The translations under genes were made by a program, and so were the position numbers. From the NCBI GenBank assembly GCA_964384905.1, contig CAYLND010000002.1:669-64668 (forward strand): DNA of 64,000 nucleotides, given 5' to 3'. Source of the stretch: an uncultured Acidobacteriota bacterium (GTDB lineage Bacteria > Acidobacteriota > Polarisedimenticolia > Gp22-AA2). Below are positions 1 through 64,000 of the stretch, piece after piece; positions within the stretch are counted from its first letter, which is position 1, and every line of letters begins with the position of its first letter. A model generated the notes under the pieces. It made no database searches, had not been told where the DNA came from, and worked only from the letters and a program-made list of their open reading frames with translations.

Positions 1-396
1 GGCGTGAAGATGGAGACCTCCGTGGTCGATCGCGGCTTCGAGCAGGTGATGCGGTCGCTGCAGGCCCGCACGACCCCCTGCCTCGACGTCGTGGTCAATC
101 GATCGGGGTGGGTCGGCGACCACACGGAGGTCAGCTCATCCGATTACAACCCGACGCTGAAGCGGGTCGGCGACGGACGTGGGGAGTTCAGTCTGCAGGT
201 GGTCAATCGCCCGCGCGGTCTCGGCGCCAAGCCGCCGGCGGGCGGACTGTATGTGATGGCGGCCGACATCCGTCGCGCCGGCGCCGCCAGGACCGAGGTC
301 GTTCTCTACAGGCCTTCGATGGGGTACAAAGCAATCACGAAACAGTTCATGGCCTGGGCCGACGGCTCCTCCGAGGATTGCCCCAAGCTAAGATGA
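1..396 (+). CDS. hypothetical protein, C-terminal part (5' end lies outside the window)
   Basis: ORF 4..396 is in frame with position 1, so the true start is probably upstream. The residue composition looks protein-like and the other frames read as high-GC nonsense. I recognised no motif. Confidence 0.4.
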   Translation, partial: GVKMETSVVDRGFEQVMRSLQARTTPCLDVVVNRSGWVGDHTEVSSSDYNPTLKRVGDGRGEFSLQVVNRPRGLGAKPPAGGLYVMAADIRRAGAARTEVVLYRPSMGYKAITKQFMAWADGSSEDCPKLR

Positions 397-532
397 GAGG
401 GGAGAGCCGCGTCCTCGTCGGATGACAGACCGAAGCCGGCCTGCCTGAACGGTGCCTGGGCCATCACCCGCGGCCACTGCCTATCTGGTTGATCTGCAGC
501 GGGTTTTTACGGCCGCCTGCAAACCGAATGCA

Positions 533-548
533 TGGCATCACGTTTGCT
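533..548 (+). promoter_or_regulatory. candidate sigma-54 (RpoN) promoter, TGGCAT-N5-TTGCT
   Basis: TGGCAT at 533-538, a 5-nt spacer and TTGCT at 544-548 match the -24/-12 consensus TGGCAC-N5-TTGCW. It sits about 40 nt upstream of the ATG at 587. Confidence 0.45.
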
Positions 549-586
549 CCTCCAGGAGCCGTGTGCCTTCGTGAAAGGAGGTCACC

Positions 587-1276
587 ATGACTCGTCGTGG
601 CTCGCGATTCTTCGGACTCATCCTGGCGCTCGCCCTCTGCGCCGTCCCGCTCCCGGCGCGCGCCGGAGCGTCGTTCGACTTCCTGTTCAGCATGGACCAC
701 GTCAGCAACGATCGGCAGATGTTTCTGAACGTGGCGGTCAGCAACTACGGCTACGACCGGGTCGCCCTCGAGCCGGTCCTGCCCAGGCTTCAGTACGTCG
801 AGGCCGACCTTCCGGTGGTCCTGCTCCTGGCCCACGAATGCGGCCGCCCGCCGGCCTACATCGTGGATCTGCGCGCCGAAGGACTCTCCTGGTCGGTCGT
901 CTTCAGCAGGCTCGGGGTGCGCCCCGACATCCTGTTCGACGGGATCGATCGCGATCCCGGCCCGCCCTATGGACGCGCCTGGGGCTACTGGAGAAAGAAT
1001 CCTCGTGGGGTCCGGCTGAGCGACAGCGACATCGTCGGCCTCGCGCAGGTACAGATCGGCGCGCGCGCGGCGCGCCTGGCACCGTACGACATCGCCCGCG
1101 CCCGGGCGCGCGGCACGCCGATCGAAGTGACCGTCGCGGAGAAACGCGGCCGCCCCTATCGCTCCAGGCACGGGTGGAATGACGACCATAGTCGTGGGAG
1201 GTCGTGGAAGAACGGCCGTGATCAGGACCATCGTCACGACCACGACCACGATCATGACCACGGTCACGATCGCTGA
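587..1276 (+). CDS. secreted protein with a His/Asp-rich C-terminal tail, function unknown
   Basis: AGGAGG RBS (GAAAGGAGGTCACC-ATG). N-terminal signal peptide (RFFGLILALALCAVPLPARA). C-terminal HDHDHDHDHGHD repeat. Confidence 0.6.
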   Translation: MTRRGSRFFGLILALALCAVPLPARAGASFDFLFSMDHVSNDRQMFLNVAVSNYGYDRVALEPVLPRLQYVEADLPVVLLLAHECGRPPAYIVDLRAEGLSWSVVFSRLGVRPDILFDGIDRDPGPPYGRAWGYWRKNPRGVRLSDSDIVGLAQVQIGARAARLAPYDIARARARGTPIEVTVAEKRGRPYRSRHGWNDDHSRGRSWKNGRDQDHRHDHDHDHDHGHDR

Positions 1277-1372
1277 GACCGGTTGGCTTGCCGGGGGGCG
1301 GCCGAGAGCGAGGGCGGCCGCCTGACCGGCGCCGGCCGGTGACCGCGAGCCGCGAATCCCGCCGACCTCTCC

Positions 1373-1789
1373 CTAATCCGCGAACATCTGATGTTGCGGC
1401 AGACCGTCGTGGAGCTCCAGCCAGGGGACCCGGCTGCGGATGAAGATGTGGTACTCCGGCTTCAGATGGAGCGGCGTGTCGAGCGTTGCGGCCGCGACGT
1501 AGACGTTCTCGGGCTCGCTCGCCGTCGAGGCGGTCACCGACGAGCCGCACTGGCGGCAGAAATTGCGGCGGGTGCCCGCCTCGGTCGTGTGGCCGGCGAT
1601 CTCTTTCTCGCCCTTCAGGAAACTGAAGCGCGCCCCCGCAACCCCGATGTAGGTGGCGAACGCCGCGCCGTGCGTCTTGCGGCAGTCGGTGCAGTGGCAG
1701 TGGGTGAACGTGCCGTACGGTCCCTGCATCCGGTAGCGCACCCGCCCGCAACAGCACGAGCCCTCGTGGACCTCCTCCCTCGTTCCCAT
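1373..1789 (-). CDS. GFA (glutathione-dependent formaldehyde-activating enzyme) / CENP-V family protein
   Basis: The 138-aa product has the Cys-rich GFA pattern (GSCCCGRVRY...HCHCTDCRK...FCRQCGS). GGAGG RBS upstream of the ATG at 1789. The upstream part of the long ORF track entry is out-of-frame nonsense. Confidence 0.7.
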   Translation of the reverse strand: MGTREEVHEGSCCCGRVRYRMQGPYGTFTHCHCTDCRKTHGAAFATYIGVAGARFSFLKGEKEIAGHTTEAGTRRNFCRQCGSSVTASTASEPENVYVAAATLDTPLHLKPEYHIFIRSRVPWLELHDGLPQHQMFAD

Positions 1790-1861
1790 CGTCAGCCTCC
1801 GGTCGCGGCGACCGCCGCGTCGCCAGGCGACGATAGCACACCCTCGGCTTGACTGATTTGA

Positions 1862-2040
1862 CCCGCGTTCCGCATGGTGGCGGACGACGGCCGCGGCGTG
1901 CCGCGGGGGATCCTCGACGGCTCGGGCGGGGCCGACGCCGCGCCCGGCATCGGGATCCGCGGGATGCAGGAGCGCATGCGGCAGCTCGGCGGCCGCCTCG
2001 AGATCGACTCGGGCAGCCGCGGCACGCCGGTCCGCGCTCG
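1862..2040 (+). pseudogene. remnant of a sensor histidine kinase; only the C-terminal HATPase_c fragment is present
   Basis: The frame opens immediately after a stop codon and encodes only ...VADDGRGVPRGILDGSGGADAAPGIGIRGMQERMRQLGGRLEIDSGSRGTPVRA. That is the G2-box/C-terminus of a HisKA_3-type kinase. There is no HisKA or sensor region upstream. Confidence 0.35.
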
Positions 2041-2043
2041 CCG

Positions 2044-2619
2044 TCAGCGGTCGAGGAACGACTCGATCCGTCGATCCGGCACGAGCCAGATGAGCGCGAC
2101 GAGGGCGTACAGACCGATGGCGATCCAGGTGGCGACGAACGAAAGCGGGATCGCCGCGGCGTAGCCGGCGAGCGAGATCTTCCCTTTCACGTCGCTCCCC
2201 ACCGCGTCGCGCAGCTTCGAATGCGCGCCCTGGCGTGAGACGATGGCGCCCTGCAGAATCGTATAGGCGGTGCCGGCCATCAGGAGATTGACGCCGTAGA
2301 GCGCGGTCGGAAGCGGAGCGGCGTGGTTCTGCCCCATCCAGCCCGTGCCGAACGGGATCAGCGACAGCCAGAACAGCAGATGCAGGTTGGCCCACAGGAT
2401 GCCGCCGCTGACGCGCTCGACCATGTGCAGCATATGATGATGGTTGTTCCAGTAGATCCCGAGAAAGACGAAGCTCAGGACGTAGCTCAGGAACACCGGG
2501 ATCAAGGGGCGCAGCGCCTCCCACCCTGTTCCCTGCGGCACGTGCAGCTCGAGCACCATGATCGTGATCAGGATCGCGATCACCCCGTCGCTGAACGCCT
2601 CGAGCCGGTTCCGGTTCAT
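2044..2619 (-). CDS. TMEM175/DUF1211-family putative K+ channel
   Basis: RLEAFSDGVIAILITIMVLEL signature helix followed by multiple TM segments. The start is taken at MNRNR; alternative ATGs lie at 2643 and 2670. Confidence 0.65.
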   Translation of the reverse strand: MNRNRLEAFSDGVIAILITIMVLELHVPQGTGWEALRPLIPVFLSYVLSFVFLGIYWNNHHHMLHMVERVSGGILWANLHLLFWLSLIPFGTGWMGQNHAAPLPTALYGVNLLMAGTAYTILQGAIVSRQGAHSKLRDAVGSDVKGKISLAGYAAAIPLSFVATWIAIGLYALVALIWLVPDRRIESFLDR

Positions 2620-2752
2620 GCCGCCGCCATCTCCGGACGTCATATACGACGTGATCCCGCGCCGGGTCAATGGCGCGAGCGCGCGGGGACGCCGGTCGAC
2701 ATGTTCGACCGAGCGACCTGATGCTCCGGTGGGTCGAACGGGGCAGCCCCGC

Positions 2753-3634
2753 TCAGAAGTTGACGACGAGCGAGGCGGTAAAGATCGTGTCGAGCGTGTC
2801 CAGCTCGTCCAGCACGGTGCCGGTCTTCACGCCGGCCGGAGGCGGCGCGTCGAGGAGATCGATCTGCTTGAAGGCGGGCTGGTGGTCGTACAGCCACTGC
2901 AGGCTGACCTTGAGCGCCAGGCGCTTGCTCATCGACACCGCGACCGAGTTCACCATGTTGGCGCGCAGGTCCGTGGTTTCGTCCAGGTTCTCGTCGATGG
3001 CGAGGTCGTCCACGAAGGTCGTGTTGTCCCCGATCTTGCGCTCATACTTCGAGGACACCCGGAAACCGGCGAACTTGTCCTTGACGTTGGGCGCCTGGAC
3101 GAGATCGTCTTCCTTGGTGTACGACAGCGCGTAATCGGTCCTGAACTTCGTGCGGTCGGTGTCGATCCAGAGGTTGCCGAGACCGCCCGCCGTCTCGTAG
3201 CGGTTCTCGACGCCGGCGAACCGGTTGCGGCTCCACCCGGCGCCGGCGAACCAGAAGACGCGTCCGGAGATCGTGTGGTCGAAGCGCCCGCCCAGGAAAT
3301 AATTCTCGGCGCTCACGGCGGTGTCCTTCTCTTCGATCACGCTGAAGCTGCCCGGACTGGAGCCGACGGCGATGCGGGTCTTCGTCGTGGTCTCGGCGCG
3401 CACCCCGCCGGTCTTCAGCTCGAACGAGGACTTCGCCCACTTCCGCCCCAGCGTGTCCTTGAATCCCAGGGTCGTCGCTTCCGAGTTCCCGGCGGTCGCG
3501 ACATAGCTGAATTCGGCCGTGTCGGACCACACGTCGTCGGCGGGCTTGTCCTGCGCCCGCGCCGGAAGCGCCGCCGCGATCGGCAGGCCGATCAGAGCGA
3601 CGAACAGCACGCCGGCGCGCTGGGTGATGCTCAC
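2753..3634 (-). CDS. DUF481-family outer-membrane beta-barrel protein (YdiY-like)
   Basis: Signal peptide (SITQRAGVLFVALIGLPIAAALPARAQD), alternating beta-strand pattern and a C-terminal Phe (LVVNF). GTG start at 3634 with a G-rich RBS; the ATG at 3721 is an alternative. Confidence 0.65.
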   Translation of the reverse strand: MSITQRAGVLFVALIGLPIAAALPARAQDKPADDVWSDTAEFSYVATAGNSEATTLGFKDTLGRKWAKSSFELKTGGVRAETTTKTRIAVGSSPGSFSVIEEKDTAVSAENYFLGGRFDHTISGRVFWFAGAGWSRNRFAGVENRYETAGGLGNLWIDTDRTKFRTDYALSYTKEDDLVQAPNVKDKFAGFRVSSKYERKIGDNTTFVDDLAIDENLDETTDLRANMVNSVAVSMSKRLALKVSLQWLYDHQPAFKQIDLLDAPPPAGVKTGTVLDELDTLDTIFTASLVVNF

Positions 3635-3734
3635 GTGAACGCCCCCCTTGTCGAGTTGGCGCGCGAGTATACCGCACGCGAGCGCCGGGACGGCGGGTCG
3701 GGGCCGACAGGACGAGAGCACCCCGTGTGTCCGT

Positions 3735-5597
3735 TCAGGGTCGGGATTTGCTCAGACGATCGAGGTCGGCTTCGAGCTTGCCGAGAAGCGTGGTGATCTG
3801 GGCCCGCAGGTCCTGGTTGTGGACCTGCTTCACGAGAGCGTCCAGCAGGGCGATCGCCCCCTTGAGATCGCCCAGATTGGCGCGCGCGACCGCCTGGTTG
3901 TAAGCCTCGACCTGTTTGTTGTAATCGGCGACCGATTCAGAAGCGCCGCCCCCGCCGACTTGCGGCGGGGGGACGGGTGCGGGAAGGGGCGGTGGCTCGT
4001 CGGTCACGGGCTCGGTCATGTCAACGGCCTCCTGTCGCGCCGAGGCTTCCCGGGAGGCTTCCGACTTCAGAGCCTCGCGATAGTCCTGCTGGGCCCGGAT
4101 CGCGCTTCGGGCCTGCTCCAGCGCCTCGCGGTCGTTCATGCGCGCCAGAACGTTGTCGACGAGATCGAGCGCGGCGTCGATGTCGCCCTTGCGCGCGTGC
4201 AGGATCGCCAGGTTCGCCACGATATCGGTTCGGGAGCGCAGGAGAGGGCGGGCGACCTCGAGCAGGTGGATTGCGGAGCCGGGCTCGCCTCCCTGCTTCA
4301 TCAGGAGCCTTGCGTACTCGACATACGCTTCGGCGAAATCCGGTCGCAGCTGGATCGCCTTCCCGAACATGTCCCCGGCCCGGTCCAGATCGGCGCCCGC
4401 GACGCTGCCTGAGCCCGACGACGTATCGGACGTCGTGCGCCGCGCCAGGCATTGACCGAAGTGGAGGCAGGCGATCGGATGGCCCGGGTCGAGCGCGATC
4501 GCCTTCTCGAACAGCGCCGTCGCTTCGTCGTACCGTCCGGTCAGACACTCCACGTTCGCGAGACCCGCCGAGGCCACGGGGTCCTCGGGGGCCAGCCGCA
4601 GCGCCTCCCTGTAGTACGCTTCGGCTTCGGCGGCGCGGTCGAGATGCACCAGCAGGTCCCCCAGGCGTGCGAGGATCGTCTCCCGTTTCATCGGTGCGAC
4701 CCGAATCGTCTCGTCGATCGCGAGATCCGACAGCTTCAGGACCGTGTAGACGAAACGCCCCTGGCGCACATAGTTCTGCAGCTCGTTCTCGATCACCTGA
4801 TACGAGGTCTCGAAACTCATGGGAAAGGCCGTGTCGGGATCTTCGCCATGGTCGAGGCGCGCGAGGAACCGGACGAACTGGGGCCGGCGCTCGGGCTTGT
4901 CCCAGAGCAGGTAGTGCATCAACGCCCAGGACTCGGCGTAGAACACGCCGCGGCGCTCCCCTTCGTTGTACTCCTCGGAGTCTTTCGTCACGGCAAACAG
5001 GTCGCGTAGCGGCATCAGGTCGTGCTGCCGCAGAAGGCGGACGTGGTCTTCCTGCGCCAGGCCGATCGAGGCGGTCGTGTCGTCCGCCCGGAACTTGCCG
5101 TAGCACTCGGCGAGCCCTTCGCCGAACCAGGTGGGGATGTCGTGCAGGTTGTTGCCCAGGAAATGATGGGTGTACTCGTGATAGACGATCTCGAGCGGGT
5201 CTCCCTGGCGCTCGCCGTTCAGGACGATGTCATAACCGTCCGGCTGGCCGATGAACAGGCCGGCCATCTCGATCGGGCGGCCGTTGAAGCGCGCCTTGTA
5301 GGGAGTCATCGAGGCGTCGTCCTTGAAGACGTAAATCGAGGTGGTGACGGGCGGGTCGACCTTGAACTTCGTGTTGAAGCGCGAGAGCGCGCCGCGGAAC
5401 CGCTCGAGTCTGCGCCCGAGGTCGAGCGATCGTCGTTGCGACGCGTTGCTGTAGATGAGAAAGTGCGCCGTCTGGATCTCGGTCCACTTGTCCGTCTCGG
5501 GCGGGAGATTGACCTCGCCCCAGGCGCTCCCGTGCAGGAGGGCGAGCAGGACGATCACCGATGCCGCGGACAGCGCCCGTCCCGTCCGCCGGCTCAC
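3735..5597 (-). CDS. DUF1570/peptidase-MA-like zinc metallopeptidase-like protein with C-terminal TPR repeats
   Basis: HExxH motif (VYHEYTHHF), signal peptide, TPR-like A/L-rich repeats. GTG start at 5597 overlaps the stop of the upstream ABC gene by GTGA. The alternative ATG at 5657 would overlap the ABC gene by 64 nt. Confidence 0.6.
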   Translation of the reverse strand: MSRRTGRALSAASVIVLLALLHGSAWGEVNLPPETDKWTEIQTAHFLIYSNASQRRSLDLGRRLERFRGALSRFNTKFKVDPPVTTSIYVFKDDASMTPYKARFNGRPIEMAGLFIGQPDGYDIVLNGERQGDPLEIVYHEYTHHFLGNNLHDIPTWFGEGLAECYGKFRADDTTASIGLAQEDHVRLLRQHDLMPLRDLFAVTKDSEEYNEGERRGVFYAESWALMHYLLWDKPERRPQFVRFLARLDHGEDPDTAFPMSFETSYQVIENELQNYVRQGRFVYTVLKLSDLAIDETIRVAPMKRETILARLGDLLVHLDRAAEAEAYYREALRLAPEDPVASAGLANVECLTGRYDEATALFEKAIALDPGHPIACLHFGQCLARRTTSDTSSGSGSVAGADLDRAGDMFGKAIQLRPDFAEAYVEYARLLMKQGGEPGSAIHLLEVARPLLRSRTDIVANLAILHARKGDIDAALDLVDNVLARMNDREALEQARSAIRAQQDYREALKSEASREASARQEAVDMTEPVTDEPPPLPAPVPPPQVGGGGASESVADYNKQVEAYNQAVARANLGDLKGAIALLDALVKQVHNQDLRAQITTLLGKLEADLDRLSKSRP

Positions 5598-7429
5598 GAA
5601 GACCTCGCGTGCTGCGACGACACCTCTTCGATCCGCTCCTGCTGCTGCAGACGCCACATGCGGGCGTAGTGCCGTCCGGCGGCCAGCAGCTGCTCGTGCG
5701 AGCCGCGCTCGACGATGCGGCCCTCATCCATGACCAGGATCTGGTCGGCGCCCATCACGGTCGACAGCCGGTGGGCGATCACCAGGGTCGTGCGGCCGAT
5801 CTGGATGCGGTCGAGCTCCGCCTGGATCGCCTTCTCCGATTCCGAGTCGAGCGCCGAGGTGGCCTCGTCGAAGATGAGGATCGCCGGATTTTTCAGGAGG
5901 GCCCTGGCGATCGCGACGCGCTGCTTCTCCCCGCCCGAGAGCTTCAGGCCCCGCTCGCCGACCTGAGTCTCGTAGCCGTCCGGAAGCCGCGTGATGAAAT
6001 CGTGGATGTGCGCGGCGCGCGCCACCGCCTCGACCTCCTCGCGGGTCGCCTCGGGACGGCCGTACCGGATGTTGTAGAAAATCGTGTCGTTGAACAGGAC
6101 CGTGTCCTGCGGAACGATGCCGATGGCGGCGCGCAGCGATTTCTGCTCGAGATCGCGAAGATCCACTCCGTCGATGCCGATCCGTCCGCCGTCGACGTCG
6201 TAGAAGCGGTACAGGAGGCGCGCCAGGGTCGACTTCCCCGAACCGGAGTGGCCGACGACGGCGACCGTGCCGCCCGGCGGAACCTCGAAATCGACGCCGT
6301 GCAGGATCTCGCGGCGGGGGTCGTAGCCGAACCGGACGCCCTCGAAGCTCACGCGCGGACGGTGCGCCACCAGCGGCACGGCGTCGGGGCGGTCGCGCAC
6401 GTCCGGACGCTGATCGAGCAGCGCGAACAGCCGCTCGAGGTTGGTGAGCGCCTGCTTGACCTCGCGGTACATCATGCCGAGGAAGAACAGCGGCGACGAC
6501 AGCTGGAGCAGGTAGGCGTTGACCAGCACCAGGTCCCCGACGGTCAGACGGCCGGCGACGACGCCGGCGGCGGCGCGCCACATCATCGCGGTGACGCCGA
6601 TCGCCACGATCACGGTCTGGCCGAGGTTGAGCAGGGCCAGCGTCTTCTGCGCCAGGACGTTGGCGTCCTCCAGCCGGCACAGGCTCTCGTCGTACCGCGC
6701 CGTCTCGTGCGTCTCGTTGTTGAAGTACTTGACCGTCTCGTAGTTGAGCAGCGAGTCGACCGCCCGCTCGTTGGCGCGCGTGTCGGCCTCGACCGCGGCG
6801 CGGTAGTAGCGCGTCCGCCACTCGGTCACGAGGAAGCTCCACGCCGCGTAGGCCGCCAGCGTGACCATGATGATCCCGGCGAAGCCGACGTCGTACTTCC
6901 ACAGCAGGAGGAGCGTGACCAGCAGCACCTCCACGGCGGTCGGCACGATGGTGTACAGCGTCCAATCGAGCAGATCGGACACCGCCGTGCTGCCGCGCTC
7001 GACGTCGCGGGCGACGCCGCCGGTGCGCCGGTCGAGATGGAACTTCAGGCTCAGAGCGTGCAGGTGGCGGAAGACCTGCACCGTGATCCGCCGCGAGGTC
7101 CTCGCCATCACCCGGGCGAACACCACCTGGCGCAGCTCGGTGAACAGGGTGACGCCGATGCGGGAGGCGCCGTACGCCAGAAGGAGCGCGACCGGCAGCA
7201 CCAGCAGGCTGCGCTCGATGTTGAGACGGTCGACGAGCTGCTTGAGCGCCAGCGGCACGAGCAGCGTCGCCACCTTCGAAGCCAGGATCAGGGCGAGGGA
7301 CAGGACGATGCGCCCGAGGTAAGGGCGCAGGTACGGGAGGAGCGTGGCGATCACCGAGAAATCGCCGTCGCCGCTCCGGCGTCCGGGCGCGTGGTCGCTC
7401 GCCGGATCCTGGGCAGCGGACGTCGTCAT
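5594..7429 (-). CDS. ABC transporter, fused permease/ATP-binding exporter (MsbA/type I exporter-like)
   Basis: Six-TM N-terminal domain, Walker A (GHSGSGKST), ABC signature (LSGGEKQRVAIARAL), Walker B (ILIFDEATSALD). Start at MTTSAAQ (ATG 7429). Confidence 0.85.
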   Translation of the reverse strand: MTTSAAQDPASDHAPGRRSGDGDFSVIATLLPYLRPYLGRIVLSLALILASKVATLLVPLALKQLVDRLNIERSLLVLPVALLLAYGASRIGVTLFTELRQVVFARVMARTSRRITVQVFRHLHALSLKFHLDRRTGGVARDVERGSTAVSDLLDWTLYTIVPTAVEVLLVTLLLLWKYDVGFAGIIMVTLAAYAAWSFLVTEWRTRYYRAAVEADTRANERAVDSLLNYETVKYFNNETHETARYDESLCRLEDANVLAQKTLALLNLGQTVIVAIGVTAMMWRAAAGVVAGRLTVGDLVLVNAYLLQLSSPLFFLGMMYREVKQALTNLERLFALLDQRPDVRDRPDAVPLVAHRPRVSFEGVRFGYDPRREILHGVDFEVPPGGTVAVVGHSGSGKSTLARLLYRFYDVDGGRIGIDGVDLRDLEQKSLRAAIGIVPQDTVLFNDTIFYNIRYGRPEATREEVEAVARAAHIHDFITRLPDGYETQVGERGLKLSGGEKQRVAIARALLKNPAILIFDEATSALDSESEKAIQAELDRIQIGRTTLVIAHRLSTVMGADQILVMDEGRIVERGSHEQLLAAGRHYARMWRLQQQERIEEVSSQHARSS

Positions 7430-7605
7430 GCGGTCCGGGTCGGCCGTTGCTGTAGGGTCATGACCCCTTATTCTCCGCCGACGCGTCCATCCACTACAAG
7501 CAGGGGGGCCGGGGCCCCGCACGCGGACCGTCCGGGCGGCGACGCCGCCGGCGCTCCGGCGCGCTACAATCGCACGGTCCGTTGCGCGTGCGGGAGGTGA
7601 CTCGG

Positions 7606-7986
7606 ATGACGCAGACCGACACGAGGCAGTACGAGGTGGGCGCCCGATCGACGGAGATGTTCGGTCGCGTGCTCTGCAGCGCCCGGAATCACCACTTCAT
7701 CGCCGACGGCCCGGTGCAGAACGGCTGCCCCGGCGAAGCGCTCACCCCGCCCGAGCTCTTTCTCGCGGGAATCGCCGCCTGCGGCGTCGAGCTCCTGCAG
7801 GTCCTCGCGCGCGATCAGAGCCTGCCTCTCCAGACCGTCAGCGTTCAGGTGACGGGCGTCATCGACCGGGCCAACCCGGTGCGCCGCGACCTGACGGTGT
7901 TCAACTCGGTGCGGCTGAAGTTCCGCCTGCGGGGGGTAGGCGAGCAGGAAGGAGCGCGGCTCGTCGAGGGCTTCAAGGGCCGGTGA
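7606..7986 (+). CDS. OsmC/Ohr-family peroxiredoxin-like protein
   Basis: GGGAGG RBS 8 nt before the ATG at 7606. The OsmC-type pattern is present (conserved Cys pair, ELFLAGIAACGVELL). Confidence 0.75.
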   Translation: MTQTDTRQYEVGARSTEMFGRVLCSARNHHFIADGPVQNGCPGEALTPPELFLAGIAACGVELLQVLARDQSLPLQTVSVQVTGVIDRANPVRRDLTVFNSVRLKFRLRGVGEQEGARLVEGFKGR

Positions 7987-8076
7987 CCCCTGTACGGCTC
8001 GGTCGCGGTCGCGACCCCGGACGTGCAGGTCGAATTCGTCGCCGAGGCCTAGCGGCTCGATCGACGGCCGCCGGTT

Positions 8077-8340
8077 CTACCTGCAGGTCCCGCTCGAGCA
8101 GACTCCATTGGACGTCAGGCACACCGTCGGCAACGTTCCGGTGGTGCACGTGTTCTTCGGCGTGCAGGTCCTGAAGCAGTGCGGATGGCTCGCGGCGTAG
8201 GCGTCGGCCGCCGTCAGGGCCGACAGAGCCGAGACGTAGGGACCGACGACCGGACCCGGGGCCGGCATGAGCGCCGGGGCCAGGCCGACGATGGCGATGA
8301 TCACGAAGCACCGGAGCGCGAGCTGGGCTGGTCTGCTCAT
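8077..8340 (-). CDS. small secreted cysteine-rich protein (87 aa), function unknown
   Basis: GAGGAGAGGA RBS and ATG at 8340. Signal peptide with probable cleavage after ADAYA. The mature ~37-aa part (SHPHCFRTCTPKNTCTTGTLPTVCLTSNGVCSSGTCR) carries 6 Cys. Confidence 0.45.
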   Translation of the reverse strand: MSRPAQLALRCFVIIAIVGLAPALMPAPGPVVGPYVSALSALTAADAYAASHPHCFRTCTPKNTCTTGTLPTVCLTSNGVCSSGTCR

Positions 8341-8539
8341 CGGAATCCTCTCCTCTGCCCGGCGGATGGGCAAGTTCTTCGGGCAGCCGGGCCTCGCCCG
8401 AAGTGCAAGGCGCCCCAGGGGGTGAAGAAAGAAATACGCGCATCTCTCGCCGCCGTCAAGCACGATCCGCGGCGTCGATCACCGATGGGTCGACCGGCAT
8501 CAGTCCGACGTATGATCCCGACCCCCTGAAGGAGGGAAC

Positions 8540-8809
8540 ATGAAGAAGACCGTGGTACCTGTCGTCGCGCTGCTTGTGCTGACCGGCGGTTTCCTCTTCG
8601 CCGCCAGACCGGCCCAGAACGTGGGCCCCGGCCGTCATCCGAATCTCGCCGCCGCGCAGAGGCTCGTGCGGGAGGCGTTCGAGAAAATCAGCGCCGCCCA
8701 GAAGGCGAACGAGTGGGACATGAGCGGACACGCACAGAAGGCCAAGGAGCTTCTCGACCAGGTCAACGCCGAGCTGAAGGAGGCGGCCGAAGCAGCCAAC
8801 CAGAAGTAG
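8540..8809 (+). CDS. small secreted alpha-helical protein (89 aa), function unknown
   Basis: GAAGGAGGG RBS. Signal peptide MKKTVVPVVALLVLTGGFLFAA, followed by a K/E/A-rich helical region. Confidence 0.5.
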   Translation: MKKTVVPVVALLVLTGGFLFAARPAQNVGPGRHPNLAAAQRLVREAFEKISAAQKANEWDMSGHAQKAKELLDQVNAELKEAAEAANQK

Positions 8810-9014
8810 ACGACGAGGGAATGGCCGGAACCGGGAAGAGGGTCAGGGGCGGGCCCTCAACAAAATCCCGCGGCGCTGGTCCGCCCCGGGTTCTCTCGAG
8901 AGCCCGCCCTTGGACTGCGTGCTGCGCTGCGGGCTTTCTGACGGGATAGTCAGCCCGAGCGCGCCTGCGCCGGGAGACGATCGCTCCCGAGCAGGCGACG
9001 GCGTCGGAAGAGAC

Positions 9015-9149
9015 CTACGCCGCGCGATACCTTCTCTGCAGCTTCTTGAAGGCAGAGACCAGCCGGGCGTGCCGCTTCCGAGCCTGCACGGCCTGCCGAA
9101 AAGCCTGCCTCATCTTCGCCTGCAGCTTCCTGCGTGTTCTCTTGGTCAT
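9015..9149 (-). CDS. very basic 44-aa protein (MTKRTRRKLQAKMRQAFRQAVQARKRHARLVSAFKKLQRRYRAA), function unknown
   Basis: AGGAGG RBS 6 nt before the second ATG. Highly K/R-rich helical peptide. Divergent from the histidine kinase gene. Whether it is a real gene is uncertain. Confidence 0.3.
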   Translation of the reverse strand: MTKRTRRKLQAKMRQAFRQAVQARKRHARLVSAFKKLQRRYRAA

Positions 9150-9356
9150 CATCCACCTCCTGCCCGGAACATAATTCCCTGTGCAACCGGAGTCCAGCAT
9201 CCGGGCACTCGACGCAGCCGGGTCGTGGTCATGGAGAGTTGCAAAGGGGTCAAGGAGCGGAAAAGAGTCAAATTTCCGACACGGCGGAGAACAGGCTGGC
9301 GCGGGATCACTCGAACCGGTGTCCGTGCTTGACCTCGAAGACGGGTCTCATCGATC

Positions 9357-11162
9357 ATGGGAATCATGCCCGACACGCGCGCCGACCACGACCTGAAGCA
9401 GCGCAACCTGGAGCTGGAGACGCTGCGCGAGCTGTCGGAGCGGATCCAGGACCGGCACGGCGAGGAGGAGATCCTCCAGGCGGCGCTCGATCTGGTGCTG
9501 GACAGGCTGAGGCTGCAGGCCGGATGGATCTTCTGGGGCGAGGCAAGCCGCGGCGCCATGGAGCTGGCGGCGAGCCGCGGACTGGCGGAGGGATTCCTCC
9601 GACAGGCCCGCGAGCGCGGCGTGGGAGACTGTCTCTGCAAGGACGTGTTCGCGACGGGACGGCTGCGGGTGGCGCGCAATACTCTCGAGTGCCCGCGGCT
9701 CCCGGATCTCGTCTGCGGGAGCGCCACGCAGACGCATGCCTGCATCCCGCTGAAGTTCGAGCGCGGCACGCTCGGCGTCCTGAACATCGCCAACCGGCCC
9801 GGCGAGCTGTTCACGCGGCAGGAGCTGCAGTTCCTGGAGACGGTCGGCTACCAGGTCTGCCTCGCGGTCGACAAGGCGCGCTCCAGTCGCATCGAGAACC
9901 GGCGCAACGCCGAGGCGCGCGCCCTGGTCGCCCTGACCCGCGCCATCGGGGGAAGCCTCGATCAGGAGCGCGTCCTCGCCGCCGTCGGCTCGTACGGCCA
10001 AGAGCTGCTCCAGGCGGATCGGTGCGCGATCTTCCTCGGGGACGGGATGACCCCTCCGCGTCTGGCCTACCTTTCGGGTCCGCCGATGGCAGGGCTCGAG
10101 GTCGGCGCCACGGTCGACTTCGCGGCCCTGGGATCCAAGGCGGTTCTCGGGGCGCTGACCTCGCGCCGGACGCTCGTGATCCAGGACGCCAGCAGCGACG
10201 AGCGCGTCAACGCCGACCTGGCGCGTCGCTGGGGGATCCGATCGGGCATCCTGGTCCCGCTCCTGGCGCACGGCCGGATGGAGGGGCTGCTCGCAGCCGA
10301 TCGGGGCCAGGCGTCGACCTGGAGCCGGGAGCAGATCGAGCTCGCGGACGCCCTGGCGGCGCACGCGGCGGTGGCGATCGAGAACGCACGTCTCTATCGC
10401 GAGGCCCGGGAAGCGCTCCTGCAGCTGCGGGCGGCGCAGCACGGGATGCTGCGGGCGGAGCGCCTGGCCGCGGTCGGCACGCTGGCCGCGAGCCTGGCGC
10501 ACGAAGTGCGCAATCCCCTCAACTCGATCGGCCTGCAGCTCGTGCTGTTGTCACGCCGCGTCGCGCGGCTGGGGAGCGCCGCCGATCCGGACATGATCTC
10601 CCTGATCGAGAGAGCGCGCCTGGAGATCGATCGGCTGGATGGTCTGGTCGGAGAGTTCCTCTCGCTCTCGACGATCGACAGGGTCCGACTGGCGGAGCAC
10701 GATGTCCGGACGATCGTGCACGAGATCCTCGGTCTCATGGTCCAGGTCGCCCAGCAGAAAGGAATCGAGCTCGAGGAGCGCGCCGCGCCCGCTCAGGCCC
10801 ACGTGATGGTCGACGAGGAGAAGATCAAGCAGGTCCTCATCAATCTGGTGCGCAACGCGATCGAAGCGACCCCGAAGGGCGGGTCCGTGGTGGTGTCGAC
10901 GCGGGTCTCGAGGGACGCCGTGGTGATCGAAGTCGCGGACACCGGCGTCGGGATCGGCCCTGATCTGGACGTGTTCGACTTCTTCACCACGACCAAACGA
11001 GGCGGCACCGGTCTCGGCCTGCCGATCGCGCGTCGGATCGTCGAGGCCCATGGGGGACGATTGACCTACGAGAGCCGGCCGGGGCAGGGCACGCGGTTCC
11101 ACGTCACGCTCGTGCCGCCCGACGAGGACGGCGCCGGCACCCGCACGGGGGAGCGGCGATGA
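9357..11162 (+). CDS. sensor histidine kinase with tandem GAF domains
   Basis: Two GAF-like regions, HisKA (LAHEVRNPLNSI) and HATPase_c (GTGLGL). Overlaps the response regulator gene by ATGA. Confidence 0.85.
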   Translation: MGIMPDTRADHDLKQRNLELETLRELSERIQDRHGEEEILQAALDLVLDRLRLQAGWIFWGEASRGAMELAASRGLAEGFLRQARERGVGDCLCKDVFATGRLRVARNTLECPRLPDLVCGSATQTHACIPLKFERGTLGVLNIANRPGELFTRQELQFLETVGYQVCLAVDKARSSRIENRRNAEARALVALTRAIGGSLDQERVLAAVGSYGQELLQADRCAIFLGDGMTPPRLAYLSGPPMAGLEVGATVDFAALGSKAVLGALTSRRTLVIQDASSDERVNADLARRWGIRSGILVPLLAHGRMEGLLAADRGQASTWSREQIELADALAAHAAVAIENARLYREAREALLQLRAAQHGMLRAERLAAVGTLAASLAHEVRNPLNSIGLQLVLLSRRVARLGSAADPDMISLIERARLEIDRLDGLVGEFLSLSTIDRVRLAEHDVRTIVHEILGLMVQVAQQKGIELEERAAPAQAHVMVDEEKIKQVLINLVRNAIEATPKGGSVVVSTRVSRDAVVIEVADTGVGIGPDLDVFDFFTTTKRGGTGLGLPIARRIVEAHGGRLTYESRPGQGTRFHVTLVPPDEDGAGTRTGERR

Positions 11163-12556
11163 CGCCGGGCAGAGGGCGCATCCTGATCGCGGACGACGAG
11201 GAGGCGGCGCGGACCACCCTGGGACAGATCCTCAGCGAGGACGGCTACGAAGTCTTCCAGGCCGTCGACGGCGAAGAGGCCCTCCGTCTCGTCGCCGAAC
11301 TGTCACCCGACGTGCTGCTGAGCGACCTCAAGATGCCCCGGCTCGACGGGCACGAGCTTCTCCAGCGCGTGCGCCAGGGTTATCCCGACGTCACGCTCGT
11401 GATCATGACGGCGCACGGAACGATCGACAGCGCCGTCCGGGCGGTCAAGCAGGGGGCCGAGGATTACCTGACCAAGCCGATCGACGTCGAGGAGCTCGAG
11501 CGGATTCTGGTGCGGGTGATGGACAAGCGGCGTCTGGTGGCGGAAACCCGCATCCTGCGCGAGCGCGTGGACGAGAAGTACCGCTTCGAGAACATCATCG
11601 GCCGCAGCCACGGGATGCTGGAGGTGTTCCGTCTGGTCGAGCAGGTCGCCCCGAGCCAGGCCTACATCCTGATCACCGGCGAGACCGGCACCGGCAAGGA
11701 GCTGATCGCGCAGGCGATTCACCAGCGCAGCGCTCGACGCGACGCGCCGTTCGTGAAGGTGGCCTGCGCGGCGCTGCCGGAGACGCTGCTGGAGAGCGAG
11801 CTGTTCGGGCACGAGCGCGGGGCGTTCACGGGGGCGCTGGCGCGGCGGTCCGGGCGGTTCGAGATGGCCGCAGGCGGAACGCTGTTCCTCGATGAGATCG
11901 GCGACATCACGCCCGGCGTGCAGGTCAAGCTGCTGCGCTTCCTGCAGGACCATCAGTTCGAGCGGGTCGGGGGCAACCAGACGCTGACGGTCGATGCGCG
12001 AGTCATCGCGGCGACCCATCGCAATCTCCAGACGCTCGTCCGCGAAGGCAAGTTCCGCGAGGATCTGTTCTACCGCCTCAACGTGATCGAGATCGCGCTG
12101 CCGCCGCTGCGCGCCCGCCCGCACGATCTCCCGCTCCTGGTCGAGTTCTTCCTGCGCCGCTTCGCCGCCGCCAACGGCAAGGAGCCCCTGTCCATCGCCG
12201 ACGACGCCCTCGCCGCTCTCGCCGGCTACGACTGGCCCGGGAACGTCCGAGAGCTCGAGCACGCCATCGAGCGCGCCGTCGTCCTGGCGCGCGGTCCCGC
12301 GATCGACCGGTCGCTGTTCCCCGCGCTCCCCGCGACCACACCGCCGCGCCCCGGCAACGGGCCGATCGTGCCGGGCTCCAGTCTCGAGGAGATCGAGCGC
12401 GACGCCATCCGCAAGACTCTCGAATCGGTCGGTGGCTCCACGTCGCGGGCGGCCGCCATCCTCAAGATCAGTCCGCGGACGATCCAATACAAATTGAAGG
12501 AGTACCGGCGGGGCGGTGCGGTCGACAGGCCGGCCACGACGCGGGGGAGGGAATGA
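11159..12556 (+). CDS. sigma-54-dependent response regulator, NtrC family (REC + AAA+ sigma-54 activator + Fis-type HTH)
   Basis: REC domain (ILIADDEE...D54 region), Walker [15 protein letters not shown] motif, C-terminal HTH. Confidence 0.9.
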
Positions 12557-12559
12557 GAA

Positions 12560-13717
12560 TCAGAGAGGTCGCTTGACGTCCGTGATCCAGGTCGTGACCG
12601 GCCCCTGGCGTGGATCGGACGCGTCGCGGTACGCGAGTCGGGCCGCGATCGCCCGGGCGCCCTGTGGCACGGACACCGTCAAGCGCTCCACGCGCGACTC
12701 ACCCGGGCGGATGCGGGTATCGGCTCCGACCGAAGCCGATTTCAGGAACATGTCGGAGACCAGCTCCAGCACGCTGCCTCGATCGTCTTTCAGCTCCCTG
12801 CGATAGATCCGCTCCTGGCGGAGCTCCAGCCGGCCGTCCGCGGTCTCGACGCCCACCTCTAGGATCAGGCTCTTGCTGGCCAGACCGCCCGGGATCGAGT
12901 GGCCGGCGGCCGCGTTGGTCACCGAGACGGTCACCGAGGCGGAACCGCTCCCTCGTGCGACCGAGTCGATCGTCAGGTCCAGCCCGCGCGCCAGCTGGCT
13001 CACGGCGCTGCCACCGACCAGCCGATGCAGATTGACGACCCGCAGCCCGCTCCGTGGCGGCGCTCCGGCCGCCCTGGTTCCCGGCACGAGCGCCATGTGA
13101 CAGTCCTGGCACGCGACGCCGCGGGCTGGATAGCCGCTGGCCTTCCACTCGCTGTAGTTCGAGAGTACGGCGACGCCTTGGGCGTTCCTGTACTCGTGGC
13201 AGGCGGCGCACAGGAGCGGGTTGTTGCGGTGCAGAGTCGAGTAGGCGGTCTCGTGCCCCTGCACCCGGCCGCCGGCGTAATCGAAGGGGCCTCGCTTCAC
13301 CGCCCCGGGCCGCGAGACGAACGGCGATCCCTGGGCATCCATCGTGACGTCCGCCACCGTGTGGCAGAAGTCGCAGGTCACTCCTTCGCGGGAGATCGGC
13401 TCCTCCATGCCGACGTCGGAGGTCAGGAGCGTCGTCGGCGCATGGCACCAGACGCACCCCTGGCGCGCGGTGGGGCCGGAGATCCGTGACAGAGATTCGC
13501 GGTAGGCGGCGCTCTCGGCCGAGCGCGCGTGGGCGGAGTCGGACCAGGCCTTGTAGATCACGTCGTGGCAAGCGCCGCACCTCTTCGCCGCAGTGTAAAG
13601 AGGCTCGGACGGTCGGGCGCTTTCGCTCGCGGCCGATCCGGACATGCGCGCGGACGTCAGGAACAGGAGCGTCAGGAGAACGGCGTGCCGGACATTCTCG
13701 CGGCGCATCAGCGGCAC
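12560..13717 (-). CDS. pentaheme c-type cytochrome, secreted
   Basis: Signal peptide plus five CxxCH motifs (CGACH, CVWCH, CDFCH, CAACH, CQDCH). Confidence 0.8.
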   Translation of the reverse strand: MPLMRRENVRHAVLLTLLFLTSARMSGSAASESARPSEPLYTAAKRCGACHDVIYKAWSDSAHARSAESAAYRESLSRISGPTARQGCVWCHAPTTLLTSDVGMEEPISREGVTCDFCHTVADVTMDAQGSPFVSRPGAVKRGPFDYAGGRVQGHETAYSTLHRNNPLLCAACHEYRNAQGVAVLSNYSEWKASGYPARGVACQDCHMALVPGTRAAGAPPRSGLRVVNLHRLVGGSAVSQLARGLDLTIDSVARGSGSASVTVSVTNAAAGHSIPGGLASKSLILEVGVETADGRLELRQERIYRRELKDDRGSVLELVSDMFLKSASVGADTRIRPGESRVERLTVSVPQGARAIAARLAYRDASDPRQGPVTTWITDVKRPL

Positions 13718-13724
13718 GAATCGT

Positions 13725-14258
13725 TCAATGGATCGTGGGCTCGGTGCGATGGGTCAGATCCATCGTCTCGAGACGTTCGAGATAGCCGCGCGCGATCGTT
13801 CCGGCATCCTCCCACTTGCCGTTCAGGACGAGGCGGTTGAGACTCGAGAGCATCACCAGACAACCGCCGAACTCCTGGAACACGCGGCAGAAAAGGCACC
13901 GGGTGCCGATCGATTCGGCGCGTGGATCGAACTTGAGCAGGCTCCGTTGGCGCGGCGCCTGTCCCTTGAGGACCGCGGCGCGAGTGACGTCCGCTTCGTC
14001 GCAGAACTCGTCCATGACGTTGGCGAGGCCGAGCACTCCAGGCTCGTCGCGCGCCTCGATGCGGCTCACGATCTCCCGCCAGCGCGCGATGACATCCGCT
14101 CGGGCCCTGTCCCAGGCGTTCTTACCGTCTTCGGTCACCTCGGGTCTCCTCGGAGGGCCCGGCCCGATCGCCGGGATCCCTTCCCTTTCCACTCCTTTGC
14201 GAAATCCATGCTCAGGGACGCTCTGTCCGGAGACGGCGGTTTCGAAGCCATCGGGCAT
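13725..14258 (-). CDS. hypothetical protein (177 aa) immediately upstream of the pentaheme cytochrome
   Basis: The C-terminal 177 aa of a long minus-strand ORF read as real protein (..CLFCRVFQEFGGC..LVLNGKWEDAGTIARGYLERLETMD). The stop lies 8 nt before the cytochrome start. No RBS recognised. The upstream part of the ORF is antisense to uspA and reads as nonsense. Confidence 0.4.
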   Translation of the reverse strand: MPDGFETAVSGQSVPEHGFRKGVEREGIPAIGPGPPRRPEVTEDGKNAWDRARADVIARWREIVSRIEARDEPGVLGLANVMDEFCDEADVTRAAVLKGQAPRQRSLLKFDPRAESIGTRCLFCRVFQEFGGCLVMLSSLNRLVLNGKWEDAGTIARGYLERLETMDLTHRTEPTIH

Positions 14259-14370
14259 GGGGTCCGGCGTCCGGCCGCAAAGATTTCCGCGCGTTCCCGC
14301 CGCCGGCGCAAGGGTTGCGTCCGCCCGCACGAGCGCGTCTCGATCCACCGGAGGACGGCCGAGTGAGTCA

Positions 14371-14386
14371 TGGCACCCGACTTGCT
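14371..14386 (+). promoter_or_regulatory. sigma-54 promoter, exact TGGCAC-N5-TTGCT consensus
   Basis: TGGCAC at 14371-14376, a 5-nt spacer, TTGCT at 14382-14386. It sits 57 nt upstream of the uspA-like ATG (14443), and the NtrC-type activator is encoded nearby. Confidence 0.55.
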
Positions 14387-14442
14387 TGAACGTCGGCGGG
14401 TCCCGGGAAGCGGGCGTGGCCGGCGCATCGTGGAGGCGGAAC

Positions 14443-14913
14443 ATGAAGCAAAAGCGTACGGGATCGGAACCTCGCTGGATTCTGGTCGGCATGGATTTCT
14501 CGCGGGCCGCCCGGCAGGCGCTGGTCGCGGCGCGCGGAGTGGCGCGGGAGCGCGATGCGACCCTCCTCGTCGTCCATGTGATCGACGGACAGGGTCTGGA
14601 GGAGGTGGCGCGTCTGGCGGAGGTCTCCGAGCGCGTTCTGCGCGAGCGGATCGGGCGCGAGCGGCGCCAGCGCCTGGCCGAAGCGCTGCGCGCGATGGAA
14701 GACGATGCAGACCCGGTTCCGACGGAGTCGATCATCGCCTGGGGTCGTCCGTTCGAGGCGCTCCTGAAGAAGGCGTCAGAGATCTCCGCCTTTCTCATCG
14801 TTCTGGGGACAGCGGGGCACTCGGCCGATCTCGAGAAGGCGCTGTTCGGCAGCACCGCGGAAAAGGTGCTGCGGTCGGCGTCCTGCCCGGTGCTGTGCGT
14901 GCCGGCGGAGTGA
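14443..14913 (+). CDS. universal stress protein (UspA family)
   Basis: GGAGG RBS. UspA-type pattern (LLVVHVID...GRP...LIVLGTAGHS...GSTAEKVLRSASCPVLCVP). Confidence 0.8.
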   Translation: MKQKRTGSEPRWILVGMDFSRAARQALVAARGVARERDATLLVVHVIDGQGLEEVARLAEVSERVLRERIGRERRQRLAEALRAMEDDADPVPTESIIAWGRPFEALLKKASEISAFLIVLGTAGHSADLEKALFGSTAEKVLRSASCPVLCVPAE

Positions 14914-14935
14914 GCGGGTCCGAGGCGATGCTTTC

Positions 14936-15380
14936 CAGGCTGGCCGTTCCGAGGGCTCTGCGATCCGGGCACCTGTGGCTGCGCCAGGGGCTGGCGGGTG
15001 CGATCGATCGGGGCGGGAAGACGGGGGTCGCCGCGCGCCGCGTCGTCGAGCTCCTCGAGCCGCACGTCGCCAGGGAAGAGGAGTTCGCGCTTCCGCCGCT
15101 CTCCCTGCTTCCCGTGCTCGCGCGGGGCGGGACGGTGTCCGACGAGGCGGGCGCCCTGGCGATGACCGACCGCCTCAGGGCCGAGATGAGCCGGATGATC
15201 GGCGAGCACGACGAGATCGCGGTCGCCCTGCACGCGCTCATCGTCGCGGCCCAATCGGAGGGGCACCCCGGGATCGCGGATCTGGCGAAGGAGCTCGTCC
15301 ATTATGCGGAGACGGAAGAAGAGGTCCTGTATCCCGCGGCCCTCCTTGTGGGCGAGCTCCTGAAGTCACGCAGGGCCTGA
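14936..15380 (+). CDS. hemerythrin HHE cation-binding domain protein
   Basis: 148-aa helical protein with a H...HxxxE...H...HxxxE-type arrangement (EPHVAREEE...IGEHDEI...LVHYAETEEE). Confidence 0.65.
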
Positions 15381-15435
15381 GTCGACGGAGGCGCCCGTTC
15401 CGGCCCGATCGCCCGGCCGGGCGCCGAGAGGCAGA

Positions 15436-16809
15436 ATGCGCGACCTGTTCGTTGCGCTGACGCGGAGCACGATCAGTCTCGCGGGCTCGGCGCTCACCAC
15501 GGCGAGCGCCTGCGTCTTCCTGGTGCTCCTGGGGATCGATCTCGCCGGCCGGCTCCACAGCCCCTATCTCGGCATCCTCGCCTATCTGCTGATCCCCGCT
15601 CTCTTCCTCCTGGGACTGGCCCTGATTCCGATCGGCATCGCCTGGGAGCGCCGGCGGGCCCGGGGCGGGCCGGTGTCGTCGCTTCCGATCCTCGATCTCA
15701 ACGTGGCGCGGACCAGGACGATCGTGCTCGGCTTCCTGATCCTGACCGCCGCCAACGTGGTGCTGATCGCCACGGCGACCTACAAGGGGGCCGTGATCAT
15801 GGACAGCACGCGGTTCTGCGGGACGACGTGCCACACGATCATGGCCCCCGAGTACGCCGGCCACGCACGCAGCGCGCACGCGTCGGTGCGCTGCGTCGCG
15901 TGCCACATCGGTCCGGGCGGGACCTGGTTCGTGAGAGCCAAGCTGTCGGGCACGCGGCAGGTGCTGGAAGCGGCGCTCCATCTCTATCCGCGCCCGATCC
16001 CCGCGCCGGTCCAGGTGCTCCGGTCGGCGCGCGAGACCTGCACGGAATGCCACCAGGCGGCCAGGGATCTCGGCGACCGGCGTCGCGCGATCGGCCATCG
16101 CTCCGACGACCGCGGCAGCACGCGGCAGGAAACCGTCCTGCTGATGCACCTCGGTGGGAGGCGAGGGGACCGCGCCGTCGGGATCCACTGGCACGCCGAC
16201 CCGACCATCCGGATCCGCTACCGCTCGGATCCGAAACGCGAGGCGATCGACACGGTCGAGCTGTCGGAGGCGGACGGCCGGGTCACCACCTTCGCCCCGA
16301 AAGGCCGCGAGGTCGAATCCGCGGGCGCCGGCGCGGCGGCAGGTGAATGGCGCGTGATGGATTGCGTCGACTGCCACAACCGCGTGGCACATCCCTCCCG
16401 CTCGCCCGAGCGCGAGGTCGACGAGGCGATGGATCGGGGGCTGATCGACGCCACGCTGCCGTTCATCCGCCGTGAGGCCGTCCGGCTGCTCGGGCAGGCC
16501 GGTGGCGCGCCGGACCAGGCGCGCAGGGATCTCGCCGCGGGCCTGCGGGCGTTCTACGGGACGAGCGATCCGGCGCTGGCGGCGGCACGCAAGGAGGCGA
16601 TCGAGGCGGCCGGCCGAGTCCTCGGAGATCTCTACGACCGGAACGTCTTCCCCGCCATGAAGGTGAGCTGGGGCATCTATCCCGATCATCTCGGTCACGT
16701 CGATTCGCCGGGCTGCTTCCGGTGCCATGACGACAGCCACGTCTCCGCCGACGGCAGGGTGATCTCGCAGGACTGCGACACCTGCCATCGCGAGGAGACT
16801 CCGTCGTGA
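15436..16809 (+). CDS. membrane-anchored hexaheme c-type cytochrome (NapC/NirT-related; CymA/ImcH-like quinol dehydrogenase candidate)
   Basis: N-terminal TM helices, then six CxxCH motifs (CGTTCH, CVACH, CTECH, CVDCH, CFRCH, CDTCH). GAGAGG RBS. Confidence 0.75.
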   Translation: MRDLFVALTRSTISLAGSALTTASACVFLVLLGIDLAGRLHSPYLGILAYLLIPALFLLGLALIPIGIAWERRRARGGPVSSLPILDLNVARTRTIVLGFLILTAANVVLIATATYKGAVIMDSTRFCGTTCHTIMAPEYAGHARSAHASVRCVACHIGPGGTWFVRAKLSGTRQVLEAALHLYPRPIPAPVQVLRSARETCTECHQAARDLGDRRRAIGHRSDDRGSTRQETVLLMHLGGRRGDRAVGIHWHADPTIRIRYRSDPKREAIDTVELSEADGRVTTFAPKGREVESAGAGAAAGEWRVMDCVDCHNRVAHPSRSPEREVDEAMDRGLIDATLPFIRREAVRLLGQAGGAPDQARRDLAAGLRAFYGTSDPALAAARKEAIEAAGRVLGDLYDRNVFPAMKVSWGIYPDHLGHVDSPGCFRCHDDSHVSADGRVISQDCDTCHREETPS

Positions 16810-17933
16810 CCATCGGACGCATCGACTACGAGCGCGCTCCCTTCCTGATCATCTGGGAGACCACCCAGGCGTGCGACCTGGCCTGCCGTCACTGTCGCGC
16901 CTCCGCGCGTCCCTGGCGCGACCCTGCCGAGCTCAGCACCGCGGAGGGGGAGGACCTGCTCGGCCAGGTCGCGGAGCTCGGCACGCCGATCGTCGTCCTG
17001 AGCGGCGGCGATCCCTTGAAGCGCGACGATCTGTTCCGCCTCGTCGAGGTCGGCGCGGCGCTGGGGATCCGGATGGCCGCGATCCCGGCCGCGACGGAGC
17101 GTCTCACCGAGCGGGTGATCGTCGAGTTCGTCCATGCGGGGCTCAGCCAGATGGCGCTGAGCCTCGATTTTCCGAGGGCGGCGCTGCACGATCGCTTCCG
17201 GGGGGCCCCGGGAGCCTTCGAGCGCACGATCCGGGCGGCGGCCTGGGCCCGCTCCCACGCTCTGCCCCTGCAGATCAACACGACGCTCCATGCGGCCTCG
17301 GCTCCGTTCATCGACGAGATGATTGACCTCGTCGGCCGCCTGGGGGCCGTCTTCTGGGAGGTGTTCTTCCTGGTGCCGATCGGTCGCGGCTCGGAGCTGC
17401 AGGGGCTGACGCCGGCGGGGTGCGAGGAGATTTTCGCCGTCCTCTACCGGGCCCAGAAACGCGTTCCGTTCCTGATCAAGGTCACCGAGGCGCCGCACTA
17501 CCGCCGCTTCGTCGCGCTCAAGGAGCGCTCCGGGCGGGGATCCGAGGCGGCGCGACGACCGGTCCGCCGGCTTCCGGCGCAGCTCATCCGGACCGAGGGG
17601 CCGGGCCACTCCATCGGCCTCGCGCCGCGCGGGGTCAACGCCGGGAACGGCTTCCTCTTCGTCTCGCACACGGGCGACATCTACCCGAGCGGGTTCATGC
17701 CGCTCACCGCCGGAAACGTCCGGACCGACCGACTGGCGCGTGTGTACCGCGACTCGGAGCTCTTCCGGCGGCTGCGCCAGCCGGAGCGATTGACCGGCGC
17801 CTGTGGTCTCTGCGCCTTCAACCCGATCTGCGGTGGCTCGCGCTCCCGCGCCCTGGCGCTGACGGGTGATTATCTGGCCAGCGATCCCTGGTGCGGCTTT
17901 CGGACGCGGGTGAACCGGCTCGCGGGCTCGTGA
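16806..17933 (+). CDS. radical SAM/SPASM-domain protein, AhbD/NirJ-like
   Basis: LIIWETTQACDLACRHC (CX3CX2C in the AhbD/NirJ sequence context) plus a C-terminal SPASM-type Cys cluster (CGLCAFNPICGG). GTG start overlaps the cytochrome stop (GTGA). Confidence 0.8.
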   Translation: MTIGRIDYERAPFLIIWETTQACDLACRHCRASARPWRDPAELSTAEGEDLLGQVAELGTPIVVLSGGDPLKRDDLFRLVEVGAALGIRMAAIPAATERLTERVIVEFVHAGLSQMALSLDFPRAALHDRFRGAPGAFERTIRAAAWARSHALPLQINTTLHAASAPFIDEMIDLVGRLGAVFWEVFFLVPIGRGSELQGLTPAGCEEIFAVLYRAQKRVPFLIKVTEAPHYRRFVALKERSGRGSEAARRPVRRLPAQLIRTEGPGHSIGLAPRGVNAGNGFLFVSHTGDIYPSGFMPLTAGNVRTDRLARVYRDSELFRRLRQPERLTGACGLCAFNPICGGSRSRALALTGDYLASDPWCGFRTRVNRLAGS

Positions 17934-18111
17934 TCGAGGTCGAATGTTTCGCGCGTCTCGACGCGCCGCGCATAAATTGCGCCGCGCTTGTGGTCCGGAT
18001 GGCGAAGGGAGCGACGGATTGAGGTCGTCACGCGCAGGGCATGAGGATTGCAGTGGCGAGCGATCGATGAGGGAGCGAATGGACAAGCCCCTATCCTCGA
18101 GAGACCACTCC

Positions 18112-19071
18112 ATGTCGAGAGCACCGATACGCATGATTCTCGGCTTCGCGGCGGTGTCCGTCATCGTGCCGGCAGGGTGCGCCGTCTCGATCGCGTCGGA
18201 GCAGGCGACGCAGCAGGTCACCGAGACGAAGACAAAGACGGCCGCCGGATCGGGGTACGCCGAGCCGGGCGCCTGCGCCGCCTGCCACGAGGCGGAGGCG
18301 GCGGCACTCGCGGCGACCAGGCACGGCAAGACCGGGAAGACCAACTGGGAGGGTGCGGCCGGCTGCGAGGCCTGTCACGGTCCCGGCGCGGCGCACGTGG
18401 AGGCGGGGGGCACGAAGGAGACGATCCGCAATCCGGCGACGCTTCCCGCCACCGAGCTCAGCGCCGTCTGCCTGAGCTGCCACGAGCGCGGCGATCAGTC
18501 GCACTGGAGCGGCAGCGCGCACGAGGGACGCGGTCTTGCGTGCACCTCCTGCCACAGCATCCATCACTCCGCCTCGCCGACGACCAAGCTTCTCCTCAAG
18601 AAGACCGAGTTCGAGACCTGCACGTCATGCCACCTGAAGCGGAAGGCGTCGCTCTATCGCTCCGCCCACATGCCGATGCGGGAGGGTCAGGTCACCTGCA
18701 CCTCCTGTCACAACCCGCACGGCAGCAACGGGCCGTCGATGCTGAAGCAGTTCTCGGTCAACGAGAACTGCTACGCCTGCCACGCGGAGAGACGGGCGCC
18801 GATGCTCTGGGAGCATCCACCGGTCAAGGAGAGCTGCACCAACTGCCACGATCCCCATGGGTCGCTGCACCCGCGACTGCTGATCGCCAAGGTCCCGCGT
18901 CTGTGCCAGCAGTGCCACGACGAGACGCGCCACCCGACGCAGCCGTACTCGGACGCCTCGGTGGCGCCCGAGTTCTTTCCGAACAGCCGGATGTTCGACC
19001 GCGGCTGCGTGAACTGCCACTCGATGATCCACGGCTCGAACCATCCTTCGGGGATGCGATTCCTGAGATAG
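18112..19071 (+). CDS. periplasmic decaheme c-type cytochrome, MtrA/DmsE/PioA family
   Basis: Signal peptide and ten CxxCH motifs in ~320 aa, matching the MtrA-family spacing. The start is ambiguous (ATG 18067, 18079 or 18112). 18112 gives a canonical signal peptide with GAGAG 9 nt upstream. Confidence 0.8.
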   Translation: MSRAPIRMILGFAAVSVIVPAGCAVSIASEQATQQVTETKTKTAAGSGYAEPGACAACHEAEAAALAATRHGKTGKTNWEGAAGCEACHGPGAAHVEAGGTKETIRNPATLPATELSAVCLSCHERGDQSHWSGSAHEGRGLACTSCHSIHHSASPTTKLLLKKTEFETCTSCHLKRKASLYRSAHMPMREGQVTCTSCHNPHGSNGPSMLKQFSVNENCYACHAERRAPMLWEHPPVKESCTNCHDPHGSLHPRLLIAKVPRLCQQCHDETRHPTQPYSDASVAPEFFPNSRMFDRGCVNCHSMIHGSNHPSGMRFLR

Positions 19072-19082
19072 GAGGGACGGTC

Positions 19083-21461
19083 ATGACGTGGCGCGGCATC
19101 GCCATCGGACTCGTGATCGGAGCGTGCTTCTGGCCGTCGGTCGCGTCCGCCGCCGACAAGGAGCAGAAGGGGAGCGTCACGGGCGAGGCGCTGGTCGGGG
19201 TCACCGGTCAGGATCAGGACCCGGTCGACTCCGCCAAGTTCCACGAGTTCCGGGACGTGCCGAGCGGCTTCACCGCCGACCGCCTGTTCCTGAGCTGGAC
19301 GCCCAGGGAAGACTTCTTCTTCGATCTGCGCGCGGCCGACGTGTCGCAGCGCGACCAGAGGATCGGGGTGACGTTCGGCAGGACTGATCTCTGGCAAGGA
19401 TCGATGACATGGACGGAAAACCCCCGCCTCTGGACCGATCACGCCCGTCAGCTGTATGCCCGGCAGGCGGGAGCCGTGTTCACTCTCGACGACTCCCTGC
19501 AGTCGGCCATCCAGGGCGGCGCGGCGAACGTCGACGCGGACAGCAACGGTCAATGGGACGCCGGGACCAAGGGGGCGATCCTGAAGAGCGCCATCAACAG
19601 CTCCGCGCAGGAGATCCCCGTCGGGTGGCGCCGCGAGACGGGCGGCCTGGGATTCAGGCTGACCCCCGGACGTCACTGGACCTTCACCGCTTCCGGGCAG
19701 CGCGAGCGCCGCGCCGGCGCGATTCCGCAGTCGCTCGGGATGTACTTCGCGCTGTCGCCGAGCGAGGTCGCCGCGCCGCTCGATTACCGCACCGACTGGG
19801 AGTCGGTCGGGGCGGAGTACACCCGGCGAGGCTTCAACGCCGGCGTGCAGCTCACCGCCTCGCAGTTCGCGACCGGCTACGATTCGGTCACCTGGGACGA
19901 TCAGCTCTTCCTCAACGACACGGCGGTGAACGCCACGACGGCCGACCCGGCGCGCGGGCGCCTGTCCTCCGCCACCGGCAACCGGATGGCGCAGGGCACC
20001 CTGTTCGGCGGAGTCAACCTGCCGGCGCACACGCGCATCGACGCGACGGTGTCGCGCTCGCAGACGACGCAGGACGATCCGTTCCTGCCGACCACGACGA
20101 ACACCTTGCTGTCGCCGGCCGCCCTGCCGGCGACGAGCTACGACGGAAAGTACGACGTCGACTTCGCCTCGTTGAGGGTGTCGTCTCGGCCGACGAAGCT
20201 TCTGCGCTGGTCGGCCTGGGCCCGCGACTGGAAATACGACAACAAGTCGCCCGATCCGACCTTCGCCGACTATGTCATGACCGACTACCAGATCCCTCTC
20301 TGCCAGAACGCCAACGAGTGCGGCGCGACCACGAACCACATCGCTCGCCGCAGCCTGCCGTACGGCTGGCACCGCACGAACTTCGGAGGGTCCGCCGGCA
20401 TCCACCCGGTGTCCTGGCTGGACGGATCGCTCTCTCTCGAACGCGAGGACATCCGGCGCGATTTCAGCGCGGTCACGCGGAGCCACGACGACACGCTGAA
20501 GGTGACGCTCGATTTCGACGTCGCGGAGTGGCTCAGCATCAAGACGACTGCGCGCCGGCAGGAGCGGCGGGCCGACGACTACGACGCCGAGTACAACCTG
20601 GCGTCGTTTCCGATCGGCGAGGCGTTCGTGGCCGCCTCCAACGAAGGAGAGCGGCGCTTCATCTGGACCGACCGCGACCGCGATCAGTACAGTCTCCTCC
20701 TCGATTTCAACGCGACGAAGACGATTTCGATCTATGCCGAGACCACCTACACGCGGGATCTGTATCTCGATCCGAACACCGGAAAGCACATCGGGGATTC
20801 GTTCACCGTCCAGGAGGATCGCAACTTCGATACGGTTCCCGAGACCATCGACCTGCTCCTGGCGGGCCGGACCGACGACAAATACCTGTCCTACACGCTC
20901 GGGTTCGGCATCGCGCCCGGTCCGCGCTTCAGTCTCTACGCCGACTACACCTGGGAGGACAGCACCTACGGTCTCGAGAGCCGCTTCCGCACGCCCGTGT
21001 CCGGCATCGGCTCCGACAATCCGCTGGACAACTGGGGCGCCGACACGGACGACAGGTACAAGACCGCCACGCTCGGCTTCTCGGCAGATCCGTCGGGGGA
21101 CGCACGCTGGAAGATCGACGTCGACGCCTCCCGCTCGGAAGGGACCGGCAGGATCGCCAACCATTTCGTGCCCGGCGGGAACGCTTCCTCGGACACCACT
21201 CTCCTCGAATTCCCTCTCCTGAAGACGACGCTGACGATCGCGCAGGTGGGTTTCACGCGGACAATCAACAAGAGCCTCGACTACTCCGTTCGCTACTGGT
21301 ATGAGTCGTGGCACGAGGACAACTTCGCGAGCGATTTTTCACAGCCTTACATGGGGGATCCTGGAAACGATCCGGGGTCGGGGACTTCGATCTTTCTGGG
21401 CCTGGATTTCGCGAACTACACGAACCATCTCCTGACCTTCTTCATGCACTATCGGTTCTAG
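19083..21461 (+). CDS. decaheme-associated outer-membrane beta-barrel porin, MtrB/PioB family
   Basis: GGAGGG RBS, signal peptide, ~790-aa beta-rich protein ending in aromatic residues (FMHYRF). Sits 12 nt downstream of the MtrA-like gene, as in mtrAB/pioAB/mtoAB loci. Confidence 0.8.
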   Translation: MTWRGIAIGLVIGACFWPSVASAADKEQKGSVTGEALVGVTGQDQDPVDSAKFHEFRDVPSGFTADRLFLSWTPREDFFFDLRAADVSQRDQRIGVTFGRTDLWQGSMTWTENPRLWTDHARQLYARQAGAVFTLDDSLQSAIQGGAANVDADSNGQWDAGTKGAILKSAINSSAQEIPVGWRRETGGLGFRLTPGRHWTFTASGQRERRAGAIPQSLGMYFALSPSEVAAPLDYRTDWESVGAEYTRRGFNAGVQLTASQFATGYDSVTWDDQLFLNDTAVNATTADPARGRLSSATGNRMAQGTLFGGVNLPAHTRIDATVSRSQTTQDDPFLPTTTNTLLSPAALPATSYDGKYDVDFASLRVSSRPTKLLRWSAWARDWKYDNKSPDPTFADYVMTDYQIPLCQNANECGATTNHIARRSLPYGWHRTNFGGSAGIHPVSWLDGSLSLEREDIRRDFSAVTRSHDDTLKVTLDFDVAEWLSIKTTARRQERRADDYDAEYNLASFPIGEAFVAASNEGERRFIWTDRDRDQYSLLLDFNATKTISIYAETTYTRDLYLDPNTGKHIGDSFTVQEDRNFDTVPETIDLLLAGRTDDKYLSYTLGFGIAPGPRFSLYADYTWEDSTYGLESRFRTPVSGIGSDNPLDNWGADTDDRYKTATLGFSADPSGDARWKIDVDASRSEGTGRIANHFVPGGNASSDTTLLEFPLLKTTLTIAQVGFTRTINKSLDYSVRYWYESWHEDNFASDFSQPYMGDPGNDPGSGTSIFLGLDFANYTNHLLTFFMHYRF

Positions 21462-21495
21462 GCGCATACCTGAAGCGCATGGAGGACGTCTGACC

Positions 21496-23811
21496 ATGCC
21501 CGAACAGGATCAGGCACACGCGGGGCTCTCTCCGTGGTGGCGGCACGCCGCCATCCTGGTGATGATCTTCGGGTTCACCGTCCTGACCATCGTCACGGTC
21601 AGGACCTATACCAACGCGCCGCCGATACCGGCGGTCGTCGTCGATCAATCCGGGGCCCCGCTGTTCGGGCGGGCGGACATCGAGCACGGCCAGGAGGTCT
21701 TTTTCAAGTACGGGTTGATGGAGCACGGGACCCTCTGGGGGCATGGCGCCTACCTGGGCCCCGACTACAGCGCCGAGTACCTGCATCGTCTTGCGGAGAT
21801 CACGCGCGACACGCTGGCGACCTCGCGGTACGGTGTCGCGTACGCCGATCTGCAGCCTGCCGCGGCCAGCGACGTGAACGAGGCGGCCCGGCGCGAGCTG
21901 AAGGAGAATCGCTACGACGACGGGAAGGACAGGCTGACCTTCTCGCCCGGAGAGTCGGCGGCTTTCGCCGTCCAGAAGACGGAGTGGCACGACTATTTCG
22001 CGGGTCGCACGCCGGCACCCGGCTTGCCGGCCAACTACATCGGGAACACGGACGAGCTGGCGGCGCTGACCGCTTATTTCGCCTGGGCCGCTTGGGCGGC
22101 GGTCGCGAACCGTCCCGGCAAGGACTATTCCTACACCAACAACTGGCCGTACGACCCGGCGGCGGGCAACACGCCGAGCGCCTCGACCTATCTCTGGAGC
22201 GGGCTGAGTCTCGTCACGCTGCTCTCCGGTCTCGGTCTCGTCCTGTTCGTGTTCGGCAAGTTCGACTATCTCGGGTGGCGCGGCGAGAAGGGCACGGACC
22301 ACACGCACGGCAGCAACCTTCTCGGCTGGCGGACGACCCCGAGCCAGCGGGTCACCGCTCTCTACTTCGTGGTCGTGGCCCTGCTCTTCCTGCTCCAGAC
22401 GCTCGCCGGCGGCGCCCTGGCGCACTATCGGGTCGAGTCGGGCGCGTTCTACGGGCTCGATCTGGCGCGTTTTCTGCCGTACAACCTGCTGCGCACCTGG
22501 CACCTGCAGCTGGCGATCTTCTGGATCGCAACCGCCTGGGTGGCGGGCGGGCTGTTCCTGGCGCCGATCGTCGGAGGCGGCGAGCCACGAGGCCAGAGGG
22601 CCGGTGTGGTGATCCTCCTCGGCGCCCTCGCGGTCGTCGTCTTCGGGAGTCTCGCCGGCGAATACCTCGGGATCAACGGCCGGCTCGGCGGGCTCTGGTT
22701 CTGGCTGGGGCATCAGGGCTCGGAATATCTCGACCTCGGCCGCTTCTGGCAGCTCCTTCTGGCGGTCGGCCTCGTCCTGTGGCTGGTGCTGATGTTCCGC
22801 GCCTTGCGCCCGGCGATGAAGCGAGGCGGTCGGGACTCGCTGGCGGCGCTTTTTCTCTACGCCGCGGTGGCCATCCCGGTCTTCTACCTGCCCGCGCTGT
22901 TCTACGGACCGCACACCAACTACGCGGTCATCGACAACTGGAGGTTCTGGATCATCCATCTCTGGGTGGAGGGGTTCTTCGAGCTGTTCGCCACGGTGCT
23001 GGTCGCCGTCATCTTCTTACAGATGGGGCTGGTGAGCGCGCGCACGGCGACGCGCCTGGTCTACCTCGACGCCATTCTCTATCTGGGCGCGGGCGTCATC
23101 GGCACCGGACACCACTGGTACTTCACCGGCCAGGGGACGCTCAACATGGGTCTGGCGGCCTGCTTCTCCGCCATGGAAGTGGTGCCGCTGACGCTCCTGA
23201 CGCTGGACGCGTGGGACTTCGTCCGGCTCAAGGATCGGCGCTGCGACGATTGCGGGAAGCCGTTCGCCGCGCGCCAGAAGTGGGCGATCTACTTCCTGAT
23301 GGCGGTCGGATTCTGGAACTTCGTCGGGGCGGGCGTGTTCGGCTTCCTGATCAACCTGCCGATCATCTCGTATTTCGAGATCGGAACGGTGCTGACCAGC
23401 AACCATGGGCACACCGCCATGTTCGGCGTGTTCGGCATGCTGGCGCTGGGCGTTCTGGTGTTCTGCCTGCGCGCCCTGACGGACGACGAACGGTGGGCCC
23501 GCAGCGAGCCGCTGGTGCGGGTCGGCTTCTGGGGGCTCAACGCGGGTCTGGCGCTGATGGTGCTCCTGGACCTTTTCCCCGCCGGGGTCGTTCAGCTCTG
23601 GGACTCGTTGGAGAACGGCTACTGGCACGCTCGGCGGCTCTCGTTCACCATGACCGGTATCTTCCACACCCTCGAATGGCTGCGAATGGGCGCCGACCTC
23701 TGTTTCCTGCTCGCGGGCGTCGTCCCGCTCGTCGCCGCGACCCTGCGCGCCGCAATCGGCGGCCGCATCGAATCGGGCGCCCTGCCTGCCTCGGCGACCC
23801 ATCCTCGCTGA
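21496..23811 (+). CDS. norZ: quinol-dependent nitric-oxide reductase large subunit (qNOR)
   Basis: 771 aa with an N-terminal extension carrying the qNOR-type ...VFFKYGLMEHGTLWGHGAYLGPD motif, 12+ TM helices, and heme-copper/NOR catalytic motifs HLWVEGFFE and GHHWYF. Confidence 0.85.
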   Translation: MPEQDQAHAGLSPWWRHAAILVMIFGFTVLTIVTVRTYTNAPPIPAVVVDQSGAPLFGRADIEHGQEVFFKYGLMEHGTLWGHGAYLGPDYSAEYLHRLAEITRDTLATSRYGVAYADLQPAAASDVNEAARRELKENRYDDGKDRLTFSPGESAAFAVQKTEWHDYFAGRTPAPGLPANYIGNTDELAALTAYFAWAAWAAVANRPGKDYSYTNNWPYDPAAGNTPSASTYLWSGLSLVTLLSGLGLVLFVFGKFDYLGWRGEKGTDHTHGSNLLGWRTTPSQRVTALYFVVVALLFLLQTLAGGALAHYRVESGAFYGLDLARFLPYNLLRTWHLQLAIFWIATAWVAGGLFLAPIVGGGEPRGQRAGVVILLGALAVVVFGSLAGEYLGINGRLGGLWFWLGHQGSEYLDLGRFWQLLLAVGLVLWLVLMFRALRPAMKRGGRDSLAALFLYAAVAIPVFYLPALFYGPHTNYAVIDNWRFWIIHLWVEGFFELFATVLVAVIFLQMGLVSARTATRLVYLDAILYLGAGVIGTGHHWYFTGQGTLNMGLAACFSAMEVVPLTLLTLDAWDFVRLKDRRCDDCGKPFAARQKWAIYFLMAVGFWNFVGAGVFGFLINLPIISYFEIGTVLTSNHGHTAMFGVFGMLALGVLVFCLRALTDDERWARSEPLVRVGFWGLNAGLALMVLLDLFPAGVVQLWDSLENGYWHARRLSFTMTGIFHTLEWLRMGADLCFLLAGVVPLVAATLRAAIGGRIESGALPASATHPR

Positions 23812-23875
23812 CGACCTGCGGCAGCCGTGATTCCGGCTCCCGACATTGCGCGGCCGCGACCCGGACCTATATTTG

Positions 23876-25651
<1,776 letters not shown>

Positions 25652-25750
25652 GAACCCGCCCGCTTGCTTTCCCTCGTGGTGGAGACCAGATTTCGCGCTG
25701 CGGACGGGACGAGTTCCGCCTGGAGGAGCTGAGCCATTCGTCGCCCACGC

Positions 25751-26929
25751 GTGCTTCTTCTGGTCGGCTCGGTGCTGGCAGCCGGGCTGACCGGATGGGC
25801 AGCCCAATCGGAATTCGTGATCGTGACGAACGAGGACAACGGGGAGATTGCGGTGTCCTCTTACGTGCTGCAGGAGGATGATTTTCTCAATCCGCGGCTT
25901 CGCCTCCTTAGAAGCCGCGAGAAGCTCGACGATGTGGTCGCTGCCGGCGCGACCCAGTTCGACAAGATCGTCCTCCTGCGGCGCTGGGTCAGGAGCCAGT
26001 GGCAATCGAGCGGTGACTTCTACTACCCTCCCTGGGACGCCCTCGAGATTCTGGATCTCGCGAGACAGCACGGAAACCGGGGGTTCTGCGCGCAGTACGC
26101 CGTCGTCTTCCTGCAGGCCTGCCAGTCGCTGGGCATCCACGGGCGCTATGTCGATCTGTCCGGGCATTTCATCGTGGCCGTCTGGTCGGACGATTTCGAC
26201 AAATGGGTGGTGATGGATCCGAGCCAGGACATTCATTATGAGAAGGACGGCGTTCCAGCCGGTGGCGCCACACTGTGCCGGGCGTACTGGGGGAAGGACG
26301 TCCGGGGGTTCGCGCAGTGCGACTCCTCCGGCCACCGGAACCCGGTCGCTCTGGGCGACTTGGCCAATTACCGGCTGTATTCGATCGACCTGACTGCGAA
26401 CCAGCTCTCGGTCCCGGTGCAGGTCCAGGTCAACGGCGTCTGGAAGGCGCTCGTGCATGCGAACAACTACCGCAGCTACCCGCGGATCGGCAGGGACGCC
26501 GTGATCATCGGTTCGAATTTTCTCGCCTGGCGCGTCCAGGAATCGGAGGCATGGTCGACCCCGCGCCCGGAGACCCGCGACCAGGACGAGTTCCGCTACG
26601 CGCTGAATCAGACCGTCATCCTGCTCGCCAACGAACGCGTCCGGGACAGGATCATGAAGGTCGTGCTGATGAGCAACAACAGCCCGACGTTCGAGAGGTT
26701 CCTGGTCCGATCCGACGGCGGCTCCGACTGGGTGCCGAGCCCGGCCGCCAAGATCCGGTGGCAGCTGCACGCCGGGATGAACGAGCTCGACGCGCGCGTC
26801 GAGACGCGCTTCGGATGGCGGGGGAATGACAGCTCGATCCGGGTCCTCTACAAGCCGCCGCTGTTCGGATTTCTCCCTGCTCTTCGAGGGAACGTCGTCC
26901 GGCTGACCTGGCATCGGCCGGCCGCCTGA
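25751..26929 (+). CDS. transglutaminase-like cysteine protease superfamily protein
   Basis: Cys-His-Asp arrangement (GNRGFCAQYAVVF...GHFIVAVW...VVMDPSQD). GTG start; an in-frame stop lies at 25730. Confidence 0.6.
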   Translation: MLLLVGSVLAAGLTGWAAQSEFVIVTNEDNGEIAVSSYVLQEDDFLNPRLRLLRSREKLDDVVAAGATQFDKIVLLRRWVRSQWQSSGDFYYPPWDALEILDLARQHGNRGFCAQYAVVFLQACQSLGIHGRYVDLSGHFIVAVWSDDFDKWVVMDPSQDIHYEKDGVPAGGATLCRAYWGKDVRGFAQCDSSGHRNPVALGDLANYRLYSIDLTANQLSVPVQVQVNGVWKALVHANNYRSYPRIGRDAVIIGSNFLAWRVQESEAWSTPRPETRDQDEFRYALNQTVILLANERVRDRIMKVVLMSNNSPTFERFLVRSDGGSDWVPSPAAKIRWQLHAGMNELDARVETRFGWRGNDSSIRVLYKPPLFGFLPALRGNVVRLTWHRPAA

Positions 26930-26954
26930 TCCCGCCGCAACCGCTGCGCGCTGC

Positions 26955-27911
26955 TCATCGCCTGCCAGCCGCCCGCGAGCGGTAGACGCGGGGGCTGACG
27001 CCGAACTCGGCGCGAAACGCGCGGTTGAAGTTCGACACGTCTCCGAAGCCGGAATCGAAGGCGATATCGAGGACGCGGGCCGAGTCGGCCGCGAGATGGA
27101 TCGCCGCTTCCCGCAGGCGCGACCGGAGAACGTACTGATGCGGCGTGGCGCCGGTCAGCCGCTGGAACGTGCGCAGGAAATGATACGGACTGAGACCGGC
27201 CTCCCGCGCCAGGCTCCCGAGCGCGAGCGACCCGTCCGGTCGCCGCTCGATCATCCGCACGCACCGCGTCACACGCGCCACGGCGCTGGGCGGAGCCGCG
27301 TCCGCGCCGGGCGCGACGCCTCCCAGGACGCGGAGCGCCCGCGCGGCGAGAAGGACGCCGATCTCCTCCCAGGGTGCGGGATTCGACCCGGCCAGACCGG
27401 CGCACGCCTGGGCGACGAGCGGCGACAGAGCAGGCAGAGGAGGCAGGCGGAGGATCCGGAATCGATTCCTTCCCCTCGACGCGCCCGCATCGCTCGCCAG
27501 CTCGTCGAAATAGTCCGGAGCATAATGGAATGACACGCAGCGGTCGCCCGCGCCGTGCTCGTGCCCGCACTCGAATCCCTGACCCGGTCTCCCGAGCAGG
27601 AGGGAGCCGGGCGTCATCAGGTCGCTTTCCCGGCCGGAGGCGTACTGGAAACTGCCCGAAACCACGATGGCGATCGCGACGTTCGAATGACGCTCCTCGA
27701 AACGGCGGTCCTGCGGTCCTGAGGTGCACACGACGTCGGCGGCGTACCAGCCGTCGCCGCTCGCGAGCGGGCGCGGCGTCGCCCGACCTGGGGAGCCGGT
27801 GAGCGCCCGATCGGCCAGAGCGCCCTCCACCTCGACCGCAAGTTTCGCCAAGATTCCGTCTCCCGTGGCGGCGTATAAGCGTCTCAGTATAGCGGAGCGG
27901 CCGGCGGCCAC
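26955..27911 (-). CDS. AraC-family transcriptional regulator with an N-terminal cupin-like domain
   Basis: C-terminal dual HTH of AraC type (HFLRTFQRLTGATPHQYV...DIAFDSGFGDVSNFNRAFRAEFGVSP). Confidence 0.8.
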   Translation of the reverse strand: MAAGRSAILRRLYAATGDGILAKLAVEVEGALADRALTGSPGRATPRPLASGDGWYAADVVCTSGPQDRRFEERHSNVAIAIVVSGSFQYASGRESDLMTPGSLLLGRPGQGFECGHEHGAGDRCVSFHYAPDYFDELASDAGASRGRNRFRILRLPPLPALSPLVAQACAGLAGSNPAPWEEIGVLLAARALRVLGGVAPGADAAPPSAVARVTRCVRMIERRPDGSLALGSLAREAGLSPYHFLRTFQRLTGATPHQYVLRSRLREAAIHLAADSARVLDIAFDSGFGDVSNFNRAFRAEFGVSPRVYRSRAAGRR

Positions 27912-27961
27912 CGAGCGGGTCGGCGGCCTCCGGATGCGCTCGTCAATCAGGGAGGATGAGG

Positions 27962-28339
27962 ATGTACGATCACGTGTCGCTGAAGGTCAAGGATGGCGCC
28001 AGGAGCAGGAAGTTCTTCGAGCGCGCGCTCGCGCCGCTGGGTTACAGGCTTCTGGACGAATCGGGAGGCGGCGCCGGGTTCGGAGCGGAGGACAAGTCGG
28101 CGCTCTGGATCGCGCCGGGTGCGGCGCACGCTCCGGCCGTTCATCTTGCTTTCGTGGCAACCGACCGCACCGGGGTGAACGCCTTCCACGAGGCGGCGCT
28201 TGCGGCGGGCGGCCGGGACAACGGAGGCCCGGGAATCCGCGAGAGCTACGGCCCGAACTACTACGCCGCCTTCGTTCTCGACCCGGACGGCAACAACATC
28301 GAAGCCGTCTGTCTGAAGCCGCAAACCTCCAGGAAGTGA
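27962..28339 (+). CDS. VOC/glyoxalase-family protein
   Basis: GGAGG RBS 6 nt before the ATG at 27962. Glyoxalase/bleomycin-resistance fold pattern (HVSLKVKD...FHEAAL...). Confidence 0.7.
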   Translation: MYDHVSLKVKDGARSRKFFERALAPLGYRLLDESGGGAGFGAEDKSALWIAPGAAHAPAVHLAFVATDRTGVNAFHEAALAAGGRDNGGPGIRESYGPNYYAAFVLDPDGNNIEAVCLKPQTSRK

Positions 28340-28484
28340 CCACGAGGGGGCCGCGCGCGGCGTCTGCCCGGGCCCTGCGCGGCCTCATCGTGCCCGCCGT
28401 CGAGTGAGGTGACAATCCGGCCCGCGCGAAAATGATAGAATTCCGCACTCGCCGCGTCGTTCGTGCGGTCGGAGAGCCGGTCCG

Positions 28485-29132
28485 GTGAAAACCTCATACC
28501 GCCTGTTGAGTGCAGGTCTCGTCGGGTTTGTCTGCCTGGCGGCGGCGCCGGCCGCCCCGGAGCAGGATCGGGACGCGGCGCCGGCGGAGAGCCCGCCCGA
28601 CGCGGGCAAGCAGGGGCCCGGCGTCGCCAAGCAGATCTTTCCCACGGAGATGCAGTATCGCATCGGCGTCGAGGATGTCCTGCTCGTCTCGGTCTGGAGG
28701 GACGCGGATCTGACCCGCGAGGTCCCGGTCCGGCCGGACGGCAAGATCTCGCTCCCCCTGATTCAGGACATCGTCGCTGCCGGGAAGACACCCGCGGACC
28801 TCGGGCAGGAGATTCAAGTCCGGCTCAAGGAGTACATGAGCAACCCGTCCGTGACCGTCATCGTCAGGGAGATCAACAGCATCAAGATCTATCTCCTCGG
28901 GGAGGTGGCTCGACCTGGGCCGGTCATGCCGAAGACGCAGATCCGTCTGCTCCAGGCGATCGCCATGGCCGGAGGGCTCACCCCGTTCGGAGGCAAGAAA
29001 AACATCGTCGTCTTTCGCAAGACCCCTTCGGGGGAGAAGGTCATCGAGGTGTCGTACCAGAACATCGTCTCCGGAAAGAAGCCGGACGACGACCTGATCC
29101 TCGAATCGGGCGACACGGTCGTGGTCCGCTGA
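28485..29132 (+). CDS. polysaccharide export outer-membrane protein (Wza/Poly_export + SLBB)
   Basis: Lipoprotein/secreted N-terminus, Poly_export motif region (IGVEDVLLVSVW...PVRPDGKISLPLI) and a C-terminal SLBB-like region (GDTVVV). Confidence 0.8.
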   Translation: MKTSYRLLSAGLVGFVCLAAAPAAPEQDRDAAPAESPPDAGKQGPGVAKQIFPTEMQYRIGVEDVLLVSVWRDADLTREVPVRPDGKISLPLIQDIVAAGKTPADLGQEIQVRLKEYMSNPSVTVIVREINSIKIYLLGEVARPGPVMPKTQIRLLQAIAMAGGLTPFGGKKNIVVFRKTPSGEKVIEVSYQNIVSGKKPDDDLILESGDTVVVR

Positions 29133-29144
29133 GTGAGCGCGCCG

Positions 29145-29176
29145 GGGAGCGGAGGCTCCCGAGGCCCGTGCCTTTT
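29145..29176 (+). terminator. possible Rho-independent terminator after the wza-like gene
   Basis: GGGAGC-ggag-GCTCCC hairpin followed by a CCTTTT tract about 12 nt later. The T-run is short and distant. Confidence 0.25.
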
Positions 29177-29282
29177 CTCCTGCATCGATCGCGTCTCTCC
29201 ACTCCCGTCCTCAGCGCGGCGACGCATGACCCTTTGAGCGCCGACCGGGGCATGCTCGGTCTTCGATAAGGGACTCGGGTCC

Positions 29283-31367
29283 GTGACGTACCGTCTTCGC
29301 GATCTCGGCTGGGACATTCGGAAGGCCATGTCCCTCTCGCCGGGCGAAGGCGTGCGCCGGCTCTCGGGGCGAGCGGTGCGCTACGCCCGGCGTGTCCGAT
29401 ATCGCAGCCGCGCGACCCACCTGAGCGATGCGGACCTGCTGCGTTCCCTGGCGTCCCCGGCCCCATCGGTCGAGGAGCTGGTCGCGCGGCGCCTGGAGGG
29501 CGCGCCCCTGGTGCCCGCGGCTCTGTGCGGCGCCGCCAGCGCTGACAGACTTCGAAGAACGGCACCCGCATCCTGCGAGGCGATCCTGGCGGCGGGGCGG
29601 GCCCTCATGAATGGAGACTTCGACCTTCTCGGATCCGGTCCGGTCCGCCTCGGTCCCGAACCCGACTGGCACTGTGACTTCAAATCCGGCAAGCGCTGGG
29701 ACCGCGGAGTGTATTCCCTCGACATCACCCAGACGCCGAATCGTGGGCACGATTGCAAGGTCCCCTGGGAAATCTCCCGGCTGCAGCATCTCCCGATCCT
29801 GGGCATGGCCTCGTGGCTCGGCGGCGACGTCGCGTTCCGGGAGCGGGCCGTGTCCCACGTCGCCTCGTTCGTCGCGGGCAACCCGGCCTATCGCGGCATC
29901 AACTGGAATTGCACCATGGATGTGGCCATACGCGCGGCGCAGATTCTGGCCTCCGAGGGGTTCCTGCGCGGGGCGGGCGACGATCGGTTCTGGGCCGCGC
30001 TTCTCAAATCCCTGCTCCTGCACGCCCGCTTCATCCGCGACAATCTGGAGAACGGTCCGGTCCGCGGGAATCACTATGTGTCCAACCTCGCCGGGCTGTT
30101 CCTCTGCGGTCTGGGCCTGACGGAGTTCCGGGAGGCCCCGAAGTGGAGGGAGTACGCCCGGGTCAGGCTCCTCGCCGAGATGCGGCGACAGGTCACTCCG
30201 GACGGGCTGGATTACGAGGCCTCGCTCTCCTATCACGCGTTCGTCACGGAAATGTTCCTGTTCCCCGCGCTTCTGGAGTCCGAGCGCGGCGGCTCGTTCG
30301 GCACGCCGTACCTCGAGGGGTTGAGGTCGATGATCGAGGCCGTGGCGATCCTCATGCGCCCCGACGGGACGCTGCCGCAGATCGGTGACAACGACGACGG
30401 TCGGTTCCTGATCTTCTCGCAATACCGTCGCACGCGTCGTGACTGGAGGCCGCTTCTGGTCCTCGGCGCGTATCTGTTCCGCCAGCCGAAGTGGCTCCCG
30501 CTCGCGGGCGACGCCTGGGTGGAGGGCGTGTGGGTCCTGGGCGAGCCGTTCGTCCGCTGGCGCGACTCGCTGCCGCCGGTCGATCCGCCCGCCGGCTTCT
30601 CGAGCCGCGCCTTTCCCGAGGGAGGCATCTACCAGCTGGGCGCCGGCAGCGTCCAGATGGTGGTGGACGCCGGGGGCGTCGGCCAGAGGAACAACGGCAG
30701 CCACGCCCACAACGACACTCTGGCGTTCGACCTGTATGCCTTTGGCCGCGAGATCCTTCCCGATCGGGGCACCGGCGCCTACACCTCGGACCTGACGATG
30801 CGCGACGGCTTTCGCTCCACGCGGGCGCACAATGCGCTGCAGGTCGACGGCCAGGAGATGAATCCGTTCGCGGAAGAGCCGTTCCGGCTGATCCCGGCCG
30901 ATCACCCCCGGGTGCTGCGCTGGCGTGCGGGAAGGCGGTACGTCTATCTGCGCGGCGAGCATTCGGGCTACCGGCGGCTGCCCGCGGCAGTCGTGCATCG
31001 CCGAAGCATCCTGCTGGATCGCCGGACCGGGACCTTCTGGATCGAGGATCGGCTGGAGGGGCGCGGCCGGCACCGATTCGTGGCCAGTTTTCATCTTGCG
31101 CCAGGCTGGACAGTCGAGTCCCGGCAGGACGGATGGACGGCTCGCGGCTCCGAAGGAGGGGTGATCCTCAGCGTCCTGTGGACAGCGCGTCCCGAGCTCT
31201 GCCGGACACGCGTGGAGGAGGATCTCCATTCGCCCTCCTATGGCGTCACCCAGAGTGCCCGAACGGTGCGTTTGGAATGGGAAGGCCCGGTGCCTTGCAG
31301 GCTGCGCTACAGGCTCACCGTGCTCGAGCAGAAGGACGTGCAAGGGGGAACGACCCCGGGCAGATGA
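29283..31367 (+). CDS. heparinase II/III-like (polysaccharide lyase-like) protein
   Basis: 694-aa protein with the layout typical of heparinase II/III-family proteins in EPS loci (alpha/alpha toroid region followed by a beta-sandwich; ...HAHNDTLAFDLYAFGREILPDRGTGAY...). Confidence 0.65.
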   Translation: MTYRLRDLGWDIRKAMSLSPGEGVRRLSGRAVRYARRVRYRSRATHLSDADLLRSLASPAPSVEELVARRLEGAPLVPAALCGAASADRLRRTAPASCEAILAAGRALMNGDFDLLGSGPVRLGPEPDWHCDFKSGKRWDRGVYSLDITQTPNRGHDCKVPWEISRLQHLPILGMASWLGGDVAFRERAVSHVASFVAGNPAYRGINWNCTMDVAIRAAQILASEGFLRGAGDDRFWAALLKSLLLHARFIRDNLENGPVRGNHYVSNLAGLFLCGLGLTEFREAPKWREYARVRLLAEMRRQVTPDGLDYEASLSYHAFVTEMFLFPALLESERGGSFGTPYLEGLRSMIEAVAILMRPDGTLPQIGDNDDGRFLIFSQYRRTRRDWRPLLVLGAYLFRQPKWLPLAGDAWVEGVWVLGEPFVRWRDSLPPVDPPAGFSSRAFPEGGIYQLGAGSVQMVVDAGGVGQRNNGSHAHNDTLAFDLYAFGREILPDRGTGAYTSDLTMRDGFRSTRAHNALQVDGQEMNPFAEEPFRLIPADHPRVLRWRAGRRYVYLRGEHSGYRRLPAAVVHRRSILLDRRTGTFWIEDRLEGRGRHRFVASFHLAPGWTVESRQDGWTARGSEGGVILSVLWTARPELCRTRVEEDLHSPSYGVTQSARTVRLEWEGPVPCRLRYRLTVLEQKDVQGGTTPGR

Positions 31368-31481
31368 GACGCAGGCGCGATCGCCGTTGTGCGATTTTTG
31401 CGCACCGTCCATCTGGTGCACACGCGCGTTACCATACTGTGAAAAGTGAGAGTTAACGGCTTCACGCCTTGAGATTTGCCC

Positions 31482-31509
31482 TTGACACCCCGCTGGATTC
31501 CAGTATATT
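31482..31509 (+). promoter_or_regulatory. candidate sigma-70 promoter TTGACA-N16-TATATT
   Basis: Exact -35 TTGACA (31482-31487) and near-consensus -10 TATATT (31504-31509) with a 16-nt spacer. Located in a low-GC 600-bp intergenic region. Confidence 0.4.
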
Positions 31510-31966
31510 CGACGCAATCTCGAAAGGTTCTCTGATCCCCTGCAAGGGGTTGGTGGGGGCGATCAAGTAGTAGGGTGGACTTTCGGAAAACCCTTCCGCG
31601 AGGTCAGTGCTTCCGAGATTAGTGAGAGGTCATACGCTTCGTGTCGCTTCCGGTCGGGATACAGGAATTGTCTATCAGAATTACGGATTCATTGATATCT
31701 CTAGTAACATTTTTGTGTCTGGTTCAAATAACTGCGGTCCGATTCAAGATGCTTGCGAAATCGCCAGTCCGAAAGCCCGAAGCACGGGGTCGCCGTGTCG
31801 ACACATTTCGATCCACGGCCGTCTCCGTCTGGCACGGCAGCTTCCGGGTTGTCGGGAACAGTGCCGAGCGAAACTCCCGGTGTCTCCGTAAGCGGAATTT
31901 GATCATCACAGGCGGGATCGAAGTATGGATCCCTCCCTTTGACCCGGGCGACACGGTTGTCCTACC
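31510..31966 (+). promoter_or_regulatory. long low-GC structured 5' leader; candidate cis-regulatory RNA or antiterminator loading site
   Basis: About 450 nt between the promoter and the next CDS, at roughly 45-50% GC against about 68% for the window. Several stem-loops are visible (CCCCTGCAAGGGG; CCGTG..N16..CACGG; GGCAC..N23..GTGCC). The ORFs within it show no RBS. Confidence 0.3.
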
Positions 31967-33169
31967 GTGACGTCAAGAAGACCGGTTGTTCCCGCCGCAG
32001 GACGGCGGGTCCTGATACTGCTCCTCGGGACCTGCTTCATTCCCACACTGCCGATCCGCGCCCAGGTCCCCGCCGTGACCGGGCCGACACGCGGCGAGCT
32101 CAAGCTCAGCCTGGGTCTCGGCGGCGGGTACACCAGCAATGCGGCTCTGCGCTCCGACGCAGCGGCCTCGGGCGATTCCATCGCGAATCTTCGCGCCGAT
32201 CTCTCCGAACGTAAGACCAGCGCGCGAACCGACTGGTCGGCCTCCTACGATTCCTTCTACACGAGTTACGGCACCAACAACCAGTTCGACAGCCTCAATC
32301 ACGCCGTCAACTTCGACGGACGCTACCTGGTCACGAGCCGGAGCCACCTCGCGCTCTTCGAGCACTTCTTCTACAGCCGCAATCCTCTTCAGATTGCGAG
32401 CACGACGCCGACCACCGAGACGGTCATTCTGACCCAGCAGACCCACCGCTGGCGGAGCGTCTCCGACGTGGGGTTCGACACCAGTCTGTCCCGGTCGTTG
32501 ACCCTGCTGGCCGGTGTGACGTCCCGGATCGAGCGGATCGATCTGCGCCCGTCCGTCGACACCGACACGTATTCCGGTCGCCTCGGGATCCAGAAGCAGA
32601 TCGGCAAGAAGGACAGCATCGCATCCAGCTACGCCTACTCGCGATTCGACTTTCACGACGCGACGATCCCGAACTCCGCAGCCAATGGAGTGGACGCGTC
32701 GTGGACGCACGGCGCGCCGGCCGGTCCGGCCTGCACGTTGTCCGCCGGCGTGTCGAAGGTCACGCGGGAGGGGGCCAGCCAGAATCTGGTGGTGGCCGCG
32801 GCGAGTCTGCACCATCCGTTTCGTCGGCTCGATTTCGTGTCGGATTACCGCCGAAGCCTGATGGCCGACATCGGAGTCGCGACCCTCACGGTGGCGCAGA
32901 ACGCCAGTGCCGGCATCTCCGGAACGGTCGGGCGCTCGTCCACGCTCGGCGTGTTCGCGGAGTACGGAACCCGCGAGTCGGTCCTGGACACGGGAGACCG
33001 ACAGGCGCTCCGGTACACCGGCGGCGCCGTGCGCGGCTCGATCGCGCTCAATCCATGGCTGAGCCTTTCAGGCGAGGCGCGGCGGCGCAAGCAGATCGGT
33101 CTCGAGGGCACGGTGGAGGATCTGACGGTCGACACGGTCTTCATGAATCTGGTCTTTCAGGTCTTCTGA
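31967..33169 (+). CDS. outer-membrane beta-barrel protein, function unknown (EPS-locus associated)
   Basis: Signal peptide (RRVLILLLGTCFIPTLPIRAQ), alternating amphipathic beta pattern and a C-terminal Phe (LVFQVF). GTG start. Confidence 0.55.
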   Translation: MTSRRPVVPAAGRRVLILLLGTCFIPTLPIRAQVPAVTGPTRGELKLSLGLGGGYTSNAALRSDAAASGDSIANLRADLSERKTSARTDWSASYDSFYTSYGTNNQFDSLNHAVNFDGRYLVTSRSHLALFEHFFYSRNPLQIASTTPTTETVILTQQTHRWRSVSDVGFDTSLSRSLTLLAGVTSRIERIDLRPSVDTDTYSGRLGIQKQIGKKDSIASSYAYSRFDFHDATIPNSAANGVDASWTHGAPAGPACTLSAGVSKVTREGASQNLVVAAASLHHPFRRLDFVSDYRRSLMADIGVATLTVAQNASAGISGTVGRSSTLGVFAEYGTRESVLDTGDRQALRYTGGAVRGSIALNPWLSLSGEARRRKQIGLEGTVEDLTVDTVFMNLVFQVF

Positions 33170-33203
33170 TTCGAAGCCGCCCGGGTCCCCTGGCGGGGAC
33201 CTG

Positions 33204-33728
33204 ATGAAAGGACAGTCGATGCTCTGGTACGCGATCCAGACGAAGCCGAACAAAGAGAGCGCGGTGCGCGCGACCCTGGACCAGGAGGGGATCGAGGTCT
33301 ATTGCCCGCGCATCCGGAGACCCCTCCGTGGCGTGCGGGGTGCGTGGAAGGAGGCGGCCCTTTTTCCCGGCTACCTGTTCGCCCGTTTCGACTTCGTCCG
33401 GGATTACGCGCGGCTGCGTTGGAAACCGGGGCTGGTCAGAGTGGTGATGAGCGGCGCAACGCCCCTGGTGGTCACGGAAGCGACCCTGGGGTCGGTCCGG
33501 CAGATGGAGAAAGAGGGAATCCGTGGACTGTTCCGGCCGGTCCAATGGAAACCGGGGACCCCGGTGCGTGTGACCGAAGGCCCTTTCAGTGGGTTCGAGG
33601 GACGGGTCGACATGACCCTCAGGGGTGGCGACAGAGTTCGCATCTTGCTCGAGCTTTTCCGGCGGCAGGCCGCTCTGGAGTGCGCTCCCGAGTCGATCCA
33701 GCCGCTGGCTTCTGCAGGCGGTCGATAG
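33204..33728 (+). CDS. NusG-paralog transcription antiterminator (RfaH/UpxY-like) with a KOW domain
   Basis: N-terminal NGN pattern (LWYAIQTKPNKESAVRATLDQEGIEVYCPRI...FPGYLFARF) and a C-terminal KOW-like region (GTPVRVTEGPFSGFEGRV). Confidence 0.75.
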   Translation: MKGQSMLWYAIQTKPNKESAVRATLDQEGIEVYCPRIRRPLRGVRGAWKEAALFPGYLFARFDFVRDYARLRWKPGLVRVVMSGATPLVVTEATLGSVRQMEKEGIRGLFRPVQWKPGTPVRVTEGPFSGFEGRVDMTLRGGDRVRILLELFRRQAALECAPESIQPLASAGGR

Positions 33729-33758
33729 AGGCAAGTCGTTTCGCCTCTATCAATTCGA

Positions 33759-34424
33759 ATGGGGAGCAAGAGGCTCTCGATGGCGGAGCTCCATCCGGTG
33801 ATGAACGGCACAGAGACGACGACCACGATGCCCGTGTCCATGACTGCGCCACCGAAGGCGGTTCCACAGATCGGCGGAGCTGGTCCCTTGTGGCGTAGCC
33901 TGCTTTTCCCGTGCAACGGCCAGCGGGCGGTTGAATTCGGCAGCAACGGCACCAGTCTGTTCGCTTCGCTGCGCCAGGCAGGAGTCCGGATCGAGCCGGG
34001 CCAGCCTGACGAGGGAAAGATCGCGGAGCTCACCTTCGACCTGGTCCTGGAAGATCGAACGAACGGCAACCGGCCCGTCCGAACCGAGCGGGCCCGGTCG
34101 CTCCTGGATCGTGGCGGTCGATGGGTCGTGGCCCTGGAGAGAAAACGCTGGATCGGTCTGGCGCGTCGGCGGGTCATGGGACGACTCCGTCGCGGCGGCT
34201 TCGAGGCGGTCGAGACCTTCTACGCCTACCCGTCGCTGCGGGCGCCGCGCATGCTGGTGCCGCTCGATCGGCCGGGGCCATTCCAATACTTCCTGGGTCT
34301 CGCGACCGGTGTGCGCGGGCCGCGCCAGCGCCTGCTGGCACTGAGCGCCCGCTGTCTGTGCGCCGTGCGTCTGCACCACCTGTTTCTGTCCAACCTGATC
34401 GTGGTGGCACGGAAGGCTCGATGA
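33759..34424 (+). CDS. hypothetical protein (221 aa), translationally coupled to the downstream kinase-like gene
   Basis: Only coherent frame in this interval. Stop overlaps the next ATG (ATGA). No motif recognised; the start is uncertain. Confidence 0.4.
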   Translation: MGSKRLSMAELHPVMNGTETTTTMPVSMTAPPKAVPQIGGAGPLWRSLLFPCNGQRAVEFGSNGTSLFASLRQAGVRIEPGQPDEGKIAELTFDLVLEDRTNGNRPVRTERARSLLDRGGRWVVALERKRWIGLARRRVMGRLRRGGFEAVETFYAYPSLRAPRMLVPLDRPGPFQYFLGLATGVRGPRQRLLALSARCLCAVRLHHLFLSNLIVVARKAR

Positions 34425-35440
34425 TCGACGCGCTGTCCGAGACCTACAAGGAGCTGGCGGCCGAGGCGATGGGGCTGCCACGCCACAAGATCTCGGTGTT
34501 GATGGTGCACCGCCCGCACGACGACAAGAACTACGCCGATCAGTCGGTGTACTTCTTCTTCCTCCCGCGCGAGCGGTTTCCTTCGGCGGTCGGGAAGGTG
34601 GGGTTCGATGCGGCCGGCGCCCACTACCTCGAAAGAGAGCACCGAGGCCTCCTGTCGCTGAGCCGGCACGGTCAGACGCTCCCCGCGGCATCGGTGCCGC
34701 GTCTTCTCCTCTACCGGGAAGTGGCCGGACGTCAGGTGCTGCTGCAGAGCGCGCTGCGTGGCGAAAAAGTCTCGACCTGGCTGACACCTGGCATGCGGCT
34801 CAATGGACGCCTCGAGCGCTTCCTCGCCTGGGCCGCGGACTGGAGCTCCGCGCTCGGGCGCGCCACCCGAATCGATGGACCGGCGCTGGTACCGGGCTGG
34901 ATCGAAGAGTTCTGCGTGAAGCTGGACCGGACGAATCGCTCTCAGGCGCTCCTGGACAAGGCGGCGAAAACGGTGTGGGACGGGTTCGGGCAGGCGTTCC
35001 CGACCGTCCTCGCCCACGGCGACTTCTGCGGCGAGAACATCCTGGGCGACGGCGAGCGTTACGGTGTGATCGATTGGGAGCTTTGCGACGAGGTGTCGGT
35101 CCCGACCTACGACATCCTGGATCTCTGCCTGTGGGTCGCGCTGCGGACCGAAGGGCACGTGGTGCCGGATCCCTTCACCGCGCTCGAGAGACTTCTGAAC
35201 GGACGCGACCCGCTGGCACGCGAGCTGCGTCGCACGCTGGGTCGATACACTGCGGCGATGGGCCTCGAGCGGAAACTCCTGCCGCCGCTCCTGACCATTG
35301 CCTGGGCCGGTCATTGCCTGAAGAAGTTCCGCCACCTGCAGAGGGACGAGACCGGACACTTCGCGCGCGCCCGGGTCGCGGTGCGCAAGATCCTCGATAC
35401 GCCCGCCGAGATCCTCTCGGGAGAACGCGAGGCGGGATGA
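34421..35440 (+). CDS. phosphotransferase enzyme family (APH/choline-kinase-like) protein
   Basis: Kinase-like fold motifs (HGDFCGENIL...IDWELC; Brenner motif and DxD). Confidence 0.7.
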   Translation: MIDALSETYKELAAEAMGLPRHKISVLMVHRPHDDKNYADQSVYFFFLPRERFPSAVGKVGFDAAGAHYLEREHRGLLSLSRHGQTLPAASVPRLLLYREVAGRQVLLQSALRGEKVSTWLTPGMRLNGRLERFLAWAADWSSALGRATRIDGPALVPGWIEEFCVKLDRTNRSQALLDKAAKTVWDGFGQAFPTVLAHGDFCGENILGDGERYGVIDWELCDEVSVPTYDILDLCLWVALRTEGHVVPDPFTALERLLNGRDPLARELRRTLGRYTAAMGLERKLLPPLLTIAWAGHCLKKFRHLQRDETGHFARARVAVRKILDTPAEILSGEREAG

Positions 35441-36945
35441 TCGTCTCCCGGGTGGCCCGGAACATCGGCTCAGGCTACGCCGGCGCGGCGGTCAACGGCG
35501 TCGTGCTGCTCCTGCTGACGCCGCTCGTCGTGCGACACCTCAGCCCGCGCGCCTACGGCATCTGGGTCCTGGCCACCGCCATCGGCAGCTATCTGGGGTT
35601 TCTCAACGCCGGCAGCGGCGCCGCCTGCGTCCGGGCGGTCGCGCGGAGCGCCGGGACCGGAAGGATCGAGGAAGCCAGCCGTGACGTCGGCTCGGTCTTC
35701 CGGATCTACCTGGCCGTCGGTTGTCTCGCGAGCGCGGCGCTGACCCTCGTCAGCTTCACGGCCCTGGGCCTGTTCCACGTCCCGGCGACGGAGCAGGCCG
35801 AGACCCGGGCTCTCCTGATCCTCATCGCGCTCAATTTCCTAGTCTCCTTTCCTCTCGGAGTGACGCGCAGCGTGCTGGCGGGGCTGCAGCGGTTTCAGCT
35901 GCTCAATGGGGTCGAGGTGTTCTGGGCTCTGTTCCGGCTGGGCGCCAGCGCGGCCTTCCTCCAGGCAGGCTACGGCCTCCTGTCGCTGGGCGGTGTTCAG
36001 CTGGGCGCCTCGATCGGAGGTCACCTGACTCGCTGGGTGGCGCTCCGGAAGGTCGCGCCTGCGATCCATCTGACCGGAGGGCCGGGGTGGCGCGGTCTTG
36101 CGGCGGACGTGTCGATCTTTTCGGCGCTCTCGTTCGGATACGAAAGTCTGCGCACGCTGTTCGACAGCGCCGATCTGCTCTTTCTCGGGGTCCTGGCCGG
36201 TCCCGCGGGCGTGGCGGTGTTCAGCGTGGGAGTCACCCTCCCCTCCCTGGTCTCGAAGGGACTGCAGCCGATTTCGGGCGTCCTCTTTCCCCTGGCCTCC
36301 GAGCTGGAGGCGCAAGGACATCGCTCGGGCTCGGCCCGGCTCCTCGAGGTCGGAACGAGAGTCAACCTGGCGCTCGCCCTTCCGCTCGTGACCGTCCTGC
36401 TGCTGGACGGTCCTTCCCTGCTGCGCCTCTGGGTGGGAGCGGGATTCGAGGAAAGCTCTCCCGTGCTGTTCGCGTTCGCCCTGGCGAACTTGATGATGGC
36501 GGCCTCTCTCGCCTCCTCGACTCTGCTGTTCGGGTCGGGCCGGATCGGGGTTCTCCTGCGCGCCGAAGCGTTCAAATACGTCCTGAACCTGATCCTGGCG
36601 TTCCTCCTCTACCGACGGCTCGGGATGACCGGAGTGGCGCTGGGCACACTGCTGTCGGTGCTGGTGGCGGACGCGGGCGTCGTGATCCTGCGCGCCTCAC
36701 GGTGGGCGGGTCTCGACACCTCCGGATTCCTGCTGCGCTCGCTGGCGGCCCCGATCCTGGCCACCCTTCCCTGGATGATCCTGCTGGCCGCCTGGAAGAG
36801 CGTGTCGCCGGCCCCTTCGCCGCCGCTGGTGGCGCTGCGGGTCGTCGTGTGCCTCGCGGGCTTCGCGCTCATCTACGCGGTCGCGGGCGCGTTCAGGGAA
36901 GAGCGGCGACTGGCGGGACAGGTCTGGGCGGAGGCCCTCCGATGA
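35437..36945 (+). CDS. polysaccharide/oligosaccharide flippase (Wzx/MOP superfamily)
   Basis: ~500 aa with 12-14 TM helices and a typical Wzx N-terminus (NIGSGYAGAAVNGVVLLLLTPLVVRHLSPRAYGIWVLA). ATGA overlap with the upstream gene. Confidence 0.8.
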   Translation: MIVSRVARNIGSGYAGAAVNGVVLLLLTPLVVRHLSPRAYGIWVLATAIGSYLGFLNAGSGAACVRAVARSAGTGRIEEASRDVGSVFRIYLAVGCLASAALTLVSFTALGLFHVPATEQAETRALLILIALNFLVSFPLGVTRSVLAGLQRFQLLNGVEVFWALFRLGASAAFLQAGYGLLSLGGVQLGASIGGHLTRWVALRKVAPAIHLTGGPGWRGLAADVSIFSALSFGYESLRTLFDSADLLFLGVLAGPAGVAVFSVGVTLPSLVSKGLQPISGVLFPLASELEAQGHRSGSARLLEVGTRVNLALALPLVTVLLLDGPSLLRLWVGAGFEESSPVLFAFALANLMMAASLASSTLLFGSGRIGVLLRAEAFKYVLNLILAFLLYRRLGMTGVALGTLLSVLVADAGVVILRASRWAGLDTSGFLLRSLAAPILATLPWMILLAAWKSVSPAPSPPLVALRVVVCLAGFALIYAVAGAFREERRLAGQVWAEALR

Positions 36946-38684
36946 TCGCGCCGGCCTTGGGGGCGTCCGCCGGCTTCGGCCGCGTGCGCCGGAAAGAATG
37001 GCTGTTTCCGCTCCTGCTGGCGGCGACGCTCCTCGCTCTGGCCTGGGCGCCGTATGGCGTGGCTTTCCGAAAGTCGTCCGCATCGGAGCAGTTCATGGGG
37101 GTGATCGGTCGCGAGGCCATCGACGACAACAACGTCTACCTGGCCCTGATGCGCCAGGCGGCCGACGGCAAGGTGCTGTTCACGAACAATTTCACGCCGG
37201 AGCCGAACCGCCCCGCCCTGTTCAATTTCATCTACCTCGTCCTGGGACGCATGGCCGGCGTGACCGGCTGGAGTCTCGATTGCGTCCACCGGATCTTCGG
37301 CGGAGTCTCGATCGTGCTCCTGGTCGTGGCCGTCTATGCGTTCATCGCCACCGCCATCCGCGGGGTCTGGTACCGGCGCATGGCGCTGACGCTCGCCTGC
37401 TTCGGGACCGGGCTCATCTGGCTGGCACGTCTGGTCTACCGATTGACCGGAATCGGCACGAAGACGATCGACTCCTGGCTGGTGGAGACGAGCGTCTTTC
37501 ACACGATGCTCGTCTATCCCCATTTCGTGTTCGCGGCGGCGCTGATGACCGGAGCCTTCGTCCTGCTCCTCACCGCGCTGCGGACGGGAAGGTCGGCCCT
37601 GGCCCTGTCCGGCGGGGTGTTCGCCGCCGTGCTGGCCGCCAGCCACACCTTCGAAGCGGTCGTTCTTCTGCCGACGGTCGTCGCCTTCTTCGTCCTGGAC
37701 TGGCTGGCCCGCGAGCGCCGACCCGCCGCCGGGGAGTGGCTTTCTCTGGCGCTGGTCCTCGGACTGCCGCTCCCGGTCCTGGTCTTCAATCGCTGGACCC
37801 TCGGCAGGGAGCCGATGTGGGGGAACGTGGTCGCCCGTCTCGATTTCTACACACCCGATCCATTTCACCTGGCGCTCGGTCTGGGAGCGAGCTTCTTCAT
37901 CGCCCTCCTGACCTTCGACGGGCTCCTCCGGCCCCATCGCAGCTCTGGAGAGCGCCTGGCGAAGGCCTGGCTGCTGGTCGCCCTGGCGCTCGCGTACTTC
38001 CCGAAATTCAACTGGCGCTATCACCTCCTCAACGGGATCCAGATCCCGCTCGCCATTCTGGCGACCCAGGGGCTGCGCCGCACCGCTTTCCGGGCCATGC
38101 TCCGGCACCGCCGGCGCGGGCCATGGCCCAGGTGGCCCGTGATCCTGCAGGGGAGGGCGGCGGTCGCGCTCGTCTCGTGCCTGGTGATCACGCTCTCGTG
38201 CCTCAGCAGCGCCAACCTCACTCTGTCCTACCTCTACGAGGCCGGACAGGTGACCGAGCCGACGTACCTTCCGAAAGACGAGGTCGCCGCCATGGAGTGG
38301 ATGGGAAGGGAGCTGCCGCACGGCACGCTGGTCCTGGCCGCCTACCCCACCGGCAATTACATCCCGAGGCTCTCGGGGCAGCGCGTTTTCATCGGCGAGG
38401 ACAAGCTGACGGAAGACCTGCGGGGACGCGAGGCGGACGTGGAGGGCTTCTTCAGGACCGCGTGGAGCGACGCGGAGCGTCTCGACCTCCTGCGCCGTTT
38501 CGAAGTGGACTACGTCTTCTACGGTCCGGAAGAGCGCAAGCTCGGCTCCTACGACGTCCCGCGGGCGCCTTTCCTCCGGTCGGTCCGCCAGGGGGCGGAC
38601 GTGCAGATCTTCCGGGTGGTCGACCCGGCCCGCAGGGACGAGCGGGCCGCCGCCCTCGCTCGTTCCGAGGGAGCGCTCCCGTGA
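36942..38684 (+). CDS. large polytopic membrane protein, putative GT-C-type glycosyltransferase
   Basis: 580 aa, more than 10 TM helices, a periplasmic loop and a C-terminal soluble domain. ATGA overlap. The family assignment is not certain. Confidence 0.5.
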   Translation: MIAPALGASAGFGRVRRKEWLFPLLLAATLLALAWAPYGVAFRKSSASEQFMGVIGREAIDDNNVYLALMRQAADGKVLFTNNFTPEPNRPALFNFIYLVLGRMAGVTGWSLDCVHRIFGGVSIVLLVVAVYAFIATAIRGVWYRRMALTLACFGTGLIWLARLVYRLTGIGTKTIDSWLVETSVFHTMLVYPHFVFAAALMTGAFVLLLTALRTGRSALALSGGVFAAVLAASHTFEAVVLLPTVVAFFVLDWLARERRPAAGEWLSLALVLGLPLPVLVFNRWTLGREPMWGNVVARLDFYTPDPFHLALGLGASFFIALLTFDGLLRPHRSSGERLAKAWLLVALALAYFPKFNWRYHLLNGIQIPLAILATQGLRRTAFRAMLRHRRRGPWPRWPVILQGRAAVALVSCLVITLSCLSSANLTLSYLYEAGQVTEPTYLPKDEVAAMEWMGRELPHGTLVLAAYPTGNYIPRLSGQRVFIGEDKLTEDLRGREADVEGFFRTAWSDAERLDLLRRFEVDYVFYGPEERKLGSYDVPRAPFLRSVRQGADVQIFRVVDPARRDERAAALARSEGALP

Positions 38685-39568
38685 CCACCGCCTCGGCGCG
38701 TCTGGACCGGTGGCGGCAGGCCCTTCTCCTGCCGGGCGAAACCGATCTGATCGCGTCCGCGATGAGCGAGCTGTCCGACTACTTCGGCATCAGCCGCGGC
38801 GAAGCGGAGAGCCGCGCCCGGGACGCCGTCCGCCGGACGCGGGACGTCTGGAACGCGGCCCCCCGTGGCACCCTTCAGGAAATCGAGGAGTTCTACAACA
38901 CCTCCGACGACTACATCTTCGAGCTGGTCCACTGGCACGCGACGCTCTCCGAGGCGGAGACGCTGGCGAACGTGGCGGCTCTCGAGGTCGCCGAGCGGAT
39001 GGGGGTGCGGCGGTCTCTCGATTTCGGCGGCGGCGTGGGGGCCAATCTGCTGCTGTTCGCGACCGCCGGAATCGAGGTCACCGACGCCGACATCTCGGAT
39101 CCGCTCCTGGCGTTCTCGCGCTGGCGTCTGGGTCGGCGCGGCGTGCCCGCGTCCTTCATCGATCTCAAGACCGACGTGCTCCCGGGCGGACGGTTCGACA
39201 TGCTGACCGTGATGGATGTCCTGGAGCACGTCCCGGACCCCGTGGCCACCCTCGGCTCCGCCCTGCAGGCGCTCGCGCCGGAGGGTCTGGCGGTCGTCGC
39301 GCTCGGGTTCGGCTGCGACCCCGATCATCCGATGCATGTCGTGCACTCGCCGCGGCGGTTTCTCTCCGGGGTGCGCGCCCTCGGGCTGGAGCGGGACGAT
39401 CCTCCCGAGCTGCGAGAGTTCTCCTTCATCCGGACGTATCGGCGGGTCGACCGCAGGCCTGCGGTCAACCGCCTGGTGCTGGCCCAGGACACGATCCGGG
39501 AGGGAGCGCGCGGCATGATGCGCTTCGCGGCGACGGTGCGCCGCCGGATCTCGGGAGGAGTCGCGTGA
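38681..39568 (+). CDS. class I SAM-dependent methyltransferase
   Basis: Motif I-like LDFGGGVGANLL and motif post-I/II (DVLEHV). GTGA overlap with the upstream gene. Confidence 0.7.
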   Translation: MTTASARLDRWRQALLLPGETDLIASAMSELSDYFGISRGEAESRARDAVRRTRDVWNAAPRGTLQEIEEFYNTSDDYIFELVHWHATLSEAETLANVAALEVAERMGVRRSLDFGGGVGANLLLFATAGIEVTDADISDPLLAFSRWRLGRRGVPASFIDLKTDVLPGGRFDMLTVMDVLEHVPDPVATLGSALQALAPEGLAVVALGFGCDPDHPMHVVHSPRRFLSGVRALGLERDDPPELREFSFIRTYRRVDRRPAVNRLVLAQDTIREGARGMMRFAATVRRRISGGVA

Positions 39569-40521
39569 GCTTCGGGAGGGAATCCCGGACGCCCTGGATC
39601 TCGGCGGTGGTCTGCACACGCAACCGCCCCGGCCTGCTCGATGCCTGTCTCGCCGGCTTCGCGCGACTCGACCCGCCGGCGCGGGAGCTGATCGTCGTCG
39701 ATCAGAGCGACGGCGAGGACACGGCACGCGTCGTCGAGCGCTATCAGGGACGCATTCCGCGCCTGCGCCACCTGAAGACCCTTTCGAGAGGATTGAGCCG
39801 GGCCCGGAACGAAGCGATTCGGGCGGCCGAGTGCGATCTCGTCGCCTTCACCGATGACGACTGCGTCGTGCGTCGCGATTGGATCGGGGCCCTGGCTTCG
39901 GCCTACCAGGAAGAGCCCGCCCTGGCGGCGGTGACGGGCGGATCCCTGCCCGCGCGCGTCGAGATTCTGGAGCCCCGGCGCGTCGCGGTCACCACCTGGC
40001 ATTCCGGGCACCGGCGTGATTTCCGCCGTCCGGTCGACCCGGCCGTGGTGGGAGGCGGGTTCAATCTCTCGGTGCGGCGGACGTGGGCCGAACGTGTGGG
40101 TCTGTTCGATCCGGATCTCGGTCCGGGCGCGCGATTCCGTGGCGCGGACGACACCGATTTCATTCACCGCATTCTCAGCGCCGGCGGGGTGATCCGGTAT
40201 GACCCCGAGGTCGTCGTCGCCCACCTTCCGTGGCGCGACGGCGCGGCCCAATCCGAAGTGGAAGCCGAATACGGCCACGGCATCGCGGTCTGGGCGCTGA
40301 AGCGTCTGGCGCAAGCCGATCTCTTCCCTGTCCGGGTGGCCGTCGGGGTCCTGCTGGGGCAGGGGCGGCGCGCCGTCAGCGGTCTTCTCCGGCGGGACCG
40401 GGAGGCGGTCCGGACCGGGCGGGCGTATCTCTTCGGTCTGGCCCGCGGAAGCGCGCACTTTGTCCACGACCGGGTCTTCCCGCATAGGGCGATTGCGCAG
40501 AGGGTGGCGCCCCGTGCCTGA
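39565..40521 (+). CDS. glycosyltransferase family 2
   Basis: ISAVVCTRNR...VVDQSDG...FTDDDCVV (DXD) pattern of GT-A fold GT2. GGAGGAG RBS and GTGA overlap. Confidence 0.8.
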   Translation: MSFGRESRTPWISAVVCTRNRPGLLDACLAGFARLDPPARELIVVDQSDGEDTARVVERYQGRIPRLRHLKTLSRGLSRARNEAIRAAECDLVAFTDDDCVVRRDWIGALASAYQEEPALAAVTGGSLPARVEILEPRRVAVTTWHSGHRRDFRRPVDPAVVGGGFNLSVRRTWAERVGLFDPDLGPGARFRGADDTDFIHRILSAGGVIRYDPEVVVAHLPWRDGAAQSEVEAEYGHGIAVWALKRLAQADLFPVRVAVGVLLGQGRRAVSGLLRRDREAVRTGRAYLFGLARGSAHFVHDRVFPHRAIAQRVAPRA

Positions 40522-41308
40522 GACCGCCGGGGTGAAGGTGCTGGCGTATCACCGGATCGACCACGATCCGGGACGGAGGCTGCGCGCCTGGAGTCTCGCG
40601 CCGGGGACCTTCGCGGCGCAGATGAGCGCGCTCGCGCGCGGCGGATACGAGGTCCTGACCCTCGCAGACGTGATGCCGATCGTGCGCGGCGAGCGTCTTC
40701 CGGCGCCGAAGAGCGTGGCGCTGACCTTCGACGACGGCTACCGCGACGTCATCGATCACGTCCTGCCGGTCCTCGAGCGCTTCGGCTTCCGGGCGACCTT
40801 TTTCCTGGTGAGCGATCGGGTGGGCGGGTTCAACGCATGGGACGCGCGCCACGGCGATCCCCCGCGGCCGCTGATGGGATGGGACGATGCAGTCGCGCTG
40901 GCCGCCCGCGGGATGGAGATCGGCTCCCACAGCCGGACCCATCCGTTCCTGACGAGCCTGTCGGAATCCGAGATGGAGCGGGAGATCCGCGGGTCCAAGG
41001 AGACGATCGAGGATCGCCTCGGCAGGACGGTCCGGTTCTTCTCGTATCCTCACGGGCTGCACGATGCGCGCTGCCGTCGTCTGGTCGTCCAGGCGGGCTA
41101 CGCCGGAGCGTGTACCACCCGGTTCGGTGTCAACGGCGTCCGCACCGATCCGTTCCGGTTGAACCGGAGCGAGATCACCCATGACGACAGTGTCTGGTCG
41201 TTCTCGTTCAAGGTCCGGACCGGCTTCGGCGTCAGGGCCTGGGCGCGCGAGGCGCTCGGGGAGATCCTGCCCCGGTCCCTGACGGATGCAGGCGGAGCGG
41301 CCTCGTGA
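40514..41308 (+). CDS. polysaccharide deacetylase (NodB-homology, CE4)
   Basis: LTFDDGYRD and SHSRTHP motifs. Confidence 0.8.
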   Translation: MPETAGVKVLAYHRIDHDPGRRLRAWSLAPGTFAAQMSALARGGYEVLTLADVMPIVRGERLPAPKSVALTFDDGYRDVIDHVLPVLERFGFRATFFLVSDRVGGFNAWDARHGDPPRPLMGWDDAVALAARGMEIGSHSRTHPFLTSLSESEMEREIRGSKETIEDRLGRTVRFFSYPHGLHDARCRRLVVQAGYAGACTTRFGVNGVRTDPFRLNRSEITHDDSVWSFSFKVRTGFGVRAWAREALGEILPRSLTDAGGAAS

Positions 41309-42306
41309 GCGCTCCGGTGCTGTCGATCGTGGTGCCGACCCGCAACCGTCGGACGATTCTGAGCCGGACGCTGCCCCCGCTCCTGGCGCAGAGAGGAATC
41401 GAGGGCGATTACGAGGTGATCGTCGTCGACGACGGCTCCAGCGACGGAACGTCGTCGATGCTGCAGCGTCCGGATTGGGGGTCGCGGTTGCGCGTCGTCT
41501 CCCAGCCTCATCGGGGACTGGCGGCGGCCCGGAACCGCGGCGCGATGGAAGCGCAGGGCGCCATCGTCCTGTTCCTGGACGACGACATGATCGCCGGCCC
41601 CGAGCTGGCGGCGATTCACCTCGACGAGCACGGCGCCGCCACGCCGAAGGTGGTGCTGGGGGCCCTGGATCTGGCCGAAGAGGTCCGGCGGTCGTTTCTG
41701 AAAGAGGGGGTGGCCGCCTGGAGCCGCGACATGAACCGACGGCTGTCGGAGCCGGGCTACCGGCTGCGCTTCGACGACTGGTCGTTCGGGCACGCCTCGG
41801 TCGACCGCGCCCTGTTCCGGGACGCCGGAGGATTCGACGAAGCGTTCGTGTCCTACGGTAACGAGGATTACGACCTGGGCTGGAGGCTGATCCAGCGAGG
41901 GGTCGAGGTCCGGTTCACCCCGCGCGCGGTGGCCCGGCAGATCTACGACAAGAACTTGGCCGCTTGGCTGCGGGACATCCATCACGTCGGGCGGGCCGAC
42001 GTCGTGCTGGCAGCGAAATACCCGGCGATCGCCGCGGAGCTGCGTCTTTCCCGCACGGAGACGCATCCGCTCAAGCGCCTGGCGCGCTTCTGCGGTCTGG
42101 CCTCGCCCGATCCGCTCGCCCCCGCCTGGACGGCGCTGGGCGGCGCCCTGATGGCGGCCGAGCGGCTGGCCCTGCGTGGCTCGTTCCTGAGCCACGCGCA
42201 GTCGCTTCTCGGCGAACGCTTCTACTGGCGCGGCGTGCGTGACGCGCGGCGTCCGGCTGTTCCCGCCCTCGCGCGGACGGTGAATCGGCCGGGGAGCGTG
42301 GCATGA
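41305..42306 (+). CDS. glycosyltransferase family 2
   Basis: LSIVVPTRNR...VVDDGSSDGT...FLDDDM pattern. GTGA overlap. Confidence 0.8.
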   Translation: MSAPVLSIVVPTRNRRTILSRTLPPLLAQRGIEGDYEVIVVDDGSSDGTSSMLQRPDWGSRLRVVSQPHRGLAAARNRGAMEAQGAIVLFLDDDMIAGPELAAIHLDEHGAATPKVVLGALDLAEEVRRSFLKEGVAAWSRDMNRRLSEPGYRLRFDDWSFGHASVDRALFRDAGGFDEAFVSYGNEDYDLGWRLIQRGVEVRFTPRAVARQIYDKNLAAWLRDIHHVGRADVVLAAKYPAIAAELRLSRTETHPLKRLARFCGLASPDPLAPAWTALGGALMAAERLALRGSFLSHAQSLLGERFYWRGVRDARRPAVPALARTVNRPGSVA

Positions 42307-43220
42307 AGACCCCCCGGATTTCCGTCCTGATCGCCACCGCCGATCGCCCGGCTCTTCTGGCCGGATGCCTCGAGAGCCTGTCGGCCACCGGTTTCGCCGA
42401 CGCCGAGGTCCTCGTGCTCGATCAGAGCGCGAGCGAGCCGGAATGCCGCGCGAGGAACACGCCGGGTCCGTCGGTCCGCACCATCCGCTGTCCGCGCCGC
42501 GGCAAGAGCGCCGCTCTCAATCTCGGCGTGCAGGAAGCCCGCGCCCCCTGGCTGGCGTTCACCGACGATGACTGTCGCGTGGCGACCGACTGGCTGCAGG
42601 TGATCGACCGGTCGGCGGGGGAGTCGGGCTCCGGATGCGCCCTCACCGGGAGGGTCGTGCCGGGACGACCGGAAGAATCGGCGGTCACGGCTCCCTCGCT
42701 GCGGGAGAGCGAGCGGGAGCGAACCTACCGGTCGCCGGGCTTCCGGGATGTCCTGTTCGGCAACAACATGGCGATCCCCACCGAGCTGCTGCGGCGCGTG
42801 GGTCGTTTCGACGAGGCTCTCGGCCCGGGCACCGCGTCGCCGGCCGCCGAGGACAACGATCTCGGGTACCGGCTGCTGCGGGCGGGCGTTCCGGTCCGCT
42901 ATCAGCCGGAGATGGTCGTGACCCACCGCTCGTGGCGAAGCGGCCTGGCCCAGGTGAGACTGTTCCACGCCTACGGGGTCGGGCAGGGGGCCTTCTACGC
43001 CAAGCATGTCCGTCGGGGCGACCTCCACATGGCGGCACGGATGGCGAGGAACATCTGGGACACGGGTCGGGACCTGGGGGGCGCGATCCTGCTGCGCCGC
43101 CCTCAGGACGTGCAGGCGACGCGGGCGTTCGCCGGCGGGTTGGTCAGTGGATTCCTGCGCACGATCTGGTCCGGGAACGGCGGTCCGGCCGGGGCCGCCA
43201 CCCTGACGGGGGAGATATGA
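42303..43220 (+). CDS. glycosyltransferase family 2
   Basis: ISVLIATADR...VLDQS...FTDDDCRV pattern. ATGA overlap. Confidence 0.8.
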   Translation: MKTPRISVLIATADRPALLAGCLESLSATGFADAEVLVLDQSASEPECRARNTPGPSVRTIRCPRRGKSAALNLGVQEARAPWLAFTDDDCRVATDWLQVIDRSAGESGSGCALTGRVVPGRPEESAVTAPSLRESERERTYRSPGFRDVLFGNNMAIPTELLRRVGRFDEALGPGTASPAAEDNDLGYRLLRAGVPVRYQPEMVVTHRSWRSGLAQVRLFHAYGVGQGAFYAKHVRRGDLHMAARMARNIWDTGRDLGGAILLRRPQDVQATRAFAGGLVSGFLRTIWSGNGGPAGAATLTGEI

Positions 43221-44011
43221 GCGCGCCGGCCGGACCGGGAGCGGAGTCGCGGGAGGCGGCGCGGGTCGCCCGAAGGATCTCGAGCCCCCGCCTCTGGCAG
43301 CACGACTATCTCATGCTGCAGGAGATCGCGCAGGGTCTCGCCCGCCAGGCAGCCGCCCTCAACGGACGGGTCGGCATCGACGTGCTCGACGTCGGGTGCA
43401 AGTACCAGCCGTATCGGAGCCTGTTCGAGGGCAGGGCGTCCCGCTACGTCGGGCTGGACCTGAACCGGTACTGGGGCGTGGAGGTCCGTTCGGACGCGTC
43501 GAGGCTTCCGTTCAAGAGCGACTGCTTCGATCTGGTGCTGTGCACGCAGGCCTTCTACCTTCTGGACGATTTTCGCAGGGCGCTGGCCGAGTTCGTCAGG
43601 GTCACGCGCCGCGGCGGTCGCATCCTGATGACCACGATCGGCATCTGGCCCTACCCGCCGAGCGTCCGGCTGCATCGCTGGAGCCGTCGCGAGCTGGAGG
43701 AGACCCTGGGCGAGTACGGCGAAGTCCGCGTGGAGGAGAACGGCGGATATCTCCGGCTCGTTCCGCAGCTGGCGAACTCGGTGATGGCGATGGGGGTGGA
43801 GGACTACCTGATCCGCCGGTACGGCCGGGCCGGCCGCGTCGCCGCCCTGCCGCTCAAGGGCCTCTACCTCGGTCTCAATCTGCTCGCCCTGTCCGGTGAG
43901 CGGCTGATCGGAACGGCGGCCCGGTCGGGACTCGGCGTGGCGCGCGCGCTCCAGAACCTGGACAGCCATCTCGCCATCAATTACCTGGCGGTCGTGACCC
44001 CGCGGAAATGA
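43217..44011 (+). CDS. class I SAM-dependent methyltransferase
   Basis: VLDVGCKYQP (motif I) ...FDLVLC... ATGA overlap. Confidence 0.7.
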   Translation: MSAPAGPGAESREAARVARRISSPRLWQHDYLMLQEIAQGLARQAAALNGRVGIDVLDVGCKYQPYRSLFEGRASRYVGLDLNRYWGVEVRSDASRLPFKSDCFDLVLCTQAFYLLDDFRRALAEFVRVTRRGGRILMTTIGIWPYPPSVRLHRWSRRELEETLGEYGEVRVEENGGYLRLVPQLANSVMAMGVEDYLIRRYGRAGRVAALPLKGLYLGLNLLALSGERLIGTAARSGLGVARALQNLDSHLAINYLAVVTPRK

Positions 44012-44020
44012 GACGTGAAC

Positions 44021-45124
44021 ATGTCGTATGACCTGGCCGCGCGACTCAAGGGGCTGCTCCTGAAGAGCGGGCCGGCGTTCATGCCGGATCGGTGGTCGGC
44101 GCCACGCGTGCTGACCTTCATGATGACCTATCGCTGCAACCTGCGCTGCAGCATGTGCTGGCAGTGGGGCGAGCAGGGCCTGTTCCACGAGCTGAGCCGG
44201 GATCACGAGATCCAGCAGCTCGACCTGGACACTCTGCGCTCGGTCATCGACGACGTCGCGGCGGAGGGCACCGGCGTCTTTCTCTGGGGCGGCGAGCCGT
44301 TCCTGCACCGGAGCCTGATGCGCTTCGTCGAGCACGTGAAATCGAAGGGCCTGTACTGCAGCATCAACACCAACGGCACCCATCTCCCGCTGGAGGCCGC
44401 ACGGCTCGTCGCTCTCGGAGTCGACGCCGTGATGGTGTCGGTCGACGGTCCCCGGGAGATCCACGACCGGATCCGCGGGATGGACGGCTCGTTCCAGCGC
44501 ATCGCGGACGGCGTGCGGGCCTTGCGCGAGGCCCGCAACGGCTCCGGCCGCAAGCCCGAGATCATCGTGAACACGACCATCTCGCCCGGGAACCAGCGCG
44601 CGCTCCTCGCCACCTACGAGACGGTGGAGTCGATGGGAGCCGACCGGATGATCCTGTCGCAGCTCTGGTTCACCACGGAGCAGATCGGTCGAGCCAACGA
44701 AGCCTACTTCCGTGAGAAGTTCAACGCCCACGCCGGCTCGTGGCGCGGTTTCGTGATGGACGTCTCGGTCCTGGACACCGAGCTGATCGCGCGGCAGATG
44801 CGCGACATGTCGCAGCGCCGGAGCGGGATGGAGCTGCGGTTCCTGCCCGATCTCGACGCGGGTCAGGTGGGCGACTACTACGCCCGCCCGCAGGAGGCCT
44901 TCGGCAAGACGCGCTGCCTCGTGCCCTGGCTGGAGGCGGAGATTCTCCCGAACGGCGACGTCACCCCCTGCTCCGACCGGCCCGATCTGATCGTCGGGAA
45001 CGTGCGCCGGGAGCCCTTCAAGGCGATCTGGAACAACGACGCCTATCAGTCCTTCCGTCGCGCCATGCGGGAGGACGGGTTGTTCCCCTACTGCTCCCGA
45101 TGCTGCGGTCTCTGGTCGCATTGA
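44021..45124 (+). CDS. radical SAM protein with a C-terminal SPASM-type domain
   Basis: CNLRCSMC (CX3CX2C) near the N-terminus and a C-terminal Cys cluster (CLVPW...CSDRPD...CSRCCG). An alternative GTG start lies at 44015. Confidence 0.8.
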   Translation: MSYDLAARLKGLLLKSGPAFMPDRWSAPRVLTFMMTYRCNLRCSMCWQWGEQGLFHELSRDHEIQQLDLDTLRSVIDDVAAEGTGVFLWGGEPFLHRSLMRFVEHVKSKGLYCSINTNGTHLPLEAARLVALGVDAVMVSVDGPREIHDRIRGMDGSFQRIADGVRALREARNGSGRKPEIIVNTTISPGNQRALLATYETVESMGADRMILSQLWFTTEQIGRANEAYFREKFNAHAGSWRGFVMDVSVLDTELIARQMRDMSQRRSGMELRFLPDLDAGQVGDYYARPQEAFGKTRCLVPWLEAEILPNGDVTPCSDRPDLIVGNVRREPFKAIWNNDAYQSFRRAMREDGLFPYCSRCCGLWSH

Positions 45125-45131
45125 GGAGGAG

Positions 45132-46064
45132 ATGACGGATCGATTGGACGTCTCGGTTCTCATCTGCACGCGCGACCGGAGCACCCTGCTCGAGGGGTGT
45201 CTGGACGCCGTGCTCGCCTGCTCGCCCGCCCCGGCGGAGGTGATCGTCGTGGATCAGAGCGCCGACGACGCCACCCGGCTCGTGGTCGCCGGCCGCCAGG
45301 GTTCGGCCGTGCCGGTCCGCTACGTGCGCGGCATCGGCACCGGGCTTTCGCGGGCCAAGAACCAGGGGATCGCCGCCTGCGGCGCCGCCACCATCGCCTT
45401 CACCGACGACGACTGCCTGGCCGGCGGCGCATGGCTCGGGGCGCTGGTCGGGCCGATCCTCTCCGGCCGGGCCGACGCCGCGGCGGGGCGGACGCTGCCG
45501 GTGACGGGCGGAGAGGCGTCGGAGGAGACGTCGTCGTTCTATGCGCCAGCGGGATCCCCGGTCTACACCAGGCGGACCCACCCCTGGCGTGTCGGGGGCG
45601 GAGGCAACTTCGCCGCCAGCCGCGCCGCCGTCCGGCGGGCGGGCCCGTTCGACGAGCGCTTCGGCCCGGGGGCGGCGCTCGAGAGCGCCGAGGACATGGA
45701 TATGGTGCACCGGCTGCTGCGATCGGGCGAGAGGATCGTCTATGTCCCGCACGCCGTCGTCCGCCACCGATCGTGGCGCTCGGCGGCGCAGAATCGCCGC
45801 CTGTCCCGCGCCTACGGCATCGGCGCCGGCGGCTGCTTCGCGAAGCACTTCCTGGCCGGGGACTGGATCAGCGGCTGGCGATTCGCCGCCCGGCTGGGGA
45901 TCCGGAGCGCGCATCTCGCGCGCGCCGTCCTCACCGGGAACCGGCGAGGCATGTCCGAGCAGTCCCGGTACCTCGTCGGGATGTTCCAGGGAGCCGGCCG
46001 GATCCTGGTGAAGGGCCGCCCGGCCGCCGGGCGGGTCGAGGACCTCAAGCGGGGCGTGGCATGA
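45132..46064 (+). CDS. glycosyltransferase family 2
   Basis: AGGAGGAG RBS. VSVLICTRDR...VVDQSADD...FTDDDC pattern. Confidence 0.8.
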   Translation: MTDRLDVSVLICTRDRSTLLEGCLDAVLACSPAPAEVIVVDQSADDATRLVVAGRQGSAVPVRYVRGIGTGLSRAKNQGIAACGAATIAFTDDDCLAGGAWLGALVGPILSGRADAAAGRTLPVTGGEASEETSSFYAPAGSPVYTRRTHPWRVGGGGNFAASRAAVRRAGPFDERFGPGAALESAEDMDMVHRLLRSGERIVYVPHAVVRHRSWRSAAQNRRLSRAYGIGAGGCFAKHFLAGDWISGWRFAARLGIRSAHLARAVLTGNRRGMSEQSRYLVGMFQGAGRILVKGRPAAGRVEDLKRGVA

Positions 46065-47689
46065 GGATCGCGATCCCGGGCCTGCGGCGCACGGCGGGGC
46101 AGGAGATCGTGATCCTGCTGCTGGCGCTGGCGGCGTTCGTCGCGGCGCTCGCCCCGGCCCTGCGTGAGACCGGAACGCCGCCGGGATGGGATCAATCGAT
46201 CCACCTCCGGGACAGCCTCGTCTACGAGCGCATCCTGCGGCATCCGTCGGCGCTGGCGGGCGGCGTGCTCGGCGACATCCTGCACGGCTCCGAGGAGTTC
46301 CCGCTGCTGACGCCATCGGGGTATTACCCGCCGCTCGTCCCGGGGATCACCGCGCTCCTCTATCGCGTCGCCGGCCGCTCGTACGAGACCGCGATGGCGA
46401 CGCAGATTCTGTTCCTGGTCCTGCTGGTCTTCGGCACCTGGGCGCTCGGGAATCGGCTTCTCGGCTCGCCGATCGGTCTCGCGGCCGGACTGCTCCTGAT
46501 GGCGGCCCCGGGAATCCGGCTGAGCGCCGGGGAGTACATGCTCGATCTTCCCCTGGCGGCGATGGTGGTCGTGTCGGCGTGGGCCCTCCTGGAGACCGGC
46601 GGCTTCGTCCGGCGCGATCGCAGCGTGCTGTTCGGTCTTCTGGCGGGCGCGGGCATGCTGACCAAGTGGACCTTCTTCCTTTTCCTCGCGGTGCCGGTGA
46701 TCCTGGCGCTCGCCCGGGAGCCCGCATCGGTCTCCCGGGCCCCGGTCCCGCGGAGCCGACGGTGGGGCCATGCCGCGCTGGCGCTGGTCGCCGCCACGCT
46801 CGTCGCGGCTCCGTATTACGTGCCGATTCTCCCCATCCTCGTCCGCAAGACGGTCGTCCATGCCGGTGGCGCCGCGGACGGGAGCCCGTCTCCTTTTTCT
46901 TTGGAGTCGGTCCTGTATCACCTCGAGGCGCTGCCCCGGAAGACGCTCGGATGGCCTCTCACGATCTCGGCGGCGGCCGGAATCCTGGTCTTCCTCCGGC
47001 GCGGAGCGGAGACGCGCGGAGCCCGGACGCTCCTCGCGACCTGGGCGTCGTCTCTCTATCTCTTCTTCACCTTCGTCGTGGCGAACAAGCAGTCGCGCTA
47101 TCTCCTCCCGTGGATCCCGATCCTGCTGCTGATGGCGGCGGGCGGGCTCGCGGCGCTGTGGCGTCGCGCGGCGGCCGGCAGGGAGCAGGTCGCTATCGGC
47201 CTGCTGATGCTTCTTCCCGCCGCCGGTCTCGCCGGGGGATGGCGCTCGGAAAACGCCGGAGACTGGCACATCCGGCCGCTCGTCGCGGGTCTGGAGCAGG
47301 AGCTGGCCCGGCGCTCCGACCGGGCGCACCGGGTCCCGACCCTGGGGGTGATCCCCGACATGCGGGAGGTGAACGGCCCCACCATCGCCTACTACGCGGC
47401 GCGTCAGGAGCTCCCCGTGACCGTCGTGCAGCTGGTGAACCGGATGAAGCGGCACGTCGCGGTCGATGTGGGGCTGGATCCGTTCGGCCGGGACGATTTC
47501 TACCAGGCCTTCGAGCGCTACGATTTCCTGGCCACCAAGGACGGCGACAATGCGGTTGTGCCGTGGGAGGACGTGGTCCCCAGGATGCAGGCCTATTTCG
47601 AGAAGAGACGGACGGAGTTCGACCTGCTGGCGTCGTTCCGCGAGCCGGACGGATCGACCCTGGCGTTGTACGGAAGGAAGCGCGGATGA
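46061..47689 (+). CDS. GT-C-fold membrane glycosyltransferase (GT39/GT83, PMT/ArnT-like)
   Basis: 542 aa, ~11 TM helices with a periplasmic loop after TM1 and a C-terminal soluble domain. ATGA overlap. Confidence 0.6.
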   Translation: MRIAIPGLRRTAGQEIVILLLALAAFVAALAPALRETGTPPGWDQSIHLRDSLVYERILRHPSALAGGVLGDILHGSEEFPLLTPSGYYPPLVPGITALLYRVAGRSYETAMATQILFLVLLVFGTWALGNRLLGSPIGLAAGLLLMAAPGIRLSAGEYMLDLPLAAMVVVSAWALLETGGFVRRDRSVLFGLLAGAGMLTKWTFFLFLAVPVILALAREPASVSRAPVPRSRRWGHAALALVAATLVAAPYYVPILPILVRKTVVHAGGAADGSPSPFSLESVLYHLEALPRKTLGWPLTISAAAGILVFLRRGAETRGARTLLATWASSLYLFFTFVVANKQSRYLLPWIPILLLMAAGGLAALWRRAAAGREQVAIGLLMLLPAAGLAGGWRSENAGDWHIRPLVAGLEQELARRSDRAHRVPTLGVIPDMREVNGPTIAYYAARQELPVTVVQLVNRMKRHVAVDVGLDPFGRDDFYQAFERYDFLATKDGDNAVVPWEDVVPRMQAYFEKRRTEFDLLASFREPDGSTLALYGRKRG

Positions 47690-49689
47690 GCCAGGTCAGT
47701 CGCTCGCTGAACCACGCCCGCCTTCCCGTCGCCCGGGCCGGACCCGCGCTCCTGGGCGGTCAGGTCCTGGCCGGGGCGCTGGCCGCCTGCGCCGCGGCGT
47801 CGGGGCTCGTCGCGTGGAACATCCATTCGATCCTCGGGCGTTTCGACACGCTCGCCTACCTGCTCCAGGAAGCGCATGCGGTTCAGATCGCGCGGCTGCG
47901 CGCCGCGCTGCTCGTCGCCGCCCTCTCGTCCGCCGTCGTCGCCGTCGTGGCGCTCGTCGCCTGGCGCAGGGCGCTCACCCTGGCGGGCGCCGGGCTCGCC
48001 GCGGCCGGCCTTCTCGCCGGCCCCCTGGCGCGCGCCTATCTGGCGCCGCAAGGCGGGCTGGAGGAGAGCCTGATCTACCGGTTGCGCGGGTTCTCGGCGA
48101 TCGGGATCATCGGCGGTCTGTATCTGATCGTCCTGTCGCTGCTCCCTTCGATCCTCGAGCGACCGGCGGGCGCCTGGGAAAGAGGGGTGACGTCCGTGGT
48201 CCGCCGTGGCATCGATGCCCTGCAGCGTACCCGCCTCTGGCGCCTGCGGATCGCCATCGGCGTGTTCGCGTTCCTGGCGGCGAGCGCGGTCGGGCTTCTC
48301 GTCCTCCAGGATTTCCCCAATTCCTCGGACGAGAACTCCTATCTCACGCAGGCGCGCATCTTCGCGGGCGGCAGGCTCTGGGTCGAGGCTCCGCCCCATC
48401 CGGAATTCTTCCTGGCGCGCAGCTTCATCATGGACGAGGCGAAGGGCCGCTTCTTCGCGAAGGCCTTTCCCGGCTGGGCCGCCATCCTGTCGCTCGGCGT
48501 CCGGGCGGGGGCGCCCTGGGCGATGAACCCGCTGCTGTCGGCGGCGACTTTGATCCTGGCCGGCTGGGCCGGAGGGCGCCTCCTGGGCCGGCACGGCGAG
48601 CTGGCGGTCGTCGCCATCATCCTGGGGAGCCCGTTCTTCCTGCTGAACGCCGCCTCCTACTTCAACCATCCGGCGACGGCGCTGCTGATCACGCTGTTCC
48701 TGGCGGCGGTGATTCGGGCGTCGGAGGGTGGCGGAATCTCCTGGGGGATCGTGGCGGGGCTTTCGACCGGCGCGGCTCTCTGGATCCGTCCGGCCGCGGC
48801 GGTCATTCTCACGGCGCCCCTGACGATCTGGATCGCTTCGCGGTGGGTGCGGGAGGGCCGGTGGGGACGCCTGGCGGCGGCCGCCGCGCCCGTGCTCGCC
48901 GCGGCCGCCGGGGTCGCCTTCTACAACCGACGGATGTTCGGATCGATCGGGCGGACGGGATACGGAGCGTACGACCCCAACGACATCCGCCCCGGCCTGG
49001 GTGCGGACCACCTGATGGTGACCGGGTGGTGGCTGCTCAAGCTGTGCTTCTGGCTCGCTCCCGGCGTGGTCGCGGGGCTGTGGCTCCTTGTCAGCCGGCG
49101 CCGCTGGTCCGAGTGGTACCGGCGCGAGCCGGTCCAGGTGCTGATGCTGGCGTCGCTGGCCGGCCTGCTGCTCGCATGCCTGGTGTTCCAGAACAAAGGA
49201 GGCAACGAGTACGGTCCGCGCTATTACTACGACGGCATCACCTATCTGGCGATCCTCGTTTCAGCCGGCTGGATGCGCGCGCCGGAGGCTCTCGACCGCG
49301 CCGCCGCGCCGTGGAGAGTGCGGCGGGGTGCCGCCCTGGCGCTCGGGTGCGGCGCCTTCCTGACGCTCGCCGGGTCGGTGCCCTTCCTGATGTTCCACTA
49401 CCACGACAAGGTCGGCCACAACCGGGATCTGTTCACGTCGGTCGAGCGGGCGGGTGTCCCGTCGGCGCTCGTGTTCCTCGCGACCGGCAGCGGCCGGATG
49501 CCGCCCGGGGACCTGGTACGGAATCCTCTCGATTTTCGCAGCGGCGTGGTCTACGCGAGGGACCTCGGTCGCGAGGCCGATCGAGAGCTGGCCGCGCGGT
49601 TTCCGGACCGTCCGGCGCTGGTCTACGCCTACGATCCTCAGGTCCGCCGTTCCACGCTCCGGCCGCTCGACGTCGGGGTCCCGAAGTGA
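47686..49689 (+). CDS. GT-C-like polytopic membrane protein (putative polyprenol-phosphate-sugar-dependent glycosyltransferase)
   Basis: 667 aa, many TM helices, a DE-containing first periplasmic loop (FPNSSDENSYLTQ) as in PMT/ArnT enzymes. ATGA overlap. Confidence 0.5.
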   Translation: MSQVSRSLNHARLPVARAGPALLGGQVLAGALAACAAASGLVAWNIHSILGRFDTLAYLLQEAHAVQIARLRAALLVAALSSAVVAVVALVAWRRALTLAGAGLAAAGLLAGPLARAYLAPQGGLEESLIYRLRGFSAIGIIGGLYLIVLSLLPSILERPAGAWERGVTSVVRRGIDALQRTRLWRLRIAIGVFAFLAASAVGLLVLQDFPNSSDENSYLTQARIFAGGRLWVEAPPHPEFFLARSFIMDEAKGRFFAKAFPGWAAILSLGVRAGAPWAMNPLLSAATLILAGWAGGRLLGRHGELAVVAIILGSPFFLLNAASYFNHPATALLITLFLAAVIRASEGGGISWGIVAGLSTGAALWIRPAAAVILTAPLTIWIASRWVREGRWGRLAAAAAPVLAAAAGVAFYNRRMFGSIGRTGYGAYDPNDIRPGLGADHLMVTGWWLLKLCFWLAPGVVAGLWLLVSRRRWSEWYRREPVQVLMLASLAGLLLACLVFQNKGGNEYGPRYYYDGITYLAILVSAGWMRAPEALDRAAAPWRVRRGAALALGCGAFLTLAGSVPFLMFHYHDKVGHNRDLFTSVERAGVPSALVFLATGSGRMPPGDLVRNPLDFRSGVVYARDLGREADRELAARFPDRPALVYAYDPQVRRSTLRPLDVGVPK

Positions 49690-50639
49690 CCCCATCTCTG
49701 ACCGTGCTCGTCTGCACGCACAACCGCGCCGACCTGCTGCGGGGCGCTCTCGCAAGCCTGGAGCGCCAGACGCTCGATCGGAGCCGGTTCGAGGTCCTCG
49801 TGGTGGACAACGCGTCCACCGACGCGACCGCCGCCGTGGTCGCGGAGTGCGCGGCGCGCGGCGCCATCGACCTCCGCTCCGTCCGCGAGGACGAGCTGGG
49901 GCTCGACGCGGCCCGGAACCGGGGCATCCGGGAATCGGCGGGAGAGATCGTCGCCTTCCTCGATGATGACGCGCGCCCCCGGGACGACTGGGCGGCCGAG
50001 GTCCTGGCGGGATTCGCACGTCACGAGGCACCGATCCTGGGCGGCCGTGTCGACCTGATCTGGGAGGCGCCCCGGCCGGCGTGGCTCAGCGACGCGCTGC
50101 TGCGCTACCTGATCCATTGCGACTACGGGCCGGCGGTCGTGGCGGTGACCGCCCCGCCCTGGCTGTACGGCACCAACGTGGCGTTCCGGAGGAGCGTGTT
50201 CCAGGAGCTCGGGCTGTTCCGCCTCGACCTCGATCGGAAGGGTGAATCTCTGATGGGCGGCGGCGACACCGAGTTCTTCGAGCGGGCGCACGCGCGCGGC
50301 CACCGGCTGCTCTACCTCCCGAGCCTCGTGGTCCGGCACCTGGTGCCCGCCTCGCGACTGACGCGCGCGTTCTTCCGGGAGAGGCTCCTGTACTCCGGCT
50401 ACACGCGCGCCGCCATCGGCACGGAGGGGACCGGAGCGATCGCGATGCACTGTCTGCTGTTCACCCTTGGCGGTCCTGTGTGCGCGCTGGCCGCGGCGGT
50501 TCTGCGGCTGGCCGGCCGTCCCGACCTCAGCTTCGCCCAGGAGCGCCGCGCGCTGCTGGGAGCGGGCTACCTTTATTACTGGTTCCTGCGAGCCGTCGGG
50601 AAGGTTCCGCCCCCCCAGCTGGAGGCCTGGACCTCGTGA
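49686..50639 (+). CDS. glycosyltransferase family 2
   Basis: LTVLVCTHNR...VVDNASTD...FLDDDA pattern. GTGA overlap. Confidence 0.8.
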   Translation: MTPSLTVLVCTHNRADLLRGALASLERQTLDRSRFEVLVVDNASTDATAAVVAECAARGAIDLRSVREDELGLDAARNRGIRESAGEIVAFLDDDARPRDDWAAEVLAGFARHEAPILGGRVDLIWEAPRPAWLSDALLRYLIHCDYGPAVVAVTAPPWLYGTNVAFRRSVFQELGLFRLDLDRKGESLMGGGDTEFFERAHARGHRLLYLPSLVVRHLVPASRLTRAFFRERLLYSGYTRAAIGTEGTGAIAMHCLLFTLGGPVCALAAAVLRLAGRPDLSFAQERRALLGAGYLYYWFLRAVGKVPPPQLEAWTS

Positions 50640-52132
50640 CACCCGCCCGAATCAAGAAAGTGCTTCTCCTCAACGGACCGGACGACCGGGTCGACTCGGT
50701 GATGATCCGCAGCGGCGACCGCTGGCCCCACCGGCTGCCGCGCAAGATCACCAAGCAGGTCCCACACGCCTATCCGTTCTGGTTCGCGCAGTGCGGGGCG
50801 TTGCTGAAGCGGCGGGGCTATCAGGTGGTCTACGTCGATTCGATCGGAGAGGGGCTGGGGATCGACGGGACCGTGGAGCGCTTCGCCGAGGAGCGTGCCG
50901 ATATGGTGGTGGTCGCCACGTCGACACCCACGATCCACACCGATCTCCTCATGGCCCGGCTGGCGAAGGAGACGACGCGCGCCGTGACGGTGCTGGTCGA
51001 CACGCACGTGACGGTGTTCCACCGCGAGCTGGTGGCCGAGACGTTCGTCGACGCCGCCGTGCGCGGCGAGTTCGAGGTGGCGGTGCCCGATCTGGCGGAC
51101 GCCCTCAACGCCGGCGACGATCTGTCGCCGGTGGAGGGGGTGACCTGGAAGCGGGCCGGAGAGGTCGTGGTCAATCCCGACAGGCCGCTGATCAGGGATC
51201 TGGACGATCTGCCCTGGCCCGACCGCGACCTGGTGCCCGGGGACCAGTACATCGTCGGCCTGCGCACCCAGGATCCCTGCTTCATGGTGATGGCCAGCAG
51301 GGGCTGCCCGTTCCGCTGCACCTTCTGTCTCTGGGTGCCGGTCCTGTTCAACAACAAGGTCCGCTTCCGCGACGTCGAGCAGGTCGTGGACGAGATCGTC
51401 CACCTGCAGGAGAAGTACGGCGCGCGGGAGGTGTTCTTCCACGATGACACCGTCAACGTCACCGTCCGGCGGGTCGAGGAGATCTGCAACGCGATCCTGC
51501 GCCGTGGAGTGACGATCGGCTGGATCGCGAACTTTCGCGGCGACCAGACGACCCCCGAGATGTTCCGGCTGATGAAGAAGGCCGGCTGCACCAAGATCCT
51601 GCTGGGCGTCGAGAGCGGCTCGCAGAGGCTCCTGGACGAGACCATCGACAAGGAGATCACTCTGAAAGAGGTGGAGGACACGATCCGCTGGGCCAAGGAG
51701 GCGGGGATCCGGGTGCACTGCACCTACTCGCTGGGCGCGCCGGGCGAGACCCGGGAGACGCTCAAGGAGACTCTCGAGTTCATCAAGAAGACCGAGCCGG
51801 ACGACATCCAGGTCAGCCTGATGACCCCGATCCCGGGGACGCCCTTTTACGAGAAGGTGAAGGACCAGGTGGCCGACTGGCACGACTTCGACGGCGTGTC
51901 CGGACGCTCCTGGTGCGATCTCTCCACCGCCGAGCTGAAGAACGCCATGAACCGGATCTACATCGAGCACTACCTGACGCCGCGGCGCGTCCTGAAGCGC
52001 GTCTTCAGCATCCGTAACGTCTACGACATCAAGGAGAACTGGCGGCAGTTCAAGGCGTTCCTCAGCCGCTACGCCGCGACCGGTCTGCCGCGGCCGATCG
52101 GAACGCGGTTCGAGGGGCAGGAGAAAGCGTGA
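50636..52132 (+). CDS. cobalamin (B12)-binding radical SAM protein
   Basis: N-terminal B12-binding-like Rossmann region (KKVLLLNGPDD...VVVATSTPT), a radical SAM core with CPFRCTFC, and an elongator/class-B-like C-terminus. GTGA overlap. Confidence 0.8.
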   Translation: MTPARIKKVLLLNGPDDRVDSVMIRSGDRWPHRLPRKITKQVPHAYPFWFAQCGALLKRRGYQVVYVDSIGEGLGIDGTVERFAEERADMVVVATSTPTIHTDLLMARLAKETTRAVTVLVDTHVTVFHRELVAETFVDAAVRGEFEVAVPDLADALNAGDDLSPVEGVTWKRAGEVVVNPDRPLIRDLDDLPWPDRDLVPGDQYIVGLRTQDPCFMVMASRGCPFRCTFCLWVPVLFNNKVRFRDVEQVVDEIVHLQEKYGAREVFFHDDTVNVTVRRVEEICNAILRRGVTIGWIANFRGDQTTPEMFRLMKKAGCTKILLGVESGSQRLLDETIDKEITLKEVEDTIRWAKEAGIRVHCTYSLGAPGETRETLKETLEFIKKTEPDDIQVSLMTPIPGTPFYEKVKDQVADWHDFDGVSGRSWCDLSTAELKNAMNRIYIEHYLTPRRVLKRVFSIRNVYDIKENWRQFKAFLSRYAATGLPRPIGTRFEGQEKA

Positions 52133-53349
52133 AGATCACGGTCCTCTGCGGGCGGTATCCCTATTCCGGGGCCGGCGTCATCGCGCGCGAGTCGGCCGAG
52201 GAGCTGGCGCGCCGGCACGAGGTGACCTTCGTCCACGGTGGGGACGCGGACTTCGATCGTCGCGAGGGAGCGCTGCGGGTGATCTCCCTGGCGCTGCCTC
52301 CCGCGGAGGAGCAAGGGATCTCCCACCTGTACTGGAGCCCCGCGATCCTGCGCCGGCTCCGCCAGACGCTCCGCGAGGTCAATTCCGATCTGATCCACTT
52401 CCATATCATCCAGCGCCGCAGCTTCTCGCTGGCGTCGCTTCTCCTGTCGCGGAGCCGGCGGGCCTTCTGGACGATCCACGATCAATGGCCGCTGTGCGTC
52501 CGCTCGGTCCCGGAGCCGCCGGGCTGCGAGGGGATGAAGCGGTTCTGCCTGTTCTGCACCGCCTGGCCGGGGTTCTCCGTCGCCAACAAGGTGATCAAGG
52601 AAGCGGTCTTCGCGGCCTCCCGGGTGGAGGTGGTGGTGCCGTCTCGCTGGCTCGGCGACCTGCTCCGCCGCTCGTTCCTCGGGCGCAAGCGGGTGCACCT
52701 GGTCTACAACGGAATCGACCTGAATCTCTTCCGCCCGGGCGCGGGAGCGATCGACGGCGGGGAGAAACGACCGCCGACGGTTCTCTACGTGGCGGGTCCG
52801 AACGATCCCACCAAAGGGATCGCCGACCTCCTGCCCGCCTTCCTGGCGCTCCGGGAGAGGTATCGAGGGCTCCGCCTGCGGGTGGTCGGTGATCCGCCCG
52901 GCGGGCTCGCCGGCGCGGAAGGCGTCGAGCTCGCCGGTCGTGTGCCGCGGGAGGAGATGCCGGACGAGTACCGGCGCTGCGATCTCTTCGTGCTCCCCAC
53001 GCTCTCCGACAACACGCCGGTCACCCTGATGGAGGCGATGGCGTCCGGCCTGCCGGCCGTGGCGACGGCGGTGGGCGGCATTCCGGAGCTGGTGACTCCC
53101 GGAGTCACCGGCCGTCTGGTCCCGCCGGGCGATCGTCCGGCGCTGGCGGCGGCGATGGAGGGCCTCCTGGCGGACCACGGCGCGCGGCGGCGGATGGGCG
53201 CGGCGGGCAGGAAGGTCGCGGAGGCGCGATTCGCGCGACAACGCATGGTTTCGGAGCTGGAGGACATTTACGGCGTGGCTCGCGGGCGGTCGCGCGATGC
53301 GGAGCGCGTGCCCGGCATGCCGGCACCTGCTTGTGGAGGTCAACGATGA
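52129..53349 (+). CDS. glycosyltransferase family 4 (GT-B, group 1)
   Basis: GT4 C-terminal pattern (CDLFVLPTLSDNTPVTLMEAMASGLPAVATAVGGIPE). GTGA overlap. Confidence 0.8.
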   Translation: MKITVLCGRYPYSGAGVIARESAEELARRHEVTFVHGGDADFDRREGALRVISLALPPAEEQGISHLYWSPAILRRLRQTLREVNSDLIHFHIIQRRSFSLASLLLSRSRRAFWTIHDQWPLCVRSVPEPPGCEGMKRFCLFCTAWPGFSVANKVIKEAVFAASRVEVVVPSRWLGDLLRRSFLGRKRVHLVYNGIDLNLFRPGAGAIDGGEKRPPTVLYVAGPNDPTKGIADLLPAFLALRERYRGLRLRVVGDPPGGLAGAEGVELAGRVPREEMPDEYRRCDLFVLPTLSDNTPVTLMEAMASGLPAVATAVGGIPELVTPGVTGRLVPPGDRPALAAAMEGLLADHGARRRMGAAGRKVAEARFARQRMVSELEDIYGVARGRSRDAERVPGMPAPACGGQR

Positions 53350-55082
53350 AAGCGGTGATTCTCGCCGGCGGCCGGGACACACATCTGGTGCCGCTGGTGC
53401 GGACGATGCCCAAGCCGCTCCTGCCGGTGGCCAATCGCCCGATGGTGGAGTACCTTCTGGATCTCCTGAAGGACAACGGCATCCGTGAGGTCGCCCTCAC
53501 CATCAACGAGGACGCCGATCGGTACGAGGAGGTTCTCGGTGACGGCCGCCGGCTCGGGATGCGGCTGCATTACTCGCGCGAGACCGTCCCGAGCGGCACG
53601 GCGGGATGCCTGCTCCCCCTGGCCGATTTCCTCGGGCGCAAGCCGTTCCTCGTCATCCACGGGAGTCTGTTCCTGAACGCCGATCTGAAGGGGCTGATCG
53701 ACTCCCACCGGCTCCGCAGGGCGGTCGCCACCCTGGGCGTCCGCAGGACGTCCGGCGGCTCGCGTGACTGGCATCAGCTGGAATTGCGACTCGGGGAAGG
53801 GGACCGCGTCGAGGGGATCAAGGTTCACGATCTCTCCGATCGCGGGCGGCATGCCCCCGTGCCGGCGGGCGTGTACATGTTCGATCCGGCGGTCCTGGGC
53901 TCGATCGAGCCGGGGATCTACTACGACATCAAGGAGCAGCTGCTGCCCCGGCTGCGTCAGGAAGGGAAGCCGGTGTTCGCCTGCGAGATCCAGGGCTACT
54001 GCCGGAACGTTCTGGAGATGAACGACTACCTGAAAGTCAATCGGTCCGTTCTGCGTGCGGAGGTGAACGGATACCGCTTCGAGGGCCAGATCGCCGACGG
54101 CATCTGGGTTGGACGGGGAAGCGACGTCTCGCCGCAGGCGACCCTCCTCGGACCGGTGATGATCGGACGGGACTGCGTCATCGGGCCCGGCGTCCAGATC
54201 ATCGGCCCCACCTGCATCGGAGACGGTTGTCTGGTGGAGGAGGGGGCCCTGTTGAGGGAGAGCCTGCTGCATCCCGGAGCCCGGGTGGAGCAGAATTCCA
54301 GGGTCGAGGGGTGCGTCCTGACCGCGGACACCGTGGTTACCTCGGGCCAGGCCTTGCGGGAGGTGGTGACGATCCCGGAAGGGCTGGACGTGGGCGAGCT
54401 CGACCTGGCCGACGCCGAGCTGCTGATCCAGGGAGTGGCGGCGTCCGCCGGCCGGTACGCGCAGAGTCATCTGCGCTACCTGCTCTATCGCACGTGCAAG
54501 CGCGGGCTCGATCTGGCGGCGGCGCTGGCCGGTCTGGTCGTGCTATCGCCCTTGTTCGTCGCGGTGGCTCTCGCCATCAGGATGACGAGCCCCGGTCCGG
54601 TCTTCTTCCGGCAAAGGCGGTGCGGTCGCCACGGGCGCGAGTTCATGATGGTCAAGTTCCGCACCATGGTGAAGGACGCCGAGAACATGCAGGCGCAGCT
54701 CCGACCGCTCAACGAAGTGGACGGGCCCGTCTTCAAGATGGAGAACGATCCGCGCTCCACGACCCTCGGGCGTTTCATGCGCAAGTACAGCATCGACGAG
54801 ATGCCGCAGCTCTGGAACGTCCTGAAAGGTGAGATGAGCCTGGTCGGCCCCCGGCCCCTGGCCGCCAAGGAGATGCGGTTCTGCTCCGCCTGGCGCGACG
54901 TGCGGCTGAAGGTCCGTCCGGGAATCACCGGTCTGTGGCAGATCAGCGGCCGAAGCAAGAGCTCGTTCCACGATTGGATCCGCCTGGACATCGAATATGT
55001 CCAGGAGCGATCCCTGTTCCGGGATCTGCAGATACTCTTCAAGACTCTCAGCGTCGTCATCCGGGCGCTGGGGTCTTTCTGA
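53346..55082 (+). CDS. bifunctional fusion of a sugar-1-phosphate nucleotidylyltransferase (with LbH domain) and a polyprenyl-phosphate glycosylphosphotransferase (bacterial sugar transferase domain)
   Basis: The N-terminus reads MKAVILAGGRDTHLVPLVRTMPKPLLPVANRPMVEY (NTP_transferase G-x-G-T-R-L-like), followed by hexapeptide repeats. The C-terminal ~200 aa have one TM helix and the WbaP/WcaJ-type sugar transferase pattern (KRGLDLAAALAGLVVLSPLF...KFRTM...DE.PQLWNVLKGEMSLVGPRP). ATGA overlap. Confidence 0.75.
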   Translation: MKAVILAGGRDTHLVPLVRTMPKPLLPVANRPMVEYLLDLLKDNGIREVALTINEDADRYEEVLGDGRRLGMRLHYSRETVPSGTAGCLLPLADFLGRKPFLVIHGSLFLNADLKGLIDSHRLRRAVATLGVRRTSGGSRDWHQLELRLGEGDRVEGIKVHDLSDRGRHAPVPAGVYMFDPAVLGSIEPGIYYDIKEQLLPRLRQEGKPVFACEIQGYCRNVLEMNDYLKVNRSVLRAEVNGYRFEGQIADGIWVGRGSDVSPQATLLGPVMIGRDCVIGPGVQIIGPTCIGDGCLVEEGALLRESLLHPGARVEQNSRVEGCVLTADTVVTSGQALREVVTIPEGLDVGELDLADAELLIQGVAASAGRYAQSHLRYLLYRTCKRGLDLAAALAGLVVLSPLFVAVALAIRMTSPGPVFFRQRRCGRHGREFMMVKFRTMVKDAENMQAQLRPLNEVDGPVFKMENDPRSTTLGRFMRKYSIDEMPQLWNVLKGEMSLVGPRPLAAKEMRFCSAWRDVRLKVRPGITGLWQISGRSKSSFHDWIRLDIEYVQERSLFRDLQILFKTLSVVIRALGSF

Positions 55083-55118
55083 GCCGGCGTCATCGGGCCG
55101 GCTGCGCGAAAGGATTGA

Positions 55119-57311
55119 ATGGCTGACGCGGTCCACCAGGAAACACCGTTCGACCTGCAGCGCTATCTCCACCTTCTGTGGAGACGGAAGTGGCTCATCG
55201 CGGGCTTCGCCGCGGTCCTGACGGTGGCGGTGGGAGTCGGCACCTATTTCCAGCCGAAGCTGTACGAGGCCAAGGTGACCCTCCTCGCCGGTCGGGACAG
55301 CCCGCGTCTCTTGACCTCCGATCCGATCCCCGGCGAGCGGATCGGTCAGCGGGACTATCTGAAGACTCAGGCCGCGATCCTGACCAGCCGCAGCCTCCTC
55401 CAGGGGGCGATCAAGGACCTGATGAAGGAAGGCTTCTACGGTCAGGTGGACCCCGCGAAGATCGAGGAGAAATCCCTGGCCGCCGCCGCCGAGCTGCAGC
55501 GCCGGGTGCGGGTCGTGACCACGGAGGACACGCAGGTGATCTCCGTCATCGTGGAAGGAGGGCTGCCGGACCGGGTCGCCCGCATCGCCAACGCCATCGC
55601 CGACGAGTTCGTCAACAGCAACGAGGAATCCAGAGTGTCGATGGCGAACCAGGCGGTCGCCTGGCTCACCACCAAGCTGGCCGAGCAGCGCGTCAAGCTG
55701 ACCGCCGCGGAGGACGACCTGAGGGCGTACAAGGAGAAGGAGAAAATCGTCGCCCCGGATGACGCCGATCCCTTCTCGACGTTGAACCTGAGCCGGCTCA
55801 ACGACGACTACCTGACCACCCGGTTCCAGCTGATGGAGAAGCAGGCGCGGCTCGCCGCGATGAAGAAGAGCCGCGAATCCCATTCCGCGAAGGGCCGGGC
55901 CTCCGCGGCCGCGTCCCTGGACCTGGAGATTCAGCGCAAGCTCCGGGAGAGCCTGGAGGCCGAATACGTCCAGGCCCAGGTCGATCTCCGGAATCTGTCG
56001 CAGCGCTATGGTCCGGAGCATCCCGACATCATCACGCTCAAGGAGAAGGTGGCGAAGATTGCCAAGGAGCTGGAGAACGTCGGCGACACCCCCGCCCGCC
56101 CTGAAGAGGCGCCCGTGGTCACGCAGGCCCAGATCGCCGATCTCCAGGCCGAGGTGACTGCTCTGACCCAGAAGGAATCGGCCCTGGCGAGCACTCTCGA
56201 AGCGTACAAGGCGCAGGCCCGCAGCCAGTCGAAGACCGCGATCGGCTATTCGCTGCGCAAGCAGGCGGTCGACCTGAACCGCCAGACGTACAACGATCTC
56301 CTGGCGCGTCTCAACGACGCGCAGCTCTCCGGCCAGATCAAGGTCAACACGGTCAAGGTCCTGGACCGGGCCGAGCCGCCCAAGGGGCCGGTGGAGCCCC
56401 AGCCGGCGCGCAACCTGATGGTGGCGGTCCTTCTGGGACTGGTGCTCGGAGTCGGTCTCGCCATTCTCGCGGAGAACCTCGACCGTGGCATCAAGAATCC
56501 CGAAGAGGCGGTGCGCTACCTGCGTCTGCCGCTCCTCACCGTCATTCCAGGATTCGGTCTCGGCCGGGGCGTCGGGAAGGAGGAGGGGAAGGCCAAGCTC
56601 GTCACGATCGACGAGCCGCGCTCGCACGCCGCCGAGTGCTATCGGAACCTGAGGACCTCCATCCTGTTCTCGACCGGGCATCCCGTGCCCAAGACGATCC
56701 TGATCACCAGCGCGGTGGGCGGCGAGGGCAAATCGACCACCGCCGCCAACCTGGCGGTGGTGATGAGCCAGAACGGCCGGAAGGTCCTGCTGATCGACGG
56801 CGATCTCCGGAGACCGGCCCTGCATCGTTACTTCACGCGGCAGAAGGGCGGCGGCATCGTCCGCCTCCTGAAGGAGACCTGCCGGCCGGAGGAGGCGGTG
56901 CAACGCTCCTTCGTCGAGAATCTCGATCTTCTCCTGTGTCACGAGGCTCCGAGCAATCCCTCCGAGCTTCTCGGGTCGAGCCGGATGCTCAGCATGATCG
57001 CGCACTTCCGTGAGCGCTACGACGTCGTGGTGATCGACTCCCCCGTGGTCGTCTCGGTCGCGGACTCTCTCATCCTGGCGTCGAGGGCCGAGGCGATCGT
57101 CATGGTGCACCGCCCCGGCGCGGCGAGCCGGGAGATGGTGCGGCACGCGCGCGAGAGCCTCGACCAGGTGAAGGCCAACATCCTCGGTCTGGTCCTGAAC
57201 AACGTCGACCTCGAGGCGCAGCCGTACGCCTATTCGCACCATCGCTACTACGGCTACGGCATGGAGGACGAGCCGAAGCCACGGAACGACCGGGTGGGGA
57301 AGAAGGCGTGA
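55119..57311 (+). CDS. polysaccharide co-polymerase / BY-family tyrosine autokinase (Wzc-like)
   Basis: N-terminal TM plus Wzz-like periplasmic coiled-coil region, a second TM, and a C-terminal P-loop kinase domain (TSAVGGEGKSTTAANLAV, DGDLRRP, VVIDSPVV). Confidence 0.85.
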   Translation: MADAVHQETPFDLQRYLHLLWRRKWLIAGFAAVLTVAVGVGTYFQPKLYEAKVTLLAGRDSPRLLTSDPIPGERIGQRDYLKTQAAILTSRSLLQGAIKDLMKEGFYGQVDPAKIEEKSLAAAAELQRRVRVVTTEDTQVISVIVEGGLPDRVARIANAIADEFVNSNEESRVSMANQAVAWLTTKLAEQRVKLTAAEDDLRAYKEKEKIVAPDDADPFSTLNLSRLNDDYLTTRFQLMEKQARLAAMKKSRESHSAKGRASAAASLDLEIQRKLRESLEAEYVQAQVDLRNLSQRYGPEHPDIITLKEKVAKIAKELENVGDTPARPEEAPVVTQAQIADLQAEVTALTQKESALASTLEAYKAQARSQSKTAIGYSLRKQAVDLNRQTYNDLLARLNDAQLSGQIKVNTVKVLDRAEPPKGPVEPQPARNLMVAVLLGLVLGVGLAILAENLDRGIKNPEEAVRYLRLPLLTVIPGFGLGRGVGKEEGKAKLVTIDEPRSHAAECYRNLRTSILFSTGHPVPKTILITSAVGGEGKSTTAANLAVVMSQNGRKVLLIDGDLRRPALHRYFTRQKGGGIVRLLKETCRPEEAVQRSFVENLDLLLCHEAPSNPSELLGSSRMLSMIAHFRERYDVVVIDSPVVVSVADSLILASRAEAIVMVHRPGAASREMVRHARESLDQVKANILGLVLNNVDLEAQPYAYSHHRYYGYGMEDEPKPRNDRVGKKA

Positions 57312-58330
57312 AGCTCGTCATCCAGATCCCCTGCCTGAACGAGGAGGCGACGCTGCCCATCACGCTGACCGGCCTGCCGCGCGCCCTGCCTGGCGTGGAC
57401 TCCATCGAGGTCCTGGTGATCGACGACGGCAGCACGGACGGAACGGTGGAGGTCGCGCGGCGGATGGGGGTCGACCATGTGGTGAGGCTGCCCCGACATC
57501 AGGGGCTGGCCGCCGCGTTTCGCGTCGGGCTGGAGGCGAGCCTGAAGCTGGGAGCCGACATCATCGTGAACACCGACGCCGACAACCAGTACGAGCCCCG
57601 CGATATCGGGCGTCTGGTGCAGCCGATCCTCGACGGTCGTGCCGACATGGTCGTCGGCGACCGCCAGGTTCAGGAAATCCGGCACTTCTCGGCGATCAAA
57701 AAGCTGCTGCACCGGGTCGGGGACTGGGTGATGGTGCGGCTCTCCGGAATCGAGCTTCTCGATTCCACCAGCGGATTCCGGGCGTACAGCCGGGAAGCGG
57801 CGCTGCGGCTCAACGTCTTCTCGAAGTTCACGTACACGCTGGAGACGCTGATCCAGGCCGGCAAGAAGCATCTGACCGTGGCGCACGTGCCGGTGCGGGT
57901 CAACGAGAAGCTGAGAGAATCCCGTCTCTTCCCGGGCCTCTGGTTCTACCTGAAACGATCGGCCAGCACCATGGTCCGGATCTACTCGATGTACGAGCCC
58001 CTGAAGATCTTCTCGTATCTGGGTGCCCTCGTCGGTGGCGCCGGAGTGCTGCTGCTGGTGCGCTTTCTCTATTACACCCTGGTCTCCGCGGGACCGGTCG
58101 GCAAGATCCAGTCCCTCCTGGCCGGCGTCGCGCTGATCGCGATGGGGCTGCTGCTCGGTCTGATCGGGGTCGTGAGCGACCTGATCGCCGCCAACCGCAC
58201 GCTGGTGGAAGACATCCAGTATCGGGTGCGCCGGATGGAGCTGCAGGCTCCCGGTCACGAGGCCGAAACATCCGGGACGGCGCGCCTGGAAGCCCTCCCT
58301 CCGAAGGCGCTCGCGGGGAGAGACCGATGA
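57308..58330 (+). CDS. GT2 polyprenol-phosphate sugar synthase-like glycosyltransferase (DPM-synthase/ArnC/GtrB-like) with C-terminal TM helices
   Basis: IQIPCLNEE...VIDDGSTDGT...NTDADNQYEP (DXD) catalytic domain followed by two C-terminal TM helices. GTGA overlap. Confidence 0.8.
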   Translation: MKLVIQIPCLNEEATLPITLTGLPRALPGVDSIEVLVIDDGSTDGTVEVARRMGVDHVVRLPRHQGLAAAFRVGLEASLKLGADIIVNTDADNQYEPRDIGRLVQPILDGRADMVVGDRQVQEIRHFSAIKKLLHRVGDWVMVRLSGIELLDSTSGFRAYSREAALRLNVFSKFTYTLETLIQAGKKHLTVAHVPVRVNEKLRESRLFPGLWFYLKRSASTMVRIYSMYEPLKIFSYLGALVGGAGVLLLVRFLYYTLVSAGPVGKIQSLLAGVALIAMGLLLGLIGVVSDLIAANRTLVEDIQYRVRRMELQAPGHEAETSGTARLEALPPKALAGRDR

Positions 58331-59460
58331 CCCGCCGGACGATCCTGGTGACCGGCGGCGCCGGATTCATCGGCACGCACCTGACATCGGCCCTGATCGA
58401 GAAAGGCCATCGGGTGCGGGTGCTCGACGTCCTGGATCCGCAGGTCCACGGCTCCGGCCCCGGCCGGCCGAGCGCTGAAGACATCGAGATGATCCGGGGG
58501 GATCTGCTGGACCCCGACGCGCTGAGTCGCGCCCTGGCCGGCGCGGAGGTCGTGTTCCACCTGGCGGCCGCCGTGGGGGTGGGGCAGTCGATGTACGAAG
58601 CGGCGCGCTATACCCGCGTCAACAGCGTCGGGACCGCGATGCTGATGGAACGAATCACCGCGCCGGGGTCGCGGGTGGAGAAGGTGATCGTTGCCTCCTC
58701 GATGTCGATCTACGGCGAGGGTCGGTATCGCTGCGCCGCGTGCGGTCCCGTGGCGCCCGAGCTTCGCAGCCGGGAGCAGCTCCTCGATGGACGATGGGAG
58801 CCGCCCTGTCCCGGCTGCGGGGAGCGCCTCGAGGCCGTGCCCACCGACGAGTCCAAGCCGCTGAATCCGACCTCGGTCTACGGGGTGACCAAGCGCAGCC
58901 AGGAGGAGACCGTCCTGGTGATGGGCCGGTCGTACGGAATCCCGGCGGTCGCGCTCCGCTATTTCAACGTCTACGGCCCCGGCCAGGCCCTCTCCAATCC
59001 GTACACCGGCGCGGCGGCGATCTTCGCGAGCCGTCTCCTCCACCAGCAGCCCCCCTGCCTGTTCGAGGACGGGGAGCAGGGACGCGATTTCACGCACGTG
59101 AGCGACATCGTCCAGGCGAATCTTCTGGCCATGGAGAGGAGCGAGGCCGACGAGCAGGCGCTCAACGTCGGGACCGGGGTCCTGACCTCGATCCTGGATC
59201 TCGCGCGCGGTCTGACCCGGAAGCTGGCTCCGGACGACGGAGTGGCGCCCAGAATCCTGGGAACGTTCCGGGAGGGCGACATCCGGCACTGCTACGCCGA
59301 CATCGCGCGGATCCGGACGCTGCTGGGGTACGAGCCCAGGGTGAGGATCGAACAAGGGTTCGACGGCCTCGCCGCGTGGGCCCGCACGCAGGAGTCGGTG
59401 GACCGGTTCGATCGGGCGGCCGCCGAGCTGGTTTCGCGCGGCCTGGTGATTGGAAGATGA
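58327..59460 (+). CDS. NAD-dependent epimerase/dehydratase (SDR, UDP-sugar 4-epimerase-like)
   Basis: TGGAGFIG Rossmann motif and YxxxK (YGVTK). ATGA overlap. Confidence 0.85.
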   Translation: MTRRTILVTGGAGFIGTHLTSALIEKGHRVRVLDVLDPQVHGSGPGRPSAEDIEMIRGDLLDPDALSRALAGAEVVFHLAAAVGVGQSMYEAARYTRVNSVGTAMLMERITAPGSRVEKVIVASSMSIYGEGRYRCAACGPVAPELRSREQLLDGRWEPPCPGCGERLEAVPTDESKPLNPTSVYGVTKRSQEETVLVMGRSYGIPAVALRYFNVYGPGQALSNPYTGAAAIFASRLLHQQPPCLFEDGEQGRDFTHVSDIVQANLLAMERSEADEQALNVGTGVLTSILDLARGLTRKLAPDDGVAPRILGTFREGDIRHCYADIARIRTLLGYEPRVRIEQGFDGLAAWARTQESVDRFDRAAAELVSRGLVIGR

Positions 59461-59477
59461 AAGGAGACAACGGGACG

Positions 59478-60968
59478 ATGTTCAGAGCGCTGGTGACCAA
59501 CCCGCCCTGGCCGGGAGACGGCTTCGGGGCGCGATCCTCGGTCAGGTGGCCGCACAAGCGGAAGGACAAGAAGCTCGAGTACCCGATTTTCCTCTCGTAC
59601 GCCGTCGCCCTGACCCGGGCGGCCGGCGTCGAGACCTCCTTCCTGGACGGCGTGTGCGATGAGCTGGGGACCGAGGCGTACGCGGCCGAGGTCGATCGAC
59701 TCGCGCCCGATTTCATCGCCATGGAGTGCTCCACCCCCTCCATCGACCACGACCTCGCGTCGGTGCGCCGCATCAAGGAGCGCCGGCCCCGCGTCTTCAT
59801 CGCCCTGATGGGATCGCACGCGACCTATTTCCACCAGCAGCTCCTCCAGGAGAACCCGGAGGTGGACGCCATCATCCGCGGCGAGTTCGAGATCACCATC
59901 CGTGAGATCGCCCTCGCCCTGAAGAACGGGGCGCCGCTTTCGGGAGTCGCCGGTCTGACGTTCCGTGAGGGTCCATCGATCCGGGTCAATCCGGAGCGGC
60001 CGTTCGACATCGACCTCGACACCTGGCCCTACCCGGCCCGGGACATCGTGCCGATCGGGAAGTACCAGACCGCCCAGTACCAGGGGCGCAACGGCACCTT
60101 CATGCTCTCCAGCCGTGGCTGCCCCTACCGGTGCACCTTCTGCCTGTGGCCCGGCACGATGGTCGGACGGGACTTCCGCGCCCGCCGGCCGGAGTCGGTG
60201 GTCGACGAGATGGAGCACCTGGTGAACCACTACGGAGTGGACGACATCTATTTCGACGACGACACCATGACCATCGATCGCGAGCGTCTTCTGGAAATCT
60301 GCCGGCTGATCCAGAAGCGCGACCTCAAGGTCCACTGGATCGCCATGGGCCGGGTCGACACGGTGGACGAGGAGCTTCTGAGCGAGATGCGCAAGGCCGG
60401 GTGCGACAACATCTATCTCGGGGTGGAGTCGGGCTCGCCGGAGATCCTGAAGCGTCTCAAGAAGGGCGTCCAGCTGCCCCAGGTCGAGCGCGCCTTCCGG
60501 ATCGCCCGGAAGGTCGGCGTCAAGACCCAGGCCTTTTTCATGCTGGGTGGGCCTGGAGAAACCCAGGAGACGCTGAAGGAGACGATCGAGTTCGCCGTCC
60601 GTCTGGACCCCGACAACGCCCAGTTCGCCGCGGCGGTCCCGTACCCGGGGACGGAGATGTACGAGGAGTCCCTGCGCAAGGGATACCTGAAGGCCAGCAG
60701 CTGGGAGGACTACGCCGCCCGGGACATCGTGCTGGAGACCGAGACGCTGTCCCGTCTCGACCTGGAGAAGGCCCGTCTGGAGGCATACCGCCGCTTCTAC
60801 CTCAGGCCCCGCTTCATCCTGCGCACGGCGCTGCGTCTGACGAGCCTGCGCGAGGTCCGTCGGGTCTTCCGGGGAACGCTGTCGATCGTCAGCCGGCTGA
60901 TCTACTTCTCCAAGAACGTGAAGAGGAAGGCACGGGGGACGCCGCCCGGCGCCTTGGAGCATGCCTGA
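59478..60968 (+). CDS. cobalamin (B12)-binding radical SAM protein (second copy)
   Basis: AAAGGAGA RBS 10 nt before the ATG at 59478; an alternative ATG at 59457 overlaps the epimerase stop. B12-binding-like N-terminus and a radical SAM core CPYRCTFC. Confidence 0.8.
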   Translation: MFRALVTNPPWPGDGFGARSSVRWPHKRKDKKLEYPIFLSYAVALTRAAGVETSFLDGVCDELGTEAYAAEVDRLAPDFIAMECSTPSIDHDLASVRRIKERRPRVFIALMGSHATYFHQQLLQENPEVDAIIRGEFEITIREIALALKNGAPLSGVAGLTFREGPSIRVNPERPFDIDLDTWPYPARDIVPIGKYQTAQYQGRNGTFMLSSRGCPYRCTFCLWPGTMVGRDFRARRPESVVDEMEHLVNHYGVDDIYFDDDTMTIDRERLLEICRLIQKRDLKVHWIAMGRVDTVDEELLSEMRKAGCDNIYLGVESGSPEILKRLKKGVQLPQVERAFRIARKVGVKTQAFFMLGGPGETQETLKETIEFAVRLDPDNAQFAAAVPYPGTEMYEESLRKGYLKASSWEDYAARDIVLETETLSRLDLEKARLEAYRRFYLRPRFILRTALRLTSLREVRRVFRGTLSIVSRLIYFSKNVKRKARGTPPGALEHA

Positions 60969-60970
60969 GG

Positions 60971-62122
60971 ATGACCGTCTGCTATTGGGGAACCTACGAC
61001 AGCGAGTATCCGCGCAATCGGATTCTCATGGCGGGTCTCAGGGCCAGCGGCGTCGAGGTGCGCGAATGTCACTTCCCGCTCTGGAAGGACACCGCGCAGA
61101 AAGTGCGGCAGGCGCGCTCGGGATGGGCGCGGCCCGGACTGATCCTCCGGTGGGCGCGGGCCTACGTCACCCTCTCGGCGCGCTTCCTGGTCTCGCCACG
61201 CCCGGACTTCTTGTTCGTCGGCTACTCGGGTCACTTCGATGTGTTCCCGGCCTGGCTGCTCTGCCGCGTGCGGCGCGTCCCGCTGATCTTCGACGCCTTC
61301 CTGAGCCTCTACGACTCGATCGTGCTCGATCGAGGCGCCCTGGCGCGGCGCGGATTCAAGGCGAGGCTCCTGGCCTGGGTGGATCGCAACGCCTGCCGTC
61401 TCGCCGATCGTGTCCTCCTGGACACGCGCTCGCACGCCGAGTTCTTCCGCGAGACCTTCGGCCTGCCCGCCGAGAAATTCTGGGTGCTCCCGATCGGCGC
61501 GGATGACCGCGTCTTCCGTCCCGATCGAGGCGCGTCGCGGAATGGCCGCCCCTACACCGTGCTCCACTTCGGACGCTATATTCCCCTGCACGGCCTGGAG
61601 ACGGTGGTCCGGGCGGCCAGGCTGCTGGAGGACAGGGGCGCCGCATGCCGGTTCCTGATGGTGGGCGATGGCGAGGAGAGAGCGCGCATCGAGATCCTGG
61701 CCCGGCAGCTCCGGTTGCGCAGCGTGGAGTTCCGCGCCCCCGAGACTCCGGAGCGCCTGGCCAGGACGATGCGCGAGGCCGATCTCTGCCTGGGGATCTT
61801 CGGGGAGACCGGCAAGGCCTCCCGGGTGATTCCGAACAAGGTGTACGAGGCGATGGCGGCCGGGAAGCCGGTCATCACCGGCGACTCTCCCGCCGCCCGG
61901 GAGCTGCTGACGAACGAGGCGGACTGCCTGCTCTGCAGCCGAGGGGATCCCGGGGCGCTGGCGGACGCGATCCTGCGGCTCCGGAACGACGCCGCCCTGG
62001 CGGAGCGTCTCGCGCTCGCGGGCCGGAAGCGGTTCCAGGAGAAGGCCGCTCCCGACGTGATCGGCCGGCTGCTCGTCGAGCGGCTCGAGGGATGGAAAGG
62101 GCATCATGACCGCGCGGCTTGA
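60971..62122 (+). CDS. glycosyltransferase family 4 (GT-B)
   Basis: C-terminal GT1/GT4 pattern (ADLCLGIF...IPNKVYEAMAAGKPVITGD). Confidence 0.75.
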   Translation: MTVCYWGTYDSEYPRNRILMAGLRASGVEVRECHFPLWKDTAQKVRQARSGWARPGLILRWARAYVTLSARFLVSPRPDFLFVGYSGHFDVFPAWLLCRVRRVPLIFDAFLSLYDSIVLDRGALARRGFKARLLAWVDRNACRLADRVLLDTRSHAEFFRETFGLPAEKFWVLPIGADDRVFRPDRGASRNGRPYTVLHFGRYIPLHGLETVVRAARLLEDRGAACRFLMVGDGEERARIEILARQLRLRSVEFRAPETPERLARTMREADLCLGIFGETGKASRVIPNKVYEAMAAGKPVITGDSPAARELLTNEADCLLCSRGDPGALADAILRLRNDAALAERLALAGRKRFQEKAAPDVIGRLLVERLEGWKGHHDRAA

Positions 62123-63551
62123 ACGAAGCACGCGATCGGAATGGACCTGGGTGATCCTGCTCCTGGGGCTGGCGCTCGCGTTGCGCGTCGGGTTCGTGTT
62201 TTTCGAGCAGCCCGGTTTCTATTTCGAGGACTCGCTCGACTACGACCACGCCGCGCGGGCGTTCCTCGAGACCGGGCACTTCTACGCCAAGTATTACCGG
62301 TTCCCGCTCTACCCGCTCGTCATGGCGGCCAGCTACAGGATGTTCGGGACGGGCCTGACCCCTTTCCGGATCATCCAGGCCCTGTTCGGGACCGCGACCT
62401 GCTTGTGTGTCTGGGTCCTCGGCCGCCGGCTCTTCGGCGTCCGCGCCGGGCTCCTGGCGCTCCTCGGTATGGCCGTCTTTCCGGTTCAGGTGGTCCTGGC
62501 TGGAATCGAGTATCCCGTGCTCCTCGGAACGTTCCTGATCTGGGGAGTCCTGACGCTGCTCGCTGGCGACCCGGCGGAGGCCGTCCATCGCACCGCCCGC
62601 CTGATCCTGATCGGAGCGGGAGTCGCCATCTCCGCCATGCTGTTCGAAGGGGGATGGGTGCTCGCTCTCTTCATCTGCCTGTGGAGCTATTTCCGGCCGC
62701 CTGCGGGACGTGTCGGCCGGCGCTCGGTGGGCATCGTCGCGCTCTCGTTCGTCGTGGTCATGTCGCCCTGGCTTTACGTCATGAGCGAGAGCGGCGACTA
62801 CAGGCAGCTGATTCTGCGCCCCGGTCTTCACCTGCCCTCGGCCCCCGGGGTGGAGCCACCCCTCTGGGAAGGGAGCGGCGAGAACCTGCTCGTGTCCAAG
62901 CTGTCGGGCCTGGCGCGAAATCCGTGGTGGACGGTGCGGTATGCCTGGGGCGAGTTCATCCACTTCTGGAATCCTTATCCCGACCGGCTCACCTCGGCCG
63001 ACGAGGCCTTTCGGGAGAAACTCCATGAGAGCGACGCGCGCATGACCGTCGACAATTCTCTGGTCAGCGATCGTTCTCGATGGCTCTACGCGGCGGGATT
63101 CGGGGCGCTGCTCGTCGCCGCGCTCATCGGGGGACTGGTGGCACTGCGAGCCGTTCCGGGCTCCGGCCTGGTGACCGCGTGGCCGGTCATGCTGGCGGCC
63201 TGCTACGCTCCGTTCTTCACGCAGATGCGCTACCGCATCCCCGCGGACCCCGCGTTCATTCTCCTGGGAGCCTTCGCAGCGGACCTGACCCTGAAGACGT
63301 CGCTGTGGCGCGAGCTTCTCGCGTCGCTGAAGGCCCTCTGGGAAGGATGGAAGCGGATCGCGGAGAAGATCGCGGCGGTGCAGACGCTGATTCTGCTGTT
63401 TCTCCTGTTCGTCGCGGGGATGGGTCCGATCTCCCTGTTGATGAGATGCTTCCGCAGGGACCCGATGCAGTCTCCGAAGGCTCCCGGATCGTTCTGGGCC
63501 GTGCGGGAGCGCACCCGCGAAAGGATGGAAGAGTGTCTGAAACAATTCTGA
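62106..63551 (+). CDS. GT-C-fold membrane glycosyltransferase (PMT/ArnT-like)
   Basis: ~11 TM helices with a first periplasmic loop containing FYFEDSLDYDHAARAF (acidic loop typical of GT39/GT83). Overlaps the upstream gene by 17 nt. Confidence 0.6.
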   Translation: MTARLERSTRSEWTWVILLLGLALALRVGFVFFEQPGFYFEDSLDYDHAARAFLETGHFYAKYYRFPLYPLVMAASYRMFGTGLTPFRIIQALFGTATCLCVWVLGRRLFGVRAGLLALLGMAVFPVQVVLAGIEYPVLLGTFLIWGVLTLLAGDPAEAVHRTARLILIGAGVAISAMLFEGGWVLALFICLWSYFRPPAGRVGRRSVGIVALSFVVVMSPWLYVMSESGDYRQLILRPGLHLPSAPGVEPPLWEGSGENLLVSKLSGLARNPWWTVRYAWGEFIHFWNPYPDRLTSADEAFREKLHESDARMTVDNSLVSDRSRWLYAAGFGALLVAALIGGLVALRAVPGSGLVTAWPVMLAACYAPFFTQMRYRIPADPAFILLGAFAADLTLKTSLWRELLASLKALWEGWKRIAEKIAAVQTLILLFLLFVAGMGPISLLMRCFRRDPMQSPKAPGSFWAVRERTRERMEECLKQF

Positions 63552-63564
63552 GCGAGAGGCGAGC

Positions 63565-64000
63565 GTGAACATCCTGGGAATCTCCTGTTTCTATCACGAC
63601 TCCGCCGCGTGTCTCATCCAGGACGGCCGACTGGTCGCAGCGGCTTCCGAGGAGCGCTTCACCCGCAAGAAGCACGACGAGGGCTTCCCTCATCAGGCCA
63701 TTCGGTACTGCCTGAAGGCGGGAAGGATCTCCGAGAAAGATCTCGACTACGTGGGGTTCTACGACAAGCCTTTCCTGAAGTTCGAGCGGCTCCTCTCCAC
63801 GTATCTTTCGACGTTCCCGCGGGGATTCCGCTCCTTCTCCAAGGCGATGCCGGTCTGGCTGAAAGAGAAGCTCTGGATTCCCCAGATGATCAGGAAAGAG
63901 CTCAAGTACGAGGGGAAAATCCTGTTCACCGAGCATCATCTGTCACATGCCGCCAGCGCCTTCCTGGTGAGCCCCTTCAGGGAAGCGGCGATCCTCACGG
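63565..64000 (+). CDS. carbamoyltransferase (NodU/CmcH family), N-terminal part; continues past the window end
   Basis: GTG start with a GAGAGG RBS. The N-terminus VNILGISCFYHDSAACLIQDGRLVAAASEERFTRKKHD is the hallmark of NodU/CmcH O-carbamoyltransferases. There is no stop within the window. Confidence 0.8.
   Translation, partial: MNILGISCFYHDSAACLIQDGRLVAAASEERFTRKKHDEGFPHQAIRYCLKAGRISEKDLDYVGFYDKPFLKFERLLSTYLSTFPRGFRSFSKAMPVWLKEKLWIPQMIRKELKYEGKILFTEHHLSHAASAFLVSPFREAAILT

Follow-up and report, generated by a model that had tools for sequence, protein, structure and literature searches.

The gene island described here is best explained as an iron-redox conduit combined with co-regulated removal of nitric oxide (NO), an explanation that we regard as fairly probable; anaerobic iron redox cycling and the reduction of NO to N2O would be switched on together. 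The island lies in the window, that is, the whole 64-kb stretch of acidobacterial DNA that was analysed, and its genes and regulatory elements are listed in Table 1. To judge by the names attached to homologues, the host is an uncultured acidobacterium from soil and probably belongs to the class Polarisedimenticolia. All genes claimed in the original prediction are present at their places, and the same genes were called independently on identical public contigs. The suggested comparison of mtrAB-norZ neighbourhoods was run over about 75 related loci (designated L below) from Acidobacteriota metagenome-assembled genomes and soil metagenomes. Among these, mtrA and mtrB were always paired, with mtrA preceding mtrB in every locus, and the gene for the quinol-dependent NO reductase (qNOR) proved to be an accessory. 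The architecture had been called undescribed, and no paper describing mtrAB adjoining qNOR was found in a literature search.

Organization of the island

The usp, hemerythrin, napC-like, radical SAM, mtrA, mtrB and qNOR genes follow one another with gaps of 14, 55, -4, 145, 11 and 34 nt. No terminator-like site lies in the intergenic gaps of this run, including the mtrB-norZ junction, whose tightness had been pointed out (seven such sites were found in the scanned region 12400-26000, a number not above chance). A co-directional, closely spaced run from the promoter onwards had been predicted; the short gaps without terminators bear this out, but the 145-nt gap before mtrA carries a sigma-54-like site. 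No structured RNA was found in that gap (fold z-score -0.31; no Rfam match). The kinase and activator genes are indeed near the promoter, but two minus-strand genes that the prediction did not report, for a pentahaem cytochrome and a Cys4 protein, intervene.

Table 1. Genes and regulatory elements of the island, with positions in the window
Feature	Position	Strand	Remarks
Sensor histidine kinase	9357..11162	+	GAF-GAF-HisKA-HATPase_c; H-box His residue 382 (Pfam, NCBIfam)
NtrC-type sigma-54 enhancer-binding response regulator	11159..12556	+	Receiver, Sigma54_activat AAA+, Fis-type HTH (HTH_8)
Secreted pentahaem c-type cytochrome, c552/c554-like	12560..13717	-	PF13435
Cys4 protein, 137 aa, function-unassigned family	13725..14138	-	Divergent from sigma-54 promoter region
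Sigma-54-like element, conserved	14198..14213	-	GAGCAT-N5-TCGCA; about 60 nt upstream of the 137-aa gene
Palindrome, distal imperfect copy	14276..14288		CGCAAAGATTTCC; 31 bp upstream of proximal copy
Palindrome, exact (proximal copy)	14307..14319		CGCAAGGGTTGCG; starts 64 nt upstream of P1 start
Sigma-54 promoter P1	14371..14386	+	TGGCAC-N5-TTGCT, TGGCACCCGACTTGCT; 57 nt before usp ATG
Usp, first gene of P1 unit	14443..14913	+	PF00582, 90 bits
Hemerythrin-like (HHE) protein, single-domain	14928..15380	+	PF01814, 29.7 bits (cut-off 25.3)
NapC/NirT/NrfH-like inner-membrane multihaem cytochrome	15436..16809	+	PF03264, 32 bits (cut-off 24.1)
Radical SAM/SPASM protein, AhbD/NirJ relative	16806..17933	+	TIGR04053, 432 bits (cut-off 395)
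Palindrome, second copy	17969..17981		CGCATAAATTGCG, one mismatch; starts 68 nt upstream of P2 start
Probable second sigma-54 promoter P2	18037..18052	+	GGGCAT-N5-TTGCA (GG and GC kept); 27 nt before mtrA ATG
Periplasmic decahaem cytochrome, MtrA/DmsE/MtoA/PioA family	18079..19071	+	Ten CxxCH; TIGR03508, 258 bits (cut-off 192)
MtrB/PioB-family outer-membrane porin	19083..21461	+	792 aa, signal peptide; PF11854, 225 bits
qNOR (NorZ), quinol-dependent NO reductase	21496..23811	+	PF22085, PF00115; own GGAGG ribosome-binding site

The conduit and its accessory proteins

Judging from family membership, the core of the island would provide a complete electron route between the quinol pool and the cell exterior, made up of a NapC/NrfH-like six-haem quinol dehydrogenase, a secreted c552-like pentahaem cytochrome, and MtrA running through the pore of an MtrB/PioB porin. 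About 40 loci keep a core of MtrA, the MtrB porin and the NapC-like cytochrome, and the last of these is the commonest neighbour of mtrAB (18 loci). The proposed profile searches keep the assignments of MtrA, the porin and qNOR. MtrA, which passes TIGR03508, aligns over its full length with chain A of Shewanella MtrCAB (6R2Q, E 1e-70). The porin matches PF11854; unlike MtoAB and PioAB, it stays below the cut-off of TIGR03509 (175 against 240 bits) and has no detectable sequence match to the solved MtrB. Its homologues in Acidobacteriota number about 100 and are mostly annotated as MtrB/PioB.

Since an MtrC/OmcA-type gene is absent from the island, the MtoAB/PioAB-like layout noticed earlier is supported. 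As in MtoAB-CymA of Sideroxydans lithotrophicus and PioAB(C) of Rhodopseudomonas palustris, a decahaem MtrA-family gene is immediately followed by a gene for an MtrB/PioB porin without an MtrC/OmcA gene, and as in mto, a membrane-anchored NapC/NirT-type cytochrome belongs to the cluster. Unlike both, the window adds the c552-like pentahaem cytochrome, the TIGR04053 radical SAM protein, Usp and the Cys4 protein, has sigma-54 promoters and a dedicated two-component system, holds qNOR in the unit, and comes from an acidobacterial host. With MtrCAB-CymA of Shewanella it shares the logic of a quinol dehydrogenase, periplasmic haems and a porin-sheathed decahaem cytochrome in succession, but it lacks the surface decahaem lipoprotein and differs in its regulation and extra accessory genes.

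The cytochrome predicted to be a membrane-anchored hexahaem protein is membrane-bound and has six haem motifs, but these are five CxxCH and one CX3CH, and there are three N-terminal transmembrane helices, unlike CymA with its one helix and four haems. The CX3CH motif (FCGxxCHxxM) is kept in 18 of 18 homologues. Similarity to NrfH is below the cut-off of TIGR03153 (46.8 bits), with an E-value of 0.004 to 2J7A. The pentahaem cytochrome has five CxxCH motifs within its N-terminal 210 residues, a haem-free C-terminal domain of about 170 residues, and a Sec signal peptide without a lipobox. Its best solved relative is cytochrome c552 of T. tepidum (5ZE8, E 3e-11), and it may act as a periplasmic shuttle or as the conduit's partner on the outward side. 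Its orthologues are convergent to mtrB in L021, L023, L026, L027 and L032, and L006 and L014 also have one in their clusters.

The radical SAM, pentahaem, Usp, Cys4 and kinase/activator genes each occur in 6-9 loci, and the radical SAM, Usp and Cys4 proteins appear to travel with the core. The description of the radical SAM protein as AhbD-like holds at the superfamily level only: it belongs to TIGR04053, and AhbD identity was rejected (TIGR04545, 301 bits against a cut-off of 500). It may supply haem under anoxia. Orthologues at 63-69% identity are encoded in L006, L014, L018, L021, L023 and L026, and those of Usp (59-67%) in L006, L014, L016 and L026. The Cys4 protein has four invariant cysteines in the alignment (C46, C81, C84 and C93) and is predicted to be a helical bundle (model pLDDT 68), with no fold match at E<=0.001 and no match in Pfam. 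Its relatives form only 40 protein clusters among 5.8 billion, every one unnamed, and its gene is found in L006, L014, L016, L021, L023, L026 (twice) and L035. For the hemerythrin-like protein, no tblastn match was obtained in related loci except on the identical contigs, which limits it to the lineage of the window; neither a solved relative nor specific similarity to a known sensor was found. The earlier suggestion that this protein and the GAF domains sense NO or O2 thus gained no support from sequence similarity.

Predicted sigma-54 control

P1, as originally proposed, is present and is the sole exact TGGCAC-N5-TTGCW in the window, where 0.00 were expected from 100 shuffles. In L006, L014 and L026, too, usp is preceded by a sigma-54 promoter that is exact or has one mismatch. 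The palindrome upstream of P1 is a candidate enhancer (UAS) for the NtrC-type activator. With up to one mismatch, it has three matches in the 64 kb, two of which precede P1 and P2 by 64-68 nt. L021, L023 and L026 likewise carry it at -64 to -111 relative to sigma-54 promoters; their mtrA promoters have tandem palindromes spaced by 30 bp, and their usp promoters a single one. P2 alone is not significant, with 13 two-mismatch sites found against 15.4 expected, and it is called a probable sigma-54 promoter because it is intergenic, has the same palindrome spacing as P1, and has counterparts before mtrA in relatives (L019, L021, L023, L026 and L035).

Counting both usp and mtrA, such promoters occur in L006, L014, L019, L021-L024, L026 and L035. 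Accompanied by an enhancer-like CGCAA-N3-TTGCG site, they recur before one or other of these genes in every locus that has the kinase, activator and Cys4 genes, and none precedes mtrA in the examined mtrAB loci without the kinase, activator, Usp and Cys4 genes. The element before the Cys4 gene, degenerate at -24 in the window, reads TGGCAC-N5-TCGCA at the same position in L021, L023 and L026, TAGCAC-N5-TCGCA in L006 and L014, and GGGCAC-N5-TCGCA in L016.

The kinase has no transmembrane segment by hydropathy, which indicates a cytoplasmic protein, and its gene overlaps that of the activator by 4 nt. The activator has GAFTGA at residue 221. Orthologues of the kinase (68% identity) adjoin the activator in L023 and L026, and those of the activator (70-75%) are encoded in L016, L021, L023 and L026. 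This recurrence of promoter, palindromic upstream site, GAF kinase and activator supports the predicted sigma-54/NtrC control of the island. By comparison, the double-GAF kinase would phosphorylate the activator, which would bind the tandem CGCAA-N3-TTGCG sites and fire the sigma-54 promoters. P1 would drive usp and the hemerythrin, napC-like and radical SAM genes, P2 probably mtrA, mtrB and qNOR, and the Cys4 gene has the divergent sigma-54-like element in front of it.

In norR-norA-norB of Ralstonia eutropha, a sigma-54-dependent, GAF-based activator controls a hemerythrin-like di-iron protein and qNOR, and the window is similar. The island might be read as mainly a nitrosative or hypoxic stress regulon like norR-norAB or DosR, with the cytochromes working on NO or nitrite in the periplasm instead of in extracellular electron transfer. 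Usp, hemerythrin and qNOR under a sigma-54 activator with a GAF sensor fit such a regulon, as does the pentahaem cytochrome, which falls in the c554/c552-like family; NO-related chemistry is said to occur in this family, as in Nitrosomonas c554. However, the core of about 40 loci is an outer-membrane-spanning device, the hemerythrin is limited to the window's lineage and qNOR to a subclade, and no specific similarity of the GAF domains to known sensors, including NorR and DosS/DosT, was found. Sensing is split here between a GAF kinase and an NtrC-type response regulator, whereas NorR is a one-component protein; the hemerythrin lacks the ScdA_N domain of RIC/YtfE/NorA; and the conserved regulon content is a porin-cytochrome conduit, not NO detoxification. 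We consider this reading very improbable.

Recruitment of qNOR

The NorZ protein aligns over its full length with qNOR of G. stearothermophilus (3AYF, E 2e-173), has no CxxCH, and keeps the quinol-site residues His310, Glu314 and Asp734 together with the HLWVEG and GHH motifs. The quinol-site residues identify it as a true qNOR rather than an NO dismutase. In-cluster qNOR genes are found in the nearest subclade only (the window, L021/L022, L023/L024 and L028), in three gene orders, after mtrB in the window and L028 and after the NapC-like gene in L021 and L023. All of them run in the direction of the cluster, at 11-500 nt from one of its genes. They are missing from about 15 informative clusters of the distant clade and from the close L025 and L026, so qNOR is dispensable for the conduit.

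Two distinct lineages are represented among the in-cluster qNORs, and both have nearer relatives that stand alone. The window's qNOR is 85% identical to stand-alone L078 and L079 and 71-72% to the other in-cluster qNORs, which are 88-90% identical to one another and 81-84% to stand-alone L081 and L082; MtrB identity between the loci with in-cluster qNOR is 74-79%. These lineages, the three arrangements and the restriction to the nearest subclade mark qNOR as a recurrent accessory, not part of the core, and it has joined the island at least twice in related lineages. The original view of qNOR as integral to the module thus holds for its place in the nearest subclade, 34 nt after mtrB in the window, but not for most related clusters. 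Nor would sigma-54 control of qNOR be general, since the qNOR unit of L021 and L023 has another conserved element upstream and no sigma-54 site.

A common, mobile, stand-alone detoxification gene may have simply landed by mtrB, its co-transcription being incidental. For both qNOR types, the nearest relatives are stand-alone genes with unrelated surroundings (L079-L082), qNOR is missing from the majority of related clusters, and the family is huge and conserved, with 7865 matches at E<=1e-100, the best 120 of which are at 71-85% identity, the named ones coming from several phyla. Against this stand the two qNOR lineages in orthologous clusters, co-directional and closely placed in three arrangements, the terminator-free gap in the window, and a further window-type qNOR 8 kb from a paralogous mtrB (L078). 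The chance of a single-copy gene falling within 10 kb is about 0.4%, and two recruitments are far above chance. A meaningless adjacency therefore seems to us quite unlikely, and the gene comparisons argue for an association that is selected, but accessory.

Functional interpretation

The original prediction proposed electron uptake, in which electrons from Fe(II) or another extracellular donor pass through MtrAB, the pentahaem and NapC-like cytochromes and the quinone pool to qNOR, which reduces NO; this would be enzymatic nitrogen-oxide-dependent Fe(II) oxidation. In its favour, a two-component conduit without MtrC matches MtoAB and PioAB, for which a link to Fe(II) oxidation is described (PMC10654088). 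The unit combines an inner-membrane cytochrome tied to quinol with an NO reductase that also depends on quinol, and qNOR was recruited twice. However, two-component conduits also serve reduction, and expression of one of the MtoAB type accompanies Mn(III) reduction (bioRxiv 10.1101/695007). Most of the related clusters do without qNOR, the window encodes no nitrite reductase that could supply NO, and the sequence does not tell which way electrons move through the conduit. Acidobacteria are generally menaquinone users, so the passage of electrons from Fe(II) into the quinone pool is energetically marginal, which also counts against uptake. We regard electron uptake coupled to NO reduction as possible but unlikely; NO removal that is co-regulated with anaerobic iron cycling is no less probable.

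Multihaem and porin genes have been tied to NOR-family enzymes elsewhere, in anoxic settings rich in metals or nitrogen oxides. The cytochrome-rich occA-S cluster of 'Ca. Dechloromonas occultata' encodes a protein of the haem-copper-oxidase/NOR family (bioRxiv 10.1101/695007), and the ptd porin-cytochrome operon co-occurs with nod in nod-transcribing Alphaproteobacteria (bioRxiv 10.1101/2023.11.21.568154). Unlike the qNOR of the window, OccS lacks the usual active-site ligands and is not a qNOR, and nod and ptd are not adjacent; neither occ nor ptd has MtrAB-family parts and a bona fide qNOR in one unit, or sigma-54 control.

For the preferred explanation, that of an iron-redox conduit with co-regulated NO removal, qNOR and, in the window, the hemerythrin are lineage-specific additions, and qNOR is placed to be read with mtrAB. 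It would draw on the quinol pool of the conduit, the sole shared link, and would most likely serve to clear NO at times when the conduit is operating. Contact of Fe(II) with nitrite gives rise to NO; this source is assumed, because neither a nitrite nor a nitrate reductase is encoded in the window. The repeated recruitment of qNOR in related lineages points to a selected, though putative, link between iron redox chemistry and NO removal.

Gene content and layout of the island

The region 9357-23811 (G+C 66-71%) had been proposed to hold a sigma-54/NtrC-controlled unit in which an MtrAB-like porin-cytochrome pair (the conduit) is joined to a quinol-type NO reductase (qNOR). By gene calls, domain searches and a motif scan, the named genes and the exact sigma-54 promoter were found where the original prediction had placed them, and three identical contigs in public data (Logan assemblies of SRR12313479, SRR12313480 and SRR12313483) yield gene calls that agree with the window gene list. 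The co-directional genes from usp to qNOR are separated by gaps of 14, 55, -4, 145, 11 and 34 nt. Terminators between mtrB and norZ were searched for, and no terminator-like hairpin lies in any gap, including the 34-nt mtrB-qNOR gap; hairpin counts across the scanned region 12400-26000 are at chance level. Sigma-70 promoters are likewise absent from the gaps, with totals at chance level. The 145-nt gap before mtrA has an unremarkable fold z-score of -0.31, and an Rfam search of 8000-24500 matched no family. Thus, the initial observation is confirmed by the genes, the unique promoter, the short gaps without terminators and the lack of structured RNA. The kinase and activator genes described as lying beside the promoter are indeed present, but two overlooked minus-strand genes, for a pentahaem c-type cytochrome and for a protein with four conserved cysteines (Cys4 protein), intervene.

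The upstream flank encodes an ABC transporter, a TPR protein and OsmC, and the downstream flank a Ser/Thr kinase, a transglutaminase, an AraC regulator and an exopolysaccharide cluster. The Ser/Thr protein kinase gene, with one predicted transmembrane helix, starts 64 nt downstream of qNOR on the same strand. Pkinase genes also occur near the closest stand-alone qNORs (related loci L078 and L079) and near mtrAB in L011, L013 and L034, which may be chance, as such kinases are common in the phylum. The exopolysaccharide cluster fills 28400-64000 and has no relation to the conduit island; it encodes a Wza-like exporter, a heparinase II/III-like protein, glycosyltransferases, a Wzc-like tyrosine kinase, a sugar transferase, an epimerase and two further radical SAM proteins.

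Features of the island and of related loci (L numbers; other coordinates are those of the window)
Feature	Position	Strand	Remarks
Sigma-54 promoter match TGGCATCACGTTTGCT	533-548	+	one mismatch
Sensor kinase, cytoplasmic	9357-11162	+	GAF-GAF-HisKA-HATPase, from domain assignments
NtrC-type activator	11159-12556	+	receiver; Sigma54_activat (PF00158), 240 bits; GAFTGA at residue 221; HTH_8
Pentahaem cytochrome, secreted	12560-13717	-	between activator gene and promoter
Cys4 protein, 137 aa	13725-14138	-	between activator gene and promoter
Sigma-54-like element of Cys4 gene	14198-14213	opposite	degenerate copy, GAGCAT-N5-TCGCA
Exact palindrome	14307-14319		-64 from P1; imperfect copy 31 bp upstream
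Sigma-54 promoter P1, TGGCACCCGACTTGCT	14371-14386		upstream of usp
Usp	14443-14913	+	
Hemerythrin-like protein	14928-15380	+	single domain
Membrane multihaem cytochrome	15436-16809	+	NapC/NrfH-like core
Radical SAM/SPASM protein	16806-17933	+	
One-mismatch palindrome	17969-17981		-68 from P2
Probable sigma-54 promoter P2	18037-18052		GGGCAT-N5-TTGCA
Decahaem cytochrome	18079-19071	+	MtrA/DmsE family
Porin	19083-21461	+	MtrB/PioB family
qNOR	21496-23811	+	
Ser/Thr protein kinase	23876-25651	+	
ATGATGCAGCGCTTCGCG-N6/7-GCGCAAGACC, L021	about 13600-13640		
Same element, L023	about 13640-13680		
Same element, L026	about 13575-13615		
Same element, L028	about 3005-3045		

The electron conduit

The MtrA family assignment held in the HMM check. 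The protein has ten CxxCH motifs in 330 aa (about 300-330 residues are expected of the decahaem family), scores 258.2 bits against TIGR03508 (cut-off 192.2) and aligns over residues 26-327 to residues 25-330 of 6R2Q chain A (E 1e-70). A hydrophobic N-terminal stretch, shared with its homologues, is consistent with a Sec signal peptide; a lipoprotein was rejected, since the signal-peptide Cys is not kept among the homologues. For the porin the outcome was divided: it passes Pfam PF11854 (224.8 bits, gathering score 23) but falls short of NCBIfam TIGR03509 (174.6 bits against 240.05), to which only residues 38-582 of 792 align. No sequence match at E<=1 was obtained among solved chains, including the solved MtrB. 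The window MtrB is best read as a divergent member of the MtrB/PioB family. No protein of the cluster passes TIGR03507 (the pentahaem cytochrome reaches only 20 bits and has no lipobox), as foreseen for a conduit without an MtrC/OmcA-type gene, and the layout is of the MtoAB/PioAB type.

The inner-membrane cytochrome (NapC-like hereafter) has an unusual build. It matches PF03264 in its N-terminal part (32 bits against 24.1), stays below the cut-off of NrfH TIGR03153 (46.8 bits against 134.2), and its sole solved relative is NrfH (E 0.004). Proteins of the NapC/NirT/NrfH type have one helix and four CxxCH motifs, whereas three N-terminal transmembrane helices and six haem motifs are predicted here, five CxxCH and a first motif of the CX3CH form (FCGTTCHTIM). 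This CX3CH followed by Met (FCGxxCHxxM) is invariant in all 18 aligned homologues, and NrfH and NapC have CxxCH at this place. The earlier label of hexaheme cytochrome is therefore right in the number of motifs, but not in their uniformity. We regard the protein as a probable relative of the NapC/NirT/NrfH quinol dehydrogenases with an extended architecture. The pentahaem cytochrome has as its closest solved relative cytochrome c552 of Thermochromatium tepidum (5ZE8, E 3e-11) and ends in a haem-free domain of about 170 residues. A similar pentahaem protein with a beta-sandwich domain adjoins a porin in the ptd operon (bioRxiv 10.1101/2023.11.21.568154). The window pentahaem cytochrome may act as a shuttle in the periplasm or as an outward partner of the conduit.

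About 100 MtrB homologues were found at 40-80% identity, nearly all metagenomic; those with a name carry MtrB/PioB-family annotations and come from Acidobacteriota, often Candidatus Polarisedimenticolia. Species-representative genomes supplied 17 loci for comparison and JGI metagenomes (many apparently soil or rhizosphere samples) another 52; together with the contexts of three close MtrB homologues, they were compared with the window proteins by tblastn and by clustering of the open reading frames. Wherever the flanking sequence is long enough, mtrA lies immediately 5' of mtrB. The commonest neighbour of mtrAB is the NapC-like gene (18 loci), usually right after mtrB or before mtrA, while radical SAM, pentahaem, Usp, Cys4 and the kinase/activator pair each occur in 6-9 loci, in no fixed order. 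Other loci, for example L009, L011, L013, L025 and L034, form a second class with mtrAB alone amid unrelated genes. This conservation of neighbours points to an inner-membrane quinol-linked cytochrome, MtrA and the MtrB porin as the conserved device. In some distant mtrAB clusters, a cytochrome b is joined to a c-type domain with nine haems (about 800 aa), and in L014 an apparent ResB/CcsA-type cytochrome c biogenesis fusion was also noted by eye; the positions of these features are L006 18063-20471, L014 19136-21565, L010 4653-6086 and L014 5960-9205. They suggest alternative inner-membrane partners.

Probable sigma-54 control of the cluster family

P1 is the sole exact TGGCAC-N5-TTGCW in the 64 kb, where shuffled sequences give an expectation of 0. 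Among the relatives, exact or one-mismatch sigma-54 promoters precede usp in L006, L014 and L026, and mtrA in L019, L021/L022, L023/L024, L026 and L035; weaker sites precede usp in L021 and L023. None was found before mtrA in the examined loci with mtrAB alone. In the window's subclade (MtrB at least 74% identical to that of the window), the palindrome CGCAA-N3-TTGCG precedes each such promoter, at -64 to -88 from usp promoters and at -110 from mtrA promoters, there with a second, imperfect copy placed exactly 30 bp before it. In the whole 64 kb, the palindrome is matched only three times when one mismatch is allowed. The Cys4 gene has a conserved sigma-54-like element of its own on the opposite strand (TGGCAC-N5-TCGCA in L021, L023 and L026), so that the palindromes lie between two divergent promoters. 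These palindromes, in tandem pairs or singly, are candidate binding sites for the activator, whose PF00158, HTH_8 and GAFTGA features are those looked for in a cognate activator. Thus, the proposed sigma-54/NtrC control is well supported for the cluster family by comparison, the promoters and palindromes recurring before usp and mtrA. The window itself does not contain rpoN.

The gap directly before mtrA holds the two-mismatch site GGGCAT-N5-TTGCA. Such sites are not significant singly (13 found against 15.4 expected). However, this one lies at the right distance from a palindrome, and there is a chance of roughly 0.01 that the appropriate 80 nt downstream of a given palindrome contain a two-mismatch site, which makes it a probable second promoter (P2) for mtrA-mtrB-qNOR. 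Read-through from P1 into these genes is possible as well. Far from the island, TGGCATCACGTTTGCT lies 27 nt before an ORF (575-1276) for a 233-aa protein of no Pfam family. The palindrome does not occur near this site, which may mark another sigma-54 target in the genome.

Identity and recruitment of the NO reductase

The last gene of the run encodes a quinol-type NO reductase, as originally assigned: PF22085 and PF00115 are matched, no CxxCH is present, 13 hydrophobic segments are predicted, and residues 19-752 give a full-length match to the Geobacillus enzyme 3AYF (E 2e-173). This fits a single chain in which a cytochrome-c-like N-terminal domain without a haem c motif is fused to the 12-helix core of haem-copper oxidases. 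His310, Glu314 and Asp734 align with His328, Glu332 and Asp746 of the Geobacillus enzyme, which we take to be its quinol site, and the motifs IIHLWVEG (486) and GHH (538-540), taken as FeB/haem ligands, are kept. The residue roles and the distinction of qNOR from NO dismutase follow in part bioRxiv 10.1101/2023.11.21.568154. An NO dismutase was rejected for this gene, because the quinol-site residues, HLWVEG and GHH are all retained, and it is a true qNOR.

Whether qNOR belongs to the module received a divided answer. A qNOR gene inside the cluster was found only in the window's subclade, 34 nt after mtrB in the window, 496 nt after mtrB in L028, and 11 nt after the NapC-like gene in L021/L022 and L023/L024, where the order is mtrA-mtrB, pentahaem (opposite strand), radical SAM, napC-like and qNOR. 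It is absent from the clusters of L025 and L026 of the same subclade and from all of the roughly 15 informative loci of the clade with 50-58% MtrB identity. The in-cluster enzymes are also of two kinds. Two stand-alone acidobacterial qNORs (L078 and L079) share 85% identity with the window qNOR, which is only 71-72% identical to the in-cluster qNORs of L021, L023 and L028. The latter are 88-90% identical to one another and have stand-alone proteins (L081 and L082) as their nearest other relatives, at 81-84%. The MtrB proteins of the same loci are 74-79% identical. qNOR is strongly conserved: the best 120 database matches are 71-85% identical to the window qNOR, the named ones coming from several phyla. 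Thus, two qNOR lineages came to lie inside orthologous clusters, and a single-copy gene falls within 10 kb of a given gene with a chance of roughly 0.4%, which argues against accidental placement. That the qNOR-mtrB adjacency is incidental is accordingly an improbable explanation, weakened by the double recruitment. With qNOR limited to the nearest subclade and represented by two lineages, the link to the conduit seems real, but accessory and lineage-specific. In L078, a window-type qNOR, the one most similar to that of the window (85%), and a paralogous mtrB (52% identical) are 8 kb apart on opposite strands with unrelated genes between (10001-12289 and 20547-22289).

Upstream of the qNOR-containing units of L021, L023 and L028, where no sigma-54 site was found, ATGATGCAGCGCTTCGCG-N6/7-GCGCAAGACC is conserved over about 35 nt, a possible promoter or operator. 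In this sister lineage it adjoins the 5' end of radical SAM-napC-qNOR, napC or qNOR units. The element does not resemble a sigma-54 promoter and does not occur in the window. None of the related loci compared has a counterpart of the hemerythrin gene. The window lineage therefore seems to have added both qNOR and hemerythrin to sigma-54 units.

Accessory proteins

The radical SAM protein had been called AhbD-like. This label failed, as AhbD TIGR04545 gives 300.8 bits against a cut-off of 500, and TIGR04053 is passed instead (432.4 bits against 395). No paper on TIGR04053 was found in the literature. In the coproporphyrin-dependent haem pathway, the oxygen-independent coproheme decarboxylase is still unknown (PMC10965808), and the TIGR04053 protein, a relative of AhbD that travels with multihaem cytochrome genes, is a candidate for it. 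The Cys4 protein, with its four cysteines invariant, belongs to no Pfam family and has no name in any source; its relatives form 40 clusters, all unnamed, among 5.8 billion proteins, and the family is apparently limited to these Acidobacteriota. Its structure model is a helical bundle of moderate confidence (pLDDT 68), for which a fold search gave only generic four-helix-bundle matches (E>0.4). In every case the gene points away from the sigma-54 promoter region, and L026 has two copies of it.

The hemerythrin-like protein (150 aa) matched only PF01814 (29.7 bits), with no solved relative at E<0.1 to indicate a subtype. A di-iron NO-stress protein of the RIC/YtfE/NorA kind was rejected, as the ScdA_N domain is lacking. 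A ligand search with the GAF domains of the kinase gave generic GAF matches and none to NorR, DosS/DosT or NreA.

Proposed function and relation to known systems

From family membership, the NapC-like protein would exchange electrons with the quinol pool, and the pentahaem cytochrome and MtrA would carry them over the periplasm and through the MtrB barrel. The kinase/activator pair would switch on P1, P2 and the divergent Cys4 promoter via the palindromes, as the comparison supports, and from the layout qNOR would be produced along with the conduit in this genome. Fe(II) and nitrite react chemically to give NO, and the host would live under fluctuating redox conditions. We consider it fairly probable that qNOR is made with the conduit and removes NO while the conduit operates. 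The original prediction also offered electron uptake, in which electrons from extracellular Fe(II) enter through the conduit and are spent on NO by qNOR. This seems unlikely: the direction of flow is not readable from sequence, the window encodes no NO source (besides qNOR, no nitrogen-oxide reductase was found in the 64 kb), and organisms reducing metals also express two-component conduits (bioRxiv 10.1101/695007). It is similarly doubtful that soil Acidobacteriota repeatedly wired qNOR into a sigma-54-switched MtoAB-like conduit so that electrons from extracellular Fe(II) or another solid donor are then spent on NO.

In its working the island would resemble MtoAB-CymA or PioAB, and MtrA clearly belongs to the family. 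However, the inner-membrane cytochrome is unlike CymA, MtrB is divergent, and there is no MtrC. We found no description in the literature of a mto, pio or mtr cluster with such accessory genes, sigma-54 control or an in-unit qNOR, nor of mtrAB or mtoAB adjoining qNOR. The norR-norAB system of Ralstonia eutropha, in which a GAF-sensing sigma-54 activator goes with qNOR and a hemerythrin-like protein, has similar regulatory logic, but sensing in the window is two-component and the conserved cargo is the conduit. The parts themselves are familiar.

The comparison defines a conserved acidobacterial conduit cluster, of which no description was found in the literature, with a three-helix six-haem CX3CH quinol dehydrogenase, a c552-like pentahaem cytochrome, a TIGR04053 protein and the Cys4 protein, and sigma-54 control of mtrAB reaches distant relatives. 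In an abundant uncultured soil lineage, the locus offers a concrete unit of promoter, candidate enhancer and sensor-activator pair, together with a full haem path from inner to outer membrane and a qNOR that joined the cluster twice, separately. That qNOR repeatedly joined a conduit under sigma-54 control, in bacteria abundant in soil, offers a concrete way into the disputed connection between iron redox cycling and NO/N2O turnover. At stake are a long-standing question, whether nitrogen-oxide-coupled iron oxidation is enzymatic or purely chemical, and the identity of the soil organisms that convert NO to N2O, a greenhouse gas. If electrons from Fe(II) or another solid donor are indeed spent on NO, this abundant soil phylum would have an enzymatic path, defined by its genes, for iron oxidation that depends on nitrogen oxides and for the production of N2O.

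Follow-up and report, generated by a model that had tools for sequence, protein, structure and literature searches.

An AhbD-like radical SAM gene overlapping a multiheme cytochrome gene in an acidobacterial conduit operon, a candidate for anaerobic heme b supply

A gene for a radical SAM protein (rSAM) was found in an operon of an uncultured Acidobacteriota bacterium, where it overlaps the gene of a membrane-bound multiheme cytochrome and precedes the genes of an MtrAB/PioAB-type electron conduit. The protein is probably an anaerobic coproheme decarboxylase, which would provide heme b for cytochromes and would be co-expressed with heavy consumers of heme. Judged from its sequence, it is a new member of the known TIGR04053 family, and at the protein level nothing sets it apart. 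The position of the gene in a conduit operon is specific to this lineage and not a standard part of such operons. TIGR04053 genes are recurrently paired with ccsBA and cytochrome clusters, which suggests that they supply heme when cytochrome c is produced anaerobically. The observation underlying the original prediction is confirmed, and its interpretation is supported in part.

The rSAM gene was taken from a mechanical list of open reading frames and is located at positions 16806..17933 of the window, i.e. the whole analyzed stretch of 64 kb; all features given below are on the forward strand. It encodes a radical SAM/Twitch-type SPASM enzyme of 375 aa, its composition is typical for coding regions (GC3 0.90, GC1 0.70, GC2 0.53), and the protein and its gene order are identical on three independently assembled contigs. 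The GTG start codon (16806-16808) overlaps the TGA stop codon of the upstream cytochrome gene (16807-16809), and the 4-nt overlap GTGA that had been described before is thus real. A GAGGAG Shine-Dalgarno motif is located within the cytochrome gene (16792-16797), 8 nt before the GTG, so that the coupling junction, as read from the sequence, extends from 16792 to 16809. The GTG is a credible start codon because the alignments with homologues begin at residue 1-6.

The original prediction described an AhbD/NirJ-like enzyme with a CX3CX2C motif and a C-terminal Cys cluster and called for a profile search, and the results of this search and the motifs both agree with the description. The NCBIfam model TIGR04053 scored 432.4 bits, above its cut-off of 395, and residues 7-366 were aligned with model positions 2-365 of 366. 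The AhbD model TIGR04545 was second-best with 300.8 bits, and it matched end to end (residues 14-366) but did not reach its cut-off of 500. Lower scores were obtained with NirJ2 (201 bits), AhbC (132 bits), NirJ (130 bits), and PqqE (118 bits). AhbC, at 132 bits far behind the 301 bits of AhbD, was rejected as an identity. By these scores, AhbD, the heme b synthase, is the nearest characterized family and a close sister. The Pfam SPASM match was weak (18 bits versus a cut-off of 21.5), a domain profile scan detected no extra domains, and the predicted fold is SPASM/Twitch, SuiB being the nearest protein with a solved structure. Relatives with 53–72% identity are named TIGR04053 at NCBI or 'AdoMet-dependent heme synthase' at JGI; the dominant phyla among the relatives are Acidobacteria and Planctomycetota. 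A full-text literature search for TIGR04053 gave no match.

The cysteines of both AhbD motifs are strictly conserved. C23, C27, and C30 of the CX3CX2C motif (WETTQACDLACRHC, codons at 16872..16895 from the translation) were unchanged throughout an alignment of 30 homologues, and the same was true for C333, C336, C342, and C363, which form the auxiliary-cluster motif of all AhbDs (C333-X2-C336-X5-C342-X20-C363, codons at 17802..17894). The pair CX3CX2C and CX2CX5CX20-38C was found in all 39 AhbDs analyzed in PMC10452713, and both motifs are present in the rSAM protein. The full SPASM motif of eight cysteines (AuxI cluster) is absent; it occurs only in the AhbDs of methanogens and sulfate reducers (PMC10452713) and can therefore not be demanded of every AhbD. 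AhbDs of non-methanogens have Ser or Glu in place of the fourth SPASM Cys (PMC10452713). The rSAM protein resembles the non-methanogen archaeal AhbDs in the lack of the AuxI cysteines and in the invariant S345, which occupies the fourth-Cys position of CX2CX5CX2C in full-SPASM AhbDs. It shares a similar size, full-length similarity, and both Cys motifs with the AhbDs of M. barkeri, D. vulgaris, and H. volcanii. However, unlike the AhbD equivalogs, it scores 301 versus 500 bits, falls into the separate model TIGR04053, and has an additional cysteine, Cys206. The protein contains only five cysteines outside the CX3CX2C motif, and Cys206 is also invariant among the homologues and is absent from the described AhbD motifs.

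The rSAM gene is situated between a membrane hexaheme and a decaheme MtrA-like cytochrome gene, as had been proposed. The upstream gene (15436..16809) encodes a NapC/NirT-type cytochrome with an NrfH-like region (46.8 bits), five CXXCH motifs, and a conserved CX3CH motif; its N-terminal hydrophobic, predicted transmembrane segments were read from the translation rather than obtained with a predictor. The CX3CH motif reads FCGTTCH, and C128, G129, C132, and H133 were invariant in an alignment of six homologues. Because this site is invariant beside the five CXXCH motifs, the term 'hexaheme' is reasonable. Downstream follows an externally called gene for a decaheme cytochrome of the DmsE/MtrA family (18079..19071; 10 CXXCH motifs; TIGR03508, 258 versus 192 bits), with other in-frame starts further upstream at 17944 and 18019. 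It adjoins a gene for an MtrB/PioB-type outer-membrane porin (19083..21461; Pfam MtrB_PioB 224.8 bits; TIGR03509 174.6 bits, under the cut-off of 240), the arrangement that defines an MtrAB/PioAB-type conduit. The last co-directional gene of the cluster encodes a quinol-type NO reductase (qNOR; NorB with an N-terminal cytochrome c-like domain) at 21496..23811 (PF22085 188 bits, COX1 181 bits). The MtrAB/PioAB/MtoAB conduits with a CymA/NapC-type quinol dehydrogenase have the DmsE/MtrA decaheme cytochrome, the MtrB/PioB porin, and an inner-membrane multiheme cytochrome of the NapC/NirT type in common with this cluster. In contrast to them, this cluster has the rSAM gene between mtrA and the gene of the inner-membrane cytochrome, the latter protein contains six heme sites including one CX3CH, and qNOR follows directly without an MtrC-type outer cytochrome.

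Two further genes precede the hexaheme gene and encode a universal stress protein (usp, 14443-14913, with weak Usp matches) and a hemerythrin-like protein (14928-15380); both are based on gene calls and Pfam marks on the identical contigs. The resulting order is usp, hemerythrin-like, hexaheme NapC-like, rSAM, DmsE/MtrA-type decaheme, MtrB/PioB porin, and qNOR, and every gene from 14443 to 23811 is co-directional. A sigma54-type promoter consensus (TGGCACCCGACTTGCT, 14371..14386) precedes the start of usp by 57 nt and is the sole match without a mismatch in the 64 kb window. Just upstream of this box are genes for two candidate regulators that were assigned by Pfam, a GAF-domain histidine kinase (9357-11162) and an NtrC-type response regulator that is a sigma54 activator (11159-12556). 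No terminator-like sites were found in the intergenic gaps of the cluster, all matches being inside genes, and scans for sigma70 promoters and, across the window, for Rfam families gave no match. Apparently, the cluster is a single sigma54-driven transcription unit.

The occurrence of rSAM in other conduit loci was quantified with a control set of 80 metagenome loci that contain homologues of the upstream NapC-like cytochrome. An rSAM homologue, sought by tblastn with E <= 0.01, was present in none of the 80 loci, including four in which the cytochrome and mtrA/mtrB genes adjoin (L161, L136, L089, L151). Therefore, rSAM is not a conserved conduit component, and the dedicated role in the conduit that had been proposed for it is not supported. 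For research on extracellular electron transfer, this means that rSAM is an accessory passenger of one operon and not a new part of the conduit.

The neighborhoods of rSAM relatives revealed a different recurrent partner. In 75 related loci with 135 immediate neighbors, counted without correction for shared ancestry, the family with the most occurrences was ResB with 11, before cytochrome c7 with 10 and CcsA and class I cytochrome c with 8 each. ResB or CcsA was encoded within 10 kb of rSAM in 17 of the 75 loci and directly adjoined it in 12, either as a divergent fused ccsBA (8 loci) or in the co-directional order rSAM-resB-ccsA (4 loci). In the cytochrome-rich control loci they were absent (0/80; Fisher p 1.5e-6, kinship of the loci not corrected for). 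Of the 15 relatives closest to the rSAM protein, with an identity of 64% or more, 12 have a multiheme or ccs gene within 5 kb. The density of multiheme genes around rSAM did not decay over 10 kb, but was about 8–10% of the genes throughout, and such a flat profile offers no internal control; firmer statistics come from the adjacency to ccsBA and from the control with the NapC-like loci. Core heme biosynthesis genes were not recurrent near rSAM relatives; only hemA was found, in 3 of the 75 loci (directly upstream of rSAM in L053, and at a distance of up to 10 kb in L044 and L045). Because rSAM recurs beside genes for cytochrome c biogenesis and multiheme cytochromes, the subfamily is not randomly scattered, and the view that it is not a stray gene is supported. 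No description of the pairing of TIGR04053 with ccsBA and cytochrome clusters was found in the searchable literature, nor any paper on AhbD together with CcsA or cytochrome c maturation, and searches combining AhbD with multiheme, or radical SAM with MtrA/MtrB/Acidobacteria, gave nothing useful.

These distributions bear on the possibility that the operon location of an ordinary, genome-wide heme synthase of the AhbD type is incidental, resulting from the shuffling of genes in a cytochrome-rich island without any tie to the conduit. The lack of rSAM in all control loci would fit, as would the 39 of 75 rSAM loci in which multiheme and ccs genes are both missing over a distance of 5 kb, and the loci L009 and L059, in which genes for NapC-like, MtrA, MtrB, and c554-like proteins and rSAM lie within 10–20 kb, but in other orders and orientations. 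An rSAM gene that lies inside a NapC-like/MtrA/MtrB/qNOR operon and overlaps a gene in it was not seen in the 75 related loci, L048 and L071 being nearest. However, the 4-nt overlap and the internal Shine-Dalgarno motif argue for co-translation with the cytochrome, ccsBA is a repeated neighbor of rSAM in two distinct arrangements, and in Dadabacteria (L071), a distant phylum, rSAM is again embedded among multiheme genes. A purely incidental location is therefore unlikely.

The reading that we prefer, an anaerobic heme b synthase, can be outlined as follows, and its substrate and reaction are those that we infer for an AhbD-type enzyme. A reduced [4Fe-4S] cluster on the CX3CX2C motif would cleave SAM. 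The substrate would be Fe-coproporphyrin III (coproheme), and the 5'-deoxyadenosyl radical would remove a hydrogen atom from one of its propionate side chains. CO2 and one electron would be lost, the electron via the C-terminal auxiliary cluster, and a vinyl group would be left. This decarboxylation would happen twice, at rings A and B. Cytochrome c synthase links precisely those two heme vinyls to the cysteines of CXXCH motifs. The rSAM gene overlaps the hexaheme gene and is placed ahead of the genes for the decaheme cytochrome, the porin, and the heme-containing NO reductase in one apparent sigma54 unit, so that heme supply would rise together with heme demand. This demand would be considerable: by the motif count, one copy each of the two cytochromes would take up about 16 c-type hemes, and the hemes of the NO reductase would come in addition.

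No genes for ahbA/B/C, cpfC, cgoX/cgoN, or chdC were found in the 64 kb window or among the recurrent neighbor families, and since ahbA/B/C are not nearby, the enzyme presumably works in an organism with the coproporphyrin pathway. Acidobacteriota and Planctomycetota largely depend on this pathway, and its usual last enzyme, ChdC, requires H2O2, so that an AhbD-type enzyme could enable heme synthesis under anoxic conditions. Most of the genomes of Acidobacteria and Planctomycetota have been reported to encode ChdC (PMC10991733). ChdC (HemQ) differs in its fold, which is unrelated, and in its oxidant, H2O2, and does not belong to the radical SAM enzymes; AhbD and ChdC share no similarity (PMC13564367). 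Organisms with the coproporphyrin pathway have been found to contain AhbD but none of the other Ahb enzymes, and AhbD is presumed to be the anaerobic alternative to ChdC (PMC13564367, PMC10114771, PMC7242693). In Haloferax, deletion of ahbD led to a defect in anaerobic growth only, which was rescued by heme (PMC5746218). AhbD-like proteins are the assumed answer for coproporphyrin-pathway bacteria, none of which has a characterized AhbD-like protein in the searchable literature, and the rSAM locus offers a concrete test case.

A more far-reaching proposal, which we regard as improbable, is that TIGR04053 proteins are the dedicated cytoplasmic partners of CcsBA (System II) in diderms with the coproporphyrin pathway or, in a stronger version, catalyze an undescribed heme reaction for particular multiheme cytochromes. 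The diderms meant here are Acidobacteriota, Planctomycetota, and Dadabacteria. If partnership with CcsBA were true, vinyl-bearing heme b would be made at the membrane and handed directly to the exporter/synthase, which would explain how dozens of c-hemes are loaded without O2 or H2O2.

The enzyme might instead be a dedicated maturase that performs another tetrapyrrole or cytochrome-maturation reaction, such as the modification of heme side chains or a step required by the unusual CX3CH site of the neighboring cytochrome, which appears quite doubtful. It belongs to a family separate from curated AhbD, its gene overlaps that of a cytochrome with an invariant CX3CH, it has the additional invariant Cys206, and functional divergence is already known in its clade (AhbC, NirJ, Gms). 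Yet the cytochrome homologues keep the CX3CH motif in the absence of a nearby rSAM gene at 80 of 80 metagenome loci, and most of the 75 rSAM loci are devoid of a NapC-like gene. Moreover, no partner recurs as strongly as CcsBA, which is a general cytochrome c synthase, and therefore general heme supply fits better than a protein-specific step. Accordingly, of the mechanisms put forward originally, anaerobic heme synthesis is in congruence with the evidence and the published expectation, while heme or side-chain modification received no positive support.

A non-heme or NirJ function, i.e. lipid cross-linking like that of GMGT synthase (Gms), maturation of RiPPs or proteins, PqqE activity, or the NirJ step to heme d1, is very unlikely: the SPASM/Twitch fold is common to peptide maturases and the qNOR gene of the operon could be a sign of denitrification, a process that involves NirJ, but NirJ (130 versus 515 bits), NirJ2 (201 versus 500), PqqE (118 versus 381), MftC (109 versus 265), and all other peptide maturase models are far under their cut-offs, no conserved candidate precursor gene is found beside rSAM, and a general, not gene-specific scan of the window genes and recurrent neighbor families revealed no precursor-peptide-like ORF, nirS/nirDLGH, pqq, or tes/mss. 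By definition, a Gms has 400 aa or more and an N-terminal COG4001 domain of about 100 aa (PMC11214058); the rSAM protein of 375 aa, with its CX3CX2C motif starting at residue 23, lacks this lipid-binding domain, and its scanned neighbor families include no tes/mss-like family. Gms enzymes have been proposed among acidobacterial AhbD homologues (PMC11214058), and GMGT synthase, which has 36% identity to AhbD and cross-links lipids, illustrates that AhbD homologues can take unrelated substrates (PMC11214058). Gms and the rSAM protein belong to a common rSAM/SPASM-Twitch clade, and Gms is likewise found in Acidobacteria and Planctomycetes.

The radical SAM gene (rSAM; 16806-17933, + strand) is a real gene, and the family guess of the original prediction was correct. 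The G+C content of the 64 kb window is 68%, and the open reading frame of 375 codons has a third-position GC of 0.90, a strong bias like that of the adjoining genes. As had been claimed, the GTG start codon (16806-16808) overlaps the TGA stop codon of the upstream gene for the membrane hexaheme cytochrome (16807-16809). The junction reads ...GAGGAGACTCCGTCGTGACC..., and a GAGGAG motif is located ahead of the GTG on the same strand (16792-16797). The GTG start and the overlap of four nucleotides (GTGA) are credible, because the homologues align from the region of residue 1 onward. An identical protein in an identical context was found in independent assemblies from three sequencing runs.

A profile search with the NCBIfam models yielded 432 bits for TIGR04053 (cut-off 395), which makes the protein a member of this family. 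The model for the heme b synthase AhbD was next, with 301 bits end to end, under its cut-off of 500 bits. The predicted likeness to AhbD and NirJ was upheld. At E < 1e-20 the protein matches more than 7,800 database entries. Its closest matches (63-72% identity) are chiefly from Acidobacteriota MAGs, annotated as TIGR04053 by NCBI or as "AdoMet-dependent heme synthase" by JGI. The translation contains the radical SAM motif WETTQACDLACRHC (C23, C27, C30) and the C-terminal cluster C333-X2-C336-X5-C342-X20-C363. Fix et al. (PMC10452713) analysed 39 AhbDs, every one of which has the motifs CX3CX2C and CX2CX5CX20-38C. A SPASM motif with all eight cysteines is restricted to the enzymes of methanogens and sulfate reducers; other archaeal AhbDs have Ser and Glu in place of these cysteines. 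Because both universal motifs are present and Ser345, which is invariant among the homologues, occupies the position of the fourth Cys of the full SPASM motif, the protein, as judged from its sequence, has a Twitch-like AhbD pattern. Cys206 (nt 17421-17423), followed by Glu207, lies outside the Cys motifs described for AhbD and is invariant in 30 homologues.

Other identities were considered. One is GMGT synthase, a lipid-cross-linking AhbD homologue (36% identity) that is present in Acidobacteria; its defining features are an N-terminal COG4001 domain of about 100 aa and a minimum length of 400 aa (PMC11214058), and it was rejected because rSAM has no such extension. NirJ, AhbC, PqqE and peptide maturases were rejected because all models were far under cut-off (NirJ2 201, AhbC 132, NirJ 130, PqqE 118 bits), and none of their partner genes was seen among the scanned window genes or the recurrent neighbour families.

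The gene order was derived from external gene calls on identical contigs and from Pfam and NCBIfam scans. Pfam identified genes for a GAF histidine kinase (9357-11162, +) and an NtrC-type sigma54 activator (11159-12556, +). They are followed by a divergent gene for a pentaheme c554-like cytochrome (12560-13717, -; gene call and scans), which weakly resembles ExtKL-type multiheme proteins and has homologues near rSAM at three other loci (L009, L016, L055). The sigma54 promoter consensus TGGCACCCGACTTGCT (14371-14386, +), the sole zero-mismatch match in the window, is located just 5' of usp (14443-14913). On the same strand, usp and a hemerythrin-like gene (14928-15380), both from gene calls, precede the NapC-like hexaheme cytochrome gene (15436-16809), rSAM, a DmsE/MtrA-type decaheme cytochrome gene (18079-19071), an MtrB/PioB porin gene (19083-21461; Pfam) and, after a gap of 34 nt, a quinol-type NO reductase gene (qNOR, 21496-23811; Pfam). 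The decaheme protein, with its ten CXXCH motifs, scores above the cut-off of the DmsE/MtrA model, confirming that rSAM lies between the hexaheme and the decaheme MtrA-like genes.

The terminator scan found no terminator-like site in any intergenic gap of the usp-qNOR cluster. From the perfect consensus 5' of usp and the terminator-free gaps we infer a promoter and a sigma54-dependent transcript of which rSAM is probably one cistron; this transcript would code for at least 16 c-heme sites and a heme-copper-type NO reductase. Because the GAF kinase and activator genes lie close to the perfect consensus, the conduit/qNOR cluster looks like a candidate sigma54 regulon. The rSAM-mtrA gap contains a weaker match, GGGCATGAGGATTGCA (18037-18052), with 2 mismatches, a quality at which 13 matches were found versus 15 expected by chance. 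The location of qNOR directly after the porin gene, with the hemerythrin-like gene and usp upstream, hints that the conduit might be coupled to NO reduction or to Fe(II) oxidation under denitrifying conditions.

The NapC-like cytochrome was identified by its heme motifs, five CXXCH and one CX3CH (FCGTTCH), and its NapC/NirT-like region; its N-terminal hydrophobic (predicted transmembrane) segments were read from the translation by eye rather than with a predictor. It may resemble the ImcH-type inner-membrane cytochromes of metal reducers. The unusual motif FCG[TQ]xCH is invariant in an alignment of six homologues, and members of the family occur widely in metagenomes of soil and sediment (>585 matches). 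The decaheme reading frame could start in frame at 17944, 18019 or 18079. Since the signal peptide after the 18079 start ends in ...IVPAGC, a possible lipobox, this MtrA-like decaheme protein may be a lipoprotein.

The association of rSAM with cytochrome genes is real but loose. A scan for rSAM homologues, with one genome per species, yielded 80 loci (53-69% identity) from Acidobacteriota, Vicinamibacteria, Polarisedimenticolia, Binatia, Planctomycetota, Dadabacteria and Desulfobacterota. Genes were called with a GC3-based script, and neighbours were tabulated for 75 loci. A multiheme gene or a gene for System II cytochrome c biogenesis (ccs) lies within 5 kb of rSAM at 36 of the 75 loci; among the 15 closest relatives the figure is 12. 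Protein clustering revealed within 10 kb multiheme cytochromes at 23 loci, ResB/CcsA at 17, Rieske proteins at 14 and MtrB-like porins at 4. Multiheme density, for which the 10 kb flanks were the sole baseline, is flat over them at about 8-10% of genes. A multiheme cluster with the NapC-like family among its members was present at 12 loci, 7 of which, including the window, have a clear 5-6-heme NapC-like homologue. The most frequent Pfam families among the 135 immediate neighbours were ResB (11), cytochrome c7, LuxR/GerE and PAS (10 each), CcsA (Cytochrom_C_asm) and class I cytochrome c (8 each), MtrC/F-type (5), NapC/NirT (4) and cytochrome b (3).

ResB/CcsA genes directly adjoin rSAM at 12 loci. 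At 8 of them a fused ccsBA (770-810 aa) is divergently upstream, and at the other 4 the order is co-directional rSAM-resB-ccsA, with gaps of 10-14 nt in three cases. The immediate upstream gene at L053 encodes glutamyl-tRNA reductase (hemA, 387 bits), and hemA is also found alongside ccsBA within 10 kb at L044 and L045. Among relatives on long contigs, the closest three all have a divergent rSAM that adjoins Rieske/cytochrome b and multiheme genes (L004), a fused ResB-CcsA cytochrome c synthase gene and a multiheme gene (L005), or c554/c7 cytochrome genes and an alternative-complex-III-like set (L006).

Further arrangements were observed. In Candidatus Dadabacteria CSP1-2 (L071, 7126-15020; 42% GC), rSAM is embedded in a co-directional respiratory module in the order 8-heme cytochrome, NrfC/DsrO-like Fe-S protein, NrfD/DsrP-like membrane protein, rSAM, 11-heme cytochrome, NapC-like 6-heme cytochrome. 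It provides an independent example of a TIGR04053-type gene in a multiheme module, from a distant low-GC phylum. Tri-heme c7-like cytochromes of 91-134 aa are encoded co-directionally directly 3' of rSAM at L013, L014 and L017; such genes occur at several Acidobacteriota and Polarisedimenticolia loci, and Cytochrome_C7 is the second commonest immediate-neighbour family. One assembly, Desulfobacterota bacterium AH_259_B03_O07, has two rSAM copies (84% identical) on two contigs (L080, L083), one of which adjoins a cluster of 4-, 7- and 10-heme cytochromes while the other does not. The two may be paralogues, one of them a dedicated copy, or a strain mixture, because contig coverage differs (129x versus 81x).

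In the reverse direction, the alignment of the six NapC-like homologues was scanned against metagenome contigs, which gave 80 loci (40-53% identity) that add up to 618 kb; for 48 of them the contig extends 1.5 kb or more downstream. An rSAM homologue was found at none of the 80 (blastp on called genes; tblastn, E <= 0.01), including four (L161, L136, L089, L151) at which the NapC-like gene and mtrA/mtrB adjoin or are in succession. Therefore, rSAM is not conserved in conduits of this type, and the proposal that it is dedicated to the surrounding conduit cytochromes was not borne out. ResB/CcsA was found at 0 of these 80 cytochrome-rich loci versus 17 of the 75 rSAM loci (Fisher p 1.5e-6, for loci that are not phylogenetically independent); about 9 would be expected at the rSAM-locus rate.

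Homology and context suggest that rSAM, whose family is known but uncharacterised, most probably encodes an anaerobic heme b synthase and was recruited in the window's lineage into the conduit/qNOR operon; the searchable literature yielded no assayed TIGR04053 member. Coproheme decarboxylation and heme supply would be the most economical reading. The enzyme would convert coproheme to heme b by decarboxylating two propionates to vinyl groups in radical reactions, and would be expressed together with heavy heme consumers under low-oxygen or NO-related conditions. AhbD is found in organisms with the coproporphyrin pathway that have no other Ahb enzymes, and reviews view it as the likely oxygen-independent stand-in for the H2O2-dependent decarboxylase ChdC (PMC13564367; PMC10114771; PMC7242693); a 2024 paper still called the anaerobic enzyme "yet unknown" (PMC10965808). 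ChdC, and hence this pathway, has been reported for most Acidobacteria and Planctomycetota (PMC10991733; PMC5095920), phyla that also hold rSAM relatives. Deletion of ahbD in Haloferax impaired only anaerobic growth, which heme restored (PMC5746218). Of the mechanisms originally proposed, anaerobic heme synthesis thus fits homology and context; the other, a novel heme or cytochrome modification, is less probable, with nothing positive pointing to it.

The pairing of rSAM with ccsBA would have a rationale, because the vinyl groups that rSAM would create are those that CcsBA links to CXXCH. No description of a recurrent TIGR04053-ccsBA linkage was found in the searchable literature; this linkage is the remaining novelty and is directly testable. 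The window encodes two further radical SAM proteins, of the B12-binding type (50636-52132 and 59457-60968, both +), inside a long co-directional cluster (about 28.5-64 kb) that begins with genes for a polysaccharide export protein and a heparinase II/III-like protein.

Follow-up and report, generated by a model that had tools for sequence, protein, structure and literature searches.

A Wzx/Wzy-type polysaccharide locus carrying a putative, uncharacterised radical sugar-tailoring module in a soil acidobacterium of the class Polarisedimenticolia

Among the B12-radical SAM enzymes, C-methyltransferases form the largest characterised group and some of them act on carbohydrates (PMC12931638). AprD4 is a diol dehydratase that binds no cobalamin (PMC12931638) and, together with AprD3, provides a precedent for dehydration plus reduction to a deoxysugar (PMC5461906), while HpnJ is a putative ring-contraction enzyme (PMC13459092). 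In polysaccharide export, a precedent exists for 'class 3' translocons, in which an OPX protein is paired with a beta-barrel (PMC9603273, PMC9601211, PMC12819527).

Our study of 64,000 nucleotides (the window, meaning the whole stretch of DNA that was analysed) from an uncultured soil acidobacterium of the class Polarisedimenticolia ('gp22') revealed a Wzx/Wzy-type polysaccharide locus that carries a putative, uncharacterised radical sugar-tailoring module. The export machinery is ordinary, and the unusual part consists of three strongly conserved radical SAM enzymes and four membrane glycosyltransferases. As a whole, the locus is best explained by the biosynthesis and export of a complex surface or extracellular polysaccharide through a Wzx/Wzy-dependent route of the Wza/Wzc type, a reading that we consider likely.

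Gene content, transcription and export

A third-codon-position GC frame plot showed positions 28485-64000 to be coding throughout on the plus strand, with 29 genes:

28485-29132, +, g1, short OPX (Wza-like) outer-membrane polysaccharide export protein, 215 aa; signal peptide, Poly_export domain (Pfam, 6e-23), one SLBB domain
29283-31367, +, g2, heparinase II/III-like polysaccharide lyase (Pfam Hepar_II_III_C 2.7e-40, Hepar_II_III_N 5.8e-24)
31375-31392, +, terminator-like hairpin then TTTTT, directly past g2 (consensus scan only)
31482-31509, +, sigma-70-like promoter, TTGACA-16-TATATT (11/12 match)
31967-33169, +, g3, secreted protein of 400 aa, candidate beta-barrel of the outer membrane that would pair with g1; signal peptide, C-terminal ...FQVF, weak match to TIGR03016 (PEP-CTERM-associated OM protein)
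33204-33728, +, g4, specialised NusG paralogue (RfaH/UpxY/LoaP-like processivity factor; Pfam NusG 1e-14, KOW)
33759-34424, +, g5, 221-aa protein without Pfam or NCBIfam match, C-terminal TM helix
34421-35440, +, g6, APH-family kinase-like protein (Pfam APH 1.5e-12)
35437-36945, +, g7, MOP-superfamily flippase (Wzx-like), about 9 or more TM helices (Pfam MatE, MurJ)
36942-38684, +, g8, GT-C fold membrane glycosyltransferase, lineage-restricted (AF2 and Foldseek)
38681-39568, +, g9, class I SAM methyltransferase (Pfam Methyltransf_23/12/11)
39565-40521, +, g10, GT2 glycosyltransferase (Pfam)
40514-41308, +, g11, CE4 polysaccharide deacetylase (Pfam Polysacc_deac_1 3.8e-30)
41305-42306, +, g12, GT2 glycosyltransferase (Pfam); top NCBIfam match EpsD, 201 bits, below cutoff
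42303-43220, +, g13, GT2 glycosyltransferase (Pfam)
43217-44011, +, g14, class I SAM methyltransferase (Pfam Methyltransf_11)
44021-45124, +, g15, radical SAM enzyme, SPASM/twitch-type C-terminal domain (Pfam)
45132-46064, +, g16, GT2 glycosyltransferase (Pfam)
46061-47689, +, g17, GT-C glycosyltransferase, PMT_2/GT22-like (Pfam)
47686-49689, +, g18, GT-C fold membrane glycosyltransferase, lineage-restricted (AF2 and Foldseek)
49686-50639, +, g19, GT2 glycosyltransferase, ordinary kind, not DPM-like
50636-52132, +, g20, radical SAM enzyme, N-terminal B12-binding-type domain (Pfam)
52129-53349, +, g21, GT4 glycosyltransferase (Pfam)
53346-55082, +, g22, nucleotidyltransferase/left-handed beta-helix/monotopic phosphoglycosyltransferase fusion, initiating enzyme (Pfam NTP_transferase, Hexapep, Bac_transf 1e-67)
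55119-57311, +, g23, Wzc-type polysaccharide co-polymerase/BY-kinase (Pfam Wzz, GNVR, AAA_31; TIGR01007 passed, 165.8 bits vs cutoff 108)
57308-58330, +, g24, polyprenyl-phosphate sugar synthase-like GT2 (DPM1/ArnC/GtrB/AglJ type)
58327-59460, +, g25, GalE-like extended SDR (4-epimerase clade), Cys4 insertion
59457-60968, +, g26, radical SAM enzyme, N-terminal B12-binding-type domain (Pfam)
60971-62122, +, g27, GT4 glycosyltransferase (Pfam)
62106-63551, +, g28, GT-C glycosyltransferase, PMT_2 (Pfam)
63565-64000, +, g29, carbamoyltransferase, cut by the window end (Pfam Carbam_trans_N 6.7e-36)

Pfam recovered all named domain assignments above gathering score except the GT-C candidates g8 and g18. 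The families initially annotated as Wza, heparinase II/III, RfaH/UpxY-like antiterminator, Wzx, Wzc and initiating transferase were all found by HMM, and the two methyltransferases, deacetylase, APH-like kinase and carbamoyltransferase were likewise recovered by Pfam.

The initial annotation described one very long coupled operon with 15 ATGA or GTGA junctions. A same-strand coupled run with extensive four-base overlap was observed, although these overlaps number 17 (spanning g5 to g26); the run from g3 onward also holds one 8-base and one 17-base overlap, and its intergenic gaps are ≤36 nt. Four-base overlaps are the normal operon signature in high-GC genomes, and their number here follows from how long the operon is, without being anomalous in itself. 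Gene calls made independently on metagenome contigs of identical sequence reproduced the boundaries of g19 to g24, and those for the orthologues in relatives L003 and L088 agree as well. What did not stand was the inclusion of g1 and g2: the low-GC gap of 599 nt between g2 and g3 contains the terminator-like hairpin and the promoter, so the run probably comprises two transcription units, with g1-g2 as a separate unit and the main operon starting at the promoter. The promoter is identical in relative L090, to which the stretch 31450-31549 is 95 % identical, compared to 79-85 % in flanking coding DNA, and a scan from 34 to 64 kb found no further sigma-70-like promoter. From this site, a transcript of >32 kb (at least 41 kb in relatives) would begin with a 5' leader of ~450 nt (about 31516-31966), and translation of most genes would be coupled through stop/start overlaps. 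We infer that the NusG paralogue g4 keeps RNA polymerase processive along this transcript; it scored 72.9 bits against UpxY and 72.4 bits against RfaH, below the cutoffs of these specialised NusG families, and no element resembling ops was recognised.

The Wza/Wzc/Wzx/initiating-transferase framework of the Wzx/Wzy-type pathway proposed earlier was present. The window holds no Wzy polymerase gene, and polymerisation therefore rests on relatives, in which the operon runs at least 9 kb beyond the window end and includes UDP-glucose dehydrogenase and Wzy_C genes. The truncated g29 has full-length orthologues in L003 and L088 (578 aa in relatives). The exporter g1 is without a C-terminal pore helix, and its top NCBIfam matches, PEP-CTERM export and EpsY, fell below cutoff. 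In the distant relative L092, the g3 homologue overlaps the OPX gene, a counterpart of g2 is absent and the g7 orthologue matches Polysacc_synt. By analogy with class 3 translocons, g3 may be the beta-barrel partner of g1. The family-less g5 is conserved in L089, L090 and L092. The nucleotidyltransferase part of g22 is of the sugar-1-phosphate type (Pfam NTP_transferase), and the fusion scored 281 bits against EPS_sugtrans (cutoff 295.6) and 157 bits against mannose-1-P guanylyltransferase.

Radical SAM enzymes and the adjacent SDR

All three radical SAM enzymes have an intact CX3CX2C motif. The SPASM assignment of g15 held above gathering score (Radical_SAM 3e-21, SPASM 1.1e-15); its motif is C39x3C43x2C46, further C-terminal cysteines lie at 299, 317, 358, 361 and 362, and its closest solved relatives are BlsE, SkfB and BtrN. 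For the two proteins first annotated as cobalamin-binding, the B12-binding domain was found in both g20 (40.3 bits; Radical_SAM 93.5 bits) and g26 (59.7 bits; Radical_SAM 101.3 bits) against a Pfam gathering score of 32.1 bits, which suggests cobalamin binding at the domain level only. Their motifs are C224x3C228x2C231 and C222x3C226x2C229, respectively, the latter invariant across 20 aligned homologues. The start of g26 is most likely 59457, in an ATGA overlap, rather than 59478 as initially called.

The best family models for g20 and g26 were HpnJ (245 and 282 bits, respectively, cutoff 578; the top NCBIfam match of g20) and BchE, and the AprD4 family was also matched. As g26 has the cobalamin-free AprD4 as its closest solved relative (1.8e-37) and HpnJ as its best HMM, C-methylation stands beside at least two other plausible chemistries for these enzymes. 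It is possible, though we would not favour it, that g20 and g26 are classical cobalamin-dependent C-methyltransferases of the GenK, GenD1 or MoeK5 type in an otherwise standard EPS locus, which was the leading idea of the initial annotation. The above-threshold B12-binding domains and intact motifs fit such enzymes, as does the prominence of this partly carbohydrate-acting group (PMC12931638), but none of the three matched families (HpnJ, BchE and AprD4) is a methyltransferase, and the methyltransferase families PhpK, HpnR, KedN5 and tryptophan methyltransferase scored lower. Furthermore, the conserved SDR neighbour suits a redox-coupled reaction at least as well as methylation. This SDR, g25, has 6wjb, 4zrm, MoeE5 and WbpP as its closest solved relatives, and within its Cys4 insertion (residues 132-168) C136xxC139 ... 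C161PxC164 is invariant in orthologues from three phyla.

Membrane glycosyltransferases

The three or four GT-C enzymes expected from the initial annotation proved to be four. Pfam identified g17, with about 8 or more TM helices (PMT_2 33.8 bits and Glyco_transf_22 31.8 bits, each passing its cutoff), and g28 (PMT_2 29.6 bits, cutoff 26.1; motif ED..DYD after TM1), while g8 and g18, which had no Pfam match, were recognised by AlphaFold and Foldseek. The g8 model (pLDDT 88, pTM 0.89) matched STT3, AglB, PglB, DPY19 and AftA (E 3.5e-9 to 1e-6) and has a DD motif after TM1. The g18 model (pLDDT 86, pTM 0.89) matched ArnT best (5f15, E 4.8e-7), followed by STT3, PglB, ALG9/12 and AftB, and hhalign gave 92.5 % probability of remote homology to the g8 family. 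The polyprenol-phosphate-sugar synthase-like assignment of g24 was borne out by its closest solved relatives (DPM synthase 5mlz and ArnC 9bhc), its top NCBIfam matches (AglJ, PpgS and ArnC) and two C-terminal TM helices (233-251 and 271-289). No lipid-linked-monosaccharide flippase of the GtrA or ArnE/F type was recognised in the locus.

These likenesses could instead indicate an ordinary Wzx/Wzy/Wza/Wzc EPS locus co-transcribed with a separate Arn/Gtr/PMT-like system of g24 and the GT-C enzymes, perhaps with the radical SAM enzymes, acting on lipid A, a lipoglycan, or envelope or S-layer proteins. Structurally, g8 comes closest to the oligosaccharyltransferases STT3, AglB and PglB and to the C-mannosyltransferase DPY19, its C-terminal globular domain matches that of AglB, g18 is closest to a modifier of lipid A, the nearest relatives of g24 (AglJ, ArnC and PpgS) all feed non-EPS acceptors, and the number of GT-C genes varies among relatives (L092 carries one extra). 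However, g8 is without WWDxG, the motif that defines N-oligosaccharyltransferases, and the locus holds no Arn-type aminotransferase or formyltransferase. The GT-C genes are also interleaved and translationally coupled with cytoplasmic glycosyltransferase, Wzx and Wzc genes, in an order preserved to ~50 % identity, and we consider two such systems unlikely.

Conservation and proposed pathway

The locus was observed to be collinear across Polarisedimenticolia (Acidobacteriota) genomes, all metagenome-assembled, even where protein identity falls to ~50 %. Among its best-conserved products are the radical SAM enzymes: g15 is 79 % identical in a distant relative, g20 85-94 % across relatives and g26 82-90 % in closer relatives, with g15 (79 %) and g20 (85 %) set against 49-61 % for the GT-C enzymes. 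Homologues of g26 at about 52 % identity (49-57 %) occur in glycan loci of Omnitrophota, Anaerolineae and Bathyarchaeia, the Omnitrophota loci keeping the order GT2-SDR-rSAM, then GT4. A g25-type SDR (≥45 % identity, within 7 kb) accompanies the g26 homologue in 15 of the 32 cross-phylum loci with enough flank, about half. Although in NCBIfam g15 comes nearest to maturases of cofactors and peptides (tungsten-cofactor maturase, AhbD, NirJ and sactipeptide maturases), all far below cutoff, it is highly improbable that the radical SAM genes ride along in the operon without relation to it (for example as RiPP/peptide or cofactor maturases) or are decaying relics, given this conservation, their overlap or abutment with glycosyltransferase genes (gaps ≤9 nt, with no space for a precursor-peptide gene) and the placement of g26 homologues among glycosyltransferases in four phyla.

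Our study therefore retains a single Wzx/Wzy-type pathway, for which substrates and step order are inferred. The repeat unit would be begun on polyprenyl phosphate by g22, lengthened in the cytoplasm by six GT2 and two GT4 enzymes, decorated by two methyltransferases, the deacetylase, the kinase-like protein and the carbamoyltransferase, and flipped by g7. Polymerisation may fall to the Wzy_C protein encoded downstream in relatives, and g23 with the OPX exporter would bring the polymer out, the short g1-g2 unit supplying exporter and lyase and g3 the putative barrel. The three radical SAM enzymes may modify sugars through radical chemistry; for g26 with g25, we rank C-methylation first, if g26 binds cobalamin, then AprD4/AprD3-style dehydration plus reduction to a deoxysugar, and then an HpnJ-like ring rearrangement.

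In none of these analyses did the B12-binding or SPASM assignments fail on HMM search, the GT-C candidates turn out to be unrelated transporters, or the locus resolve into independent units of unrelated function. A heavily decorated, uncharacterised glycan is a reasonable prediction from sequence. The enzyme g24 would supply a polyprenyl-phosphate monosaccharide, and the GT-C enzymes g8, g17, g18 and g28 may draw on such lipid-linked donors to add side branches in the periplasm, in the manner of the Gtr and Arn systems.

Gene content, extent and conservation of the locus

Coding on the + strand was unbroken from 28485 to the end of the window, and a third-codon-position GC frame plot divided it into 29 genes (g1 to g29). 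The window has a GC content of 64–71 %, which fills raw ORF lists with spurious frames; the gene lengths of our map were equal in the orthologues of relatives, and for g19 to g24 a second, independent gene caller, run on metagenome contigs of identical sequence (Logan SRR12313484 and SRR12313480), placed the boundaries at the same positions. Base composition gave no sign of recent horizontal acquisition, with the same GC range both inside and outside the locus. From g3 onward the largest intergenic gap was 36 nt, and 17 four-base ATGA or GTGA overlaps were counted between g5 and g26, in addition to one overlap of 8 bases and one of 17 bases. This bears out the coupled run with 15 such junctions described in the initial annotation. 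Overlaps of this kind are usual in operons of high-GC genomes, and it is the length of the run, rather than the overlaps, that is unusual. Every gene class named in the initial annotation was recovered by Pfam.

Features of the glycan locus recognised by Pfam (all on the + strand)
g1, 28485–29132: Poly_export and SLBB domains (OPX protein)
g2: heparinase II/III
g4: NusG and KOW domains
g6: APH, decoration
g7: MatE/MurJ flippase
g9 and g14: class I methyltransferases, decoration
g11: CE4 deacetylase, decoration
g15: Radical_SAM and SPASM domains
g17 and g28: PMT_2
g20 and g26: B12-binding and Radical_SAM domains
g22, 53346–55082: NTP_transferase–hexapeptide–Bac_transf fusion, initiation
g23: Wzz–GNVR–P-loop kinase
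g25: extended SDR, decoration
g29: carbamoyltransferase, decoration, cut by the window end
Seven genes (g10, g12, g13, g16, g19 and g24 among them): GT2 glycosyltransferases
Two genes: GT4 glycosyltransferases

The nearest genomes were Acidobacteria 'gp22' or Candidatus Polarisedimenticolia MAGs, in which g26 was 82–90 % and g29 86–93 % identical. All relatives found were metagenome-derived, and no cultured representative of Polarisedimenticolia was found. One related locus, L090, has transglutaminase-like, AraC and glyoxalase genes in common with the window, followed by g1 to g10, and 28485 is therefore the correct boundary of the locus, as first proposed. L090 also has an additional 700-aa ORF (2697–4799) between the glyoxalase gene and g1, which is absent from the window. 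Beyond the point corresponding to the window end, two other related loci (L088 and L003) continue with a full carbamoyltransferase, DUF5989, a GT2–GT4 fusion, a GT4, a UDP-glucose dehydrogenase and then a Wzy_C gene, so that in relatives the operon spans at least 41 kb.

A more distant relative, GCA_035764505.1 (loci L092 and L093), with GT-C enzymes about 50 % identical to those studied here, preserves the gene order g1, g3–g8 and g10–g25. It is without the heparinase g2 and the methyltransferase g9, and has gained an HTH gene (HTH_17) and a fifth GT-C (MptA_B-like). Identity to this genome was 79 % for g15 and 85 % for g20, whereas the glycosyltransferases reached 53–69 %, the GT-Cs 49–61 % and g3 29 %. 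Judged by these identities (79–90 % against 49–69 % for glycosyltransferases and GT-Cs, with the nearer relatives included), the radical SAM genes are among the most constrained of the locus.

The window also holds the following features outside the locus, of which the cluster at 12560–21461 looks like an extracellular electron-transfer module.

Other features of the window
2044–2670: TMEM175-type potassium channel homologue
9357–12556: GAF histidine kinase and sigma-54-dependent response regulator
12560–13717, − strand: multihaem c-type cytochrome
15436–16809, + strand: multihaem c-type cytochrome
16806–17933: fourth radical SAM gene
17944–19071, + strand: multihaem c-type cytochrome
Within 18048–21461: MtrB/PioB-type outer-membrane porin (Pfam 1.4e-65)
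21496–23811: qNOR-type nitric oxide reductase (NorB cytochrome-c-like and COX1 domains)

Export framework and transcription units

An initiating transferase (g22), a Wzx (g7), a BY-kinase co-polymerase (g23) and an OPX protein (g1) were each recognised by HMM, in agreement with the Wzx/Wzy-type framework proposed at the outset. The C-terminal domain of g22 matched Bac_transf at 1e-67 and scored 281 bits against EPS_sugtrans, slightly below the cutoff of 295.6. g7 matched MatE above the Pfam cutoff, as well as MurJ, and has about nine or more TM helices, and its L092 orthologue matches Polysacc_synt. Wzz, GNVR and AAA_31 domains were found in g23, which also exceeded the cutoff of TIGR01007. 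The g22 protein joins its phosphoglycosyltransferase to a left-handed beta-helix domain and to a full nucleotidyltransferase that resembles mannose-1-phosphate guanylyltransferase. All relatives seen keep this fusion, at 578 aa, and it would tie the making of the activated first sugar to the transfer step.

No Wzy polymerase was found within the window. The polymerase, or possibly ligase, of this locus probably lies outside it, because the L088 and L003 loci run on to a Wzy_C gene, which in L088 encodes a 490-aa protein about 9 kb past the point corresponding to the window end. The Wzy_C family also takes in WaaL-type ligases.

The OPX protein g1 is only 215 aa long and its SLBB match extends to residue 214, so it is without the C-terminal, outer-membrane-spanning pore helix of Wza. 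Its best family matches were the PEP-CTERM exporter and then Myxococcus EpsY (NCBIfam, below cutoffs). OPX proteins of this class-3 type export through a beta-barrel that is a protein of its own (PMC9603273, PMC9601211, PMC12819527). The obvious candidate for such a partner is g3, because it has a signal peptide, a C-terminal Phe and a weak match to TIGR03016 (31.7 bits, cutoff 90.9), and because in L092 its homologue and the OPX gene overlap. An XrtA/PEP-CTERM exopolysaccharide system was also considered and is unsupported, since the scanned genes of the window included no exosortase and every match to the pepcterm models (export, ChnLen, TyrKin, stp2/3, EpsB_2 and TIGR03016), several of them weak, was under its cutoff.

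The gap between g2 and g3 is 599 nt long and its GC content falls to about 50 %. It contains a terminator-like hairpin and T-run directly 3' of g2, and a promoter (TTGACA-16-TATATT, 31482–31509, an 11/12 match) that is identical in L090. Across 31450–31549 the identity to L090 was 95 %, compared to 79–85 % for the flanking coding DNA. Since no other sigma-70-like promoter was found between 34 and 64 kb, these elements suggest that g1 and g2 are probably a transcription unit of their own. The main operon probably begins near 31516, with a leader of ~450 nt followed by g3 and then g4. The initial annotation had proposed a single operon from 28485; the long coupled run stands, but the inclusion of g1 and g2 probably does not.

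A long leader with a specialised NusG paralogue is the arrangement of RfaH-, UpxY- and LoaP-controlled operons. g4, which is encoded inside the long operon, has the NGN and KOW architecture and scored below all family cutoffs (UpxY 72.9 against 100 bits, RfaH 72.4 against 144.5 and LoaP 42.5 against 125). The early leader carries the hairpin-forming CCCCTGCAAGGGG, and the 95 % identity to L090 within 31450–31560 takes in the promoter and about the first 50 bases of the transcript. With leader conservation drawn from three sequences, the CCCCTGCAAGGGG region might serve g4 as a recruitment or pause element; an ops consensus or recruitment element was not seen in the leader in this three-sequence comparison. 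Across the whole window, no known riboswitch or leader RNA was matched in Rfam at gathering thresholds.

GT-C glycosyltransferases and radical SAM enzymes

The locus encodes four GT-C fold enzymes (g8, g17, g18 and g28), where three or four had been anticipated. Two of these, g17 and g28, matched PMT_2 above its cutoff, and g8 and g18, for which no match was found in Pfam or by PDB sequence search, were assigned by predicted structure. AlphaFold models built from family alignments had a pLDDT of 88 (g8) and 86 (g18) and a pTM of 0.89 for both, and matched ArnT, STT3, PglB, ALG and Aft structures with a probability of 1.00. ArnT was the top match of the g18 model (E 4.8e-7), followed by STT3, PglB, ALG9/12 and AftB, and the g8 model matched STT3, AglB, PglB, DPY19 and AftA (E 3.5e-9 to 1e-6) as well as ArnT. 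The two families are remote homologues (hhalign 92.5 %), and in their alignment the conserved DE of g18 falls on the first-loop DD of g8. Acidic motifs were present in the first extracytoplasmic loop of all four enzymes: D61-D62 in g8 (D62 invariant) and D215-E216 in g18 (D215 invariant), the two for which conservation was examined, E41-D42 and D45-Y-D47 in g28, and E78-E79 in g17.

The g8 and g18 families are small and lineage-confined (58 and 61 clusters). One MAG labelled Candidatus Dormibacteraeota by NCBI (P0128/P0188, a 185404-bp contig) holds close homologues of both, and the remaining labelled relatives were all Acidobacteria or Polarisedimenticolia; a transfer, or a mistake in binning or taxonomy, may explain this carrier.

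The best solved relatives of g24 were DPM synthase and ArnC, and its best NCBIfam matches were AglJ, PpgS, dolichyl-P-hexose transferase and ArnC, with no specific equivalog cutoff reached. Two C-terminal TM helices follow its N-terminal GT2 domain. These features uphold its earlier description as a polyprenol-phosphate-sugar synthase-like GT2, and it is the sole GT2 of the DPM1/ArnC type in the locus; g19 was considered as a second such synthase and rejected, its best relatives being ordinary GT2 enzymes. From their fold and the presence of g24, we infer that the GT-Cs use polyprenyl-phosphate-linked donors. The top fold matches of g8 are oligosaccharyltransferases, yet no WWD or WxDxG motif was found in it, and without WWDxG it is not an N-oligosaccharyltransferase. 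Neither g8 nor g18 is the missing Wzy, as both are GT-C (ArnT/STT3-like) and a separate Wzy_C gene lies downstream in relatives.

The CX3CX2C motif was intact in all three radical SAM enzymes of the locus (g15, g20 at C224/C228/C231 and g26 at C222/C226/C229), and in g26 it was invariant across 20 aligned homologues. g15 scored 58.1 bits for SPASM against a cutoff of 21.5, which agrees with its initial assignment, but it has only five C-terminal Cys (C299x12Gx4C317 and C358xxC361C362, with the protein ending at residue 367) in place of the full seven-Cys motif. It may therefore bear a single auxiliary cluster, i.e. be twitch-like. Its best solved relatives, at weak E-values, were SkfB, BtrN and BlsE, the last of which is a radical decarboxylase of a glucuronate. 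There was no room for a precursor-peptide gene next to any of the three radical SAM genes.

Both g20 and g26 matched the Pfam B12-binding domain PF02310 (40.3 and 59.7 bits, cutoff 32.1). HpnJ was the top family model for each and aligned over nearly the full length (282 bits for g26 and 245 for g20, cutoff 577.6), followed by BchE, ApyD and AprD4. The role proposed for HpnJ, whose own chemistry is unproven, is a ring contraction of lipid-linked glucosamine (PMC13459092). Neither g20 nor g26 was accepted as an HpnJ, given the missed equivalog cutoff and a context without hopanoid genes, none of which was found in the window. The closest solved structure to g26 was AprD4 (1.8e-37 over the radical SAM core; NCBIfam AprD4 152 bits, cutoff 500), with which the N-terminal domain of g26, the part matching Pfam B12-binding, did not align. 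AprD4 falls within the same similarity networks as cobalamin-dependent radical SAMs, yet binds no cobalamin (PMC12931638); it is a diol dehydratase that deoxygenates a sugar together with the NADPH-dependent reductase AprD3 (PMC5461906, PMC12931638). The two cobalamin-binding radical SAMs of the initial annotation are thus confirmed in domain and motif, whereas cobalamin use is predicted by the domain only and is not proved by it, since AprD4, the best solved relative, binds none. C-methylation, deoxygenation and rearrangement are all candidate chemistries for g20 and g26. A recent tandem duplication of a GT2–radical SAM–GT4 unit (g19–g21 and g24–g27) was not supported: g20 and g26 are 36 % identical, but the flanking glycosyltransferases are barely related.

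More than 3,400 homologues of g26 were found at E≤1e-20, beginning with an acidobacterial clade at 78–87 % identity and then proteins at 51–57 %, of which the taxon-labelled ones belonged to Omnitrophota, Bathyarchaeota and Chloroflexi. An Omnitrophota EPS locus has the GT2–SDR–radical SAM order found here, then a GT4; it lies directly after a UDP-glucose dehydrogenase, with no GT-C nearby. Anaerolineae loci have the SDR, two GT4 genes and the radical SAM, then a methyltransferase and Wzx, and a Bathyarchaeota genome has the radical SAM and then a GT2. Among the 32 cross-phylum loci with enough flank, a g25-type SDR (54–58 % identical to g25) was found within 7 kb upstream in 15 and a GT4 in 22. 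Several Omnitrophota loci (L086, L078–L080 and L084) carry many tandem g15-like and g26-like genes round the g26 homologue, with up to seven g15-like genes in L086.

The partner g25 belongs to the GalE-like 4-epimerase clade (best solved relatives 6wjb, 4zrm, MoeE5 and WbpP) and has a 37-residue insertion at residues 132–168 (window 58720–58830) with the pattern C-x2-C ... C-P-x-C. All four Cys are invariant in the Acidobacteriota, Omnitrophota and Anaerolineae orthologues. In a search of 1.8 billion cluster representatives, the insertion proved to be the mark of a large SDR subfamily, many members of which have CxxH in place of the Cys pattern or have lost the Cys. Because of this replacement and loss, the insertion is probably a structural Zn-ribbon rather than a redox partner, and the idea of a dedicated electron-transfer partner of the radical SAM is weakened by a feature so common and so variable in its ligands.

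Tentatively, and with more doubt than confidence, we propose that g26, often with the Zn-ribbon SDR g25 and GT2 or GT4 enzymes, forms a widespread, uncharacterised module, seen here in uncultured Acidobacteriota, Anaerolineae, Omnitrophota and Bathyarchaeia, whose radical chemistry would yield a monosaccharide of a new chemical kind, installed in this lineage by the lineage-specific GT-Cs. Under the same tentative proposal, the substrate would be a nucleotide- or polyprenyl-linked sugar, and the candidate products are deoxy, carbocyclic (ring-contracted) and C-branched sugars. g20 and g15 may likewise be sugar-tailoring modules.

Proposed pathway and comparison with known systems

Our analysis suggests a Wzx/Wzy-dependent, Wza/Wzc-type polysaccharide locus that would be built of three modules: a cytoplasmic assembly module of g22 with the GT2 and GT4 enzymes, a periplasmic module in which g24 and the four GT-Cs would add branches, by analogy with Gtr and Arn, and a radical tailoring module of the radical SAM enzymes. 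The main rival reading is that the GT-C and g24 part serves another acceptor, such as a protein or lipid. Against this, these genes are interleaved and coupled with the remainder, and the arrangement is conserved down to ~50 % identity. Speculatively, the polymer itself may contain a uronic acid and an amino sugar, as hinted by the deacetylase, the UDP-glucose dehydrogenase of relatives and the heparinase-like lyase.

All components belong to known superfamilies, and the logic of export, regulation and assembly is conventional. The searched literature, incomplete in coverage and so weak evidence of absence, gave nothing relevant on B12-radical SAMs encoded in loci for exopolysaccharides, capsules or glycans, and described neither this gene combination nor a conserved HpnJ/AprD4-like radical SAM with an SDR partner in glycan loci of uncultured phyla. 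In soil, where Acidobacteriota rank with the most abundant bacteria, the polysaccharides of this phylum add to aggregation and carbon storage. The locus is conserved across the class Polarisedimenticolia and likely specifies a major surface polymer, and the g26 family comprises thousands of proteins encoded in glycan loci across several uncultured phyla, both bacterial and archaeal. Solving the radical reaction would bring glycobiology a new type of sugar modification and explain what a large part of the 'B12-radical SAM' dark matter does; the finding would gain weight if this step proves to yield a new kind of sugar.

Several known systems resemble parts of the locus. In apramycin C3' deoxygenation by AprD4/AprD3, the likeness is the sugar-chemistry context and the position of g26 beside an NAD(P)-dependent oxidoreductase-fold protein; this protein, g25, falls in the GalE-like epimerase clade. 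Hopanoid cyclitol ether formation by HpnI/HpnK/HpnJ shares GT2s, a deacetylase and an HpnJ-type radical SAM, presumably acting on a lipid-linked sugar, whereas g20 and g26 score less than half the equivalog cutoff and the deacetylase here is a CE4, a different family from HpnK.

Bacteroides UpxY capsular loci and the RfaH and LoaP long operons are similar in that a long 5' leader and an early gene for a NusG paralogue open a glycan operon of great length. In contrast to these, g4 is the second gene of its operon and not the first and reaches no family cutoff, and no ops-like element was identified.

Myxococcus xanthus EPS is Wzx/Wzy-dependent, with a class-3 OPX and beta-barrel translocon (EpsZ, EpsD/E and EpsY/EpsX). 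Shared with it are a short OPX, a Wzc-type kinase, a Wzx flippase, an initiating transferase and glycosyltransferases matching EpsZ, EpsD and EpsE, and a candidate beta-barrel gene adjoining the OPX gene (overlapping it in L092), although all matches here are below equivalog cutoffs. The Myxococcus EPS locus is not known to encode radical SAMs, GT-C enzymes or a NusG paralogue.

The Gtr (GtrA/B/C) and Arn (ArnC/ArnT) systems, which serve O-antigen glucosylation and lipid A modification, respectively, have the same pairing of a DPM1/ArnC/GtrB-type GT2 with C-terminal TM helices and ArnT/PMT-like GT-Cs. No GtrA or ArnE/F flippase was recognisable in our locus. Compared to both systems, the locus has four divergent GT-Cs (five in a relative) to one synthase, and its GT-C and g24 genes lie inside a Wzx/Wzy operon to whose other genes they are coupled.
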